Assembly: GCA_009914755.4 (NCBI GenBank)
Contig: CP086569.2
Coordinates: forward strand, 8,032,001 to 8,096,000
Direction of reading: 5' to 3'
DNA from: the human T2T-CHM13v2.0 reference genome, Homo sapiens
DNA: 64,000 nucleotides
Within the stretch, counting starts at the first letter, position 1; each line of letters begins with the position of its first letter. Below the pieces are notes generated by a model that had not been told where the DNA came from, searched no databases, and saw only the letters and a list, made by a program, of their open reading frames with translations. This document shows positions 1 to 64,000 of the stretch, one piece after another. The position numbers and the translations under genes are program-made.

Positions 1-3000
1 GGTACAAGAGTTGTTATTAGGCCTTTGACCTGGTCTTAGGTGTATGGCATAATATCACCTGTGGTCCAGGAGAAGAAAGGACAGCCGCATCACCTTAGTG
101 GGTGCTGGTCTAGTGAATTATTACAATGTATTTTTGGGGCAGGACTCCGGAAGATGAGTCACATCACCAGGATACTTGTTTCAGTGATATATCTAAATCC
201 CCACTATGGGGAGGGCTGAGGCAGGACAAGAGACAAAGTTCACATACTCAATTGGCCTGGATATATGTCACAATTTCCCCTGTGTGCACAAACATACAGG
301 AGAGTAACCTCACCTTGGTGCTGGGTTCAGCAATGTGTCACAATCTCCCTGGTTGTCAGGGCCCAGGCAAGAGGGAAGAAACATCACCTAGGTTCTGAGA
401 CAAGTGATATGTTACAAATTTTCCAATTGGCAGAGCCCTTGCACAAAAGAGTCACATCACCTGGGTTGAGATACCAGTTATGTGTCACAATGCACCCCAA
501 GTGTCAGGCAAAGGCAATAGAAGGAATTCATGTCACTTACATGATGGACCATGATAAAAGCCACAATGCTCCTTGTAGGCAGGGTTCAGGCCAATATTTC
601 ACATCAGCTGGGTGCTTGTCTCAGTAATACGAAAAAGTGCCCTCTGTCACATTGCCAAACAAGATGTTGTATATTGCATATATGCTTGATGCATATATGT
701 CACAATTTCAACAGCGGTCTGGGCCTACAAAGGAGAGACAAAACACTCAGATGCTGGACAAAGTCATACTTCTCAATTACACAGTCAAAAATGTTCAGAA
801 ATAAGTTTTACAGTCCCACAGAAGTCCTGGCTTCTGGTATGAAAGTCAACAGCTCCTATGATTTGGGTCAAAGTACAGGAGTCACAATCTGAACAATGGG
901 CAATATCCCTGTATAAGAACCCCAGTTCCACTTGAAGACTGTTCCAAGAGATGAGTCAAAGCACTACAGGTATGCTGAATTATGGTTGAAACATCATCAA
1001 ACTACCCATGGATCAAATTCATGTATGAGAATACAACTTTAAGCTTTGACTGCTTATGTGTGTGATATTTAGTATCTCACTCATAGGCTCTGTTTATTTG
1101 TGAGAATGACAACTGTGTCAGCTGGGTGTGGATCCAAGAGTCACAATAGCCACTTGGTTGCTGGTGTCTGTTATGACACTTTTTGTACCACTCAGACCTT
1201 ATATAATATGTCTAAGTAGCATATTTTTCTGTAAATATTTACAGGTGGGAGATCTAGGACTTTACCCATGGTCCTAAGACTAGCTATGATAGTTGAAGTA
1301 TCATTCCTGGCTGGGACTAGGTATGAGAGTTATTATTGTGAATATGAGCTGAAGAAGGGTAGCACAACTTAGGTGTTGTGCCAAGCAATATGTCACAATG
1401 CTCTCTTTAGGCAGGGTCCAGTAATTAGTGTTACATTAACTGGGTGCTGGACCCAGCAATATGACACAATCCCAATGTGGGGGGCGGGGAACAGAAAAGT
1501 AATGAGAGCAAAAGAGCAAAAACACCTACAGAATAGGCCCACAATATGTGAAAATACTTTCTGTCACTCTGGCACAGGGAGGAGAGTTACATCATCAGGG
1601 CGTGGGGCCCAGAAATATGCCCTAATTATCTCCTTAGGCAGGAGTGAGGTAGAAAAGAAATATCATCTGGTTCCTGGCCCCTGCCAATATGTCAAAATTT
1701 CTTTTCATGGGCATGGTTCAGAAGCAAAAGTAGAGTCATATTGCATAAGTATTAGCCTTAGCGATATGCCACAACACCCCATTGTTAAGGCTCAGGGAGA
1801 AGAAAAGAGTCACTTCAATTAAAAAACAATCTTACATATATAGTCCAATGGCCCAAGTAAGCGGGGATCTGGCAGTAGAGAGGAGTCATATCACCTAGGT
1901 GCTTCACTAGGTATATGACATAATCTAACATGTGAGGTGAAAGGAGGTAGAGGAGCCACATCACCTTGATGCTGGGTTCTTAGATGTGTCACCAGGCTCC
2001 CTTAGGACAGGACCCAGGCAAGACTGTTACAACAAATAGATGCAGGTTCCACACTTATGTCACAAGGCTCCATGTGATCAGGGCCCAAGAAGTAAGTCAT
2101 ACCACCTAGATGACAGGCCCAGAATTATGTCACAATGTCCTCTTTGAGGCATAACCCTGTTGAAAGAGTGTGATCACCTGGATGCCTAGCCTAGCAATAG
2201 GACACCATCCAGGGAAAGCAGGACCCAAAAGGAGAGCAACATAACTTAGGTGATAGGCCAAGCGATTTTTCACAATGTCCCTCTTAGGACATGGGCCTAG
2301 CATAGGAGTGCCATACCCTGTGTGCCTGGCCCAGCTGTATGTTACTATTCCCCACTGTGTGAAAGGCCCATTCTAATGAGGAGAGTTATGTCACCCAAGT
2401 GGTTGACATAGTGAAATGTCACAATAATTTCTGTGGGCATGGCTCAGGAAAATGTAATATGACCTGGGTGCTGGATCTGGAGATATGTCATGATTCTTAC
2501 AGACAGCAGGGCCCAGGAAGGAGAGAAATATCACCCAGAGGTGGGTGGATACCACAATAACATATGTGGGCAGAAACCAGTATGGAGTGTCAGATCACAC
2601 AAAAACTCTACAAATACTTATATTACAATCACACTTGCAGAAAATTCCCAAAAGGAGATTTACAATATCACACCTGTCCTGTTTTCATGAGTGAGAGTTG
2701 GCTTCATATATGTGAGATGGTGACAGTTCTTACTGTCAGCAGGGTGTGCATATGCGACTCACAATTTCACCTTTTCTGCTGGGTTCTGTTATGACACTCT
2801 CTGTATAAGCCAAAGAGTTTAAGAAATATCTGAGACTGTTGTAATCTTATTTGAACTTTTTTTTTACCAGAAAGATATTTAATCACTCTTGTTACTAAAG
2901 CAAGTTATGAGAGTCAAAATTACTCCTTTTTGTGGGGTCTACATATAAGAGTCATTATCATGCCTGTGAGCTGTGCCTAGGTATATGCCATAATTTACTC

Positions 3001-6000
3001 TATGGTAATGAAACAGACAACACAGACAAGTCACCTAAATGCTGAGCCAGAAATTTTCATATATTCTCCTTGTAAGCAACTCCCTAGAAGAAAAGTTGCA
3101 TGTCTTGGGTTTACACTGAGATGTATGGCATAATGCCCCTTGTGGGCAATGTCTAGAAGGAAAAAGAGACTCATATCACCTAAACGATAGGCCCAAAGCT
3201 ATGTCAAAACTTCTCCTGTTGAAAGGACCCGGCAAGAAAGTCATATGAATTTGATGCAGTGCTTGGAAATGCTACAATCCCCAGTGGAATCAGGGTCTAG
3301 GAAGGAGAGTCAGGTAACAAGATGATGAGTCCAGCAACATGTAGCAGTCCTCCCTGAGGATATTGTTAACACAACAGAGTCAAATCACCAAGGTGCCCAG
3401 CTGAGGTAAGTGTCCAAATGTGTGGGTTGCACTTAAGCAGAATATTCAATCACTCATGAGCTGGGCAAAGGTATATGTCACAATAACACTGGTGGAAAAT
3501 TCCAGGAATCAGAATCATCATCATGCGTATAACCTGGCTCCAGGTTTAAGAAGAATGATTAGTCCTTTGATCTGCTCTCAGGTATATGGCACAATATCAC
3601 CTGTGGGAAGAGGAAAAGCAGGAAGGTCACGTCACCTGGGTAGGTGCTGGTGCAATGAAATGTCACAATTCTTGTAGGCAGAATCCTGAAAGAAGGGTCA
3701 TATCATATGGATGCTGGTTTAAGTAATATACCAAAATTCCACCTGTGGGTAATGCTTAAAATTAGAGTAGACTCAATTCATCTAGGCGACCGACCTAGAT
3801 ATGTCACAATAGCTTCTATGTCCAGGACCAAGGTATTGAAATGACCTCACCTTGGCACTGGGGTTAGCAATATGTCACAATATCCCCTGTGTTCAGGGTG
3901 AGGCAAGAGAGGAGAAACATAACCTAGCTGCTGAGCCAAGGGATAGGTTACAAAGATTCCTGTTGGCATAATCCAAAACACAGAGTCCAATCACCTGGGT
4001 GCAGTACCTAGTTTTGTGTCACAATGCACCGTAAGTTCAGGGCCAAGAGAGTAGAAAGGAGTCACATCACTTATGTGATGGGCCTAGATATAAGCCCAAA
4101 TACTATTTACAGGCAGGAATCAGGTAAATAATTCACATTACCTGAGTGCTGGTTCTAGTGATATGTAAAAGTGCCTTTTGTAGGCAGGCCCAGGCACCTA
4201 GACTTAGGTGTATACTCCACATATGTCACAATTTTATCTGTGGTCATGGTCTAAAAAGGAGAGTAAAATTATTCAGGAGCTGGGCTAACTTTTATGTCCT
4301 AATCACACACTAAGCAATATTCAGAAATAAGTTACACAGTCCCACACAAGTCCTGACTTTGAGTATGTGAGTTCATATCTCCTATGAGTTGGTCAAAGCT
4401 GAGAAGTCACAATCTCAACAATGGGCAAGATCCATATATTAGATGCCCAATCCCACATGAAGATTGTGCTTCAGTAAGGGAGTCGTGGAACCTCAGTTGC
4501 TGAATTATGCATCACCAAGTGACCTCTGTGTCAGATCTGTGTATGTGATGACCAATTTCAACTTTCAACTGCTCTTTTTTTTGTGAGATTTAGAACCTTA
4601 CTTCTGGGCCCTGTTCTTGTGAGAGAATGACAATCAGGTAAGATGAGTGTGCATCCAAGAGTCACAATCACACCTGGTTTCAGTTCTGTGTTATGATACT
4701 TTTTGTACCACTCAGGTTTAATGTGATATGCCTGAGTGTCATAATCCTCTGTGAACTTTATACAGTTAGGAGACCCATTACTTTACTTATGGTCATAATA
4801 TTAGCTATGAGAGTCAAAATTTCTTTCTCTTCTGGGTCTAGGTATGACAGTTATTTGTGATGTGAGCTGAACAAAGGTATATGTCACAAATTCACCTGTG
4901 TACAGAAACAAGGCAGGAGAGTTTCATCACCTGGATTCTGAAGTCAAGATACCTTACAAACTCCTTTGCAGGCCAGGCCAAGCCAGAAGAGTCACATCGC
5001 CTTGGTACAGCCTCAAATAATATGGCACCATGTCCACTGTAGACAGGTTTGTAGAAAAAGTGGAGAGTTACACCACCTAGGTCCTGGGCTCAGCATTATG
5101 TAATAATCTCCTCTTCTGGCAGACTCCAGAATAAAGAGGAACATTGCATTACCTTGTTTTCCACTCATCAGTATATTATAATTCCTTCAGTGGGCAAAAC
5201 CTAGACAGAAGACAAGAGTCACATTTCTTAGATGCTACATTCAACGATGTCACAAAGTTCCTTGAGGGTAAAGCACATGCAAAATAGACAAATCACCTAG
5301 TTGATAGGGTTGGAGATATGTGATAATATCCCTTTTTGGCAGAACCCAGAGAGAAGAGTCACATTATTATGATACTGACCCAATGATATGTCGCAATGCA
5401 CACATGGGAAACAATTTAAGCAAAATTTTAACATCTAAGTACTAGACCCAGTAATATGATGCAATCTTTTCATCTTTGAGGATGACACCGTTAAGTGCTA
5501 GCTTGGTGTATATATGAGTCACAATGTCACGTGTGTGCTGGGTCATGATATGACACACTCTACAACATCCAAAGGCTTTATATAGCATGCAAGACAGTCA
5601 GAGACTACTCTGACGCCCACTGGCTTATGAGAACTGACAATCTTAAATACTGCCTTAAACCCAGGTATGATAGTCAACATCTACCATTTAGGCTGAGTTC
5701 AGAAATAAGACTCATTTTTATACCTGTGAGCCTTGTCCAAAATGAGTCATGATCACACCTGTGGCCAGATCCACATATGAGAGTCACAATTCCCCCTTGG
5801 TACTGTTTTCCCTTGTCAGACTCAGTAACTCAACAGTGTGCTTTCTAAACGTGGTATGATGACAACTTTTACTTTTACCTGGCTGTGTAATTTAGATTCA
5901 CAATCTTAACTTTTTGCTGGGCCTTGTTATGTAACTCTCTGTACCACCAAAAGGAGTTTATACAATATGAGTCAGTGTTGAAAACTTCTGTGAACTTTGT

Positions 6001-9000
6001 ACAAATTTGAAACCCAGCATTCTACCTGTTACCTTACTCATAGTGATGAGAGATAAAATCTCTCCTATTGACTAGATTCCATTATAAATTTGACCATCAT
6101 GCCTGTGAACTGAAGCAAGGCATATATCATAATCCCATTTGTGGACAAAAGTTAGGAATAGAGTAACATCACTTAACTTAAATGATGTGGCAAGAAATAT
6201 GTCACAATACCGTTTCTAGGAGGATATGTCAAAATACACTCTGTGGTTCTGACACAGGCAGGACACTAGTATCTTCAGGGTGCTAGGCCCACCAGTCTGA
6301 CATAAATCCCTCTTCATTCAGGAATCTGGCAGAAGAGTGACATCATCTGGGGGAATAGGACAAAATTTCCCTTAGTGGGCATAGTTCAGAATAAAGAAGA
6401 GAGTCACATGACCTAAATGCAACGCTTAGCAATATGTCACAATGCCACCATTTTAAAGGCACAGGTAGGGGAAAAGAGTCATATCCCTTAGGTCATGGGC
6501 TTAGTGATATGTCTCAATGTCCTGAGTAGGCAGGGCACAGTAGACAAGAAGAGTCACATCGCCTAGGTGCTTCCCTAGGAATATATCACAATGTAACATG
6601 TGGGCAGAAACCAGGCAAAATAGCCAGATCACTTGGGTGCTGGGTCTTGATATATGTCACTAGGCTCTGTTAGGACAGCACCTGGGCAAGAGAGTTACAT
6701 CACCCTGGTGCAGGTTCTCTGCTCATGCCTACAATATGTGTAGGGCCCAAGGAGGGAGTCATTTCACCTAGGTGATAGGCCCAGAGATCTATCACAATGT
6801 CCACTATGAAGCATAGACCTGGCAAAAGAGTACCATCACCTGTGTCCATGGTATAGAAATATGCCAGTCTCCAGGTTGGCAGGGTAAAAGCAGGAGAGCC
6901 ACATAACCTAGGTGATAGGCCCAGAGATTTGTCACGATGCCCTCCTTCTGTCATAGCTCTGGCAAAAAATATCTTCACCTGTGTGCCTTTCCTTGCATTA
7001 CATAACAATCCTTTCTTTGTGCAGGGTCCATTACAGAGAGGAGAATTACCTCCTATGAGGTAGACACAAAACTATGTCACAATAATCTTGTTGGGGATGG
7101 TGCAGGCAAGAAAGTAACATCACCTGGGTGCTAGATCCAGTGATATATCACAATACATACTGAGGGAAGGGCCCAGGCAGGAGAGTCACATCACCTCTAG
7201 GTTGGCCTCAATAGATATCACAATCCCATATATGCGCCTGAACAACTCTGGATAGCCAAAATACCCAGGTGCTTTGCAAAGATTTATATCACGATCACAG
7301 TCTCAGAAAATTTCACAGATGATATTTACAATATCACACGTTTTGCTTTTATGTGTGACAGTTGGCTTCATCCATGTGAAATGATGACAGTCCTTACTGT
7401 TCAGCTGGGTGTGCATACAAGAAACAGAATTTTGCCTGTGGGCAGAGTCCTACTATGACTCTGTCTGTAGAACTCAAAGACTTTGTAAAATATATGTAAG
7501 TATTGTAATCTTTTGTAACCCTTGTACAATAAGGTGATCTAGGATATCACACATGTCCCTAAACTTGGTTACAAGAGTCAAAATATCCTCTACTGGCTGA
7601 CTCCCCATAGAAGAGTCATTATCAAGCCTGTGAGCCATACCTAGGTATATGTTCCACTTCCCTCTGTGGTTGTGAGGCAGGCAGAACAAATACATCACCT
7701 AAATGCTGGGCCAAAAATATTCCAATATTCCCTTTTTAGATGGGGTCCTGTCCAAAATGTCACAAAATTTGTGTGCTAGGATCAGCTCTATGACACAATG
7801 TCCCTTGTGGGCAGTTTCCAGGCAGAAGATGAGAGTCATATGATCTAAATGATCAGCCCAAAAATATGTTACAATGCCTCCTGTTGGCAGGGCCCAGGCA
7901 AAAATTTCATATCATTTGGATGCAGTTTTTAGAAATGCTGCAATTACCAAAGGAAGCATGGTACAGGCAGGAGAGGAGAGTCATGAAATGCAGATGATGG
8001 GCCCAGAAATATGATACAATCTACCCTAAGGACATTGTTAAGATACCAAGAGTCAAATCACTAAGGTGCTTGTCTCAGGTATTTGTCAAAATCTCATTTG
8101 TGGGCTACACTTGAGCAGAATTATTAAGTCACTCAGGAGCTGGTGAAAGGTATATGTCACAATTACATTTGTGGAAATGTCTAAGAATAAGGGTCACCAT
8201 CATGCACATATCCTGGATCCCGGCATATGAGTTGTTATTAGGCTCTTGTTATGGTCTTTAGTATATGGCACAATATGACCTGTTGCCAGAGAGAAGGCAA
8301 GAAAATCACATCACACACGTGAGTGCAGGTCCATTGAGATGTCACAATCAACCTTATGGGCAGGACCCTGGCAGAAGTGTCACATAATCTGGTTTCTGGT
8401 TTTAATGTCATATCAAAATCTCCTCTGTGGGCAGAAATTTGGCAGAAGAGGAGACACACTTCACCTAGGGAATCAACCTAGATATATGTCACAATGGCCA
8501 ATATGTGCACTACCAAGGCTGGAGAGTGACCTCACTTTGGTGCTGGGCAAGAAATATGTCACAATCTCCTTGTGGACAGGTTCCACTGAAAAGCAAAGAA
8601 ACAACACCTATGTGCTGAGCCAAGTGATATGTTCCAATGCTTCCTGTGGGCACAACCCCAAAAGGAGAATCATGGCACATTTGTGCAGTACTGAATTACG
8701 TGTCACAATGCGCTGTTTGCGCAGGGCCAAGGCAATAGAAGGAAGTCATATCACTTGCATGATGGACGTAGATACAAAACACAATTATTTTTGTAGGTAG
8801 GTTTCAGGCAGACAATTCACATCACCTGGGTGATGGTCCCGGTGATACATAAAATTTATCTTTATGGACAGAACAAAGGAAGATGGTGTTTATTCTATAT
8901 ATGGTACAATTTCATCTGTGTCCTGGGCCTAGAAAAGACAGTCAAATTATTCCTGTGCTGGGCAAAATTAACCTGTGACAATCACACTCTCAGAAAGGTT

Positions 9001-9517
9001 CAGAAAGAATTTTTACATCACACAGAAGTCCTGGCTTTTTTTAGGTGAGTCAAATCTTTCTATGAGTTGGGCCGAAGTAGAAGAGTCACAATCTCAACCT
9101 TGGGCAAAATCCATGTATAAAAGCCCAAATCTCACTTGAAGATTGTGTTCCAGCAGGGGAGTCAGAGCACCACATGGGTGCTGAATAATGGTTCAAATAT
9201 TACCAATCCACCTGTGAATCAGATCCATGTGTGAGAGCTATTATTTCAATCTTCAACTTCTTTTTATGTGTGAGATTAAGGACCTCATGCCTAGGTCCTG
9301 TTGATGTTTGAGAATAACAATCGTGTCAGCTAGGTCTGCATATAAGAGTCACATTCTCACCTGGTTGCTGGTCTCTGTTATGACACTCTTTGCACAATTA
9401 AGGCTTTATATGATATACCTGAGTCTTATAATCCTTTGTGAACTTTATACAAGTGAAAAACCCAGGACTTTACCCCTGGCTATGATATTGGCCATGATAT
9501 TCAAAATATCTCTACTG

Positions 9518-9810
9518 GGCCAGGCGTGGTGGCTCACGTCTGTAATTCCAGCACTTTGGGAGGCCAAGGCGGGTAGATCACAAGGTGAGGAGATTGAGAC
9601 CATCCTGGCTAACATGGTGAAACCCCATCTCTACTAAAAAATACAAAAAATTAGCCAGGCGTGGTAGTGGGCACCCGTAGTCCCAGCTACTCAGGAGGCT
9701 GAGGCAGGAGAATGGCGTGAACCAAGGAGGCAGAGCTTTCAGGGACCAGAGATCGCACCACTGCACTCCAGCCTGGCCTACAGAGCGATACTCTGTCTTA
9801 AAAAAATAAA
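9518..9810 (+). mobile_element. Full-length Alu (AluY/AluS-like) inserted in the array.
   Basis: Starts 'ggccaggcgtggtggctcacgtctgtaattccagcactttgggaggccaaggcggg'. Dimeric structure and terminal A-rich tail 'cttaaaaaaataaa' are present. The flanks 'aaatatctctactgg'/'aaataaatctattgg' form an imperfect TSD. The element is absent from the homologous positions of other repeat units. Confidence 0.9.
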
Positions 9811-11694
9811 TCTATTGGCTAAGTCCAGGTTTGTGAGTTACTATAGTGATTGTGTACTTAACCAAGGTACATGTCACAATTTCACCTGTGAGAAGGCACA
9901 AGGCAAGAGAGTCACATCACATGGGTGCTGAGCCAGTGATACAGTATAATCTCATTTGTAGGCTGGGCCTAATGTGAAGAGTCACATCACCTGGGTAAAG
10001 CCTCAAATACTATGTCACCAAGCTCACTATAGAGAAGGAAGAGAAAAAAGGAGAGAATTATTCCACCTAGGTACTGGGATCTGCAATATGTAATAATTCC
10101 TTCTCTTGCCAGAGCCTAGAATATGAAGGACAGTCACATAACCTAGGTTTTGCAATCAGCAGCATGTCACAACTTCTGTGGTGAGCAGGACCCAGGCGGG
10201 AGAGGAGAGTCACATTATCTGGATGTTAAGTCAAACAACATTTTACAATGTCCTCTGGAGGCACAGTACAGGCAGGGGAGACAAATCACCTAGCCTATAG
10301 CCCAAGAGATATGTGATAATATCCCCTGTTTTCAGGGTTCAGGCAGAAGAGTCACATTATTATGATTCTAACCAGTGATATGTAACAATGCACCCATGAG
10401 AAGATATTTAAGCCAAAAATCCTCAACACCTGGGTATTAAGTGAAATAATTTGCCAAATCTTTTCATCCTTGAGAATGATACTATTAACTGTGAGCTGGA
10501 TGTGCATATTAGAATCACAATCTTATGTTTTTCCTTGGCCATTGTATGAAACTCTACACATTCAAAAGCTTTATCCAGCATCAATCAGTGTTGCAAACCA
10601 CTTTGAAGCCTACGTGCTCATACGAATTCATGATCTTGTAATTGCCCTAAACCGAGGTATAATATTCAATATCTTTATTGTAGGCTGCATTCAGGGATGA
10701 GACTCATTATTATTCCTGTGAGCTAGATTAGGGATTAAGGCACCATCCCACCTGTGGCCAGATTCACATATGAAGGTCACTATTCCAACTTTGCTCTGTA
10801 TTAACTTATTAGTCTCATGATCTTAACAGTGGGCTTTGGACATGTGGGATTGTGACAACATTTGCTTTCACCTGGATATATATATAGGAATTCCAATCTG
10901 AACTTTTTGTTGGTCACTATCATGAAACTCTCTGTACCACATAAGGAGTTTATACATTAAGAGTTAGTGTTGTAATGTTCTCTGAGCTTGGTACAAATAT
11001 GCAACTCAGGACTTTACCTATTCCCGTTAGCCTAGTATTGAAAGGCAAAATATCTTCTATAGGATGAATCCCAGTATAAGTTTGAAAATCATGCCAGTGA
11101 ACTGAAGTAATGCATATGTGATGCATTTTGGGGAAAAAACCTAGGTGGGAGGGTAACATCACTTAGGTGCTAGCTATGCCAAGCAATATGTTAAAATGCC
11201 CTCTCTAGGCAGAAAATAGGAATGAGAGTCACATTAAATGTGTGCTGGACTCAGGAATATGACACCATCCAACATGAGGGAAAAAGCAGGCAAGTTATGA
11301 GAGCCAAAACACCTACATAATTGGCCTAGGATATGTCAAAATACCTTCTGTGTCTCTGGCATAGGCATGAGAGTCACATTATCAGGGTGTAGCATTTATA
11401 GTAGGTAGGACAGAGGCAGAAAAGGAGAGTCATTTCTCCTAGGAGTTTCCATAGTTACATGTCACAATCTAACATGGGAGCAGTAATAAGGCAGAAGTGC
11501 CACATTACCCGTGTACAACCTCAAATAATATGTCACCATAGCTAATGTAGACAGGTTTGAAGAGAAAAAAGAGAAGCACACCACCTGGTTGCTCTGCTCA
11601 GCAATATATAGTAATTCCCTCTCATGGCTGAACCCAGGACAAAGAGAAGAATCATGTCACCTAGGTTTTGCAGTACTGGTATGTCACAATTTCT

Positions 11695-11995
11695 TTTTTT
11701 TAAATTTTATTATTATTATACTTTAAGTTTTAGGGTACATGTGCACAATGTACAGGTTTTTTACATATGTATACATGTACCATGTTGGTGTGCTGCACCC
11801 ATTAACTCGTCATTTAGCATTAGGTATATCTCCTAATGCTATCCTTCCCCGCTCCCCCACCCCACAACAATCCCCAGAGTGTGATGTTCCCCTTCCTGTG
11901 TCCATGTGTTCTCATTGTTCAATTCCCACCTATGAGTGAGAATATGCGGTGTTTGGTTTTTTTGTCCTTGCGATAGTTCGCTGAGAATGATGGAT
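11695..11995 (-). mobile_element. L1 3'-end fragment (~300 bp, young L1PA-like) in antisense orientation, with a 20-bp TSD.
   Basis: Poly-T then 'attattatactttaagttttagggtacatgtgcacaatgtacaggtt...cccacctatgagtgagaatatgcggtgtttggtttttttgtccttgcgatagttcgctgagaatgatgg' is the reverse complement of the L1 3'UTR/ORF2 end. It is nearly identical to the antisense L1 at 31857–32180. Flanking direct repeats 'actggtatgtcacaatttct' sit at ~11675–11694 and ~11999–12018. Confidence 0.85.
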
Positions 11996-14900
11996 GAAAC
12001 TGGTATGTCACAATTTCTTAAGTGGGAAGGATCCAGACAGGAGAGTAGAGTCATATGTCACAATTTCTTAAATGGGCAGGATCCAGGGAGGAAACTAGAA
12101 TCATATAACCTAGATGCTATGTCTAGTGATTTGTAACAGTGTCAATTGCCAGCACGGAACTGGCAGGAGAGACATCTCACCTAGCCAGTAGACTCAGAGA
12201 TATGGGAAAATATACCCTGTTTGCAGGGCCCTGGCAGAAAGTTATCATCATTATCACATTATCGTGTGATAATGATATACCATCATTATACACCATCACA
12301 TTATGATGATTCTGACCCATAATGCCCTTAGGAAAAGGAATTCACTCCAAAAATTCTGAACACCAGGGTACTAGGCCAAGGGACATAACACAATCTCCTG
12401 ATCTTTAATGGTGATATCATTAGTGATCAGGTAGTTGTGTATAGGAGAGTCATAATCTCACATGTGTGCTGGCCATTATGTGACACTCTTTACAACACCT
12501 GAGAACTTTATAAAATATGGATAAGAGCTGCAAACCTCTCTGAGGCCTACATGCTTATATGGACTCATGATCTTGCATATTGCCCTAAACACAGAAATGA
12601 CAGTCAAAATTTCTCCCATAGGCTGGCCTCAGTGATGAGACAATTATCATGTCTGTGAGCTGGATCCAGAAATGAATCACCATGCCACATGTTGACAGAT
12701 TCACTTATGAAAGTCATAATTTCAACTTTGGGCTGTATTCATTTATCAGGACCTCAGCATTGGGCTTTGTAAATGTAGGATGGTAACAAATTTTACACTC
12801 ACCTGAGTGTGTAGTTGAGAGTCACAATCTTCACTTTTTGCTGGGCCCTGTTAAGAAACTCTCTGTACAGCCCAAGAGTTCTTGTGATATCAGTTAGTGT
12901 AGTAAAACTCTGTTAGATTTGTATGAATATGCAATGAAGGACCATCCATATTGACCTAAGCCTGGTGGTTAGAGTCAAAATATCTCCTACTGGCTGAATC
13001 CAAATATAAGCTTAAACATCATCACTTTGAACTGAAGCAATTTGTGGGCAAAAAACTAGGCAGAAGGTTAACATCACTTAGGGGCTAGGCCAAGCAATAT
13101 GTCACAATGCCTTTTCTAGGCAGGGCCTGGGAAAGAGGTGAAATTAACTGGGGGCTGGAGCCAGCAATGTGATACAACCACACAGGGAAGAAACACAATA
13201 AAGTGATGACAGCCAAAACACTTCTAGTATGGAAAAAAGATATGTCAAAGTAACATATGTGGTCCTGCAAAAGAGTCACATCATTAGCGTGCTGGGCCAA
13301 TCAATATGTTCCAATTCCCTCTTTATTCGTGACCTAGGGAGAAAAGTAACATCATCCAGGTACTGGGCCCCAAAATTCAGCAAAAATCCTGTTCATAGGC
13401 ATTGTTCAGCAAGAAGGCGGGAGTCACTTTACGTAAGTCCTGGGCTCATCAATATGTCACACTCTTCCCATTGTAAAGGCCCAGACAGAATAAGAGAGTC
13501 ACATCATGTTAGCCGTGGGCTCAGAGATATGGTTCAATGTCACCAGTCAGAAGGGCTCAGGCAGAAAAAGAGTCTTATCACCAATATGCTCTTTACATAT
13601 ATGTCACAATTTAATATGTGGGCAGAAACCAGGCTGAGGGGCCGCATCACCTGATCCTCAGTCCTGAGATATTCACAAGTCCCCTTAGAAAAAACCCCAG
13701 ACAAGAGACTTACATAACCTAGGTGCAGGTTCCACTCTTTTTGTCACAAAAATCCATGTGAGAAGGGCCAATCAGGAAGTCACCTCACCTAGGTAATAGG
13801 TTCAGAGATATGTCACAAAGCTTTCCTTAAAATATAGCCCTGGCAAAAAGAAGTTGCATCACCACTGTGCCTAGCCTGGCAATATGTCACAACTCAAGCG
13901 GGCAAGTCTCAAGAAGAACAAAATTATCTATATGATACACCCTGTGATGTGCCAAAATGCCCTCTTTTGGGTGTGACCCTGGCAAAAGAGTATCAACAAC
14001 TGTGTGTCTGGCCTTGGTATATGTCACTATTCTGCCCTGTGTGCAGGGCCCATTCTAGAGAGGAGAGTTTCTAAGTAATGGACACAGTGAAATGTCACTA
14101 TGATATCTGTGGATATGGCCCAGGCAAGAATGTAACATCACCTGTGTGCTGGATCCATTGATGTCACCATTATTACCGAGAGGAGGGCCCAGGTAGAAGA
14201 GTCACATCACTTCAAGGTTGGCCCATGTACTTATCAAAATCCCATAAGTAGGATCAAACCAATCTGAAGAGTGAAATCACACAGGTGCTTGACAAAGATT
14301 TATATCACAGTCAAAATGGAAGAAAATTATTGGGACTAGATCTACAATACAACACATATCGTGGTTTCATGTAGAACAGTTACCTTCATCCATGTGATAG
14401 TGAAACTCCTTACTGTCAGGTGGGTGTGCATGTCAGACTCACAATTTCCTCTGTGTGCTAGGCCCTACTATGACACTCTCTATACAACACAAGTTTGTTA
14501 TAAAATATATGTGAGCATTGTAATCTTCTGTGACCTTTTTATCAGAAGGAGATCCTGGATGGCACTCATGTTTCTAAACACAGCTATGAGTCAAAATTTC
14601 TCCTATTAGCTGGGTCCTCATATGAGAGTCATTTTCATGCCTGTTAGCTGTGCCTAGGTATATGTCATTATGTCACCATCCCCTCTGAAGTTATTAAACA
14701 GGTAGGATAGCCACATCACCTTAATATTTTCTTTGTAGGCAGGGACCTAACACAAAATCAGAACACTTGGGTGCTAGGCCCAACTGTATGGCATAATGCC
14801 TCTTATGGAGAGTGTCCATGCAGGAGAGAAGAATCATATTACCTCAATGATGGGCCCAGAAATATGTCACATGACTCATGTTGAAAGGGCCCAGGCAAGA

Positions 14901-16780
14901 GATTCATGTCTTTTGGATACAGTGCTTAAAATGCTACACTTCTCATTGGAAGTAGGGTTCAGGCAGTAGAGGAGACACATAACCTAGACAGTGCGTCTAG
15001 AGATATGTTATAATATTTTCTGCAAAAACTGTTAACACAGGAGAGTCAAATTAACGAGGTTCTTGGCACAGGTCTATGTCAAAATGTCATCTGTGGGCTA
15101 TAACTAGGCAGGATTATTAAATCACGCAGGAGCTGGGCAAAGGTACATGTTACAATAACACCTGTGGAAAGGTTCAGTGATGAGAGTCACCATCCTGCAC
15201 ATGTCCTGGATCCAGGTACAAGAGTCATTATTAGGCCTTTGTTGTGGTCTCAGGTATATGGCTCAATATCACCTGTGGGCAGGGAGAAGAAAGGAAAGTC
15301 ACATCGCTTGAATGGGTGTTGGTCTAGTGAAATGTCACCAGCCTCCTTGTGGGCAGGACCCTGGAAGAAGAGTCACATCATGTGGATTCTGGTAGCAGTG
15401 ATATATCTGAATCCACACTGTGGGTAGTGCTTAGGAAGGAGAGGAGACGAACTTCACATAGACTATTAGTCTTCATATGTGTAAAATGGCACCTATGTGC
15501 AGGACAAAGGCAGGAGAGTGACCTCATCTTGGTGCTGAGTTCAGCAATATGTCACAATGTCTCTGGTGGTCAGAGCCCAGACAAGAGAAAAGAAACATCA
15601 CCTAGGTGCTGAGCCAAGTGATATGTTACAATGCTTTCTATTGGCAGAACACTCCTCCCCCCAAAAAAAGAGTCACATCATCTGGGTACAGGACGCTGTA
15701 TTGTCACAATGCGCTATAAGGGCAGAAGCAAGGCAGTAGAAGAAAGTCACATCATTTTACACGATGGACCTAGATAAAAGCCACGATGCTCTTTTTAGGC
15801 AGGGTTCAGGCCAAGATTTTACATTAGCTGGTTGTTGGTACCAGTGATATGTAGAAGTGCCCTTTGTTGCATTGACAAAGAAGGTGCTATATAATGCTTA
15901 GGTGCTTGGTGCATGTATGTCACAGTTTGAACTGTGCTATGGGCCTAGAAAACAGGGTGAAAACCTTCAGAGGCAGGTCAAAGTCATACTTCTCAATCAT
16001 ACACTTGAAAATGTTCAGAAATAAGTTTGACAGTCCCACAAAAGTCCTGGCTTCAGGCATGTGAATGAACACCTCCTATAAGTTGGGTTCAAGTACTACA
16101 GGAGTCACTATCTCAACAATGGGTAAGATCCATATATAAGAGCCCCAATCCCACTTAAAGATTGTGGTCCAGTAGGAGAGTCAAAACACTGCAAGTCTGC
16201 TGAATCATAATTCAAAAGCCACCAAGCCACCTGTGGGTCATATTCATGTATGAATGTAACAATTTCAAGCTTCTACTGTGTACGTGTGTGAGATTTAGTA
16301 CCCTATTCCTAGGCTTTGCTCATGTATGAGAGTGACAATCGTGTCAGCTGTGTGTGGATCCAAGAGCCACAATAGCACCTAGGTGTCGGTGCCTGTTATG
16401 ACACTATTTGTGTCACTCAGGTTTTATATGATATGCCTGAGTAAGTAGCATACTTCCCTCTGAATTCTTACAGGTAGAACATCTAGAACTTTACCCATGG
16501 CCATAAGACTGGCTATGAGAGTTGATATATTTCCCCTGGTGGGGTCTAGGTATGAGACATATTATTGTGCATATGAGCTAAATCCAGGTTTATGTCACAA
16601 TCTCACTTTTGGATAGAAATATGACAGAAGAGTCACATCATCTGGGTAATGAGCCAGGGAAACATTTTAACCTCCTTTGTAGGCAGGAGCCATGCAGAAG
16701 AGTCATAGAGCATGGATAAAGTCTCCAACAATATGTCATCATGCCCACTGTATACAGGGCTGAGAAAAAAGCGGATACTC

Positions 16781-17080
16781 GGCTGGGCATGTGGCTCATG
16801 CCTGTAATCTCAGCACTTTGGGAGGCTAAGTTGATTTGATCACCTGAGTTCAGGAGTTCAAGACCAACCTGACCAAGATGGTGAAACACCGTCTGTACTA
16901 AAAATATATAAAAAAATAGCTGGGTGAGGTGGCAAGTGCCTGTAATCCTACCTACTTGGGAGGCAGAGGCAGGAGAATCGCTTGAAACTAGAAGGCGAGG
17001 TTGCAAAGAGCTGAGATTGTGCCCTTGCACTGCAGTGTGGGTGATAACAGCAAAACTCCATTTCAAGGGAAAAAAAAATA
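16781..17080 (+). mobile_element. Full-length Alu (AluS-like) inserted in the array, followed by a short (TA)n/'gtggatatatata' microsatellite.
   Basis: 'ggctgggcatgtggctcatgcctgtaatctcagcactttgggaggctaag...gagattgtgcccttgcactgcagtgtgggtgataacagcaaaactccatttcaagggaaaaaaaaa'. Left and right monomers and a poly-A are present. Confidence 0.85.
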
Positions 17081-20000
17081 TATATATATAGTGGATATAT
17101 ATATCGTGGATAGTCACACGCTCTGGGTGCTGGGCTCAGCAATATGTTATAATTACCTCTTCCGGCAGAGTGCAGGACAAAAGAGAGTCACATCACCTAG
17201 GTTTTCCACTCAGTGGTATGTCACAATTTCATCACTGGACAGGATTCAGGCAGGAGAGGAGAGTCATATTACTTAGATGCTAGATCTAGCGATATGTCAC
17301 AGTGTCCCCTGTGGGTAGGGCACTGGCAGGAAAGACACATCATCTAGTTAATAGTCCAGAGATATGTGATAATATTCCCTGTTCCCTGAGTTCAAGTAGA
17401 AGAGTCACATTGTTATCATTCTGACTCAGTGATATTTCTCAATGCACCCATGGGAAAGAACTGAAATAACATAGTCTCAACACCGGGTTACTAGTTCTAG
17501 TGACGTGACACAATCACCTTATCTTTTAGGGTAGCACCTTTAATTGTTAGCTTGGTGTGTATATGTAAGAGTCACAATCTCACATGTGTTCTTCTTCAGC
17601 TTATAACACAGTCTAAAACATCTGAAGGCTTTATGCAACATGAATGTGAATTGCAAACCATTCTAAGGCCTATGTGCTCATATTGACCCAAAATCTTACA
17701 TATTGCCCTAAATTCAGTTATGATAGTTAACATCTCTCTTATAGGCTGGGTTCAGACAGGACACATCTTGTTATGTCTGTGACCTGGTTTCAGAAAATAA
17801 TCACTATGTGACATGTACCAAGATCCACAGATGAAAGTCACAATTCCATCTTTCTAATTTATTTATTTGCTAGACTAAGACCTTCAACAGTGGGCTTGTT
17901 AATGTGAGATAGTGACAACTTTTGCTCCCACCTGCATGTGTAATCAAGAGTCACAACCTTAACCTTGTGCTGGGCCCTGTTATGAAGGTCTGTGTACCAG
18001 CAAAGGAGTTTACAGTGTATGAGTTATTATTGTAAACATCTGTGAGCTTTGAACACTATGCAACTCATAACCTTATATATTGCATTAAGCTTACTGATGA
18101 GAGACAAAATACCTATGACAGGTGGAATCCCAATTTAAGTTTGATTATCATGCCTGTGAAATGAAGCAACATAAAATTTATAATCCCATTCACAGAAAAA
18201 TAAACTTGGCAGGAGTGTAGCATAATTTAGCTGCTGTGAATATGTCACAATGCTTTCTCTAGGCAGGGTCTAGTAATGAGGGTTACATTAACTGTGTGCT
18301 GGAACCAACAATATGACACAATGCTATATACATATATAAAACAACCCAGACAAATGTTGAGAGCAAAACCCCTAGAGATTTGCCGAAGGTATGTAAAAAT
18401 ACTTTCTGTTGCACTGGCACAGGCAGGAGAGTTATATCATCAGGGTGGGGGGCCCAGCAATATGCCATAATTCTCTCTTTATGCAGGACACAGGTAGAAG
18501 AGAAATGTCATCTGTGTACTGGGTCCTGCAATACATCCAACATCCTTTTCATGAGCATGGTTTGGGAAAAAAAAAGAAGAGTCACATTACCCAAGGATTG
18601 GGCTTAGCAATATGTCACATCATCCCATTGTAAAGACTCAGGCAGAAGAAAAGAGTCACATCACATAGGACACGGGCCCAGATATATGGCCCAGTGTCCC
18701 AAGAAGGCATTGGTCAGGCAGAATAGAAGAGTCATATCATGTAGGTGCTTCCCTAGGTATATGACACAATCTAATATGTGAGTTGAAGCCAGGCAGATGA
18801 GTCAAATCAGCTTGATGGTAGGTCTATAGATATGCTGCATGTCTCCTTAAGAAAAGACCCAGGTCAGAGAGCTACAACAAATACTTGCAGGTTCTGACCT
18901 TATGTCACAATGCTCCTTGTGGATAGGGCTCCAGCAGGGAGTCACATCACCTAGGTGATAGACCTAGAGACATATCACAGTGTCATCCTTGTGGCATGGT
19001 CCTTGTGAAAGAGCTCCATCTCCTGTTTGCCCGGCCTAGCAATATGTCACTATCAAGGTAAGCAGGATCCAAGGTGGACAGCAACATCACCTATGTGATA
19101 GGCCCAGAGATTTTTCACAGTGCCCTCTTCAGGACACAGCATTAGCAAAAGAGTACCATCACCTGTGTGTCTGGCCCAGCCATATGTCACTATCTTCCAC
19201 TGTGTACAAGGCTCATTCTAATGAACAGAGTTATATCACCTAAGTGGTTGAAACAGTGATATGTCACAATTATTCATTTGCATGTTGCTCAGTCAAAAAT
19301 GTAACATAATCTGGGTGCTGGATCTAGTGATATGTCACGATTCTTACGGAGAGAAAGGCCCAGGCAGGAGAGTCACATCACCTAGAGGCTGGCCCAGGTA
19401 GATATCATAATGATATATGTGGGCTGGAACCAGTCTGGGGAGTCAAATCACACAGGTGCTGGGCAAAGATTTATACCACAATCACACTGGCAGAAAATTC
19501 CTGAGTTGAGATTTACAATACTACACATGTTCTGTTTTCATGGGTGACAGTTGGCTTTATATATGTGAGAGGGTGACAGTCCTTACTTTCAGCTGGGTGT
19601 GCATATGAAACTCATAATTTCACCTTTCTGCTTGGTTCCATTATTACACTCTCTGTACAAACCAAGGGCTTTATAAAATATCTGAGGCTATAATAATCTT
19701 CTGTAGCCTCCTTTTCTATCAGAAAGAGATTTAATCACTGATGTTTCTAAAGCAAGTTAGGAAACTCAAAATTACTCCTATTTGTGGGATCTATATATGA
19801 TGGTCATTATTATTCCTGTGAGCTGTAACTAGTAAATTGTGTGTATCACAATTTACTCTGTGATAACGAAAGAGTTACAACAGCCAAGCCACTTAAATGC
19901 TGAGCCAGAAATGCCTATTGTTGTCAGTGTCCAGGCAGAAGAGGAGAGAATATTACCTCAATGATAGGACCAGATATGTTTCAAAATGTCTCCTGTTGAA

Positions 20001-21800
20001 AGGACTAGGCAAGAGAGTCATATGATTTGAATGGAGTGCTTATAAATGCTACAATCCCCAGTAGTACCAGAGTTCAGGCAGGAGAGGAAAGTCTGGGTAA
20101 CCTAGATAATGGATGCAGAGACATGTTACATCCTTCCTGAAGGTATTGTTAAGACATGAGAATCTAATCAGCAAGGTGCTCAGCATAGGTGAATGTCTAA
20201 ATATTATGTGTGGGCTACACCTCAAAAATTGATTAAATCACTGAGAAAGTTGGGTAAAGGTATATGTCACAAAAACACAGGTGGAAAGTTCCAGGAATGG
20301 GAATCACCATCATGCATATATCTTGACTCCAGGTTTAAGAGACATGATTAGTCCTCTTATCTTGTCTCAGGCATATGGCACAATATGACCTGTGGGCATA
20401 CAGAAAGCAGGAACGTCACATCCCCTGGGTGAGTGCTGGTCCAGTGAGATGTCACAATTCTTCTTGTGGGCAAGACCCTGAAAGAAGAGTCACATCACCT
20501 GGATGCTGGTTTTAGTGATACATCAAAACTCCCCCTGTGGGCAGGGCATAGGAAGGTGAGGAGACTCACTTCACCTAAGCAATGGGCCTAGATATATATC
20601 ACAATGGCCGTTATGTGCAGGAGCAAGGTATGAAAGTGACTTCCTCTTGCTTTATTTAGCAATATATCACAATCTCTCCTGTGTTCAGTGTGAGGCAAAA
20701 GAGGAGCAACATCACCTAGGTGCTGAGCCAAGTGACATGCTATAAAGCTTCCTATTGTCAGAACCACAAACTCAGAGTAGCATCACCTGGGTGCAGTACT
20801 GAGTTATGTGTCACAATGCACCATAAGTGGAGGGCCAAGGCAGAAGAAGGGAGTCACATCACTTACATGATGAACCTAGATACAATCCACAATGCTTTTT
20901 ATAGACAGGGATTAGGCAAAATTTCACATCACCTAGGTGCTGGTCCAAATGATATATAAAAGTGCTCTTTGTAGGCAGGTCCAGGCAAATTTTCTTAGGT
21001 GTATGGTCCACATATCTCACAATTTTATCTGTGGTCATTGCCTAAAAAGGAGAGTAAAGTTATTCAGGAGCTGGGTTAACTTTTATGTCCTAATCACACA
21101 CTAAGAAATATTCAGAAATACGTTTCAAAGTCCCAAACATGTCCTGGCTTCGTGTATTTCAGTCAACATATCTTGTGAGTTGGGTCAAATCAGAGGAGTC
21201 ACAATTACAGCAATGGGCAAGATCCACTTATAAGATGTCCAATCACACATGAAGATTGTGTTGCAGTAGGGGAGTCATAGCCTCATAGGTGAAAGTCCTT
21301 ACTGTCAGCTGAGTGTGATATGAGACTCACAATTTTACCTTTCCTCTAGGTTCTGTTATGCCACTCCATACAAGGCAAGGGCTTTGTAAAGTATCTGAGG
21401 CTATTATAATCTTACGAGACCTTTTTACCAGAAAGAGATCAAAGACATTACTCTTGTTTCTAAAGCAAGTTACAAGAATCAAAATTACTCCTATTTGTGG
21501 GGTCCACATATGATACTCATTATCAGGTCTGTGAGTTGTGCCTAGGTATATGTCAAAATTTACTCTGTGGTAATGAAAAAGGCCCGACAGCTACATAACC
21601 TAAATGCAGAGGCAGGAATTGTTCCAATAGTTTCCTCATAGGCAAGCTCCTGACAGAAAAGCCCTATAACTTTGGAGCTATGCCCAACTGTATGGCACAA
21701 TGTCCTTTGTGGGCAGTGTCCAGGCTGAAGAGGAGAATCATATAATGTAAATGACAGGCCCCAAGTACGTCACAATGCCTCCTGTTGAAAGGGCGAGGCA

Positions 21801-22870
21801 TGTATGTTTTCTAATTATAGTCATTTTAACTGGAGTGGCTTGGTATCTTATTGTGGCTTTGATTTGCAGTTTTCTATGAATAAATAATGATGAGCATCTT
21901 TGCATGAACTTGGTCACTTTTGTCTTCTTTGGAGAAATGTCATTTAAGCTCTCTTGCCTATTATTAAATTTTGTGTTATTTTTGCTGTTAAGTTTGTTGT
22001 ATATTCTGTATCTTTTCCCTGTGTCATATGTATATTTTGCAAATTATTATTCTATGCTGAAAATTGTCCCTTTACTCTGCTATTTTTGCTATGTAAATAT
22101 TGTTTAGATTCTGGTGATTTCACTTGTCTGCTTTTGCTTTTGTTGCCTGTGCTTTTGAGGTCCGATTTAAAATATTTTTCCCTCTCCTATTTGGTAAATA
22201 ATTTCTCCATGTTTTATTCAAATACTTTTATAGGTGTCAGTTTTATATTTAAATCTTTTTTATTTTTATGTAAGTTCTTTTATGGTAACAGGTAGGCACC
22301 TAGTTGTTTTCATTTAATCAATTTTCCTTGACACTGTTCATTGAAACTACTGTCTTGCCTTAAATGCATACACTAAACAACTTAAAAATTACTTGGCAAT
22401 AGGTTTATTAACTGATTATTGTGATCACTGCATACTTTGGTCTATATGTCTGTTTTCCATGCCAATATCATTCTTTCTTGTTATTAGTTTTGTCATATAT
22501 TTTGAAGTCAGTTAGTCTGATGCTTTCAGCTTTATTTTTTTCACAAAATTTCTTTGGCTATTTGGGAAGTTATTTTGTTCCTTATAAATTTTAGGCCTGC
22601 TTTTTCCATTTCTGTGAAAAAAAAAAAGTCATTGGTGTTTTTGTAGGCTTTGCACTGCATCTGTAGATTGCTTTGAGTAGCATAGCCACTTTAATAATAT
22701 TTTTTATAACTCATGAGCAAAAAAATTGCTAAAATTTTTCATTTTTTTAGTTTCTTCATCAGTGTTGTATAATTTATAGTGTAGAGGGCGGTTTATCTTT
22801 TTAATTAAGTTTATGGCTAGCCACCTTTATCTTTTATTTTAGGTGCACTAAAATATTTGGAAAATTTTAA
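21801..22870 (-). mobile_element. Old L1 (L1M/L1PB-like) ORF2 fragment in antisense orientation, abutting the array boundary.
   Basis: 'cttggtatcttattgtggctttgatttgcagttttctatgaataaataatgatgagcatctttgcatg' and 'ccatttctgtgaaaaaaaaaaagtcattggtgtttttgtaggctttgcactgcatctgtagattgctttgagtagcatagccactttaataat' match the reverse complement of the L1 ORF2 region downstream of the RT domain. The sequence is highly diverged. Confidence 0.6.
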
Positions 22871-22889
22871 CATGCCTTTGTGATTAAAA

Positions 22890-23330
22890 CAACTGAATAA
22901 ATTAGGTGTAGATAGTATTTACCTCAAAACAATTAAGGTAACATATGAAAAATCAAGACCTGATATCACACTGAACAGAGAAAGAAGAAATCTTTTTATT
23001 TAAGATCTAGAACAAGACGATGATGTCTACTTTTACCACTTTTATTGAACAGAGTACTGGAAATCTCAGCCAGATCACTTATGCAAGAGAAAGAAATAAA
23101 ATACATCCAAATAAAAAAGAGAAAATTTAATTATCTCTGCAGATTACATAATTGTTTATATAGGAAAGTTTAAATACTACACTAAAAAGCTTGAAAACAA
23201 AGAAATTTAATAAAGTGGCAGACTACCAAATTAAACTACAATAATTAGTAGTAGCATTTTTACATGCCAAGAATAAGCCATTTGGAAAATAAATTCAAGA
23301 AAAAAAATCATTCTCAACAGCTGTAAAATT
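22890..23330 (+). mobile_element. Old L1 ORF2 reverse-transcriptase fragment in sense orientation, inverted relative to the adjacent fragment.
   Basis: 'aacaagacgatgatgtctacttttaccacttttattgaacagagtactggaaatctcagccagatcacttatgcaagagaaagaaataaaatacatccaaataaaaaagagaaaatttaattatctctgcagattacataattgtttatatagg' corresponds to the L1 RT region '...MSTLTTSIQHSTGSPSQSNQARERNKRHPNRKRGSQTISLCR...'. No other check was run. Confidence 0.55.
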
Positions 23331-23464
23331 AAAAGTCTTACTTCATTTTATGTTCATTGTTGTAATGAACCTTACCCCAACATTTTTTATCATTTAGATG
23401 TTCAGTGTTCTTCAAGCCATTTGTTAGTCAGACTGTGCCTTTCTCATTCTGAGTGACATAGACA

Positions 23465-23945
23465 GAAAATAGCCAAGGAAACTTTTAACATTGTGAGTGA
23501 TAGAGGAGAATGTCAAGGGTCCTGGGCAAAACTCTGCCATCTAAAACAGCTGGAAGCCTGAAAAACTTAAACTGTGGATTTTGGATGAAGCTGGCCATTT
23601 TCTGACTCTTTCTCTTTAAGTAATACCCACCTGTGCACTGGGAAAAGAAGGTGGAGCCATGGAAATTCACATTTTTTGAAAGGGGAGAAGCCTGGATTAT
23701 TCGGTTGCTATGTGGACACCTGGTGTTCACCAATCTGTGTGGTGGGGGCCCGTTAACAGGATAACCTCTCATTTTGCTGACAGTTTTGTTTGTTTGTTTG
23801 TTTGTTTCTGTTTCCATTTTGCCCAAAATCTTTTCTCCTCATGCTTCAGTGTGTCCATTATCTTATACCTTCCTGGTCATGTGACAAGTTCATAGTTTTA
23901 GCTGAAATAAGGAAAAAGTTCTACAGTTCAGTGTCTACATGTGAG
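23465..23945 (+). repeat. LTR-like dispersed repeat, copy A of a direct pair. Contains a (GTTT)n run at ~23775–23800.
   Basis: Roughly 75–80% identical over ~440 bp to 28128–28564 in the same orientation. Shared strings include 'cacctgtgcactgggaaaagaaggtggagccatggaaa', 'ctggtgttcaccaatctg' and 'ggtcatgtgacaag...tgtgagg'. Confidence 0.4.
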
Positions 23946-26900
23946 GCTTGAGGAAATGTAAGATGTAAATCAATTTTTTTTTCTCTTTTACTTGTAAGCC
24001 TTTTCATCCTTGGACTTCTCCCGAGGGTAGAGGAAACCATGCACCACCCCACCATAACAGCCCAAAGTACATGCGAGATGACAGGTGAATGTCGGCTTTT
24101 AACCCCCATCTCTTCTGGGATGTAAAGTGCCAGAAATTTACGATGTCTTCCCCTTCAATGCCCAAGAGATCCAGCCTCATCCAACAGCAATTAAGTTTTT
24201 CACTGGGTTGAAGGAACCCTATTACATAAGAATAAAAATTTTCTTCCCTGCCCTACATTTTAGACTTTTTTTTTCACCCTGTCAGCAGTTTATTTTTAAG
24301 AAAAAGGCCTTTTTTCTTCTTAGAAGAGGTTTTGCTGGGCTAGGACCCCAGTGATCACTGCTTATATTCTTTGTAGAGTATTAATTTGAAAGGGTATTTG
24401 TGATATTGGTCTTGAGCTGCGGCCAATCTGGTGTGCTTTGTATGTCATTCTCTATGTTTGCTATGAAATTTTACTGTAGGCCTCCATCTTGTTGTATGTT
24501 TTTAGGACTGTGACCTGTAATCACATGGTGATGTTTCGTTTTGGACTCTGCCATTTTACAATGGTGGCTCAGGTTTAATCTTGGCTTAGGAAGTGAGTGC
24601 CTTCTGGTTTCATATCAGCATGTGACTTTTGCCATTTTCAGATTCTCTTTTCCTTCACAAATTGCCTTATATTGTTTTTTTCTGACCACCTGGTAAATTA
24701 TCTTTAGTAAAGTTGGAAAGCCAGAAATACTGGCTGCTTGGGGCTGGTAGAGTCAGGTAAAAAAAATAATAAAATAATTTTCTTAAAGTGTGCTCAACTT
24801 AATTAAAAGTGGATATCCAAATTATAGGCATATTTAAAAGGCCTGTATGTTTTTCTCTTCTGGGATCTTGTTTTGCTGGTAAAAGGTTTTTTCTCCACCA
24901 ACTGAATTATTTTTCTTTATTATGTCTTGCCATTGTAGTGCATGCATGTCAGAGCAGTAATTTAATCAGAAAATTGGCAAACAAAAAATCTTATGGCTAC
25001 TGGGTTTTCTTCTGCCTGTATATGTATATATATATGTGTGTTGTGTCTGTGATGTCTATAAAAAGAGCTCTAATAAATTTAATTGAAAAATAAATACAGC
25101 CTTAAAAGTGATCGGTAAAACACAAATGTCATCAATATATGAGTAGGTGGACTAAATTATTCAGGTCAGATACTAGGTTTGCTAAATGTTTCAAAATTAT
25201 AAACTGCTTTTTTTTGAGAACAGTTTAACCTTGCTTCACAATTGGTAAGGCCTGAGGACAAGTGGAATTAACAACATCCTTAATTATGTTGAAAAAAGTG
25301 AAACTCTTGGCTACACCTAGCACTTACTTAATAAAATTTACCTGGTTTTATACTAAAGTTAAAATTGTTAGAAATTACCATTACAATATGTAATTGAAAC
25401 CACTGGAAGTAGATTTACATATGAGGTGTGTAAGAGCAGTAAAATGTGTTTTTAAGAAAAGACTAAAAGTCATGGAAATATAAATTCTTGCCTAGGGTCA
25501 AGCAATTGTTTTGAATTACATAAGATAAAGCAAAAAGTTCAAACAAGTTGTAGAAGTCTTGTAAAAATAAATGTTGACAGAGGAATTCTCTGTGTGAATG
25601 TTAATTAAATTCAAAAAGGTATTATATGGGTTTTTTGTAAATTGAGCCTTAAAATAAAAGCACACAAGTTACTTTTAAGGCATGTGTCTATTCTTTAGCA
25701 AAATTTGTAAAGAATTTATAAAAGCTTTTTGCTTTTTAAATTTGTAAGTCATCATTTTGGTTAAATAAGTAATTTATGGTAATCTGGAATTTTATTTTAT
25801 AACATCTAGTGTTTTAAACCCCTAACATGTAACATCCTTCTCAAAATCAAACTTTAGTTACAAAATTGTTTTTCCCACCTTGTGGCTTTTGGATGCTAAA
25901 GGGAGCCCCTAGAGTATCCACAAGAGAGGTAAACAGGATTATATGGCATGTTTAGTTACATAGAATTGCCAAAATGGTGTTCAATATTCTGTAGATGATA
26001 TTTTGATGAATAATACTTATACATGTTCAAAAATTGTATGGGATTTCAAAAATTCTAATGTCTGAAGTATATGCTATCAATCAAAGTGAAGATTGTTTAA
26101 GATATTGTAAACCACAGAATAAACTGAAATTTTTTGTCAATCTTATTTCTGACTGTAACTACCCTGGGCAATTTGTTATACACAGACAATTGTTGTCTGT
26201 TTTGATTTTTTTTATAAAGTGGTTTTTAATCAGCTACAGATCTTTGACAGGTCCTCTCAATTGCAGGTTTCTAATCACTTTGGAGCTTGTGACATTGGAA
26301 TATAAGAAAAAAGTACAGCATAATGAAGAGCTAAAATGTTCATGAATATCAAACAAAACAAGAGTTAACTGAAAGGGGTGGACTAATAGAAAACTGAAGT
26401 ATTTTTTCTGACTTTTGATTGTAACATTACTGCTTCTTCTATTGTTTACCAGAGTCAAGGCAACTTATTTTGAGCTATTTACAGCCTTTAACATTTGAGT
26501 AAGGTGTACTCCTGTGAACAAAATATAGAATATGTTTGCCTCTCTCTGCCTGGCTTCTCCAGAATTTGAAAAGTAGTTCTGAGTCTTCTAAACTTATGGC
26601 AATATAACTGCTTGCATCAGAGCAATAATAATCCATTTTCTTTTCCAACAGGGCACACCTGCAGAAACTGGTTGTTTTACCAAGGACTTGATTGAAAGGG
26701 TTTGCTTCCCTTTAAGGAGTCAAGCTCAACTTGCAGAGCCAATAAAAGCCCCTTGGAAAAACAGGACTCATACCTCATCTATACAGTCATAGTGCAGGTT
26801 TATCTGTGGAAAGTAAAGAATGACACTTTCTGACAGCCCCAGGGACTCCAACTTTATCTTGGGACCATAAGAGGAGAGAATCACCCAACTCATAAGTATT

Positions 26901-28127
26901 TAAGGGTAAAACCCATGGCTGGGCTTCACATTAGAAGGTCTTATCTGAAATTTCTTGTTGAACAGAGTTCCATCAAAGCCAATGTAAAAGACCTATGATG
27001 AAATAATTCCATGTAATCCACTGAGAAACATTTTTATCCCAACCTCAATTTCAAGCTTCAGGTCAAAGCTCTAGGAAAGATTACTGGATCTGAGAAAATC
27101 AGAGGCTGATGATAATGGAGGTTAAAAAACTGTGCAGGTTGACATGACTAATTGGAGCTGATAATGCCAACCCTCCCATTTCATGGATAAGGATTATGCC
27201 AGCATCCTTGTCATAAATGAGGTCGAGTGAACTCCAGAACTACTAACAGCAGGGGAGATAGGGCATATGTAGGTAAGAGCAGATAGTTTCCCTCCCCAGA
27301 TCTCCCTGTTAACATGGATGAAAACTGCCTTGACACCCAGGAGTGGCAAACTGTAACAATTATGGGACTCAGGGGTACAAGGATTGAAAAGGGAAAGAGA
27401 ATATTCTTTCTCCTATATCTCAACATACCCTGGGTATTTGCTAGGAAGAGAAAGAAACTAGAGACACCTCCTCCTCTCTCTCTTTCTAGATAAGTAGCCA
27501 TTCATCTTCATTTTATACTTTTTTCAAATGCATCCTGAACCCTTGGAACTCCTTTGAAAAAATGCTTACTTTTTTTCATTTATTCTCCTGTGTATTCTCT
27601 TTACAGATAGGTAATCAGGTCTCAATACTGTGGGACACTCTTCTTGGTGCATCCTTTGAATTTGAAAGAGTTAATTTCCCAAACCTTAGACTGGTTTGCT
27701 TAGGATTCAACTCAGGAGAAAAGAACCCAGAACCCAGAAAACTGACATGCTCGAAAAGGGTAAGGGTAAAATTTTTGTTGTTCCATTTGGGCTTTTGATC
27801 TCCCTTTCCCTATGCAAACTGGTAAAAGACCTAGGAATTTGTGAGCTGTCCTTGCCCCCATTCCCCTTGTTTCATTTTAATACATTTTTAAAAAATAACC
27901 CAGTTTGATTCTTCTCACCTTCAGGCTATGAAACTCCAAACAGTCATGCAGCAATAGGCTTGGACAATGGCACTTTTAACTGGGGACACTTAGGCCTCTT
28001 AGGGAGTTCTGACTGCCATTTTTTTTTTAAACCAAAGCCCCCAGTCAGCAGGAAGCACTTAAAAGTGGTTTTTGTCTTCATGCTTATCGTTATTCCAACC
28101 ACAGTAAGATGTACTTATTTAGTGGGG

Positions 28128-28564
28128 AAATAACAGAGTTAGGGAACAGCCAAGGGTCTTGGGTGAAACCCCGCCTTCAAGCCTAAAACAGCCTGCAGGC
28201 TGAAAACTGAGACTGCTGGTCTCAGAAAAAGCCTGCCTTTTTCAAACTGATTCTCTCTGAATAATGTCCACCTGCATACTGGGGGAAGAGAGTGGAGCCA
28301 CGGAAAGCTCAGGCCTTGTACATAGAGGAGGATCTGGGACTCTTCACTTCCTGTGTGATGGTCTGGTGTTCAGCAATCTGGGAGGAGAGGCCCTGTAAAC
28401 AGAACTCCCACTCACTTTTTTGAGAGTTGTTTTTTTTTTCTTCCTTTATTTTACTCAATCAACTCTACTCCTCATCCTTCAGAGTGTCCCTGACCTAATG
28501 TTTCCTAGTCATGTGACAAGAACCCAATTTTACTGAAGTAAGGAGAAAGTTTTGCAATGTGAGG
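28128..28564 (+). repeat. LTR-like dispersed repeat, copy B of a direct pair.
   Basis: Matches copy A: 'cacctgcatactgggggaagagagtggagccacggaaa', 'ctggtgttcagcaatctg', 'agtcatgtgacaagaacccaattttactgaagtaaggagaaagttttgcaatgtgagg'. It lies 4.66 kb downstream of copy A. Confidence 0.4.
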
Positions 28565-28801
28565 ATTTGGAACCCCCGTTTAAGATAAGTTGACTGTATC
28601 TGGCTTCCCTTACTGTTTCAGAATTTATTTTTCTATCTATGCCAGCATCACTCTTTTGATTATTATAACTTTGCAAAATGTTTTGAAATAAAAAGGAATT
28701 ATGCCTCTGAGTTTATTCTTATTTCCAGGCTGTTTGACTACTTGTGGTTTTCTGAGTGTTTATAGAAACTACAGGGCAATATTTATTGTCTCACTATGTG
28801 A

Positions 28802-29050
28802 TCCCAGAACTGTGGAAAGCCAAAGTAGGTGGATTGCTGTAGCCCAGGAGTTTGAGACCAGCCTGGGAAATATGGTGAAACACTGTCTCTACAAAAAACA
28901 TAAAAACTTGCTGAGCATGATGGCATGCACCTGCAGTCCCAGCTACTTGTGAGGCTGAGGTGGGAGGATCAATTGAACTTGAGAGTTCAAGGCTCAGTGA
29001 GCCATGATTATGACATGGCACTCCAGGCTGGATGACACAGCAAAATATTG
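28802..29050 (+). mobile_element. 5'-truncated, diverged Alu (older subfamily).
   Basis: 'tcccagaactgtggaaagccaaagtaggtggattgct...gcctgggaaatatggtgaaacactgtctctacaaaaaacataaaaacttgctgagcatgatggcatgcacctgcagtcccagctacttgtgaggctgaggtgggaggatcaattgaacttgagagttcaaggctcagtgagccatgattatgacatggcactccaggctgg'. Confidence 0.8.
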
Positions 29051-29439
29051 ATTCAAACATTTTAGAGCATTTTAGTACTTCTCCAGAAAGAACCACTGTT
29101 ATTTTTTAAAAAGAGATCTCATTGATTTGTAGATCATTTTGAATACCTTTAACATCTAAAGAAACTTGCATGTTTTAACTCTTGAAAAATACTATGCTCA
29201 AGAATTGGTCTAGTTTTCATATATATGCAGATGTGCTGTTTTCTTTTTGTTTTTAACTTCCCATTATATTACTGTGGACAGAAATAATACCTTTCGTGAT
29301 TGCCGTCTGTTTAAATATGCTGAAATGTGCATCTAGCATAGAAGTTTGCCTATCTGACAAAACATGTTGTACGTAATTATAAATATAATGTTTTATGCTG
29401 TTGTTGGGTGAAATGTTTTGTAGATTATGCCCACAGCTT

Positions 29440-29960
29440 ATTTCTTTATCCTTTTATTTCTCTGTATATTTGTCTTTATCTCCATTTTGTTTATTTTATT
29501 TATTTACTTTGTTTTTATTAATAATTTAATTTCACTTCTATTTTTTATTTTATTTTTCTTATTATAGTCCCTTCATTTCAAATTTTCTCCAATTTGTATC
29601 TTGTTTGTAATATTTTATTTATTGTTTTGTTTTTATTAATTTATTTTCATTCATGTCCCTTCATATTATTTTATTTCCTTTTTTAATTTTATTTTTAGTT
29701 TTCTCCTCATTCTTGCATTTTTCTTGTTTTATTATGTTGCTAATTATTTCTGTTTATTTCTCTTAATTTATTTTATTTATTATCTTCATCTTTTTATTTA
29801 TTTTTCCTGATCTTAATTACATTTTTTTCCTTATTTTCTCTATTTTATTTTAGTTTATTTACCATTACTATGTTTTACTTCAAATTTATTTTTAATTTTT
29901 ATTTTATTTTTCTTTATTTCATTTTTTTAACTTTATTTTTTGTTTTACAAAACAGAAGAG
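29440..29960. repeat. T-rich low-complexity or degenerate simple-repeat tract with 'ttatttt'/'tttatttt' motifs.
   Basis: About 520 bp consist almost entirely of T and A with short recurring 'tttatttta'/'ttatttatt' words. No coding potential is visible. Confidence 0.6.
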
Positions 29961-30364
29961 ATGAGCTATTTTAAACTGACCCAGCCAGCGTGGTCAAGAC
30001 TCAAGTTTGCTGAGACTCTATGGTAGCCACTCTACCCCAGGAGTCTCCAGTCTAGGGTATAGTCAGTGACTCCTGGCAGGATTGCTAAAACACCTGCGCA
30101 GATCTTTTATTGTTACAGGCCTATCTAGTATTCAGAGTCACAGGCCATTTCTGCTACTTTCAGAAGCCCCATGCAAGCCTCAGTGTAGCTGGGCTGAGGC
30201 CATGACTATGTCTTTATTTGTGTCCCAGTGAATCCTCCCCACATAATCCAGGGTGCTGACTCTTCTTCCTTTTTTCCTGAACAGGCTCCACAACCACTCA
30301 ACTCCACCCATGCATGTCTTGACCATATGTGTGTCTTTTTCTTGTTGAAAAAGGACAAAAATTG

Positions 30365-30595
30365 TTTTCTTTTGTTTTGAGACAGAATCTTGCTATATTG
30401 CCCAGGCTTCAGTGCAGTGGTGTGATCTCAGCATACACAGCTATTTCTTTCTTTCTTTTTTTTTTTTGTATTTTTAGTAGAGATGATGTTTCACCATATT
30501 CACTTCACTGGTTTCAATCCACAGACCACAAGTGATTCACCCCCCTCAGCACCCCAAAATGTTACAATTACAGGTGTAAGCCACTGAGTTTAGCT
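30365..30595 (-). mobile_element. Alu fragment in antisense orientation, internally rearranged.
   Basis: 'tttgttttgagacagaatcttgctatattgcccaggcttcagtgcagtggtgtgatctcagc' and 'ttttgtatttttagtagagatgatgtttcaccatattc...cccaaaatgttacaattacaggtgtaagccactgag' are the reverse complement of the Alu right and left arms. Confidence 0.7.
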
Positions 30596-31852
30596 GATAC
30601 TTTATTTTATTTTATTTTAACTTGACATTTAACTGAATTATGAAAATATCAGCTTTATGGGTAGATATACATGCAAATAGGTACAAAAATGCTAATGATG
30701 TGAGAAGTTTAACATTTCTTCACTTTCTTTAATGATTTTATGGAGTTACTATTTTACATTCTCCTGTCTTTATCTCTATGTTCAGTTAGAAAATCCTCAG
30801 TGAATACTTTTCAGTATGATAGACAAAATGTTGTGCAATCGATCATTGATAGATGCACACTGAAGTAATTTCTGGTTTTCATTTGGAGCTTTTACACCTA
30901 GGAATGAAAACTGTTGCTTGTAAACTCACATAATATGGAGTTATACTATGCTGTCCTCTTCTGCACATTTGTCTACCATCACAGTTTGAATGTGCCACTG
31001 AAAAAAGGTGGGAAATTGTTTCCCTCAGACCTACTCATCTTCCTTTTATAGGTTTTCAGGTGGTGCATTGTCCAGATTGCTTAGAAGCTCATGATCACAG
31101 AGGTCATATTTGACAAGAGAAAGCACTGTTGCACCAGGACTAAGTGAAGGTGATTACCACCCCATGCCTAAGGCTTCTCCAGAGCCAGGATGGAGCTTAA
31201 AAACCATTACTGAAGCCAGAAAGTGATGACAGAAGTTGAGGGCTGCCCACAGGAGAAAGCAAAATCCTCCCTTTTGCTTTCCAAGTGTTCACTGTTTATT
31301 TGGTCATTAATGTTCCTTCTGACCATGATGTGTTTCTTGTTCATCTTTCCTGGTATTCCACTGAAAGTGCGTCTAAGGAAATGAGCCCTGGATGATAGTG
31401 ATAAAGAGAACAACTGCATCCTTCTATAGATGATGCCTTGGTGAGCTTTGAAGCACATTGAGCAGATCCTGAAATCCTTCCTTAGTATGGGACAAGTTTT
31501 GTCAAATTCAACTTCCATGTAAATGGTACTAGGTTCAAGATGTCAAAGAAGAGACTCAGAGTTAATAAATGGGATATGGAGTTTTGCTGGGGACTTTCAC
31601 AAGGGGAGAAAGTCCAGTGTCAGTGGGCTTAGCAGGACAACCCTGTGCAATTGCAAAAAGCATGCAGTGTGCATAAAATTTTTATTAAGCACATTTTTCT
31701 GAACAATCTTTTACTTGTTATCCTTCATTTAACAAAAATTAAGGGCCTCAATCCCCTGTGTGGCCTGTGTTCCATGCAACAGCATGGGAAGACCAAGGGC
31801 TTAGTTGCTCCTCATAGATAAAGAGTAATCTCCAGGTTGGTCACTACTAGAT

Positions 31853-35712
<3,860 letters not shown>

Positions 35713-35717
35713 GAATG

Positions 35718-36008
35718 TTTTTTTTGAAATGATGTTTCACTCTTGTCCCTCAAGCTGGAGTGTGTTGGCACAATCTCAGCTCACCAAAACCTGTGCCTCC
35801 CAGGTTCAAGTGATTATCCTGCCTCAGCTTTCTGAGTATCTGGGATTACAAGCATTTGCCACCACACCTGCCTAACTTTATATTTTAGTAGAGATGAGGA
35901 TTCTCCATGTTGATGAGGCTGGTCTCGAACTCCTGACCTCAGGTGATATGCCTGATTCAGCCTCCCAAAATGTTGGGAGTACAGGCGTGACCCACCATCC
36001 CTGGCCAG
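35718..36008 (-). mobile_element. Full-length Alu in antisense orientation, directly abutting the 5'-truncation point of the L1.
   Basis: 'tttttttgaaatgatgtttcactcttgtccctcaagctggagtgtgttggcacaatctcagctcaccaaaacctgtgcctcccaggttcaagtgattatcctgcctcagc...caggcgtgacccaccatccctggcc' is the reverse complement of Alu. Confidence 0.85.
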
Positions 36009-37382
36009 TCAATTAATATATTTTTTAGCTTGAACCTCTGAACACTCAGAAGCATTTTTTATATAGGATCAGTCTTGAGGTATGCGCTAATCAAGTTACT
36101 ACTCTCAATTGCATCCATCATACAGGCTGGTTCAGGCAGTGGAGGTTCTTCTTCCTGAACTTCTAGATTCCTTTTTTTTTTTCTTTTTCTTGAATGTTGG
36201 ATTGACCAGTGTTTATCTGAAAAGGCTGTTATGTGCACACATTGCTGGTACAGTTTTCTAAGTTAAAGAGATGGCTTCTTAGTTGGTAGGGTTTGTTCCT
36301 GTTACAGTTATGTTCACGTGGCTAAGGTTTCCATTCTCAAGATTTTCATTGGACATTCTGAGGCCCCAGTTCAACTATTTTCCAAGGTTAGATGTGCTGA
36401 ACCAGAACCTGAAATTGTGGTTCATGGTGGCCAGGCTGAGGCTGTCGTTTACAAGGAAGAACTGTCAGGTTTGCATCTTATTTTCCTTGTAATTTTAACA
36501 TATCTTTTGGAATGGAGACCCAAAAAGAATCTGAATATGTGACAGCCTCCTCCTAGATCTGGTACTATTTATACATGACTCTTAAATATCAGGGTAGTTG
36601 AGAGATCTCTATTCTATTATTTGTATGAATTATTTTGTATCTTATTCTCCGTCTTAAGAAAATTTTAGCTATGTATGCAATTCAAAATTGACATATTTTT
36701 TAAATAGCCAACTTAAAAACATTTCATTGAACATGTTGGGTAATATAATTCTAAAATATTTTATTTTAGAAACCAAAACACTTGAAGGTTGATAGTCACA
36801 GTATCTATGAAAGTGACATTATGAACATGCTTTTATAGTTTCCAGAAAGAAGAAAAAATCTATTTAGTCTTCAGTAGTAAAACGTAAAGATTATAGAAAT
36901 GTGATTAAATTTACTGATTAAAATATTCACAAAAACTGAGACAGATTCATTTACTTGTTCTTTATTGTTTACTCTCCAATAATGAACAGATTATAAGACA
37001 TTCAGAATTTACTTCATTATAGAAATAAAGCCACACAGCTATTTTGAAAGAATCATTAAAAATAAACAGAACAAACCTATCATTTATATTATTTAAAAAA
37101 TCACCCAATTCATAGTCCAAAAAAAAAATCTTACTAGGTATTACTACTGGCAGAAACCAGGTTTTCTTAGGACCTGGTCCAGTGAAACCACTCTTCATAT
37201 GTCACCCAATTGATCCTGCCAGTTTCTAGGAAGAGCTACAATTCTAAGAGCCCAGGACAGCTGGGCAGAAATAAAATATCCTTTGGTTATAACAAATGTT
37301 TGGTACTATTATTCCATATCACACAGTTTTTCTGTCCTCAGAGAAAAAATTGAGGATGTGTTGTGTCAGGATCTAGAATCAA

Positions 37383-37678
37383 GGCTTGGCATGGTGGCTT
37401 ATGCCTGTAATCCCAGCAATTTGGGAGGCCGAGATGGGTGGACCAGGAGATCAGGAGATCGACCATCCTGGCTAACACAGTGAAATCTCATTTCTGTTAA
37501 AAACACACAAAAATTAACCAGGCGTAGTGATGGGCGCATGTAGTCTCATCTACTTAGGAGGCTGATGCAAGAGAATCACTTTAACCTGGGAGGTGGAGGT
37601 TGCAGTACGCTGAGATCACACCACTGCACTCCAGCCTGGGCAACAGAGCAAGACTCCATTTCCAAAAAAAAAAAAAAA
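37383..37678 (+). mobile_element. Full-length AluS with a perfect 12-bp TSD 'atctagaatcaa'.
   Basis: 'ggcttggcatggtggcttatgcctgtaatcccagcaatttgggaggccgagatgggtgg...cactgcactccagcctgggcaacagagcaagactccatttccaaaaaaaaaaaaaaa'. TSD copies are at 37371–37382 and 37700–37711. The second copy follows a degenerate A-rich tail 'tggaaagaaaagaaaagaaaa'. Confidence 0.9.
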
Positions 37679-39650
37679 TGGAAAGAAAAGAAAAGAAAAA
37701 TCTAGAATCAAATCAAATATAAAAAAATGGCTTGGTAATTCTGTCTAAGCCAGAATATAGAGGTGGGAGATTAAAATCATATTTTCTTAATTTAAATAAA
37801 AAGAGTTCAGGGAATTTTAGGTTTTGATACCTGGGGTGCATACTATTTACATGGGTTAGCCACTCCATGTTTGACTGGATAGACTTTCCCTCTACCTCCC
37901 TCAGTAGATGCTTAAATGTAGAAACATAATCTAAAAATTTTACAAGGTTTTCACTTAGTTTTCCTAAAACGTCCAACTCCACAATTTGTTTCAATTGTGA
38001 GAGTCAACTGTGCAGCGTAGGTACAATAACGATCTCCTGATATGCAGATTTAATGTTATTTCTTTACCATAGATATTTTCATTTTTCACCCGAGACCACA
38101 GGTTAATTTCAAACAGAATATTTATTTCTAATTATGAGGCTTCTATTACATTGCTAGTATTATCTTGTTTACTTCATGTCTATGCCAAAAATAACTCATG
38201 ACTTATTAAATGTTCAACTATTAACTTAAATAAATTGTCCCAATAAATTTAATAAACTCAATTATATCAATTTCATAATGTAAAATTAACAGTAACTAAA
38301 TGAAAACTGGATTAAATATCATTTTCTAATTGAAATAATTGAAATGTACTGAATAAATGGTATACAATAATACATGCATTGTGAAATTACATGTGAAAAT
38401 TATTTTGTGAACATCATTAAATTTTATCAAAGATACATTCATCAACTCTGAGAAAATTATACAAGTAATGCTTAATGAAATTAGGCTATAAGAAATTTAT
38501 ATATTATGTCTGTAGTGAGCAACAGGCAAGCAGACCAAACAAAAAAAAAGGAGAATTTGCACAAGATGTTTCTAAGAGAGGAGCAATAATATTTTACATA
38601 AATGAGTTTAATACAAAGCAGAGATGATAGATTTGCTTTCAAAATTTTTGAAGTTTCTGGTTTGCTGGTAAGTTACCAAGACTTGTAAAATTATCTGTTT
38701 TATTCTAATATTTTTCTTTTCTACTCAGAGTAGGTACATAATCGTAAACCAATACGATTATTCTCTATAAAGCTGTTACACTTAATGTTTATTTTACAGT
38801 GATTTATTTGTGTATTTACGTCCATTTAAATAAAAACTAAAGGTCTGCGTATGTTTAGCAGACTAGAGACATCATCTGTTAAAGAAAAATAGGATACATT
38901 TTGTAAAGAGTTTTTCAGAATTCAAAAATAAAATGCAAAGCTCCATCGTACTCATAATCTTCATAACAACCATCATAATTATCTGTAGTTACAAGAAAAA
39001 CAGAAATATAAATTGTAGGAACCATATTATCCAAATTATTTTAAGTTAAGACCACTGACAAAGAATCTGGAGAGATGTTATTTCATTGTCATTCAATAGT
39101 ATACAGTTATCATCTGTTACCTACAACCATGCATAAGATGGGATAACCTAACATCAGTGGCAAGATAAAACTTCAATGTAAAACAGCCTTACCACAGTAA
39201 CAAATATGTTCATCAATTGAAACAAAAACAAACTAAATTTATACATTGCCATTAAAAAGGCATTTTGAAATTCACTGTATTTTAATTCTTACTTTGCAAA
39301 TGGTAATGCAATTTTTTTCTAAACTTCAAGTTGTTTCTCTTACTATGCAGAATATTATCCTGATTACTTTTCACACTCCTATTACCCTGTCACTTATGAT
39401 ATTACTGTAAACCAACTACTAAGTAGCCTTTCTACTTAGAATTTCTTTATGTATCTTATATTTAAGTTTACTTAAACTTCCATATGAAAGTATATAAATC
39501 TGTCCATCTAATATAGAGAACCTTTCTTAAATCTAGTGCAGCAACCATTGACCATGTTCTTTCACATAAATTCTAGAAAAGAAGACATAGCTTCAAATGT
39601 AAGAGTTAAATGACATCAATATTTGCTTTCAAAAAATATATGAAACTTTT

Positions 39651-39933
39651 GTTTGTTTGTTTGTTTTGAGAGAGTTTCACCTTGTTGCCATACTGGGGTG
39701 CAGTGTGTGATCTTGGCTCACTGCAACCTCCACCTCCTGGGTTCAAGGGAGCCTCCCGCCTCAGACTCCTGAGTAACTGGGACTACAAGTTCATGCCACT
39801 GTGCCCAGTGAATTTTTTTCTATTTTTTGTAGAGATGGGGTTTCACCATGTTGGCCAGAATATTCTCGATTTCTTGACCTCGTGATCTGCCCGCCTTGCC
39901 TTCCTGGGATTACATGCATGAGCCTCCATGTCC
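39651..39933 (-). mobile_element. Full-length Alu in antisense orientation.
   Basis: 'ttgttttgagagagtttcaccttgttgccatactggggtgcagtgtgtgatcttggctcactgcaacctccacctcctgggttcaagggagcctcccgcctcagactcctgagtaactgggactacaagttcatgccactgtgcccagtgaatttttttctattttttgtagagatggggtttcaccatgttggccag'. Confidence 0.85.
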
Positions 39934-40099
39934 AGCAAAAATTGTTTTAATATATAAAAGTAGGTTTCTTTTACAGGAAAGGGATCAAGAATGCAGACTA
40001 GGATCAGCTAAACTATGTGGTTCTCACAGAGAAAAATGCAAGGTGTGCATAAATACAGAACCATCAAATGAAATATCCAGGTACTTGCACTGGGAATAA

Positions 40100-42700
40100 T
40101 CAAAGAAAAACACAACTTAAGGAGAGTAGAGTAAAGCAAGGCCAAACAATGGGCCACACGAAAAACACATGGAGCCAAGGGAACCTCCCCACCCAGTAAA
40201 GCAGTGGGTGCATGTGTGACTCTGGGAACCAATGATTCTCCCACAGTTCTTTCCAATCCTCAAGTGAGGAGACTCCCTAAAGAACCTACTTTACCAAGGC
40301 CTTCAGTTTAACACATAGACCTATATGGAGTCTCAGCAGAGCAGCTGCACAGGCCTGTGTAGTGATTCAAGAGGCTTAGATACTCTAGCATTCCAGAATT
40401 CTCAGAAAAGGTAGCTGCAACTCCAGCAAAGCAGGATGTTTCACCCCTGTACATACCCACAGGAAACAGGCAGAATCCAGGGACCTCAGCAATGATGGTC
40501 TGTAGGACCCACTTCCACAGTGCCTCATAGATTAAGACCTACTGGCTTAGAATTCTAGCCAACCATTGGTAGCAACACTGCACCTCTCTGATTTGGAGCT
40601 ACCACAAAGAGGAGTGGACCTCCATCTTTGCTGTTTCAACAACATAGCCATCCCAGCCTTCAGGCTTTGAAGAGCCCAAGTTGACTGGGGCAGAAAGGAT
40701 CTCCTAGCACAGTGCAGGTGCTCTAAGAAGTCATGGCCAGACTGCCTATTAAAGCAGGACCCAAATCTCTTCCTCCTCACTGAAAAGAACTTCCCAAGCA
40801 GGGTGTCCAGCTACCAACACCGATGCTATTTAATCAATGACATTTTGAATCCTCTTTGGAATAAAGTTCCCAGAGTGAAGAGTGAGCTGCCATATTTGCT
40901 GTTTGTGTGACTTAGTGGTTCCAGCGTTCTAGCTTAGGAGAATCCAAATAAAATGGGGATGAAAGTGGTACCTCTGCACAGCAGAGCTCTCCTACAAAAA
41001 TGTGGCTATACTGCTATCTTCAGTGAGTCCTGAATTCTCCTTCCTGGAAAAGTCCTTTCAATAGGGTGTTCCAGCTACCTCTTTCAGGTGTTTTGGGCTG
41101 CAAACATGTCTATACTTGCCTGGGATGGAGCTTCCAGAGAAGAGGGCATATTGCCTTCATTGCTGTTTTGCAGCATTCAGTGGGATAACTTCAGGCACTG
41201 GAAAACCTGAAGTGACTGGAAACTGCAGTGGACAGACAGAATACTGCAGCAGCCCTTCAGAAAAGTGGCCAGACTGTTGCATGAGTGCCTGCTCTCACAT
41301 ATTCTCACTGGGCAGGTTCTCCAGGTCTGGGCCTGGTAGGGATATTGAGCCAGTAGCAACTTAGAAACTTCCTGGACAGAGCCTATAGGGGCAACTGAAA
41401 ATATTTCTGCCACTAATTTTGCAGTAGAACTGTCCTTACTGTGCTTCTTAGACTAATGAAAAATCCAAAACCCAAGTGCCTTATTTACACCCCAAACAAG
41501 CTGCATTTTGCCCAAGAAGAGGAGGCCAGTCCATCCCCCATGGGTTCCACATACTATCCATTGCTCCTCGCCCGACAGTAAACTCCTATCTTAGCCCAAA
41601 TCACAGATCCTCCATCCTGGACTGACTGTAGTGAGGAGCTGCTGACCTACATCTCTCTGAGATGCAGCCCCCAGAAGACAAGCAAGGAAATGGGGTAGCA
41701 AGCCACCTCATGTGGTGCCAAGAGTGTTGGTGCAAGAGCAGTTGTAGTAATATATTGCCAGTGATGGCCACTTCTGTAGGTTCAACTTTCTCCCATAAGA
41801 TATTTTAGCCCTAGAGAAACTGTTGGATCTAATTTTGCAGGTTTTGCATACCAGAAGAAGCTGTTCCAACTGAACACCCCTTGGTCTCCTGATGTCTTCA
41901 AGGGACACATTCTGGCTACAGATTCTTACAGGTCAGTCTCAGGTACCCTGGGAGCCCATACCATAGCATCTGCACTGGTGGGCCATGTCTGACCCCTGAA
42001 GAGCTCCAGCAAGTTAGCTCCTATGACTCCATCAACCCACATGTTTCTTCCCCATACTGCAGCTTCCCATGAGACAAAAGTAAGTTTATATCCAACCAAA
42101 GTAAGCTTCAGAAGTAAAAATAAATAAATATGGTCCTATTCACATAAGCAAACACTGAAGAAATCTGTTACTTGAGACTTGTCTTACAAGAGCTTCTGAA
42201 GAAAACAATAAATAAAAAAGACTATAATTAGTCACTACAAAAACACACTATATAAACTGCTGACACTATAAAGCAACCACATAAAAAATGTGCAAAACAG
42301 ACAGCTAAGATCATAGTGACAGAATCAAATTGACACATATGAATACTAACGATAAACATAAATGGGCTACATGCCCCAATAAAAAAACAGTGTGGAAAGC
42401 TGAGTAAAGAATCAAGATTTAATGGTATGCTGTAATCTAGACACTCATCTCAGTTAAGTTCAAAATAAAAAAGAAAAATCTACGAAATAAATGGAAAACA
42501 TAAAAAAGGAGGGAATGCAATCATAATTTCTGGCAAAACAGACTTAAAATCCACATAGATTTTTTTAAAAAAAGAGAAAGACAGCATTCCATAATAGTAA
42601 AATGAAATATATACACCCAACACAAAAGCACCCAGATTATAAAGCAAGTTCTTAGAGACCCTACGAGTTCTTAAGTCAAATCTTCTTCAACAGTCATTAC
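40100..42700 (+). mobile_element. 5' portion of an old L1 (L1M/L1PB-like), sense strand. It includes a 5'UTR-like region, a largely deleted ORF1, the ORF1 end and the ORF2 endonuclease start. Its 3' side runs into the ZNF pseudogene 3' end.
   Basis: 42050–42250 'agtaagtttatatccaaccaaagtaagcttcagaagtaaaaataaataaatatgg...gagcttctgaagaaaacaataaataaaaaag' matches the ORF1 C-terminus. 42330–42700 'ataaatgggctacatgccccaataaaaaaacagtgtggaaagctgagtaaagaatcaagatttaatggtatgctgtaatctagacactcatctcagttaagttcaaaataaaaaag...cccagattataaagcaagttcttagagac' matches the ORF2 EN N-terminus. Assignment of 40100–41900 as 5'UTR rests on position only and is weaker. Confidence 0.5.
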
Positions 42701-42769
42701 CTTTATATGATATTTAAGTCTCTGATGTTGAACACAGTATGAGGACTTGCTAAAAGCCTTTCCACATTT

Positions 42770-43849
<1,080 letters not shown>

Positions 43850-44390
43850 GAAAAAAAAATAAGAACAACAATATTTCTCTTGCATTAGCATAAGGCTCAA
43901 GTGAATACATTTTAAATAATTATACGAATCACATTAACAAGGTGGCAATAAAATACCACAGACTCTAATTCCTTTATAGACATATAAACTTAACAGAAAT
44001 ATGCTGAACAAAATTCCTTTGTGAGAAGTCTAATAATCAGTTAAGCATTTGTAGCACTTCAAGGGAGAAAAATACCAAGAACTACATAGAAGTGTAATAA
44101 AAGTGTTGTATATTTGCCCTTCTCAGCCTTTCTTCATCCTATGATGACTTTAAGTATAGTTTCCCAACTCCTGATTTCCCCTTCAAAAATAAATAAAATA
44201 GTGGCAACTGAGTTCAGGCTTCTGGCTTTGTGAGACCTTACTAAAGACTAATTTCTATATTCTATGACAGTGTTTAAAGGAAATGTGGTATTCTTTGACA
44301 ATTTGGGGCAGGTGAGACAGGGTAAATGACTGTTACAAGAAAGACATTGACAAGATATCATTGACAGACTATGGATATAGCAATTGACTA

Positions 44391-44765
<375 letters not shown>

Positions 44766-44779
44766 CTAAAAACACACAA

Positions 44780-47440
44780 GCCTAGATAAAACATCTATAG
44801 AACAGGTGTGAGAGACTTCAAGAATCTCTAGCCTAAAAGTTGGTATCATATTCCCCCAGAAAAAAGTCAATAAGCATTTTCACATGTGGCATTTTATTAT
44901 ATAATTTGCAACCCAAGATTACAACATATACAAAACATTAAGATAAGATGGCTCACTCTAAGATAAAAATAAATATGTAGAAATCAATGATAATAAATGG
45001 AGATGTAAAAATTACCTGAGAAAATTTCAATTAAAGTCTACATCTATTTTTAAAAGAAAAAAATAAATTACCCTAACAAATTAAAATTGCCACCTGAATG
45101 ATGCTTAATGAGTAAAACTGAAATAAAGAAAACAAACTGAAATAACAAATACGAAATTAACAAAATTATAAAAAGAACAAAAAATAAAATTTATGTAGTA
45201 GAAGTACAAAAAAGACTAATATGAACTTCAACATTATTAAAAAAAATAAGAAAATCAGGAAGCTCAGTAAATTTCAACCAACATTAACACAAAGAAATTT
45301 CTAACAAGACCCCAAATAAGAAATGCTTTGAAAGTCATATATAAGAAGAGAATCTTGAATGCAGGAAGAAAAAAAGAGATATGTTATTTATATGCATGCT
45401 TCTGCAAGTTTACCAGTAAGTTTATAAACATAAATCTTTCAGGAAGAAAGGAGTAGGATAACATACTTAAAACACTGAAGAAAAACTTCTGTTAGAAATG
45501 CCTATTCCTCAGTGCCAAAAAGTAGAACTAGCACTCAGACAAAGAATTTTCTCAGCAAGGCAATTTTGCTTTCTGTAGAAAGCTTGCTGCTCATCAGCAA
45601 TCCTGCCATGAAAGCACAATGAAACAGAAAGGCAGGAATATTTATCCTGTATGCGTTGGGTTCTTATTTCTGTTTCCTATCTCCATTAGTTTGAGCAGGA
45701 CATCACAGTCTAAGCTAAACCTGATTAGCTAACAACCTAAAACATTCCTAAATAGGTAAAGGCAATGAAGAACAAAGAAAAGGAGAAAGTTGCTTTTGAA
45801 AAGTCTTAGAGAAGTAATAACATTTCCAAATAAGAAAAGGGCATAAGCTGCAAACTGGGACATGCTTGAGCATGTACAGAACAAATCTCTTGTTGAAAGT
45901 CCAAGGGCATGGAATGTACTTATTCTTTATATATAACAGCTACATAGAATAGGGCTTAACAGAGAGTCAATAGCACAAAACAGGAAGGCTTTGAAGAAAT
46001 TTAATTTGTAAAAGAAAATATTATTTCTAACATTTATTATTTAAAAGAAGGAAAATTTTGATGAGAAACTTTTTACTTTTTACAAAGTCTAAGTAAGAAT
46101 ACTATATCCAGCAAAAGTATCCTTCAAAATGAAGGAGAAAATATCCAACTATATCATGATCTATATCAAGATCTAACCATGTCATCTCTTCAAGAGTCTC
46201 ACTTCAGACTTAATAAAAAAATAGACTGAAAATGGCAGGATAAAAAATACATGCCATGGAAGTGTTAACCAAATAAGAGGAGAAGAGGCAACAATTTATT
46301 AAATTGAAAACAGTCATATTTTGTAAAATTTGCTCTAAGTGAAAATTCACAAGAGACAAGTAGGACATTCAGTTATACTAAGAAAGTTCATTTACTGAGA
46401 TTCTATAAATATATGAGAGTTTTCCCAAAAACGTAAAATAAAACATTGACATAATTGAAGCAAAAATAGAAAACAATATAATAATGGAAGGATACATTTA
46501 TATCCCACTTTCAGTAATAAATAAAGCAAGACGGAATATCAATAAGGGAACACAAAGCTTGAATTCTCTATACAATATTTGTACCCGACAAATGTGTACA
46601 ACAATAGAATACATACTTTTTAATAGCTCATAGAATATTTTCCTAGATGGATTGTGTGTGACTCCATGAAAGAAGCATTAATGATTTTTAATTGAAATTT
46701 TACAGACAATTATTTATAGCCCAAATGGAATGAAACTAGAAATCAGTAATGGAAGAAAAGCTGAAAAAAAATTATAACAAATAACAACACAGTTTTTCTT
46801 TTTTCTTTTTTCTTAGATGCAATATCACTCTGTCACTAGGATGAAGTGCAGGGGCACAATCTCAGCTCACCGCAACCTCCACTTCCAGGTTCAGGCAATT
46901 CCCCTGCCTCAGCCTCTCCAGTAGCTGGAACTACAGGCACACACCACCATGCCCAGCTAATTGTGTGTATTTCAATAGCGGCAGGATTTCATCATGTTGG
47001 CCGATATGATCTCAATCTCCTGATCTGGCCATGGACCTTCCTTGGCCTTACAAAGTGATGGGATTACACGTATGAGTCACCAGGCCTGGCCAGTAAAGTT
47101 TTTTGAGCATACTCATTATCAAGGGTTGGAAGACATAATATTCTAAAAATGTCCATGCTGCTTAAAGTGATCCACACATTCAACAGGCCAATTTTCAATT
47201 TTAAATTAAAGTTTCCCAAAAATATAAATTAAAATAACCCAGAAAATTACATGAAAATCCTGGCAATCTTTAAAAGGAAGCCAAATATTGGAAGCATTAC
47301 ACTTAACAATTTCCAAACACAAAACAAACCTAAAGTAATCAAAACACTTGGTACCAGTACAAAGGTAGAACACGAAAGTAATGAAGCAGAATGCAGCACA
47401 GAAATAAACATTTGAATAGAGAGGAGAGACATACCACCTA
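44780..47440 (+). mobile_element. Old L1 (L1M-like), sense strand, covering the ORF1 C-terminus through mid ORF2. It has a ~1.3-kb internal deletion at the site of an antisense Alu and is truncated at the array boundary.
   Basis: 46100 'ccagcaaaagtatccttcaaaatgaaggagaaaata' matches the ORF1 end. 46700 'ccaaatggaatgaaactagaaatcagtaatggaagaaaagctg' matches the ORF2 EN end. 47360 'cttggtaccagtacaaaggtagaacacgaaagtaatgaagcagaatgcagcacagaaataaacatttg' matches the ORF2 '...[23 protein letters not shown]' region. The 5' boundary (44780) is uncertain. Confidence 0.55.
46795..47092 (-). mobile_element. Full-length Alu in antisense orientation, nested in the old L1.
   Basis: 'ttttttcttagatgcaatatcactctgtcactaggatgaagtgcaggggcacaatctcagctcaccgcaacctccacttccaggttcaggcaattcccctgcctcagcctctccagtagctggaactacaggcacacaccaccatgcccagctaattgtgtgtatttcaatagcggcaggatttcatcatgttggcc...caggcctggcc'. 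Confidence 0.85.
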
Positions 47441-48749
47441 GGTTTTTCATTCAGCTGTATTTCACAATTCCTTTGGTAAGCAGGACCCAGGCAGGAGAGG
47501 AGAGTTATACCATTTAAACACTAATTTATGCGATATTTCAAAATTTTTTTCTGGAGGCAGAGAGGCCTGGAGGGACATGTAACCTAGCTGATAGAAGAAG
47601 AGATATGTGATAATATACCCTATTGACAGGACTCATGCAGAAGTATCACATTATTGTGATTCTGAGCCAGCATTACGTAAAAATGCTCCCGTGGAAAGGA
47701 ATTTGAGCCAAAAGACTCAACCTGGGTACTAGGCCCAGAAATATGACACAATCTCATCATCTTTGTAGGTGACAACGTTAACTTTTAGCTAAGTGTGTAT
47801 ATTAGAGTGACAATCTCACATGTTTGCTGCGACAATGTATGACCCTCTGCAACATCCAAGGGACTTATAAAACGTGCATAAGAGTTGCAAAGCTCTCTGA
47901 AGCCTACGTGCTGGTATGGACTCACAATCTTACGTATTATCTTAAACCCAGGTTTGATAGTTGACATCTCTCCTATAGGCAGGGTTAAGGAAAAAGACCC
48001 ATTATTATTTCTGTGGGCTGGGTTTAGAAATGACTGACCATCCCACTTGTGGCCAGAGCCACATATAAATTTCACAATTCCAACTTTGTGCTGTATTCCT
48101 GTGTTAGACTCTTGATCTTAACAGTGGGCATTGTAAATGTGGGATGGTGACAACTTTTAATTTCACCTGGGTTTGTAACCTAGAGCCCCAATCTGAAATT
48201 TTGGCCAGGCCCTGTTATGAAATTTTATAGCACCAAAGAGTTTATATGATATAAGTTAGTATTGTAAGCTTCTGTGAGGTTGTTACATACATGTAACCCA
48301 GGAGATTATCTATTCCTCCAAGCCTAACAATGAAAGGCAAAATATCTTCTATTGCCTGAATCCCAATATAAGTGTGAACATCATGTCTGTGAACTGAAGC
48401 AAGGTATAGGTCATAATCCCATATGCTGGCAAAAACTAGGCAGGAGGGTAACATCACTTAGATGCTGTGCCAGGCAATATGTTACATGCCTTCCTTAGGC
48501 AGGGCATAGGAAATTTGGTCATATTAGCTGGGTGCTGGACCTAGCAATATGACACCATCTCACATGTGGAAAAAACCCAGTCAAGTTATGGGAGCCAAAA
48601 CACCTACATAAAGAGACCAAGATATGTCAAAATACCTTCAGTGGCTCCAGCACAGGAGGACAGTCACATAAAAATGGTCCTGGACTGAGCAATATACAAT
48701 ATGCCATAAGTTCTTCTATATGCAGAAACAAAGCAGAAGAGTAACATCA

Positions 48750-49879
<1,130 letters not shown>

Positions 49880-51069
49880 AAAAATGAGGAGATTCACATA
49901 TCCTGAGTGCTGGGCTCAGTAATGTGCCAAAATCCTCCTATTGTGAATGCCCAGGCAGAAAAACAGAATCACATCACTTAGGTCATGAGCTCAGACATTT
50001 GTCCCAATGTCCCCAGTAGGCAGGGTTCAGGCACACAAGGAGGGTCATATCACCTGTGTGCTTCCCTAGAAATATGTCATAATGTAAAATGTGGGCAGAA
50101 ATTAGGCAGAAGAGCCACATCGCCAGAATGATGGGTTCTGAGATATTTCACAAGGCTCTCTTAGGACAGCACCCAGCAAAGATAGTTACATCACCTAGGT
50201 GCAGGTTCTCTGTTTATGCTACAATTCTCCATGTGGCCTCCATGTGCATAGGACCCAAGGAGGGAGTCACTTCACCTAGGGGATAGGCCCAGAGATATGT
50301 CGCAATGACCTCTATGAAGCATAGCCCTAGCAAAAGAGTACTATCACCTGTGTGCCTGGCCTAAAATATGTCACTGTCAAGGTTGGCAGGGCCCAAGCAG
50401 GAAAGCCACATAACCTAGGTGATAAACCCAGAGATATGTCACAATGCCCTTTTGTGGGCATGGCTCTGGCAAAATAGTACCTTCCCCAGTGTACCTGGTC
50501 TTGCAGTGTGTCACTGTCATTCCTTTTTGCAGGGCTCATTCCAGAGAAGAGAGTTACATAACTTATGAGGTGGACACAGAAATATGTTGCAATAAGTTTG
50601 GTGTGCCTGGCACAGGAAAGAATGTAACATCACCTTGGTGTTAGATCCAGTGATATGTCACAATCTTTACTGAAAGAAGTGCCCAGGCAGCAGAGTCACA
50701 TCACCTGTAGGTTGGCCTACATAGATATGATAATCCCATATATACACTGGAAAAAGCCTGGAGAGTCAAATTAAACAGGTGCTTGGCAAAGATTTATATT
50801 ACAATCACATTGTCAGAAAATTCCAAGGGTGAGATTTACAATGCCACACATGTCCTGTTTTCATATATGACAGTTGGTTTTATCCATATGAGATGATGAT
50901 AGTTCTTACTGTCAGCTGGTTGTGCATACCAGATTCACAATTTCTACTGTGTCCTGAGCCGTGTTTTGACTCTGTCTGTATAACCTAAAGACTTTATAAA
51001 ATATGTGTGCTTGTTGTAATTTTTTGTAAACTTTGTACAAGAAAGAGATTCAGGACATTTGGGATCCCT

Positions 51070-52826
51070 AAAATTAGTTATTAAACTAGGAAAAGATGAA
51101 TTTAAATTGTCTCTGTTTGGAGTTGACACGATTGTATATCTATAAAATCCCATCGTCTGAGCCTAAAATCTCCTTACACTGATAAGCAACTTTAGCAAAG
51201 TCTCAGGATAATAAATCAATGTGCACTCCCATTCACAATTGCTAAAAAGAGAATAAAATACCTAAAAATACAACTTACAAGGGATGTGAAAAATCTCTTT
51301 AGGGTGAACTACAAACCACTGCTCAAGGAAATAAGAGAGAACACAAACAAATGAAAAAACATTCCATGCTCATTGATAGGAATAATTAATATCATGAAAA
51401 TGACCATAACTCCCAAAGTCATTTGTAGAATCAATGCTATCCCCATCAGGCTACCAATAACTTTCTTCACAGAATTGGAAAAAAAAAACTACTTTAAACT
51501 TCATGTGGAACCTAAAAAGAGCCTGAATATCCAAGACAATCTTAAGCAAAAAGAACAAAGAAGGACTCATCACACGACTTGACTTCAAACTATAATACAA
51601 GGCTACAGAAACTAAAACAGCATGGTCCTGGTACCAAAACAGATATATAGATGAATGGAACAGAATAGAGGTCTCAGAAATAACACCACTCATCTACAAC
51701 CATCTGATGTTTGACAGACGTGATGCAAACAAGCAATGGGGAAAAGATTTCCTATTTAATAAATGGTATCTTGAAAACTAGCTAGCCATAGGCAGAAAAA
51801 ATGAAAATGGACCCTTTCCTTGCACCTTGTACAAAAATAAACTGAAGATGGATTAAAAACTTAAACATAAAACCTAAAATTATAAAAATTATAGAAGAAA
51901 ACCTAGGCAATACCATTCAGGACATAGGCATGGGCAAATACTTCATATTTAAACACCAAAAGAAATGGCAACAAATGACATAATTGATAAATGGGATATA
52001 ATTAAACAAAGAAGTTTCTGCACAGCAAAATAAACTATCATCAGAATGAACAGGCAACCTCCAAAATGGGAGAAAATTTTTGCAATCTATCCATCTGACA
52101 AAGGGGTGATATCTAGAATCTACAAAGAACTGAAACACATTTACAAGAAAAAAAAAAAAAAAAACCTATGAAAAGTGCTCATTATCACCAGTAACTAGAG
52201 AAATGCAAATCAAAGCCACAAAGAGATACCATCTCACGCCAGTTAGAATGGCAATAATTAAAAAGTCAGGAAACAATAGACGCTGGAGAGGATGTGAAGA
52301 AACAGGAAAGCTTTTACACTGTTGGGGGGGAGTGTAAATTAGTTCAACCATGTAGAAGACAGTGTGGTGATTCCTCAAGGATCTAGAACTAGAAATACCA
52401 TTTGACTCAGCAATTCCACTACTGGGTGTATACCCAAAGGATTATAAATCATGCTACTATAGAGACACATGTGCACGTATGTTTGTGGCACATATACACC
52501 ATGAAATATTATTCAGCCATAAAAAATGATGAGTTCATATCCTTTGCAGGGACATGGATGAAGCTGAATACCATCTTTCTCAGCAAACTATTACAAGAAC
52601 AGAATAGGAAACACCGCAAGTTATCACTCATAGGTGGGAATTGAACAAAGAGAACACATGGACACAGCGAGGGTAATATCACACAACAGGGCTTGTCAGG
52701 GGGTAGGCGTCTAGGGAAGAGATAGCAGATGCTGGTTTGATTTGTGCAGCAAACCACAATGGCACCTGTATAACTATGTAAAAATACTGCAAGTTATGCA
52801 GAACTTAAAGTAAAATAAAAAAATAA
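51070..52826 (+). mobile_element. Older L1 (L1PA/L1PB-like) 3' portion in sense orientation, covering the ORF2 RT end through the 3'UTR, with internal deletions. No TSD is recognisable.
   Basis: 'gtctctgtttggagttgacacgattgtatatctataaaatcccatcgtctgagcctaaaatctccttacactgataagcaactttagcaaagtctcaggat' is ORF2. '...ggtgggaattgaacaaagagaacacatggacacagcgagggtaatatcacacaacagggcttgtcaggggg...aaagtaaaataaaaaaataaaa' is the 3' end. A ~90-bp deletion relative to the L1 consensus is visible at 'gtttgtggcac|atatacaccatg'. Confidence 0.8.
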
Positions 52827-55800
52827 AACCCAGGCAGAATGTTAACATCACTTAGGTGGTGTATCACACAATATGTCACTATGCCCTCTTTAGGCAGGAC
52901 CTAGGATAAAGGGTCACATTAACTGGGGACTGGAACCAGCAATGTGATACAACCACACATGGAAGAAATCCAGCAAAGTGTTGAGAGCCAAAAGAGCTAC
53001 AGAAAGGGTCAAGGTTATGTGAAAATTCCTTCCATGGCTCTGGCACAGAAAAGAGAGTCACATCATTAGAGTGCTGGGCCAAGCAATCTGCTATAATTCT
53101 TTTCTTATTAATACCCTGGGCATAAGAGTGACATCCTCCACATGCTGGGCCCTGAAATATGGCAAAAGTCCTGTTTATGAGTGTTGTTCATCAACAAGAC
53201 GAGTCACGTTAGTTAAGTGCTAGGCTCACCAATCCGTCAAAATCTTCCCATTTTAAAGCCACATACAGAAGAAAGAGAGAAACGTTGCTTAGATCATAGG
53301 ATCAGAGATATGGCCCAATGTCACTTGTAGGCTGGGCCCAGGAAGAAAAAGAGAGTCATATCACCTAGGTGTTTCTTTAGGTAAATGTCACAATTTAATA
53401 TGTGGGCAGAAACCAGGCTAAAGATCCACATCAACTCATCCTGGGTCCTGAGATTTTCACAAGCCCCCCTTAGAAAAGTACCTATGCAAGAAAGTTACAT
53501 CATGTAGGTGCAGGTTCCACCCTTATGTGACAATGCTCCATGTATGCAGGCAAAGCAGGAAGTTAAATCACCTAGGTGACATGCCCAGAGATATTTCACA
53601 AAGCTTTCTTAAAGCATGGCCCTGGCAAAAAGTACCATCACCTTTTTGCCTGGCCTAGCAATATGCTACTATTCAAGTGCGCAGGTCCCAAGCAGAGGAA
53701 CCATATCACCTACATTATAGGCCCTGTGATATGTCAAAATGCCATCTTTTGGGCATGGCCCTGGAAAAAAACTATCATCACCTCTGTGTCTGGTCTAGGA
53801 ATATATCACTATCCTGCCCTGTGTGCAGGGCACATTCAAAAGAGGAGAGAATTTTCTTCAAAGCAATAGGCACAGAGATTATGTCACAATAATGTGACAT
53901 CACCTGGGTGTGGGTTCAGTGATATCACAATGTTACTGAGAGCAGGGCCCAGGTAGAAGAGTCACATCACTTCAAGGTTGGCTCAGGTAGATATCAAAAT
54001 TCCATATGTAGGCTGGAAACAGTCTGAAGAGTGAAATCGCACAGGTGGTCTGCAAAAATTGATGTCAGAGTAATGGTGGAATTAAATTCTAGGGATGAGA
54101 TATACAATACCACACATGTCCTGTTTTCACATAGGAGAATTGCCTTCATCCGTCTGTTATAATGAAAGTCCTTACTGTCAACTGGGTGTGCATATGAGAC
54201 TCACAATTTTCTCTGTGTGCTAGGAGCTGTTATCACACTCTTTATACAAACCAAGGGTGTGATAATATGTGTGGGTGTTGTCATGATATGTGACCTTCTT
54301 ACCAGAAGGTGATCCTGGACAACCGTCATGTCTCTAACATAGTTATAAGAGTCAAAATTTCTTCTACTGATTCAGTTCACATATTAGAGTCATTATCATG
54401 CCTGCTAGCTGTGCCTAGGTATACATCACTATCCCCTCTGTGGTTATTGAACAAGAAGGACAACCATATCACCTAAATCCTGAGCAAGAAATATTCCAAT
54501 ATTGTCTTTGAAGGCAAGACCCTAACAGAAAATTCACAAAACTTGGGTGCTAGGCAAAGCTGTATGGCAATATGGCCCTTGAAGAAGAAGTCCAGGCAGG
54601 AGAGGATAGTTATATAACCTAAATGATGGACCCAGACATATGTCACAATGATTCATGTTGAAAGCCCCAGGTCAGAGAGTCATGACATTTGGATGCAGTG
54701 CCTAGAAATGCTACAATATTCACTGGAAGCAGGGTTCAGGCAGGACAGAAGAGTCACATAACCTAGATGATGGGTACAGAGATATATTACCATCCCTTCT
54801 GAGGTCACTTTTAGACAGGACAATCCAATCACCAAGGTTCTTGACCAGGAATATGTCAAAATGTAATCAGTGGGCTATAAGTAGGCAGGGTTATTAAATC
54901 ACATAGGAGCTGGACAAAGGTATATGTCACAAAAACAACTGAGGAAAGATTCAGAAATGAGAGTCACCACCCTGCACATGTCCTGGCTCCAGGTACAAGA
55001 GTCATTATTAGGGCTTTTGTCTGGTCTCAGGTATATGGCACAATATCACATGTGGCAGGGAGAAGAAAGGAAAGTCACCTCATCTTTGTGGGTGCTGGTC
55101 CAGTGAAATGTCATAATCCTACTTGTGAGCAGGACTCTGGAAGAAGAGTCACATCACCTGGATGCTGGTTTCAGTGGTATATGTAAATCCCCCTCGTGGG
55201 AAAGTCTTCGGAAGAACAGTAGACAAACATCACCTTGGAAATTGGCATGAATATATGACACAATGGCTGCTATGTCAAGAACAAAGGCTGAATAGTCACC
55301 TAATCCTGGTGCTGGGTTCAGCAATACATCAGAATCTCTTTGGTGGTCATGGCCCAGGCAAGACAGAAGAAACTTTACCTAGGTGCTAAGCCATGGGATA
55401 TGTGAAAAACCTTCCTATTGGCAGAGGTACTAGGCCTAGTGATATGACACAATATCTTCATATCTTAGGGTGACACCTTTGACTGTCAGCTTGGTGTACA
55501 TATAAGTGTTGCAATGTCATGTGTGTCCCGTGTCATCATATGACACACTTTACAACATCCGAAGGCTTTATGCAATATGTATGAGAGTTGCAATCTACTC
55601 TGAGGCTGACATGCTCATATTAACTCATGATCTTACATATTGCTATAAACCCAGTTATGATAGTCCACATCGCTCTTATAGGCTGGGTTGAGACAGGAGA
55701 TCGGTTATTATGCCCTTCATCTGGGTCCAGAAATGAGTCACCATCTCACCTGCAATAAGATACACATATGAAAGTCACTATTCCATCTTTTTACTTTATT

Positions 55801-58800
55801 TGCATTTTAAGCTCAGGACTTCAAAAATGGGCTTTGTAAATGTGAGATGGTGACAACATTTGCTCTCACCTGCAAGAGTAATCAAAAGTCACGATTGTAA
55901 CCATTTGCTGGGCCCTTTTATAAAGCTCTGTGTACCACCCAAAGATTTTATACAATATGAGTTAGTGTTTTAAACTTCTGTTAGCTGTGCTCAAATTTGC
56001 AACTCATAACTTTACATATTACCAAAAGTGTAGTGATGAGAGGCAAAATATCTGCTATTTGTGGAATTCCAACTTCCAATTGATAATCATACCTCTGAAT
56101 TGAAGCAATGTAAATTTCATAATCCCATTTGTTAAAAAAAATAGCAGGAGGTTAACACAACTTACATTCTGTGCCAAGCAATATGTCACAATGCCTTCCC
56201 AACACAGGGTCTGGAATGCTGGTTACGATAACTGGGTGCTGAACCCAGCAATATGACACAATCCCAAACATGGATAAAACACCCCAGACAAGTGAAGAGC
56301 GCCAAATCACCTAAATAATAGGCCCAAGATATGTAAAAATACTTTCTGTTGCTCTGGAAGAGGCAGGAGAGTTACATCATCAGGGTGTGGGTCCCAGCAA
56401 TATCCCATAATTCTATCTTTATGCAGGACCGTGTCAGAAATGGAAAATCATCGTAGTGCTGGGCCCAGCAATACATCAAAATTCCTTTTTATGGCCATGG
56501 TTCTGGAAAAAAAAAAGGAGTCATATTACCTAATTATTGTGCTTAGCAATATGTCACATCAACCCATAAAAAAAAGACAGAAGTAAAAAAGACATTACTT
56601 AAGACACAGGCTCAGATATATGATCCAATGTCCCAAGTAGTTAAGACTCAGGTATAAGAGAACAGTCATATTATGCAGGTGCTTCCCTAGGTTTATAACA
56701 TAATCTAACACATTAGGTGAAGCCAGGCAGAAGAGTCACATCACCTTGATACTTGGTCTGGTGATATGTCACAAGGCTCCCTTTAAGACAGGACTCTGGC
56801 TAGAGAGTTACAACAAATGAGTGCAGGTTCTACCCTTATGTTACAATGTTCTATGTGGTCAGGGCCCAAGCAGGGAGTCACATCATCTGGCTGATAAGTG
56901 CAGAGATATGTCACAATGTTCTCCTGGAATTATGGCCCTAGTGAAAGAGCACCATCACCTTTGTGACTAGCCAAGCAATACGTCACTATTCAGGTAAGCA
57001 GGACCCAAACGGGAGAGCCAAGACACCTAGTTGATAGGCCCAGAGGCTTGTCAAATGTCCTCTTTAGGACAGGGCCCTAGAAAAAGGGTACTGTTACCTC
57101 TTTGCCTGACCCAGCCATATGTTGCTATCCCCCACTGTGTGCAGGGCCCATTTTAATGAGTAGAGTGGTTGACTCAGTGATATGTCCCAGGGATTTCTGT
57201 GCACATGACTCAAGCAAAAATGTGACATGACTTGAGTGCTGGATCTAGTAATATGTCACAATTCTTACTGAGAGCAGAGCCCAGGCAAAAGCATCACATC
57301 ACCTAACGGTTGGCCCAGGTAGGTATCACAATAACTTTGTGGGCTGAAACAATCTTGAAGAGTCAAATCACACAGGTCCTTAGCCAGCAAAGATTTATAT
57401 CACAGACACACTGGCAGAAAATTATCAGGATGAGATTTAAAATATCACACATGTTCTATTTTCATGAATGACATTTCTCTTCATATATGTGAGATGGTGA
57501 CTCCATACTGTCAGCTGGGAGTGCATATAAGACTCACAGTTTCACCTTTCTACTGGGTTCTGTTATTACATTCTCTGTACAGGCCAAGGGCTTTATAAAA
57601 TATCCAAGGCTGTTAAAATCATCTTTTCACAAGAAAGTCATTTATTCACTCCTGTTTCTGAAGCAGGTTATAAAACTTAAAATTACACCAATTTCTGGGG
57701 TCCACATAGGAGAGTCATAATCATGCCTGTGAGTTGTGCCTAGATATACGTAACAATTTACTCTGTGGTAATGAAATAGCCATAACAGCAAAGTACCCCC
57801 CCAAAGGCTGAGCAAGAAGTGTTCCAATATTCTCCTTGTTGGTAAGTTTCTGTCAGCATAGTTTGATAACATGGGGGTTACAACCAGATGTATGGCACAA
57901 TGTGCCTTGTGGGCAGTGTCCAGACAGAAGAAGAGACTCCTATCACTGAAATGCTAGGCCTAGAGGTATGTCACAATGTCGCATGTCGAAAGGACCAGGC
58001 AAGAGATTCAGATCACTTGGATGCAGTGCCTAGAAATGGTACTATCCCCAGTGAAGCAGGGTCCAGCAAGAAGAGGAGAGTTGGATAACTAGATGATGGG
58101 TCCAAAGCCATGTCACAATCCTTCCTGGGGATGTTGTAAAAACAGGAGAATCAAGTCACCAAGGCACTCAGCCAAGGTATATATCAAAATCTAATTTGTG
58201 GGTTACACCTAGGCAGCATTAGTAGGTCACTCAAGAAATGGGAAATGGTATATGCCACAATGACACAAGTGGAAAGTTCCAACAATAGGAGTCACCTTCT
58301 TGCATATGACCTGGCTTAAGGTTTAAGAGTCATGATTAGTCCTCTTATTTGGTCTCAAGTATGTGGCATGATATTATCTATGGGCAGAGAGCAAATAGAA
58401 ATATCACATTATCTGGGTGGGTGCTGGTCCAGTGAGATGTCACAATCTTTCTTGTGTCCAGGACCATAGAAGAAGAGTCACATTACCTGGATGCTAGTTT
58501 TAGTGAGATATCAAAATTCCTTTTGTGGACAGCCCTTAAGAAGTTGATGAGACTCATTTTACCTAGGCAATAGGCCTAGATATATGTCACAATGGCCACT
58601 ATTTGCAAAACCAAGGTATGAAAGTGACCTCACTTTGGCTCTTGGTTTAGTAATATGTCACAATCTCCCCTCCTGTCAGGGTGAGACAAGAGAGGAGAAA
58701 CATGACATATGTGCTAAACCAAGTGATATTTTACAAAGCTTCCCATTGGTGGAACCCAAAATGGAGAGTCACATCACCTGGGTGCAGTACCCAGTTATGT

Positions 58801-61800
58801 ATCACAATGCACCATAAGTGCAGGGCAAATGAAGTAGAAGTCACATCGCTTACATGATAGACCTAGATATAAGCTACAATGCCTTTTATAGGCAGAGATA
58901 AGGCAAATAATTTACCTCGGCTGGGTGCTGGTCCCAGTGATATGTAAAAGTCCAATTTGTAGGCAGGTCCAGGCACCTTTGCTTAGGTTTATGTTCCATG
59001 TATGTCACAATTTCATCCATCATCATGGTTTAAATAATGAGAGTCAATTATTCAGGAGTGGGGCTAACTTTTATGTCCTAATCACACAACAGGAAATATT
59101 CAGAAATGTTTTTCATAGTCCCACACAAGTCTTGGCTTTGTATATGGGAGTCAACACCTCCTGTGATTTGGGTCAAAACAGAGGAGTCACAATCTGAACA
59201 ATGCACAAGATCCATGTATAAGATGCCAATTCCACTTGAAGATTGTGTTCCAGGAAGAGAGTCACAGCTTCACAGGTCTGCTGATTCATGCATCACCAAA
59301 GAACCCATTGGTCAGATTCGTGTATGAAAGAAAAAAATTCAAATTTTGACTGCTTTTTTTTTTAGTGAGATTTAGCACCTTATTTGTAGGCCCTATGCTT
59401 TGAGAGAATGACAATCACGTCAGCTGGGTGTGCATCCAAGAGTGAAAATAACATTTGGTTGCTGTTCTCTGTTATAACATTCTTTGTACCACTCACACTT
59501 TACATGATATGCTTGAGTGTCATAATCCTCTGTGAAATGTATACAATTAGGAGACCGATTACTTTACTTATGGCCATAAGGCTGCTATGAGAATCAAAAT
59601 ATCTCTCCTTTCTGGGTCTAGGTATGGTAGTTATATTTCTTCATGGTAGCTCAACCCAGGTATGTGTGCCAATTTCAACTGTGGGAAGAAACATGGTAGG
59701 AGAGTCTCACAACATGGATGCCTAGCTCAGGATACATTATAATCTCCTTTGCAAGCCATGCCAAGTCAGAAGACTCACGTCACCTGGGTACAGCCTCAAG
59801 TAATATGGTCTCGTGTCCGCTGTAGACAGGATTGAAGAAAAATAGGATAATCACACCACCTAGGTGCTGGGATTAGCAATATGTAATAATTGCTTGTTTT
59901 GGCCAGCTCCAGAATACAGAGAATAGTTGCATGCAATTGTATGTCACAATTTCTTTAATAGGTAAGACCTAGGCAGGAGAGAAGAGTCACATTTCCTAAA
60001 TGTTACCCCTGGAGGATGTCACAATGTTCCTTGGGGGCAAAGCAGAGGCAAAATAGAAAAATCAACTAGCAGATGGGTTCAGAGATATGTATTATCCATA
60101 CTTGGCAGGACCCCAGCAGAAAAGTCACATTATTATGATTCTGCCCCAATGATATGTCACAATGCACACAAGGGAAACAATTTAAACAAAAGTTTTAACA
60201 ACTGGGTACTAGGCTCAGTGATTAGACAAAATCTCCTCATATTTTAGGGTGACACCTTCAACAGTTATCTTGGTGTGTATATGAGTCACATTGTCAAGTG
60301 TGTGCTGCATCATTGTATGACACCCTCTACAACATCTGAGGGCTTTATACAGCAAGCATGAAAGTTGCAAACTACTCTGAGGCCCACATGCTCACATGGA
60401 CTCTCGATCTTATATATTGCCTTAAACTTGGGTGTGATAGTCAACATCTCTCATTTAGGCTGAGTTCAGGAGTGAGACTTATTTTTATGCCTCTGAATTG
60501 GCTCTAAAAATGAGACGCAATCACCCCTGTGGCCAGATCCACAAATTATAGTCACAATTCCAACTTTGAACTGTTTTTACTTGTTGGACTCAATACCTCA
60601 ACAATGGGCTTTGTAAATGTGGGATGGTGATAACCTTTACTTTCACCTGGGAGCTTAATTGAGAGTCACAATCCTAACTTTTTTTCTAGGCCTTGTTATG
60701 AATCTCTCTGTACCACCAAAGGAGTTTATACAATATTAATTAGTGTTGTAAATTTCTCTGAGTTTTGTACAAATATGCAAACCAGGATTTTACCTATTGC
60801 CCTAAGTCTAGTGATGAGAGGCAAAATATCTTCTATTGGTTGAATCCCAATATAAGTTTGAACATCATGCCTGTGAAGTGAAGCAAAGTATATGTCATAA
60901 TCTTATTTGTGGACAAAAAGGAAAAAGAATAACATCACTTTGGTTATGTGGTGAGCAACTTGTCACCATGCCTTCTCTAAGAAGGATATAGGAAGGAGGG
61001 TCCTATTATCTGGGAGCTGGACACAACAATATTACACAGTACTTCTTGTGAGAAAGATTAGCCAAAGGATGAAAGGTAAAACACCCTCAGAATAAGAAGA
61101 CATGTCAAAATTCTCTCTGTAGCTCTGGCACCAGAAGGACAGTAGCATCATCAGGGCGCTAGTCCCACCACTATGAAAAAATTGCCTCTTTATTCAGAAA
61201 TGCAGCAGAAGAGTAATATGAACTGAGTACAATAGATCAAAATTGCTCTTTGTGTGCATGGTTCAGAATAAAGAGTAGAGTCACATGACCTAAATGCTGG
61301 TCTCAGAAATATGTCCACAATCTCATCACTTTGAAGGGTGAAGCAGGGGAGGAGAATAATATCACTTAGGTCAGAGGCTCAGAGATAGATCCAAATGTCC
61401 TCAGTAGGCAGAACTCAGAAAGAAAAGGACAGTAGTATTTCCTATGTGCTTCTTTATGTATAAGTCAGAATCTAACACATGGGCAGAAACCTGGCAGAAG
61501 AGCCACTAAATTACCTGGGTTCTGGGTCCTTAGATATGTCACAAATCCCCCTTAGAATAGAAACAAGGTGAAACAGTTACATTGCCTTGGTGCCGGTTTC
61601 ACTTTCATGTCACAATGTTCTCTGTGGTTGAGGCCAAAATATTGAGTCATATCAACTAGGTGATAGAGCCAGATATATGTCACAATGTCCTCTATGAAGC
61701 ATAGCCCTGGGTAAAGAGTACCATCACCTGTGTGCCTCGCCTAGAAATATGTCACTCTCCAGGTTGGCAGGGACCAAGTAGATGAGCCGCATAACCCAGG

Positions 61801-64000
61801 AGAGAGTACCAGAGATATGTCACCAAGTAGAAGAGCCGCATAACCTAGGTGAGAGTACCAGAGATATGTCACAATGTCCTCTTTAGGGGATAGTTCTGGC
61901 AAAAAGTACCATCACCTGTGTGTCTGGCTTTGCAAAGTTACTATCCTTCCTTTGTGCAAGGCCTATCCAGAGAAGAGAGTTACATCACCCATGTGGTGGA
62001 CACAAAAATATGTCACAATAATTTTTGTGGGTGTGGCTCAAGCAAGATTGTAGAATCACGTGGATGCTAGATCCAGTGATATATCAAAACACTTACTGAA
62101 AGAAGGGCCCAGGCAGTAGAGTCACATCACCTTGAGGTTGGCCTAGGTAGGTATCACAATCCCAGATGTTGGCCTGAAGAAGTCTAGAGAGTCAAATTAA
62201 TACAGATGCCTGGCAAATAATTATATCACTATCTCACTGTCAGAAAATTCCAAAGATAAAGTTGGCAATAACACACAAGTCCTGTTTTCCTGTGTGACAG
62301 TTGACTTCATTCATGTGAGATAATGACAGTTCTTACTGTCAGGTGCATGTGCATAGAAGATTCAAACTCTCACCATGTGTTGAGCCCTGCTTTTACTCTG
62401 TCTCTATAACCCAAAGACTTTGTAAAACATATTTGAGCATTGTAATCTTTTGTGATGTTTGTATACGAAAGTTATCCAGGACATCACCCATGTCACTAAA
62501 TTGAGTTATAACAGTCAAAATATGCTCTATTTGCTGAGTCTACATATGACAGTCATTATCATTCCTGTGAGCTTTGCCTAGGTATATGTTAAAATTCCCT
62601 CTGTAGTTATGGGGCAGGCAGAACAGCAATGTCGCTGAAATGTTGGGCCAGAAATATTCCAGTATTCTCTTTGCACGAAGTCTCCTGTCTGAAATACCAC
62701 ATACCTTGTGTGCTAAATCCAGCACAGATTCCATTGTGGTCAGTGTCTAGACATGAGAGGAGAGTCATATCACCTAAAATCTGAACCCAAAAATGTCGAA
62801 ATCCCTCCTGTTGAGAGGGTCCAGAAAAGAGTGTCATGTCATTTGGATGCAATGTTTAGAAATGCTACAATTACTAAAGGAAGGTGGGTACAGGCCAAAG
62901 AGGAGAGTCATGTACCCTAAATAATAGCTTCAAAAATATGTATGTGACTATTACCCTGAAAACATCATCAAGGTAGCACAGTCAAATCACCAAGCTGCTT
63001 GACCCAGGTATTTGTCAAAATCTCATTTGTGGGCTATACCTAGGCAGAATTATTAAATTTCTCAGGTATTGGACAACGATGTATATACAATTACACTTGT
63101 GGAAAGGTTTAAAAATAAGAATCACCATCCTATACATGTCCTGTATCTAGACATAAGAGTTGTTATATGGCAGAATATCTCCTGTTGTCAGAGAGAAGGC
63201 AAAAAAGTCACATCATCTACGTGGGTGCAAGTCCAGTGAGATATGACAATCCACCTGGTGGGCAAGACCCTGGGAGAAGAGTCAGATCACCTGGAAGCTC
63301 CTTTCAGTGACATATGAAAAACTGCTTGGTGAGGGTTTTAGACTCAGAACTTCAACAGCGGCCTTTGTAAACATGGGATGGTGGCAACTTCTAATTTCAC
63401 CTGGGTGTGTAATAGAGAGTCCCAATCTGAACTGTTTGCTGGTCAACATTATGAAAATTTCTACCACAAAAGAGTTTATTCAGTACAATTTAGTGGTGTA
63501 AACTTCTATGAGCTTGGTACAAACATGCAACCCATGACCTTACCTATTGCCACAAGCCTAACAATGAAAGGCAAAATATTGTCTATTGGCTGAATCCCAA
63601 TATAAGTTTGATCATCATGACTGTGAACTGAATCAGGGTATATATTATAGTTACATATGTATGCAAAACACTAGGTAGGAGTGTAACATCATTTTGATGC
63701 TGTGCCAGAAAATATGTCACAATGCCTTCTCTGGGCAGGGTACAGAAAATTGATTCATATTAACTGCATGCTACAATATGATACAATCCCACACATGGGA
63801 AAAACCCAGTCAAGTTATGAGAGCCAAAATATATGTATAATATGCCTAATATACTCAACATACCTTGAGTAGCTCCAGCACAAGCAGGAAACTCACATAA
63901 GGGTGCTGGGACCAGCAATATGCAATGTATAAAATTAGCTGTTTATGCAGATTCCAGGTAGATAATTAACATCATCTGGGTGCTGGGCAATGCAATAAGT

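What the first reader, a model, noticed from the sequence alone, without database searches (positions are those of the whole stretch)
1..21800. Nested periodicity in the satellite: ~68-bp monomers, three homologous ~1.55-kb sub-blocks (X, Y, Z), and a ~4.7-kb higher-order repeat
The array is more structured than a simple satellite. Each sub-block holds roughly 14 clean ~68–72-bp monomers and a ~600-bp anchor segment that is no longer obviously monomeric. The three anchors are diverged copies of one ancestral segment:

- X: '...gtgacagttcttactgtcagcagggtgtgcatatgcgactcacaatttcacc...ctgttatgacactctctgtat'
- Y: '...atgacaactgtgtcagctgggtgtggatccaagagtcacaatagccac...ctgttatgacactttttgtac'
- Z: '...gtgacaacttttacttttacctggctgtgtaatttagattcacaatcttaac...ttgttatgtaactctctgtac'

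So the 4.7-kb unit arose by triplication of a 1.55-kb unit, which itself was built from 68-bp monomers. Landmark spacings are Y->Z ~1.54–1.6 kb, Z->X ~1.5–1.64 kb and X->Y ~1.54–1.63 kb. The full Y->Y period is 4.68 kb (4310->8990). This hierarchy, with a degenerate anchor inside each sub-block, is worth comparing with annotated beta-satellite arrays in KZNF clusters.
Basis: seen in the sequence. Interest (0 to 1): 0.6.

Follow-up and report, generated by a model that had tools for sequence, protein, structure and literature searches.

The report
Old beta-satellite array with nested repeats
This is a very old, decayed human satellite DNA array next to a dead zinc-finger gene, and its repeats-within-repeats pattern is real but less regular than first described and is a kind already reported for this type of gene cluster.

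Summary
The nested periodicity is real, but the "three equal 1.55-kb sub-blocks" description is only partly right.

**What holds**
- The DNA is human. Positions 1-21834 and 47417-64000 are head-to-tail arrays of about 71-bp monomers, all on the + strand. Monomers are about 67% alike, GC is 42% and CpG o/e is 0.11.
- The "anchors" are true paralogues. They share a 280-bp core that is itself four degenerate monomers.
- A higher-order unit of about 4.7-4.8 kb exists once two Alu insertions are removed. Copies are only about 70% alike.

**What does not hold**
- There are four core types per unit (W, Z, X, Y) plus a vestigial fifth (V), not three.
- In-register spacings are unequal: W-Z 0.37 kb, Z-X 1.5-1.7 kb, X-Y 1.9 kb, Y-W 0.85 kb.
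- No positional homology is detectable in the monomer tracts between anchors, so a clean triplication cannot be shown.

- A further level: four unit variants (A, D, B, C) recur with a 15-17-kb period at 75-81% identity, across both arrays.
- Later Alu and L1 insertions, and deletions, at least one joining two anchor cores in register.

This matches what I recall of the complex beta-satellite blocks of the 19p12 KRAB zinc-finger cluster (Eichler 1998, which I could not read here). It is a fossil satellite, of low novelty.

The parts
1..21834 (+). Satellite array 1: head-to-tail ~71-bp monomers plus anchors. Unit variants run B (1-1352), C (1353-5461), A (5462-10455), D (10456-12390), B (12391-17510), C (17511-21834).
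   Evidence: Monomer profile hits on the + strand only. Unit alignment and identities. Best-paralogue map.
47417..64000 (+). Satellite array 2, same orientation. Unit variants run D (47417-51082, interrupted by L1), B partial (52827-55449), C (55450-60228), A (60229-63330), D (63331-64000, cut by the window end).
5462..10455 (+). One complete higher-order unit (variant A): W core, Z core, 17-18 monomers, X core, 8 monomers, vestigial V, 9 monomers, Y extension plus Y core, 8 monomers. It is 4994 bp including a 289-bp Alu, or about 4.7 kb without it.
12391..17510 (+). Complete higher-order unit (variant B). It is 5120 bp including an old Alu at 16791-17066.
55450..60228 (+). Complete higher-order unit (variant C), 4779 bp with no transposon insert.
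5464..5741 (+). W-type anchor core. Other W cores: 10458-10726, 12395-12672, 17519-17789, 47753-48029, 55455-55732, 60233-60506.
   Evidence: Core profile hits. Cluster 1, within-type identity 71%.
5841..6124 (+). Other Z cores: 10834-11115, 12764-13040, 17897-18169, 48132-48408, 55831-56111, 60608-60892, 63364-63641.
   Evidence: cluster 3, within-type identity 73%.
2701..2985 (+). Other X cores: 7365-7649, 14388-14662, 19554-19832, 21288-21550 (joined to a Y 5' extension fragment at 21071-21285), 50879-51081 (cut by L1), 54145-54423, 57479-57748, 62305-62586.
   Evidence: cluster 4, within-type identity 68%.
4611..4881 (+). Other Y cores: 1087-1358, 9299-9522, 16314-16592, 59400-59662.
   Evidence: cluster 2, within-type identity 72%.
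15174..15257 (+). Vestigial partial core V, matching core positions ~200-285. Copies at the paralogous position: 3501-3581 and 54949-55030. In the unit consensus it is 2849-2934.
1353..1353 (+). Rearrangement junction. The end of a B-type Y core abuts C-type post-Z monomers. Relative to the second super-repeat copy, 16582->18211 is missing, which is a deletion between the ends of two paralogous cores.
   Evidence: 1-1353 matches 15215-16582 at 78%, and 1353-3054 matches 18211-19912 at 77%.
9518..9806 (+). Alu inserted in the Y block of unit A (88% to an AluY consensus recalled from memory).
16791..17066 (+). Older Alu inserted in the Y block of unit B (77% to the same consensus).
11667..12004 (-). 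L1 3'-end fragment inserted in unit D.
   Evidence: Gap in monomer hits. 88-89% matches to L1 pieces at 31885-32182 and 49454-49753.
48768..49886 (.). L1 insertion in array 2, made of pieces in both orientations. It includes an ORF2 C-terminal reading frame at 49155-49526 (+).
51082..52826 (+). L1 ORF2-derived insertion that truncates an X core. It is followed directly by post-Z monomers of unit B, so about 1.5 units are missing here.
21835..47416 (.). 25.6-kb non-satellite block between the arrays. It holds L1 pieces, several Alus and a decayed KRAB-type zinc-finger exon. Both junctions with the satellite cut through unrelated old L1 ORF2 fragments.
42700..43650 (-). Decayed C2H2 zinc-finger array (pseudogene) with frameshifts and stop codons. 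It produces the 84-bp period found by TRF.
   Evidence: zf-H2C2_2, E=2.7e-6.

Best explanation
This is a relic beta-satellite-type array of the human KRAB zinc-finger cluster. It is no longer being homogenised. Its nested periodicity records successive rounds of tandem duplication by unequal exchange, followed by long neutral decay.

**Levels shown**
1. A ~71-bp monomer, itself two related ~36-bp halves.
2. A 280-bp run of four monomers that diverged into a distinctive "anchor core". It was then copied with variable lengths of ordinary monomers to give cores W, Z, X, (V) and Y at intervals of 0.37, 1.5-1.7, 0.6, 1.3 and 0.85 kb.
3. That whole 4.7-4.8-kb W-Z-X-V-Y unit was amplified, and its copies are now about 70% alike.
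4. A set of four such unit variants (A, D, B, C, together about 15-17 kb) was amplified again, and those copies are now 75-81% alike. This last level spans both arrays of the window.

**Later events shown**
- Alu and L1 elements inserted.
- Segments were lost. At least one deletion (junction at 1353) joins two paralogous anchor cores in register.

**Inferred, not shown**
- The array has no sequence-specific function.
- It acts, if at all, as a heterochromatic spacer and as a substrate for non-allelic recombination in the gene cluster. This is the model of Eichler et al. 1998, as I recall it.
- The 25.6-kb gene-remnant block interrupts what was one array.
For: **Monomers and orientation**
- Period 71, + strand only.
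- Random monomer pairs are 67% identical and monomers are 72% identical to the consensus.

**Anchors**
- 29 cores fall into four clean clusters. Identity is 68-73% within a type and 53-57% between types.
- Cross-type scores are 33-120 bits, against no more than 17 bits elsewhere in the arrays.
- The core is collinear with about 3.3 tandem monomers, z=16.

**Higher-order unit**
- Three full units and ten fragments align over a 4834-bp consensus.
- Unit lengths of 4994 and 5120 bp fall to about 4.7-4.8 kb once the Alus at 9518-9806 and 16791-17066 are removed.

**Super-repeat**
- Same-variant copies have K2P 0.27 and different variants 0.38.
- Same-variant partners are collinear at offsets of 15.2-16.9 kb within array 1, and at 37-55 kb between arrays.

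**Decay**
- GC is 42% in the arrays against 60% in the monomer consensus.
- CpG o/e is 0.11.
- GATC density is at background level.

**Junctions and context**
- Junction at 1353 between the ends of two cores.
- Human origin: 99.6-100% identical contigs in human-associated samples.
- Zinc-finger pseudogene.
- Reviews state that beta satellite has a 68-bp monomer organised in HORs and occurs on chromosome 19 (PMC8125562). The 19p12 zinc-finger cluster is described as interspersed with beta-satellite blocks (PMC3018141, citing Eichler 1998).
Against: - No reference satellite library could be searched. The name "beta satellite" rests on the ~70-bp period, the context, and 56/68 matches to a consensus that I recalled from memory.
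- The modal period is 71 bp, not 68, and the diagnostic Sau3A site per monomer is absent.
- The order of duplication events is inferred from identity tiers only. Gene conversion or rate differences could blur those tiers.
- The step from anchor to sub-block is not directly demonstrable, because monomer tracts show no register signal.
- The arrays here are in direct orientation. As I recall the 1998 paper, it describes inverted, symmetrical blocks.
- Any function is untested.
Confidence: 0.85

Rival explanations
1. One reading: an ancestral 1.55-kb block (about 14 monomers plus one ~600-bp anchor) was triplicated into X, Y and Z, giving a regular 3 x 1.55 = 4.7-kb unit.
For: - The anchors are homologous.
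- The mean spacing of the X, Y and Z cores is about 1.57 kb, because three of them share a 4.7-kb unit.
- Z->X is 1.53-1.70 kb.
- The first monomer after the X, V and Y cores is alike, at 0.77-0.80 identity.
Against: - There is a fourth full core W only 0.37 kb from Z, and a vestigial fifth V.
- In-register spacings are 1.22, 1.6 and 1.92 kb.
- The non-monomeric stretch is about 300 bp for X but about 600 bp for Y.
- No register signal exists along the monomer tracts.
Confidence: 0.15
2. The anchors are foreign DNA (fragments of a transposon or of unique sequence) captured in the array, as LSau elements are in beta-composite arrays. They are not derived from monomers.
For: The monomer profile does not cover them at E<=1 (gaps). 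They are AT-richer and look non-monomeric by eye.
Against: - The core consensus aligns collinearly with tandem monomers over about 237 bp, z=16.
- Weak monomer-profile hits recur inside every core type at about +57, +212 and +283, with a fourth at about +130 resolved only in Y.
- Core length is 280 bp, which is 4 x 70.
- They have the same strand and phase as the flanking monomers.
Confidence: 0.03
3. The ~70-bp repeat belongs to a satellite family other than beta satellite, or to an undescribed one.
For: The period is 71 rather than 68, GC is 42% rather than about 52%, and there is no periodic GATC. No library comparison was possible.
Against: - The consensus has 60% GC and shares ATGTCACAATGCC...CTGT.GGCAG.GCC...AGAG..ACATCACCT.GGTG with the recalled beta consensus (56/68).
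- Genotyping primers published for rs8105767 at 19p12/ZNF208 carry the same motifs: GTAGGCAGGGCCAGGCCA and AGTTACATCACCTGGGT (PMC5762523). Their nearest matches in the window have 3 mismatches.
- A zinc-finger pseudogene lies next to the arrays.
Confidence: 0.07
4. The two arrays are independent satellite blocks that flank a gene cassette, rather than one array interrupted by the 25.6-kb block.
For: - As I recall Eichler 1998, it describes satellite blocks lying between zinc-finger gene cassettes.
- Both junctions lie inside old L1 fragments, not at clean insertion ends.
- About 7 kb of the expected super-repeat is missing at the gap.
Against: - The arrays have the same orientation and the same four unit variants.
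- Identity between arrays (75-81%) equals identity between super-repeat copies within array 1.
- The variant order across the gap (…B C | D … B C A D) is compatible with the A-D-B-C cycle if one A unit was lost.
Confidence: 0.35

Closest known systems
Beta-satellite blocks of the human 19p12 KRAB zinc-finger (ZNF91-family) cluster (Eichler et al. 1998, Genome Res 8:791; cited in PMC3018141, PMC8125562, PMC2671837)
   Same: Human DNA with diverged ~70-bp monomers in blocks of tens of kb, a complex higher-order structure, and an adjacent zinc-finger gene remnant with ZNF91-family-type linkers. The array is old and studded with retroposons.
   Different: I could not read that paper here, so I cannot say whether the W-Z-X-V-Y unit or the A-D-B-C super-repeat was described. 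From memory, it reports inverted, symmetrical blocks, whereas both arrays in this window are in direct orientation. The chromosomal location of the window was not testable.
Canonical beta satellite HOR arrays (pB3 on chromosome 9, pB4 on acrocentrics; 68-bp Sau3A family)
   Same: Monomer length class, shared consensus motifs (from memory), head-to-tail arrays, and multimeric higher-order units (PMC8125562; bioRxiv 10.1101/2021.07.12.452052).
   Different: Canonical arrays have about 52% GC, are densely CpG-methylated, carry a Sau3A site per monomer and are homogenised. Here GC is 42%, CpG o/e is 0.11, GATC is at background level, and unit copies are only 70-81% alike.
Beta-composite arrays (beta satellite interspersed with LSau, e.g. 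D4Z4/DUX4-type and DUXY loci; PMC2671837)
   Same: Stretches of beta monomers alternate with a recurrent non-monomeric segment, giving a kb-scale unit.
   Different: Here the recurrent segment is itself four degenerate monomers. It is not an LSau or DUX-bearing element, and no GC-rich LSau-like sequence is present in the arrays.
Diverged or monomeric alpha-satellite layers and alpha-satellite super-HORs
   Same: Hierarchical amplification (monomer, HOR, larger repeat) followed by loss of homogenisation, transposon insertion and decay at the edge of active satellite domains.
   Different: It is an unrelated sequence family with a different monomer length and no centromere function. It is embedded in a gene cluster.

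Membership tests
Beta satellite (BSR / Sau3A family) | Tandem head-to-tail monomers of about 68 bp | tested here: inconclusive
   The arrays are tandem and on the + strand only. The modal period is 71 bp with a range of 67-77. This is close to 68 but not equal to it.
Beta satellite (BSR / Sau3A family) | Sequence similarity to the family consensus | not testable with these tools
   No satellite reference library was available. The de novo consensus matches a consensus recalled from memory at 56 of 68 positions. Primers published for a 19p12/ZNF208 SNP carry the same motifs.
Beta satellite (BSR / Sau3A family) | GC-rich (~52%) with one Sau3A (GATC) site per monomer | tested here: not met
   GC is 42%, CpG o/e is 0.11, and GATC occurs 1.6-2.3 times per kb, the same as the non-satellite region. 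The monomer consensus is 60% GC, which is consistent with decay from a GC-rich ancestor.
Beta satellite (BSR / Sau3A family) | Organisation into multimeric higher-order repeats | tested here: met
   A 4.7-4.8-kb unit is aligned across 13 segments, with a 15-17-kb super-repeat above it.
19p12 zinc-finger-cluster beta-satellite blocks | Human, adjacent to KRAB zinc-finger genes or pseudogenes on chromosome 19p12 | tested here: inconclusive
   Human origin is shown. A decayed C2H2 finger array lies at 42700-43650. The chromosome and band could not be determined with these tools.
Homogenised (active) higher-order repeat array | Unit copies far more alike (typically >95%) than monomers within a unit | tested here: not met
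   Units are 70% alike (different variant) or 75-81% alike (same variant), against 67% between monomers.
Beta-composite (LSau-containing) array | Interspersed LSau or other non-beta element | tested here: not met
   The anchor cores are collinear with tandem monomers, z=16. They are degenerate beta-type monomers, not a foreign element.

The most novel reading that the evidence does not exclude
The 280-bp anchor cores, kept in the same order in every unit for tens of millions of years and marking at least one in-register deletion junction, might be preferred recombination or protein-binding sites. On this reading they organise unequal exchange in the zinc-finger cluster, rather than being passive variant monomers. 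Separately, the gene-remnant block may have been transposed into a pre-existing array, reversing the usual picture of satellite spreading between genes.
Probability: 0.05. Interest if true: 0.45.

Novelty: already known. Interest (0 to 1): 0.15.

Why it matters
Little rides on it. It is a worked example of how a dead satellite preserves its amplification history in identity tiers: 53-57%, about 70%, and 75-81%. It also shows how transposon insertions distort apparent periods. Standard tools can miss such arrays entirely, since TRF found nothing at 70 bp.

The map of unit variants and junctions could help anyone aligning or assembling the 19p12 zinc-finger cluster, or dating its duplications. 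It does not open a new question.

Tried and rejected
- **TRF** at score thresholds 200 and 30 found no ~70-bp or kb-scale array because the copies are too diverged. I replaced it with motif spacing, autocorrelation, blastn and profile searches.
- **Exact k-mer distance histograms** gave a confusing set of peaks: 4679, 4993, 5114, 7018 and 11672. These were explained only after Alu and L1 inserts and unit variants were mapped.
- **Monomer-register test** between sub-blocks showed no signal beyond the first monomer. It has low power.
- **Literature.** Eichler 1998 and Waye & Willard 1989 are not held. Text searches for beta-satellite sequence strings returned nothing useful.
- **A single L1 split by the satellite.** I rejected this idea. 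The left L1 piece is on the - strand and ends near ORF2 '...VKMTIIRK'. The right piece is on the + strand and ends near 'WYQYKGR'. They overlap in ORF2 coordinates and share no DNA similarity.
- **PDB sequence search** with the two boundary translations gave no L1 ORF2p hit because they are too decayed.
- **Shared L1 insertion in the two D units.** I rejected this. The pieces have opposite relative orientation, lie at different sites, and are 89% alike while the flanks are about 75% alike.
- **Degenerate anchor patterns** catch only 1-3 of 29 cores. I therefore did not spend a metagenome-wide scan on them.


Full report
**What the window is**

The sequence is mammalian in character. It has Alus and L1 ORF2 reading frames at 31-36 kb on the minus strand and at 49155-49526. 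A decayed array of C2H2 zinc fingers lies at about 42700-43650 on the minus strand, with linkers of the [17 protein letters not shown] type, frameshifts and stop codons. Pfam reports zf-H2C2_2 there at E=2.7e-6.

Spurious 149- and 153-residue reading frames from the satellite are found, residue for residue, on contigs from human gut metagenomes and other sequencing runs. Those contigs are 99.6-100% identical to 157-9276. The window is therefore human genomic DNA.

**The monomer level**

- An ATGTCACAAT-like motif recurs 290 times on the + strand, almost only in 1-22000 and 47000-64000, with a modal spacing of 71 bp.
- A de novo profile gives the consensus ATGTCACAATGCCTCCTGTGGGCAGGGCCCAGGCAGGAGAGTCACATCACCTAGGTGCTGGGCCCAGAAA.
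- The profile finds 348 hits on the + strand, 4 weak hits on the - strand, and none between 21834 and 47417.
- Base autocorrelation peaks at lag 71 (z=5.6 and 5.1 in the two arrays). Secondary peaks at 36/38 bp point to two related half-monomers, and at 76 and 140-149 bp. The central region has no such peaks.
- Monomers are on average 67% identical to each other and 72% identical to the consensus. This is why TRF reports nothing at this period.
- The arrays have 42% GC and a CpG o/e of 0.11, while the consensus has 60% GC. GATC is no more frequent than in the non-satellite DNA.
- All of this fits a GC-rich satellite that has decayed for a long time without homogenisation.

**The anchors**

The monomer profile leaves gaps of 300-600 bp every 1.2-1.9 kb.

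- Single-sequence searches showed that these segments match each other much better than they match monomer tracts. They also revealed a fourth copy (W) directly upstream of Z.
- A 285-position core profile finds 29 copies with E from 7e-32 to 2e-77.
- These fall into four clean clusters: W (7 copies), Y (5), Z (8) and X (9). Identity is 68-73% within a type and 53-57% between types.
- Profiles built from one type alone score 33-120 bits on every core of the other three types, and no more than 17 bits anywhere else in the arrays. The homology of the anchors is therefore not a by-product of general monomer similarity.
- A vestigial fifth copy (V) matches only core positions ~200-285. It sits at 3501-3581, 15174-15257 and 54949-55030.
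- The core consensus aligns collinearly with about 3.3 tandem monomer consensuses, scoring 79 against 19 +/- 3.7 for shuffles (z=16).
- Weak monomer-profile hits recur inside every core type at about +57, +212 and +283, and a fourth at about +130 is resolved only in Y.
- The core is therefore four degenerate monomers. Y has an additional, Y-specific degenerate extension of about 320 bp on its 5' side.

**Spacing and the 4.7-kb unit**

Core starts run as follows:

| Array | Order of cores |
|---|---|
| 1 | Y1086, X2700, Y4607, W5462, Z5839, X7364, Y9294, W10456, Z10832, W12391, Z12763, X14382, Y16312, W17511, Z17892, X19553, X21269 |
| 2 | W47749, Z48127, X50876, X54142, W55450, Z55830, X57477, Y59388, W60229, Z60607, X62303, Z63361 |

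The canonical unit is W-Z-X-(V)-Y.

- W->W distances are 4994, 5120 and 4779 bp.
- The first two contain Alus, at 9518-9806 and 16791-17066. Without them the unit is about 4.7-4.8 kb.

Measured at homologous core positions, the spacings are:

| Interval | Spacing |
|---|---|
| W->Z | 0.37 kb |
| Z->X | 1.53-1.70 kb |
| X->Y | 1.91-1.93 kb |
| Y->W | 0.84-0.86 kb (Alus removed) |

Three full units and ten fragments align into a 4834-bp consensus. blastn shows the corresponding long diagonals at offsets 4680, 4779, 4987 and 5115-5163, with 67-72% identity.

**Was a 1.55-kb block triplicated?**

I cut the unit consensus into monomers and compared monomers at equal and at shifted distances from the Z, X, V and Y cores.

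- Register-0 means are 0.67-0.685, against block means of 0.655-0.674. Register 0 is not the best shift for the Z-X, Z-V or Z-Y comparisons.
- Only the first monomer after the X, V and Y cores is clearly alike, at 0.77-0.80.
- Cores of different type are only 53-57% identical, which is below the 64-67% background among monomers. The test therefore cannot detect a duplication of that age.
- The conclusion is limited. The anchors were copied together with some monomers, but equal 1.55-kb blocks and a threefold event are not supported by what is measurable.
- A local two-monomer duplication inside the Z block explains the 140-141-bp k-mer peak. In the consensus, monomers 9/10 match monomers 11/12 at 87-90%.

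Unit copies fall into four variants.

- Same-variant pairs are 75-81% identical (K2P 0.27). Different variants are about 70% identical (K2P 0.38). The anchor cores independently give the same grouping.
- A best-paralogue map of 1-kb chunks shows collinear same-variant matches:
  - 1-1353 with 15215-16582
  - 1353-4484 with 18211-21276
  - 4001-6227 with 58784-60989
  - 6217-8424 with 61093-63326
  - 13051-15648 with 52825-55425
  - 17489-21290 with 55428-59277
- Array 1 reads B C A D B C. Array 2 reads D [L1] B C A D.
- The super-period within array 1 is 15.2-16.9 kb.
- Identity between the two arrays equals identity between super-repeat copies within array 1. Both arrays have the same orientation, and the variant order is compatible across the 25.6-kb gap if about one unit was lost.
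- I therefore favour one array interrupted by the non-satellite block. A larger duplicon containing both is not excluded. Both junctions (about 21800 and about 47417) cut through unrelated, oppositely oriented old L1 ORF2 fragments. The block did not arrive by simple retrotransposition.

**Later events**

- Alus inserted at 9518 and 16791.
- L1 pieces inserted at 11667-12004, 48768-49886 and 51082-52826.
- At 1353 the end of a Y core is joined to the sequence that normally follows the end of a Z core. Relative to the second super-repeat copy, 16582->18211 is missing. This is what unequal exchange between paralogous cores would produce.
- At 21288 a Y extension fragment is joined to an X core.
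- In array 2, unit B lacks the stretch that corresponds to 15648-17489.
- Unit A runs from its X block straight into a D-type Z core at 63361.

**Mechanism and function**

- *Shown:* the tiers of identity, the collinearity and the junctions.
- *Inferred:* successive unequal-exchange amplifications, in the order monomer, then anchor-bearing blocks, then the 4.7-kb unit, then the 15-17-kb set. After these came cessation of homogenisation, CpG decay and retroposon insertion.
- Anchors are no better conserved than the monomer tracts at either tier: 68-73% against about 70%, and 76-82% against 75-81%. Nothing suggests selective constraint.
- A role as heterochromatic spacer and recombination substrate in the cluster is the published model as I recall it. 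It was not tested here.

**Comparison with what is known**

- Reviews describe beta satellite as a 68-bp monomer organised in multimeric HORs and present on chromosome 19 among others (PMC8125562). Its GC content is about 52% (bioRxiv 10.1101/2021.07.12.452052).
- The 19p12 zinc-finger cluster is described as interspersed with beta-satellite blocks, citing Eichler et al. 1998 (PMC3018141). That paper's title itself speaks of complex beta-satellite repeat structures. I could not read it.
- Primers published for rs8105767 at 19p12/ZNF208 carry the same monomer motifs (PMC5762523). Their closest matches in this window have 3 mismatches.
- My de novo consensus matches the beta consensus as I remember it at 56 of 68 positions. 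This is a lead from memory, not a library test.

**Verdict**

The feature is a decayed member of a known satellite class in a known setting. Interest is low.

Noticed in passing
window 42700-43650 (-): A decayed KRAB-type C2H2 zinc-finger exon with ZNF91-family-like [17 protein letters not shown] linkers, several frameshifts and stop codons. It produces the only strong TRF hit in the window (84-bp period, 43034-43248).
   Followed up: partly
window 21807-22701 (-) and 22884-23125 (+); 47119-47417 (+): Both satellite/non-satellite junctions cut through old L1 ORF2 fragments. The left one has an inverted 5' piece (twin-priming-like). The two boundary fragments are unrelated at the DNA level and point their 3' ends toward the arrays.
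   Followed up: partly
window 265-627, 1373-1822, 8339-8800, 13229-13654 (+): Chance reading frames of 113-153 residues on the + strand of the satellite have been called as genes in human gut metagenome assemblies (ENA and Logan contigs, 100% identical). This is host contamination entering protein databases.
   Followed up: partly
unit consensus 1319-1600; e.g. window ~6500-6800: A local two-monomer (about 141 bp) duplication inside the Z block. In the consensus, monomers 9/10 match monomers 11/12 at 87-90% identity. It is younger than the unit's other internal structure.
   Followed up: partly
window 12004-12106: A 50-bp tandem duplication (2.1 copies, 86% match) of a truncated monomer, immediately 3' of the L1 fragment at 11667-12004.
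   Followed up: no
window 40000-42000: A GC-rich stretch (47% against about 34% around it) in the non-satellite block. It was not identified and could be an LTR or a decayed CpG island.
   Followed up: no
window 30500-36500 (-): A long L1 on the minus strand with several intact ORF2 reading-frame pieces of 103-164 residues. It explains the strong negative AT skew at 32-36 kb.
   Followed up: partly
arrays 1 and 2: A half-monomer periodicity (lags 36 and 38). ATGTCACAATGCC and GAGTCACATCACC begin the two halves, so the ~71-bp monomer may itself be an old dimer.
   Followed up: no

What the first reader, a model, noticed from the sequence alone, without database searches (positions are those of the whole stretch)
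51070..52826. Second L1 joins non-adjacent phases of the repeat unit: insertion-associated deletion (~3.4 kb) or a recombination scar, with no TSD
Upstream, the array stops in the middle of an X anchor ('...ctttgtacaagaaagagattcaggacatttgggatccctaaa', equivalent to ~7550 of block 1). Downstream of the L1 poly-A it resumes at the position just after a Z anchor ('cccaggcagaatgttaacatcacttaggtggtg...', equivalent to ~13060 of block 1). In the canonical order X->Y->Z this skips the rest of X plus whole Y and Z blocks, about 3.4 kb. No TSD is recognisable. This matches L1 integration with a target-site deletion, or an L1 captured at a pre-existing deletion or recombination junction.
Basis: partly seen in the sequence, partly recalled or inferred. 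Interest (0 to 1): 0.5.

Follow-up and report, generated by a model that had tools for sequence, protein, structure and literature searches.

The report
Old L1 on a satellite-array deletion junction
An ancient, 5'-truncated L1 retrotransposon sits exactly where a diverged primate tandem-repeat array skips about 3.25 kb (at least 1.5 kb) and has no target-site duplication, which is an ordinary example of L1-associated deletion, a phenomenon known since 2002.

Summary
A plus-strand L1 fragment (ORF2 residues ~687-1275, 3'UTR, short A-tail) occupies 51079/51082-52828. The left flank ends at phase ~1553 of the first third ('A') of a 4.87-kb repeat unit. The right flank restarts at phase 0 of the next unit's A segment. 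No other unit joins these phases. No TSD exists: the best shared word is 5 nt, reached by 492 of 500 shuffles. Two other L1s in the arrays keep perfect 20- and 21-bp TSDs.

Unit trees show a four-unit higher-order repeat (alpha-beta-delta-gamma). The flanks are delta and gamma, which are neighbours, so one partial unit is missing. That is about 3.25 kb if delta was canonical, and at least ~1.5 kb.

The 3' junction lies in an A-run native to every unit boundary, which suits L1 endonuclease. The 5' junction has 3-bp microhomology. The lost side reconstructs as TTAT/AA.

Best reading, at about 50%: ordinary TPRT with an upstream top-strand break, i.e. an L1 insertion-mediated deletion. Main rival, about 35%: a later non-homologous deletion that clipped the L1 5' end. 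The arrays carry five other such junctions.

The event is ancient (~15% L1 decay), so it is not polymorphic. It is a known phenomenon of low interest.

The parts
49900..51081 (+). Upstream flank: the delta-type 'A' segment (copy A6) of the 4.87-kb unit, running from unit phase ~350 to ~1553. It is the continuation of 48435-48805, which is separated from it by a younger L1.
   Evidence: Best paralogues are 6389-7547 (78%) and 61823-62484 (78.6%). Alignment to eight paralogues runs to AGTTAT at 51076-51081. The C-end plus A-start of this copy groups with A3 and A10 in 289 of 300 bootstraps.
51079..51081 (+). 5' junction microhomology TAT, shared by the array (AGTTAT) and the L1 (GGTATT).
   Evidence: Four-way alignment of the junction, another L1 of the window, and two array paralogues. 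Blastn homology to the other L1 starts at 51079.
51082..52816 (+). Body of the 5'-truncated L1 (L1#2). The ORF2 remnant runs from codon ~687 to the stop at 52642-52644, followed by the 3'UTR to 52816. It has internal deletions totalling ~260 bp and many stop codons.
   Evidence: phmmer versus PDB: LINE-1 ORF2p 8sxt_A, E=7.8e-151, residues 688-1275. It is 82-85% identical to the minus-strand L1 at 31895-33880. Branch length is 0.14-0.16 and uniform along the element; the internal gaps are listed.
52817..52828 (+). Short A-tail (AAAAAAATAAAA). The last ~4 A's (52825-52828) cannot be told apart from the array's own A-run, which is the presumed first-strand target (a T-run on the bottom strand).
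   Evidence: Sequence. All other unit boundaries read ..GGGCAAAAA|ACTAGGCAGG...
52829..54450 (+). Downstream flank: the gamma-type 'A' segment (copy A7), starting at unit phase 0. It is followed by a partial B segment to 55425.
   Evidence: Best paralogue is 13051-15648 (77%). A4 and A7 are sisters in 294-300 of 300 bootstraps, and A6+A7 are sisters in 0 of 300.

Best explanation
An old primate L1 (ORF2 codon ~687 to the 3' end) integrated by ordinary endonuclease-dependent target-primed reverse transcription. The bottom strand was nicked in the T-run opposite the A-run that every repeat unit carries at its C/A boundary, and the L1 poly(A) primed there. This step is inferred from the intact 3' end, the A-tail abutting that A-run, and the paralogous units.

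The top strand was then joined at a break upstream rather than 7-20 bp downstream. That break lay at unit phase ~1553 of the preceding (delta) unit, at a site that reconstructs as TTAT/AA. The exposed ...AGTTAT 3' end paired with the end of the cDNA through TAT. The DNA between the two breaks was lost, so no target-site duplication formed. The lost DNA was the rest of A, then B and C of the delta unit: about 3.25 kb if that unit was canonical, and at least ~1.5 kb.

Shown here: L1 identity, both junction positions, absence of a TSD, the phase jump, and the adjacency of the two flanks in the higher-order repeat. Inferred: that deletion and insertion were a single event.
For: L1 identity and extent.

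No TSD for L1#2, while two control L1s in the same arrays keep perfect 20- and 21-bp TSDs.

Phase jump, with no unit spanning the junction.

The flanks are delta and gamma units, consecutive in an alpha-beta-delta-gamma higher-order repeat seen in both arrays (bootstraps 289-300 of 300). Exactly one partial unit is therefore missing.

The 3' junction lies in a conserved A-run.

The 5' junction has 3-bp microhomology.

The left breakpoint reconstructs from paralogues A7, A8 and A9 as TTAT/AA, one mismatch from the L1 EN consensus. Only 0.7% of array positions, and 2.6% of 4-position windows, hold such a site.

Literature: an upstream top-strand nick gives a target-site deletion (PMC2881922). 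L1 insertion-mediated deletions are either <100 bp or >1 kb (PMC3362811, citing Han 2005). 5'-truncated insertions are enriched for target-site deletions and for junction microhomology (PMC11702581).
Against: A single sequence cannot show that loss and insertion were simultaneous.

The arrays hold five other out-of-phase junctions that are also out of monomer register and have no L1. Non-homologous kb-scale deletions are therefore frequent here and could have clipped the L1 later.

The L1 itself has six internal deletions of 11-77 bp, so the locus has lost DNA since insertion.

Large insertion-mediated deletions are rare per insertion (order 1% or less; my recollection of Han 2005, which is not held in the library).

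The TTAT/AA argument is post hoc. It rests on paralogues, because the AA is deleted in this copy.

Three-bp microhomology is not significant on its own.
Confidence: 0.5

Rival explanations
1. Two-step history. The L1 inserted normally, with a TSD and a longer 5' end, at the same A-run. Later an unrelated non-homologous (NHEJ/MMEJ) deletion removed the array segment, the upstream TSD copy and the L1 5' portion, leaving a TAT microhomology junction.
For: There are five other out-of-phase junctions in ~38 kb of array, none associated with an L1. Four of them were also measured as out of monomer register: three and 55425/55426 by eye; 63320/63335 could not be phased. All five arose after the higher-order duplication, because the paralogous units are intact. 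The L1 has been resident about as long (branch 0.14-0.16, against 0.12-0.14 per lineage for the paralogues). The L1 also carries six internal deletions. Every sequence feature (no TSD, truncation, microhomology) is equally expected under this history.
Against: It needs two events where one suffices. It needs a deletion of at least 3.3 kb plus the lost L1 part, which is larger than four of the five background deletions (1.3-3.1 kb). It does not predict an EN-like TTAT/AA at the left breakpoint (2.6% by chance).
Confidence: 0.35
2. L1 recombination-associated deletion. Two same-orientation L1s, one at A phase ~1553 and one at the C/A boundary, recombined. This left a single chimeric L1 whose two flanks carry unrelated TSD halves.
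For: It would explain the absence of a TSD together with an intact 3' end. AAAATTAGTTAT, preceded by T, lies just upstream of the 5' junction and could be read as the start of a TSD at an EN-like site. 73 such deletions are reported for the human lineage (PMC3362811, citing Han 2008).
Against: Only one old L1 exists in ~38 kb of array, so a second in the same orientation within ~3 kb is unlikely a priori. Divergence is uniform along the element (0.144 versus 0.156 for the two halves; sliding identity 78-87% over all but the last window, 73% in the 3'UTR, with no step). The paralogues read TAAAC/TAAAT/TAAAG at that spot rather than a good EN site.
Confidence: 0.06
3. Endonuclease-independent capture of L1 cDNA or RNA at a double-strand break, or an L1 landing in a junction that already existed.
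For: There is no TSD, sequence is lost, and microhomology is present.
Against: Three of the four criteria for non-classical insertion fail (PMC1920257). The 3' end is complete, an A-tail is present, and the target is an A/T-run. A normal insertion into a pre-existing junction would have produced a TSD. It would also need a hit on one particular base pair in ~40 kb.
Confidence: 0.05
4. Artefact: the flanks are actually contiguous, or the junction is an assembly mis-join through L1 sequence.
For: None was found. Independent copies of the junctions could not be retrieved.
Against: The flanks map to phases ~1553 and 0 in every paralogue. The L1 is colinear and is 15-18% diverged from the other L1 copies compared (74-89% identity to the L1 copies in the window), so there is nothing for an assembler to collapse it onto.
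Confidence: 0.02

Closest known systems
L1 insertion-mediated deletions (Gilbert et al. 2002; Symer et al. 2002 in cell culture; Han et al. 2005 in human and chimpanzee genomes)
   Same: A 5'-truncated L1 with an intact 3' end and A-tail at an EN-type site. No TSD. Kb-scale loss strictly upstream of the L1 5' end. Microhomology at the 5' junction. The size falls in the reported '>1 kb' class.
   Different: The published cases were proven with an empty-site allele or an outgroup. Here the pre-insertion state is inferred only from paralogous repeat units. The event is far older (~15% decay), and simultaneity is unproven.
Post-insertion truncation of old L1 copies by ordinary genomic deletion
   Same: An old L1 lacking a TSD and its 5' part, in a locus with several other non-homologous deletions.
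   Different: The left breakpoint reconstructs as an EN-like TTAT/AA, and one event would suffice under the insertion-mediated model.
Non-classical (endonuclease-independent) L1 insertion, NCLI (Sen et al. 2007, PMC1920257)
   Same: No TSD, associated deletion, junction microhomology.
   Different: NCLI elements are 3'-truncated, lack poly(A) and sit at non-EN sites. This L1 has a full 3' end and an A-tail, and sits at an A/T-run.
L1 recombination-associated deletion (Han et al. 2008)
   Same: A single L1 flanked by non-matching sequence, with the intervening DNA lost.
   Different: There is no sign of a chimeric element and no second old L1 nearby.

Membership tests
LINE-1 (primate L1) copy inserted by TPRT | Sequence homology to L1 ORF2 and the 3'UTR | tested here: met
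   ORF2p residues 688-1275, E=7.8e-151. 82-89% DNA identity to the best-matching segments of two other L1s in the window.
LINE-1 (primate L1) copy inserted by TPRT | Intact 3' end followed by an A-rich tail | tested here: met
   ...AACTTAAAGTAAAAT followed by a 12-nt A-tail at 52817-52828. The same 3' end is seen in L1#1.
LINE-1 (primate L1) copy inserted by TPRT | Target resembling 5'-TTTT/A-3' on the primed strand | tested here: met
   The paralogous unit boundaries all carry A4-A8 on the top strand exactly at the junction. The exact nick position is not recoverable.
LINE-1 (primate L1) copy inserted by TPRT | Target-site duplication of 7-20 bp | tested here: not met
   The best shared word is 5 nt, reached by 492 of 500 shuffles. 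The controls have 20- and 21-bp TSDs.
L1 insertion-mediated deletion | The pre-insertion allele contains sequence that the L1 replaces exactly | tested here: inconclusive
   No orthologue or empty allele is available. As a proxy, paralogous units hold 3.24-3.25 kb between the two breakpoint equivalents, and the flanks are consecutive delta and gamma units. The delta unit lacks B in both arrays, so the loss could be as small as ~1.5 kb.
L1 insertion-mediated deletion | Deletion and insertion are one event, with no intermediate carrying L1 plus TSD | not testable with these tools
   This needs orthologous primate loci. The collections searched hold no copy of either junction.
Non-classical, endonuclease-independent L1 insertion (criteria of PMC1920257) | 3' truncation, no poly(A), a non-EN target, and no TSD | tested here: not met
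   Only 'no TSD' holds. The 3' end is complete, an A-tail is present, and the target is an A/T-run.
L1 recombination-associated deletion | A chimeric L1 derived from two parental elements | tested here: inconclusive
   Divergence is uniform along the element and it is colinear. This is a weak test, because no subfamily consensus library was available.

The most novel reading that the evidence does not exclude
This is a genuine, very old L1 insertion-mediated deletion in which both strand breaks fall at endonuclease-like sites ~3.25 kb apart in a tandem array. The array's higher-order periodicity acts as an internal ruler, which allows an ancient event of this kind to be recognised and sized without an outgroup. 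It would be a modest methodological point, not a new mechanism.
Probability: 0.45. Interest if true: 0.2.

Novelty: already known. Interest (0 to 1): 0.12.

Why it matters
It matters little beyond annotation. L1-associated target-site deletions have been documented since 2002. This is one more likely instance, in non-coding satellite-like DNA. The one mildly useful point is methodological. In a tandem array with a resolvable higher-order repeat, paralogous units can stand in for the missing empty site. Old L1-linked deletions that are invisible to human-chimpanzee comparisons can then be detected and sized.

Tried and rejected
Pfam scan of two frame translations with stop codons replaced by X: no hits. 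The PDB sequence search with a stitched translation replaced it.

TRF on 47-64 kb: it found only two short arrays, because the 71-bp monomers are too diverged. Autocorrelation and an iterated nhmmer profile were used instead.

Exact-match scans for both junctions in metagenome contigs (two scans) and in prokaryote genome contigs (one scan), hoping for contaminating primate reads as an independent copy: 0 hits.

Rfam scan of 47-57 kb: nothing.

Full-text search for monomer words, to name the satellite: only unrelated primer hits.

Search for 'promiscuous TPRT': swamped by the gene PTPRT.

Han et al. 2005 is not held in the library. Its numbers are quoted second-hand or from memory, and are marked as such.

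Rejected readings:
- The flanks are contiguous.
- A6 and A7 are a local tandem duplication. They are sisters in 0 of 300 bootstraps.
- The other array junctions are monomer-register homologous exchanges. The four that could be phased are out of register: three, and 55425/55426 by my reading after mis-scored it. 63320/63335 could not be phased.

Full report
**What the window is.** The window is primate DNA. It contains Alu elements and L1s whose ORF2 matches human ORF2p. Two blocks of one diverged tandem array, 1-21800 and 47414-64000, flank a 25.6-kb AT-rich, L1-bearing spacer.

The array is hierarchical:
- The monomer is 71 bp. Autocorrelation peaks at 70-71 and ~147. An iterated profile finds 406 of its 408 hits inside the arrays, with consensus GTCACAATGTCCTCTGTGGGCAGGGCCCAGGCAGGAGAGTCACATCACCTAGGTGCTGGGCCCAGAAATAT.
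- The unit is ~4.87 kb. I divided it into A (ref 1353-3054), B (3054-4824) and C (4824-6220).
- Four unit types recur in the order alpha-beta-delta-gamma. The left block reads A1(alpha) A2(beta) A3(delta) A4(gamma) A5(alpha). The right block reads A6(delta) A7(gamma) A8(alpha) A9(beta) A10(delta). Bootstrap support is 289-300 of 300 for the groups on the informative alignments.
- Same-type units are 75-79% identical. Different types are 65-73% identical.

**Checking the observation.** The interval is an L1. A stitched translation matches LINE-1 ORF2p residues 688-1275 at E=7.8e-151. The DNA is colinear with a minus-strand L1 at 31895-33880. It ends in the L1 3' terminus plus a 12-nt A-tail.

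- Array homology runs on to AGTTAT at 51076-51081, with 14 of 17 positions matching unit A9 over 51065-51081.
- L1 homology begins at 51079, so the junction is 51079-51082 and TAT is shared.
- The A-tail ends at 52828. Every other unit boundary reads ...GGGCAAAAA|ACTAGGCAGG..., so the last few A's may be target DNA.

Position 51081 is equivalent to 7572, 62509, 2908, 14587, 54346 and 57671, which is A phase ~1553. Position 52829 is equivalent to 13055, 48435, 11140, 63670, 18204, ~56141, ~60919 and 6152, which is A phase 0. A pseudo empty site built from the two flanks gives no alignment across the junction anywhere in the window.

There is no TSD. The best shared word is TAAAA, which 492 of 500 shuffles reach. 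The same test recovers a perfect 20-bp TSD for the neighbouring L1#1 and a perfect 21-bp TSD for the minus-strand L1 fragment at 11696-11998. Those two controls are younger. Even so, the flanks here keep 77-79% identity to their paralogues, so a 15-bp TSD should still be visible.

**How much is missing.** In intact units the interval from the left-breakpoint equivalent to the next A start is:
- 3.24-3.25 kb in each of the two alpha units (2908 to 6152; 57671 to 60919);
- 3.57 kb in the beta unit, which includes a ~300-bp Alu;
- 3.62 kb in the gamma unit, which also includes a ~300-bp Alu.

A6 is delta and A7 is gamma, so they are consecutive in the higher-order repeat. A6 and A7 are never sisters (0 of 300 bootstraps).

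One caveat applies. The only other delta unit in the window, A3, is itself truncated. It jumps from A phase ~250 to C phase ~140 at 11389/11401, so B of the delta unit is seen nowhere. Two independent deletions are the parsimonious reading. An ancestral delta unit without B would reduce the loss here to ~1.5 kb.

**Age.** In three-taxon comparisons with the two younger L1s, this element's branch is 0.144 in one half and 0.156 in the other. Sliding identity shows no step. The element has internal deletions of 65, 50, 18, 77, 21 and 11 bp.

Same-type array units differ by 21-25%, roughly 0.12-0.14 per lineage. The L1 therefore entered about when, or soon after, the higher-order copies separated. 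It is absent from the intact paralogous boundary at 13051-13055. The event is tens of millions of years old, so a haplotype comparison is unlikely to find an undeleted allele.

**Mechanism.** The 3' side has every mark of endonuclease-dependent TPRT: a complete 3' end, an A-tail, and a T-run on the primed strand. The standard model produces a target-site deletion when the top strand is broken upstream of the first nick (PMC2881922). 5'-truncated insertions are the class enriched for target-site deletions and for microhomology of 2 bp or more at the 5' junction (PMC11702581). Genomic L1 insertion-mediated deletions are reported as either <100 bp or >1 kb (PMC3362811, citing Han 2005).

All of this fits the locus. 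In addition, paralogues A7, A8 and A9 read TTAT/AA at the left breakpoint, one mismatch from TTTT/AA. Only 0.7% of array positions, and 2.6% of 4-position windows, have such a site. This hints that L1 endonuclease made the second cut. The test is post hoc and relies on paralogues.

**The main rival.** The arrays contain five other out-of-phase junctions: 1352/1353, 11389/11401, 21290, 55425/55426 and 63320/63335. None has an L1. Each is unique to one copy, so each arose after the higher-order duplication.

Four of the five are also out of monomer register:
- Three show this.
- One search scored 55425/55426 as step 0, because the same profile hit was used for both sides. From the junction sequence I read about 27 bp of the monomer as skipped.
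- 63320/63335 could not be phased.

The two TSD-corrected control L1 sites come out in register in the same test.

Kb-scale non-homologous deletions are therefore common in this array. One of them could have removed the upstream TSD, a longer L1 5' part and the array segment after a normal insertion. My rough priors are:
- roughly 1% for such a clipping event at generic indel rates, several-fold more at the rate seen in this array;
- 0.2-2% for an insertion-mediated deletion of 3 kb or more.

These are of the same order. They rest on my own recollection of rates, not on a tool result. The single-event economy and the EN-like left breakpoint tip me to insertion-mediated deletion at ~0.5, against ~0.35 for a later deletion.

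**Minor rivals.**
- L1-L1 recombination is unlikely, at ~0.06. There is only one old L1 in 38 kb of array, and the element shows no chimeric step.
- Endonuclease-independent capture, or landing in a pre-existing junction, is unlikely, at ~0.05. Three of the four NCLI criteria of PMC1920257 fail, and a normal insertion into an old junction would have made a TSD.
- A mis-assembly is implausible. The element is 15-18% diverged from the other L1 copies compared and is colinear.

**Comparison with what is known, and verdict.** This is an L1 sitting on a deletion junction. It is most likely an L1 insertion-mediated deletion of the kind described by Gilbert et al. 2002, Symer et al. 2002 and Han et al. 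2005. Membership in that class cannot be proven without an orthologous empty site. Nothing in it departs from known L1 biology.

Novelty: already known. Interest: about 0.12.

Noticed in passing
window 1-21800 and 47414-64000: The array is hierarchical. A 71-bp monomer builds a ~4.87-kb unit, and units form a ~19.5-kb four-unit higher-order repeat (alpha-beta-delta-gamma) that is in the same order in both blocks. Same-type units are only 75-79% identical, so the array is ancient. From memory, the monomer resembles beta (Sau3A, 68-bp) satellite. This was not tested, because no repeat library was available.
   Followed up: partly
window 48806-49899: A younger plus-strand L1 (L1#1) shows a twin-priming 5' inversion: an antisense segment at ~48826-49170 and a sense segment at 49171-~49730. 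About 130 bp of non-L1 sequence, ending in a second A-run, lies between its poly(A) and the downstream TSD; this looks like a 3' transduction. It has a perfect 20-bp TSD, AAAAATGAGGAGATTCACAT (48806-48825 and 49880-49899).
   Followed up: partly
window 11675-12019: A minus-strand fragment of an L1 3' end (~300 bp) with a perfect 21-bp TSD, ACTGGTATGTCACAATTTCTT. It is 90% identical to L1#1, so it is young.
   Followed up: yes
window 1352/1353, 11389/11401, 21290/21291, 55425/55426, 63320/63335: Five further junctions where the array jumps phase, with about 1.3-3.1 kb missing relative to paralogous units. None has a transposon, and each is unique to one copy. Four are measured as out of 71-bp register; 63320/63335 could not be phased. 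At 21290 an alpha-type piece from the A-end/B-start region follows an alpha B segment, which could reflect a much larger loss.
   Followed up: partly
window 11140-13050 and 48435-52828: The delta unit is truncated in both blocks by different events, and its B segment is absent from both. Either there were two independent deletions, or the ancestral delta unit never had a B. The next delta unit starts at 63670 and runs off the window.
   Followed up: no
window ~9519-9806 and ~16781-17078: Two plus-strand Alu elements lie at different phases of the C segment in two different units, so they are independent insertions. They account for the 3.57- and 3.62-kb unit intervals.
   Followed up: yes
window 61773-61872: A recent-looking 49-bp tandem duplication (2 copies, 94% match) inside array copy A9.
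   Followed up: no
window 21800-47414: A 25.6-kb AT-rich spacer separates the two array blocks. It contains a minus-strand L1 (at least 31895-33880), several Alu-like copies, and a GC-richer stretch around 40-42 kb (GC 0.47). The left block ends in an A-type piece at 21800, and the right block starts in mid-C at 47414. Whether the spacer was inserted into one array was not examined.
   Followed up: no
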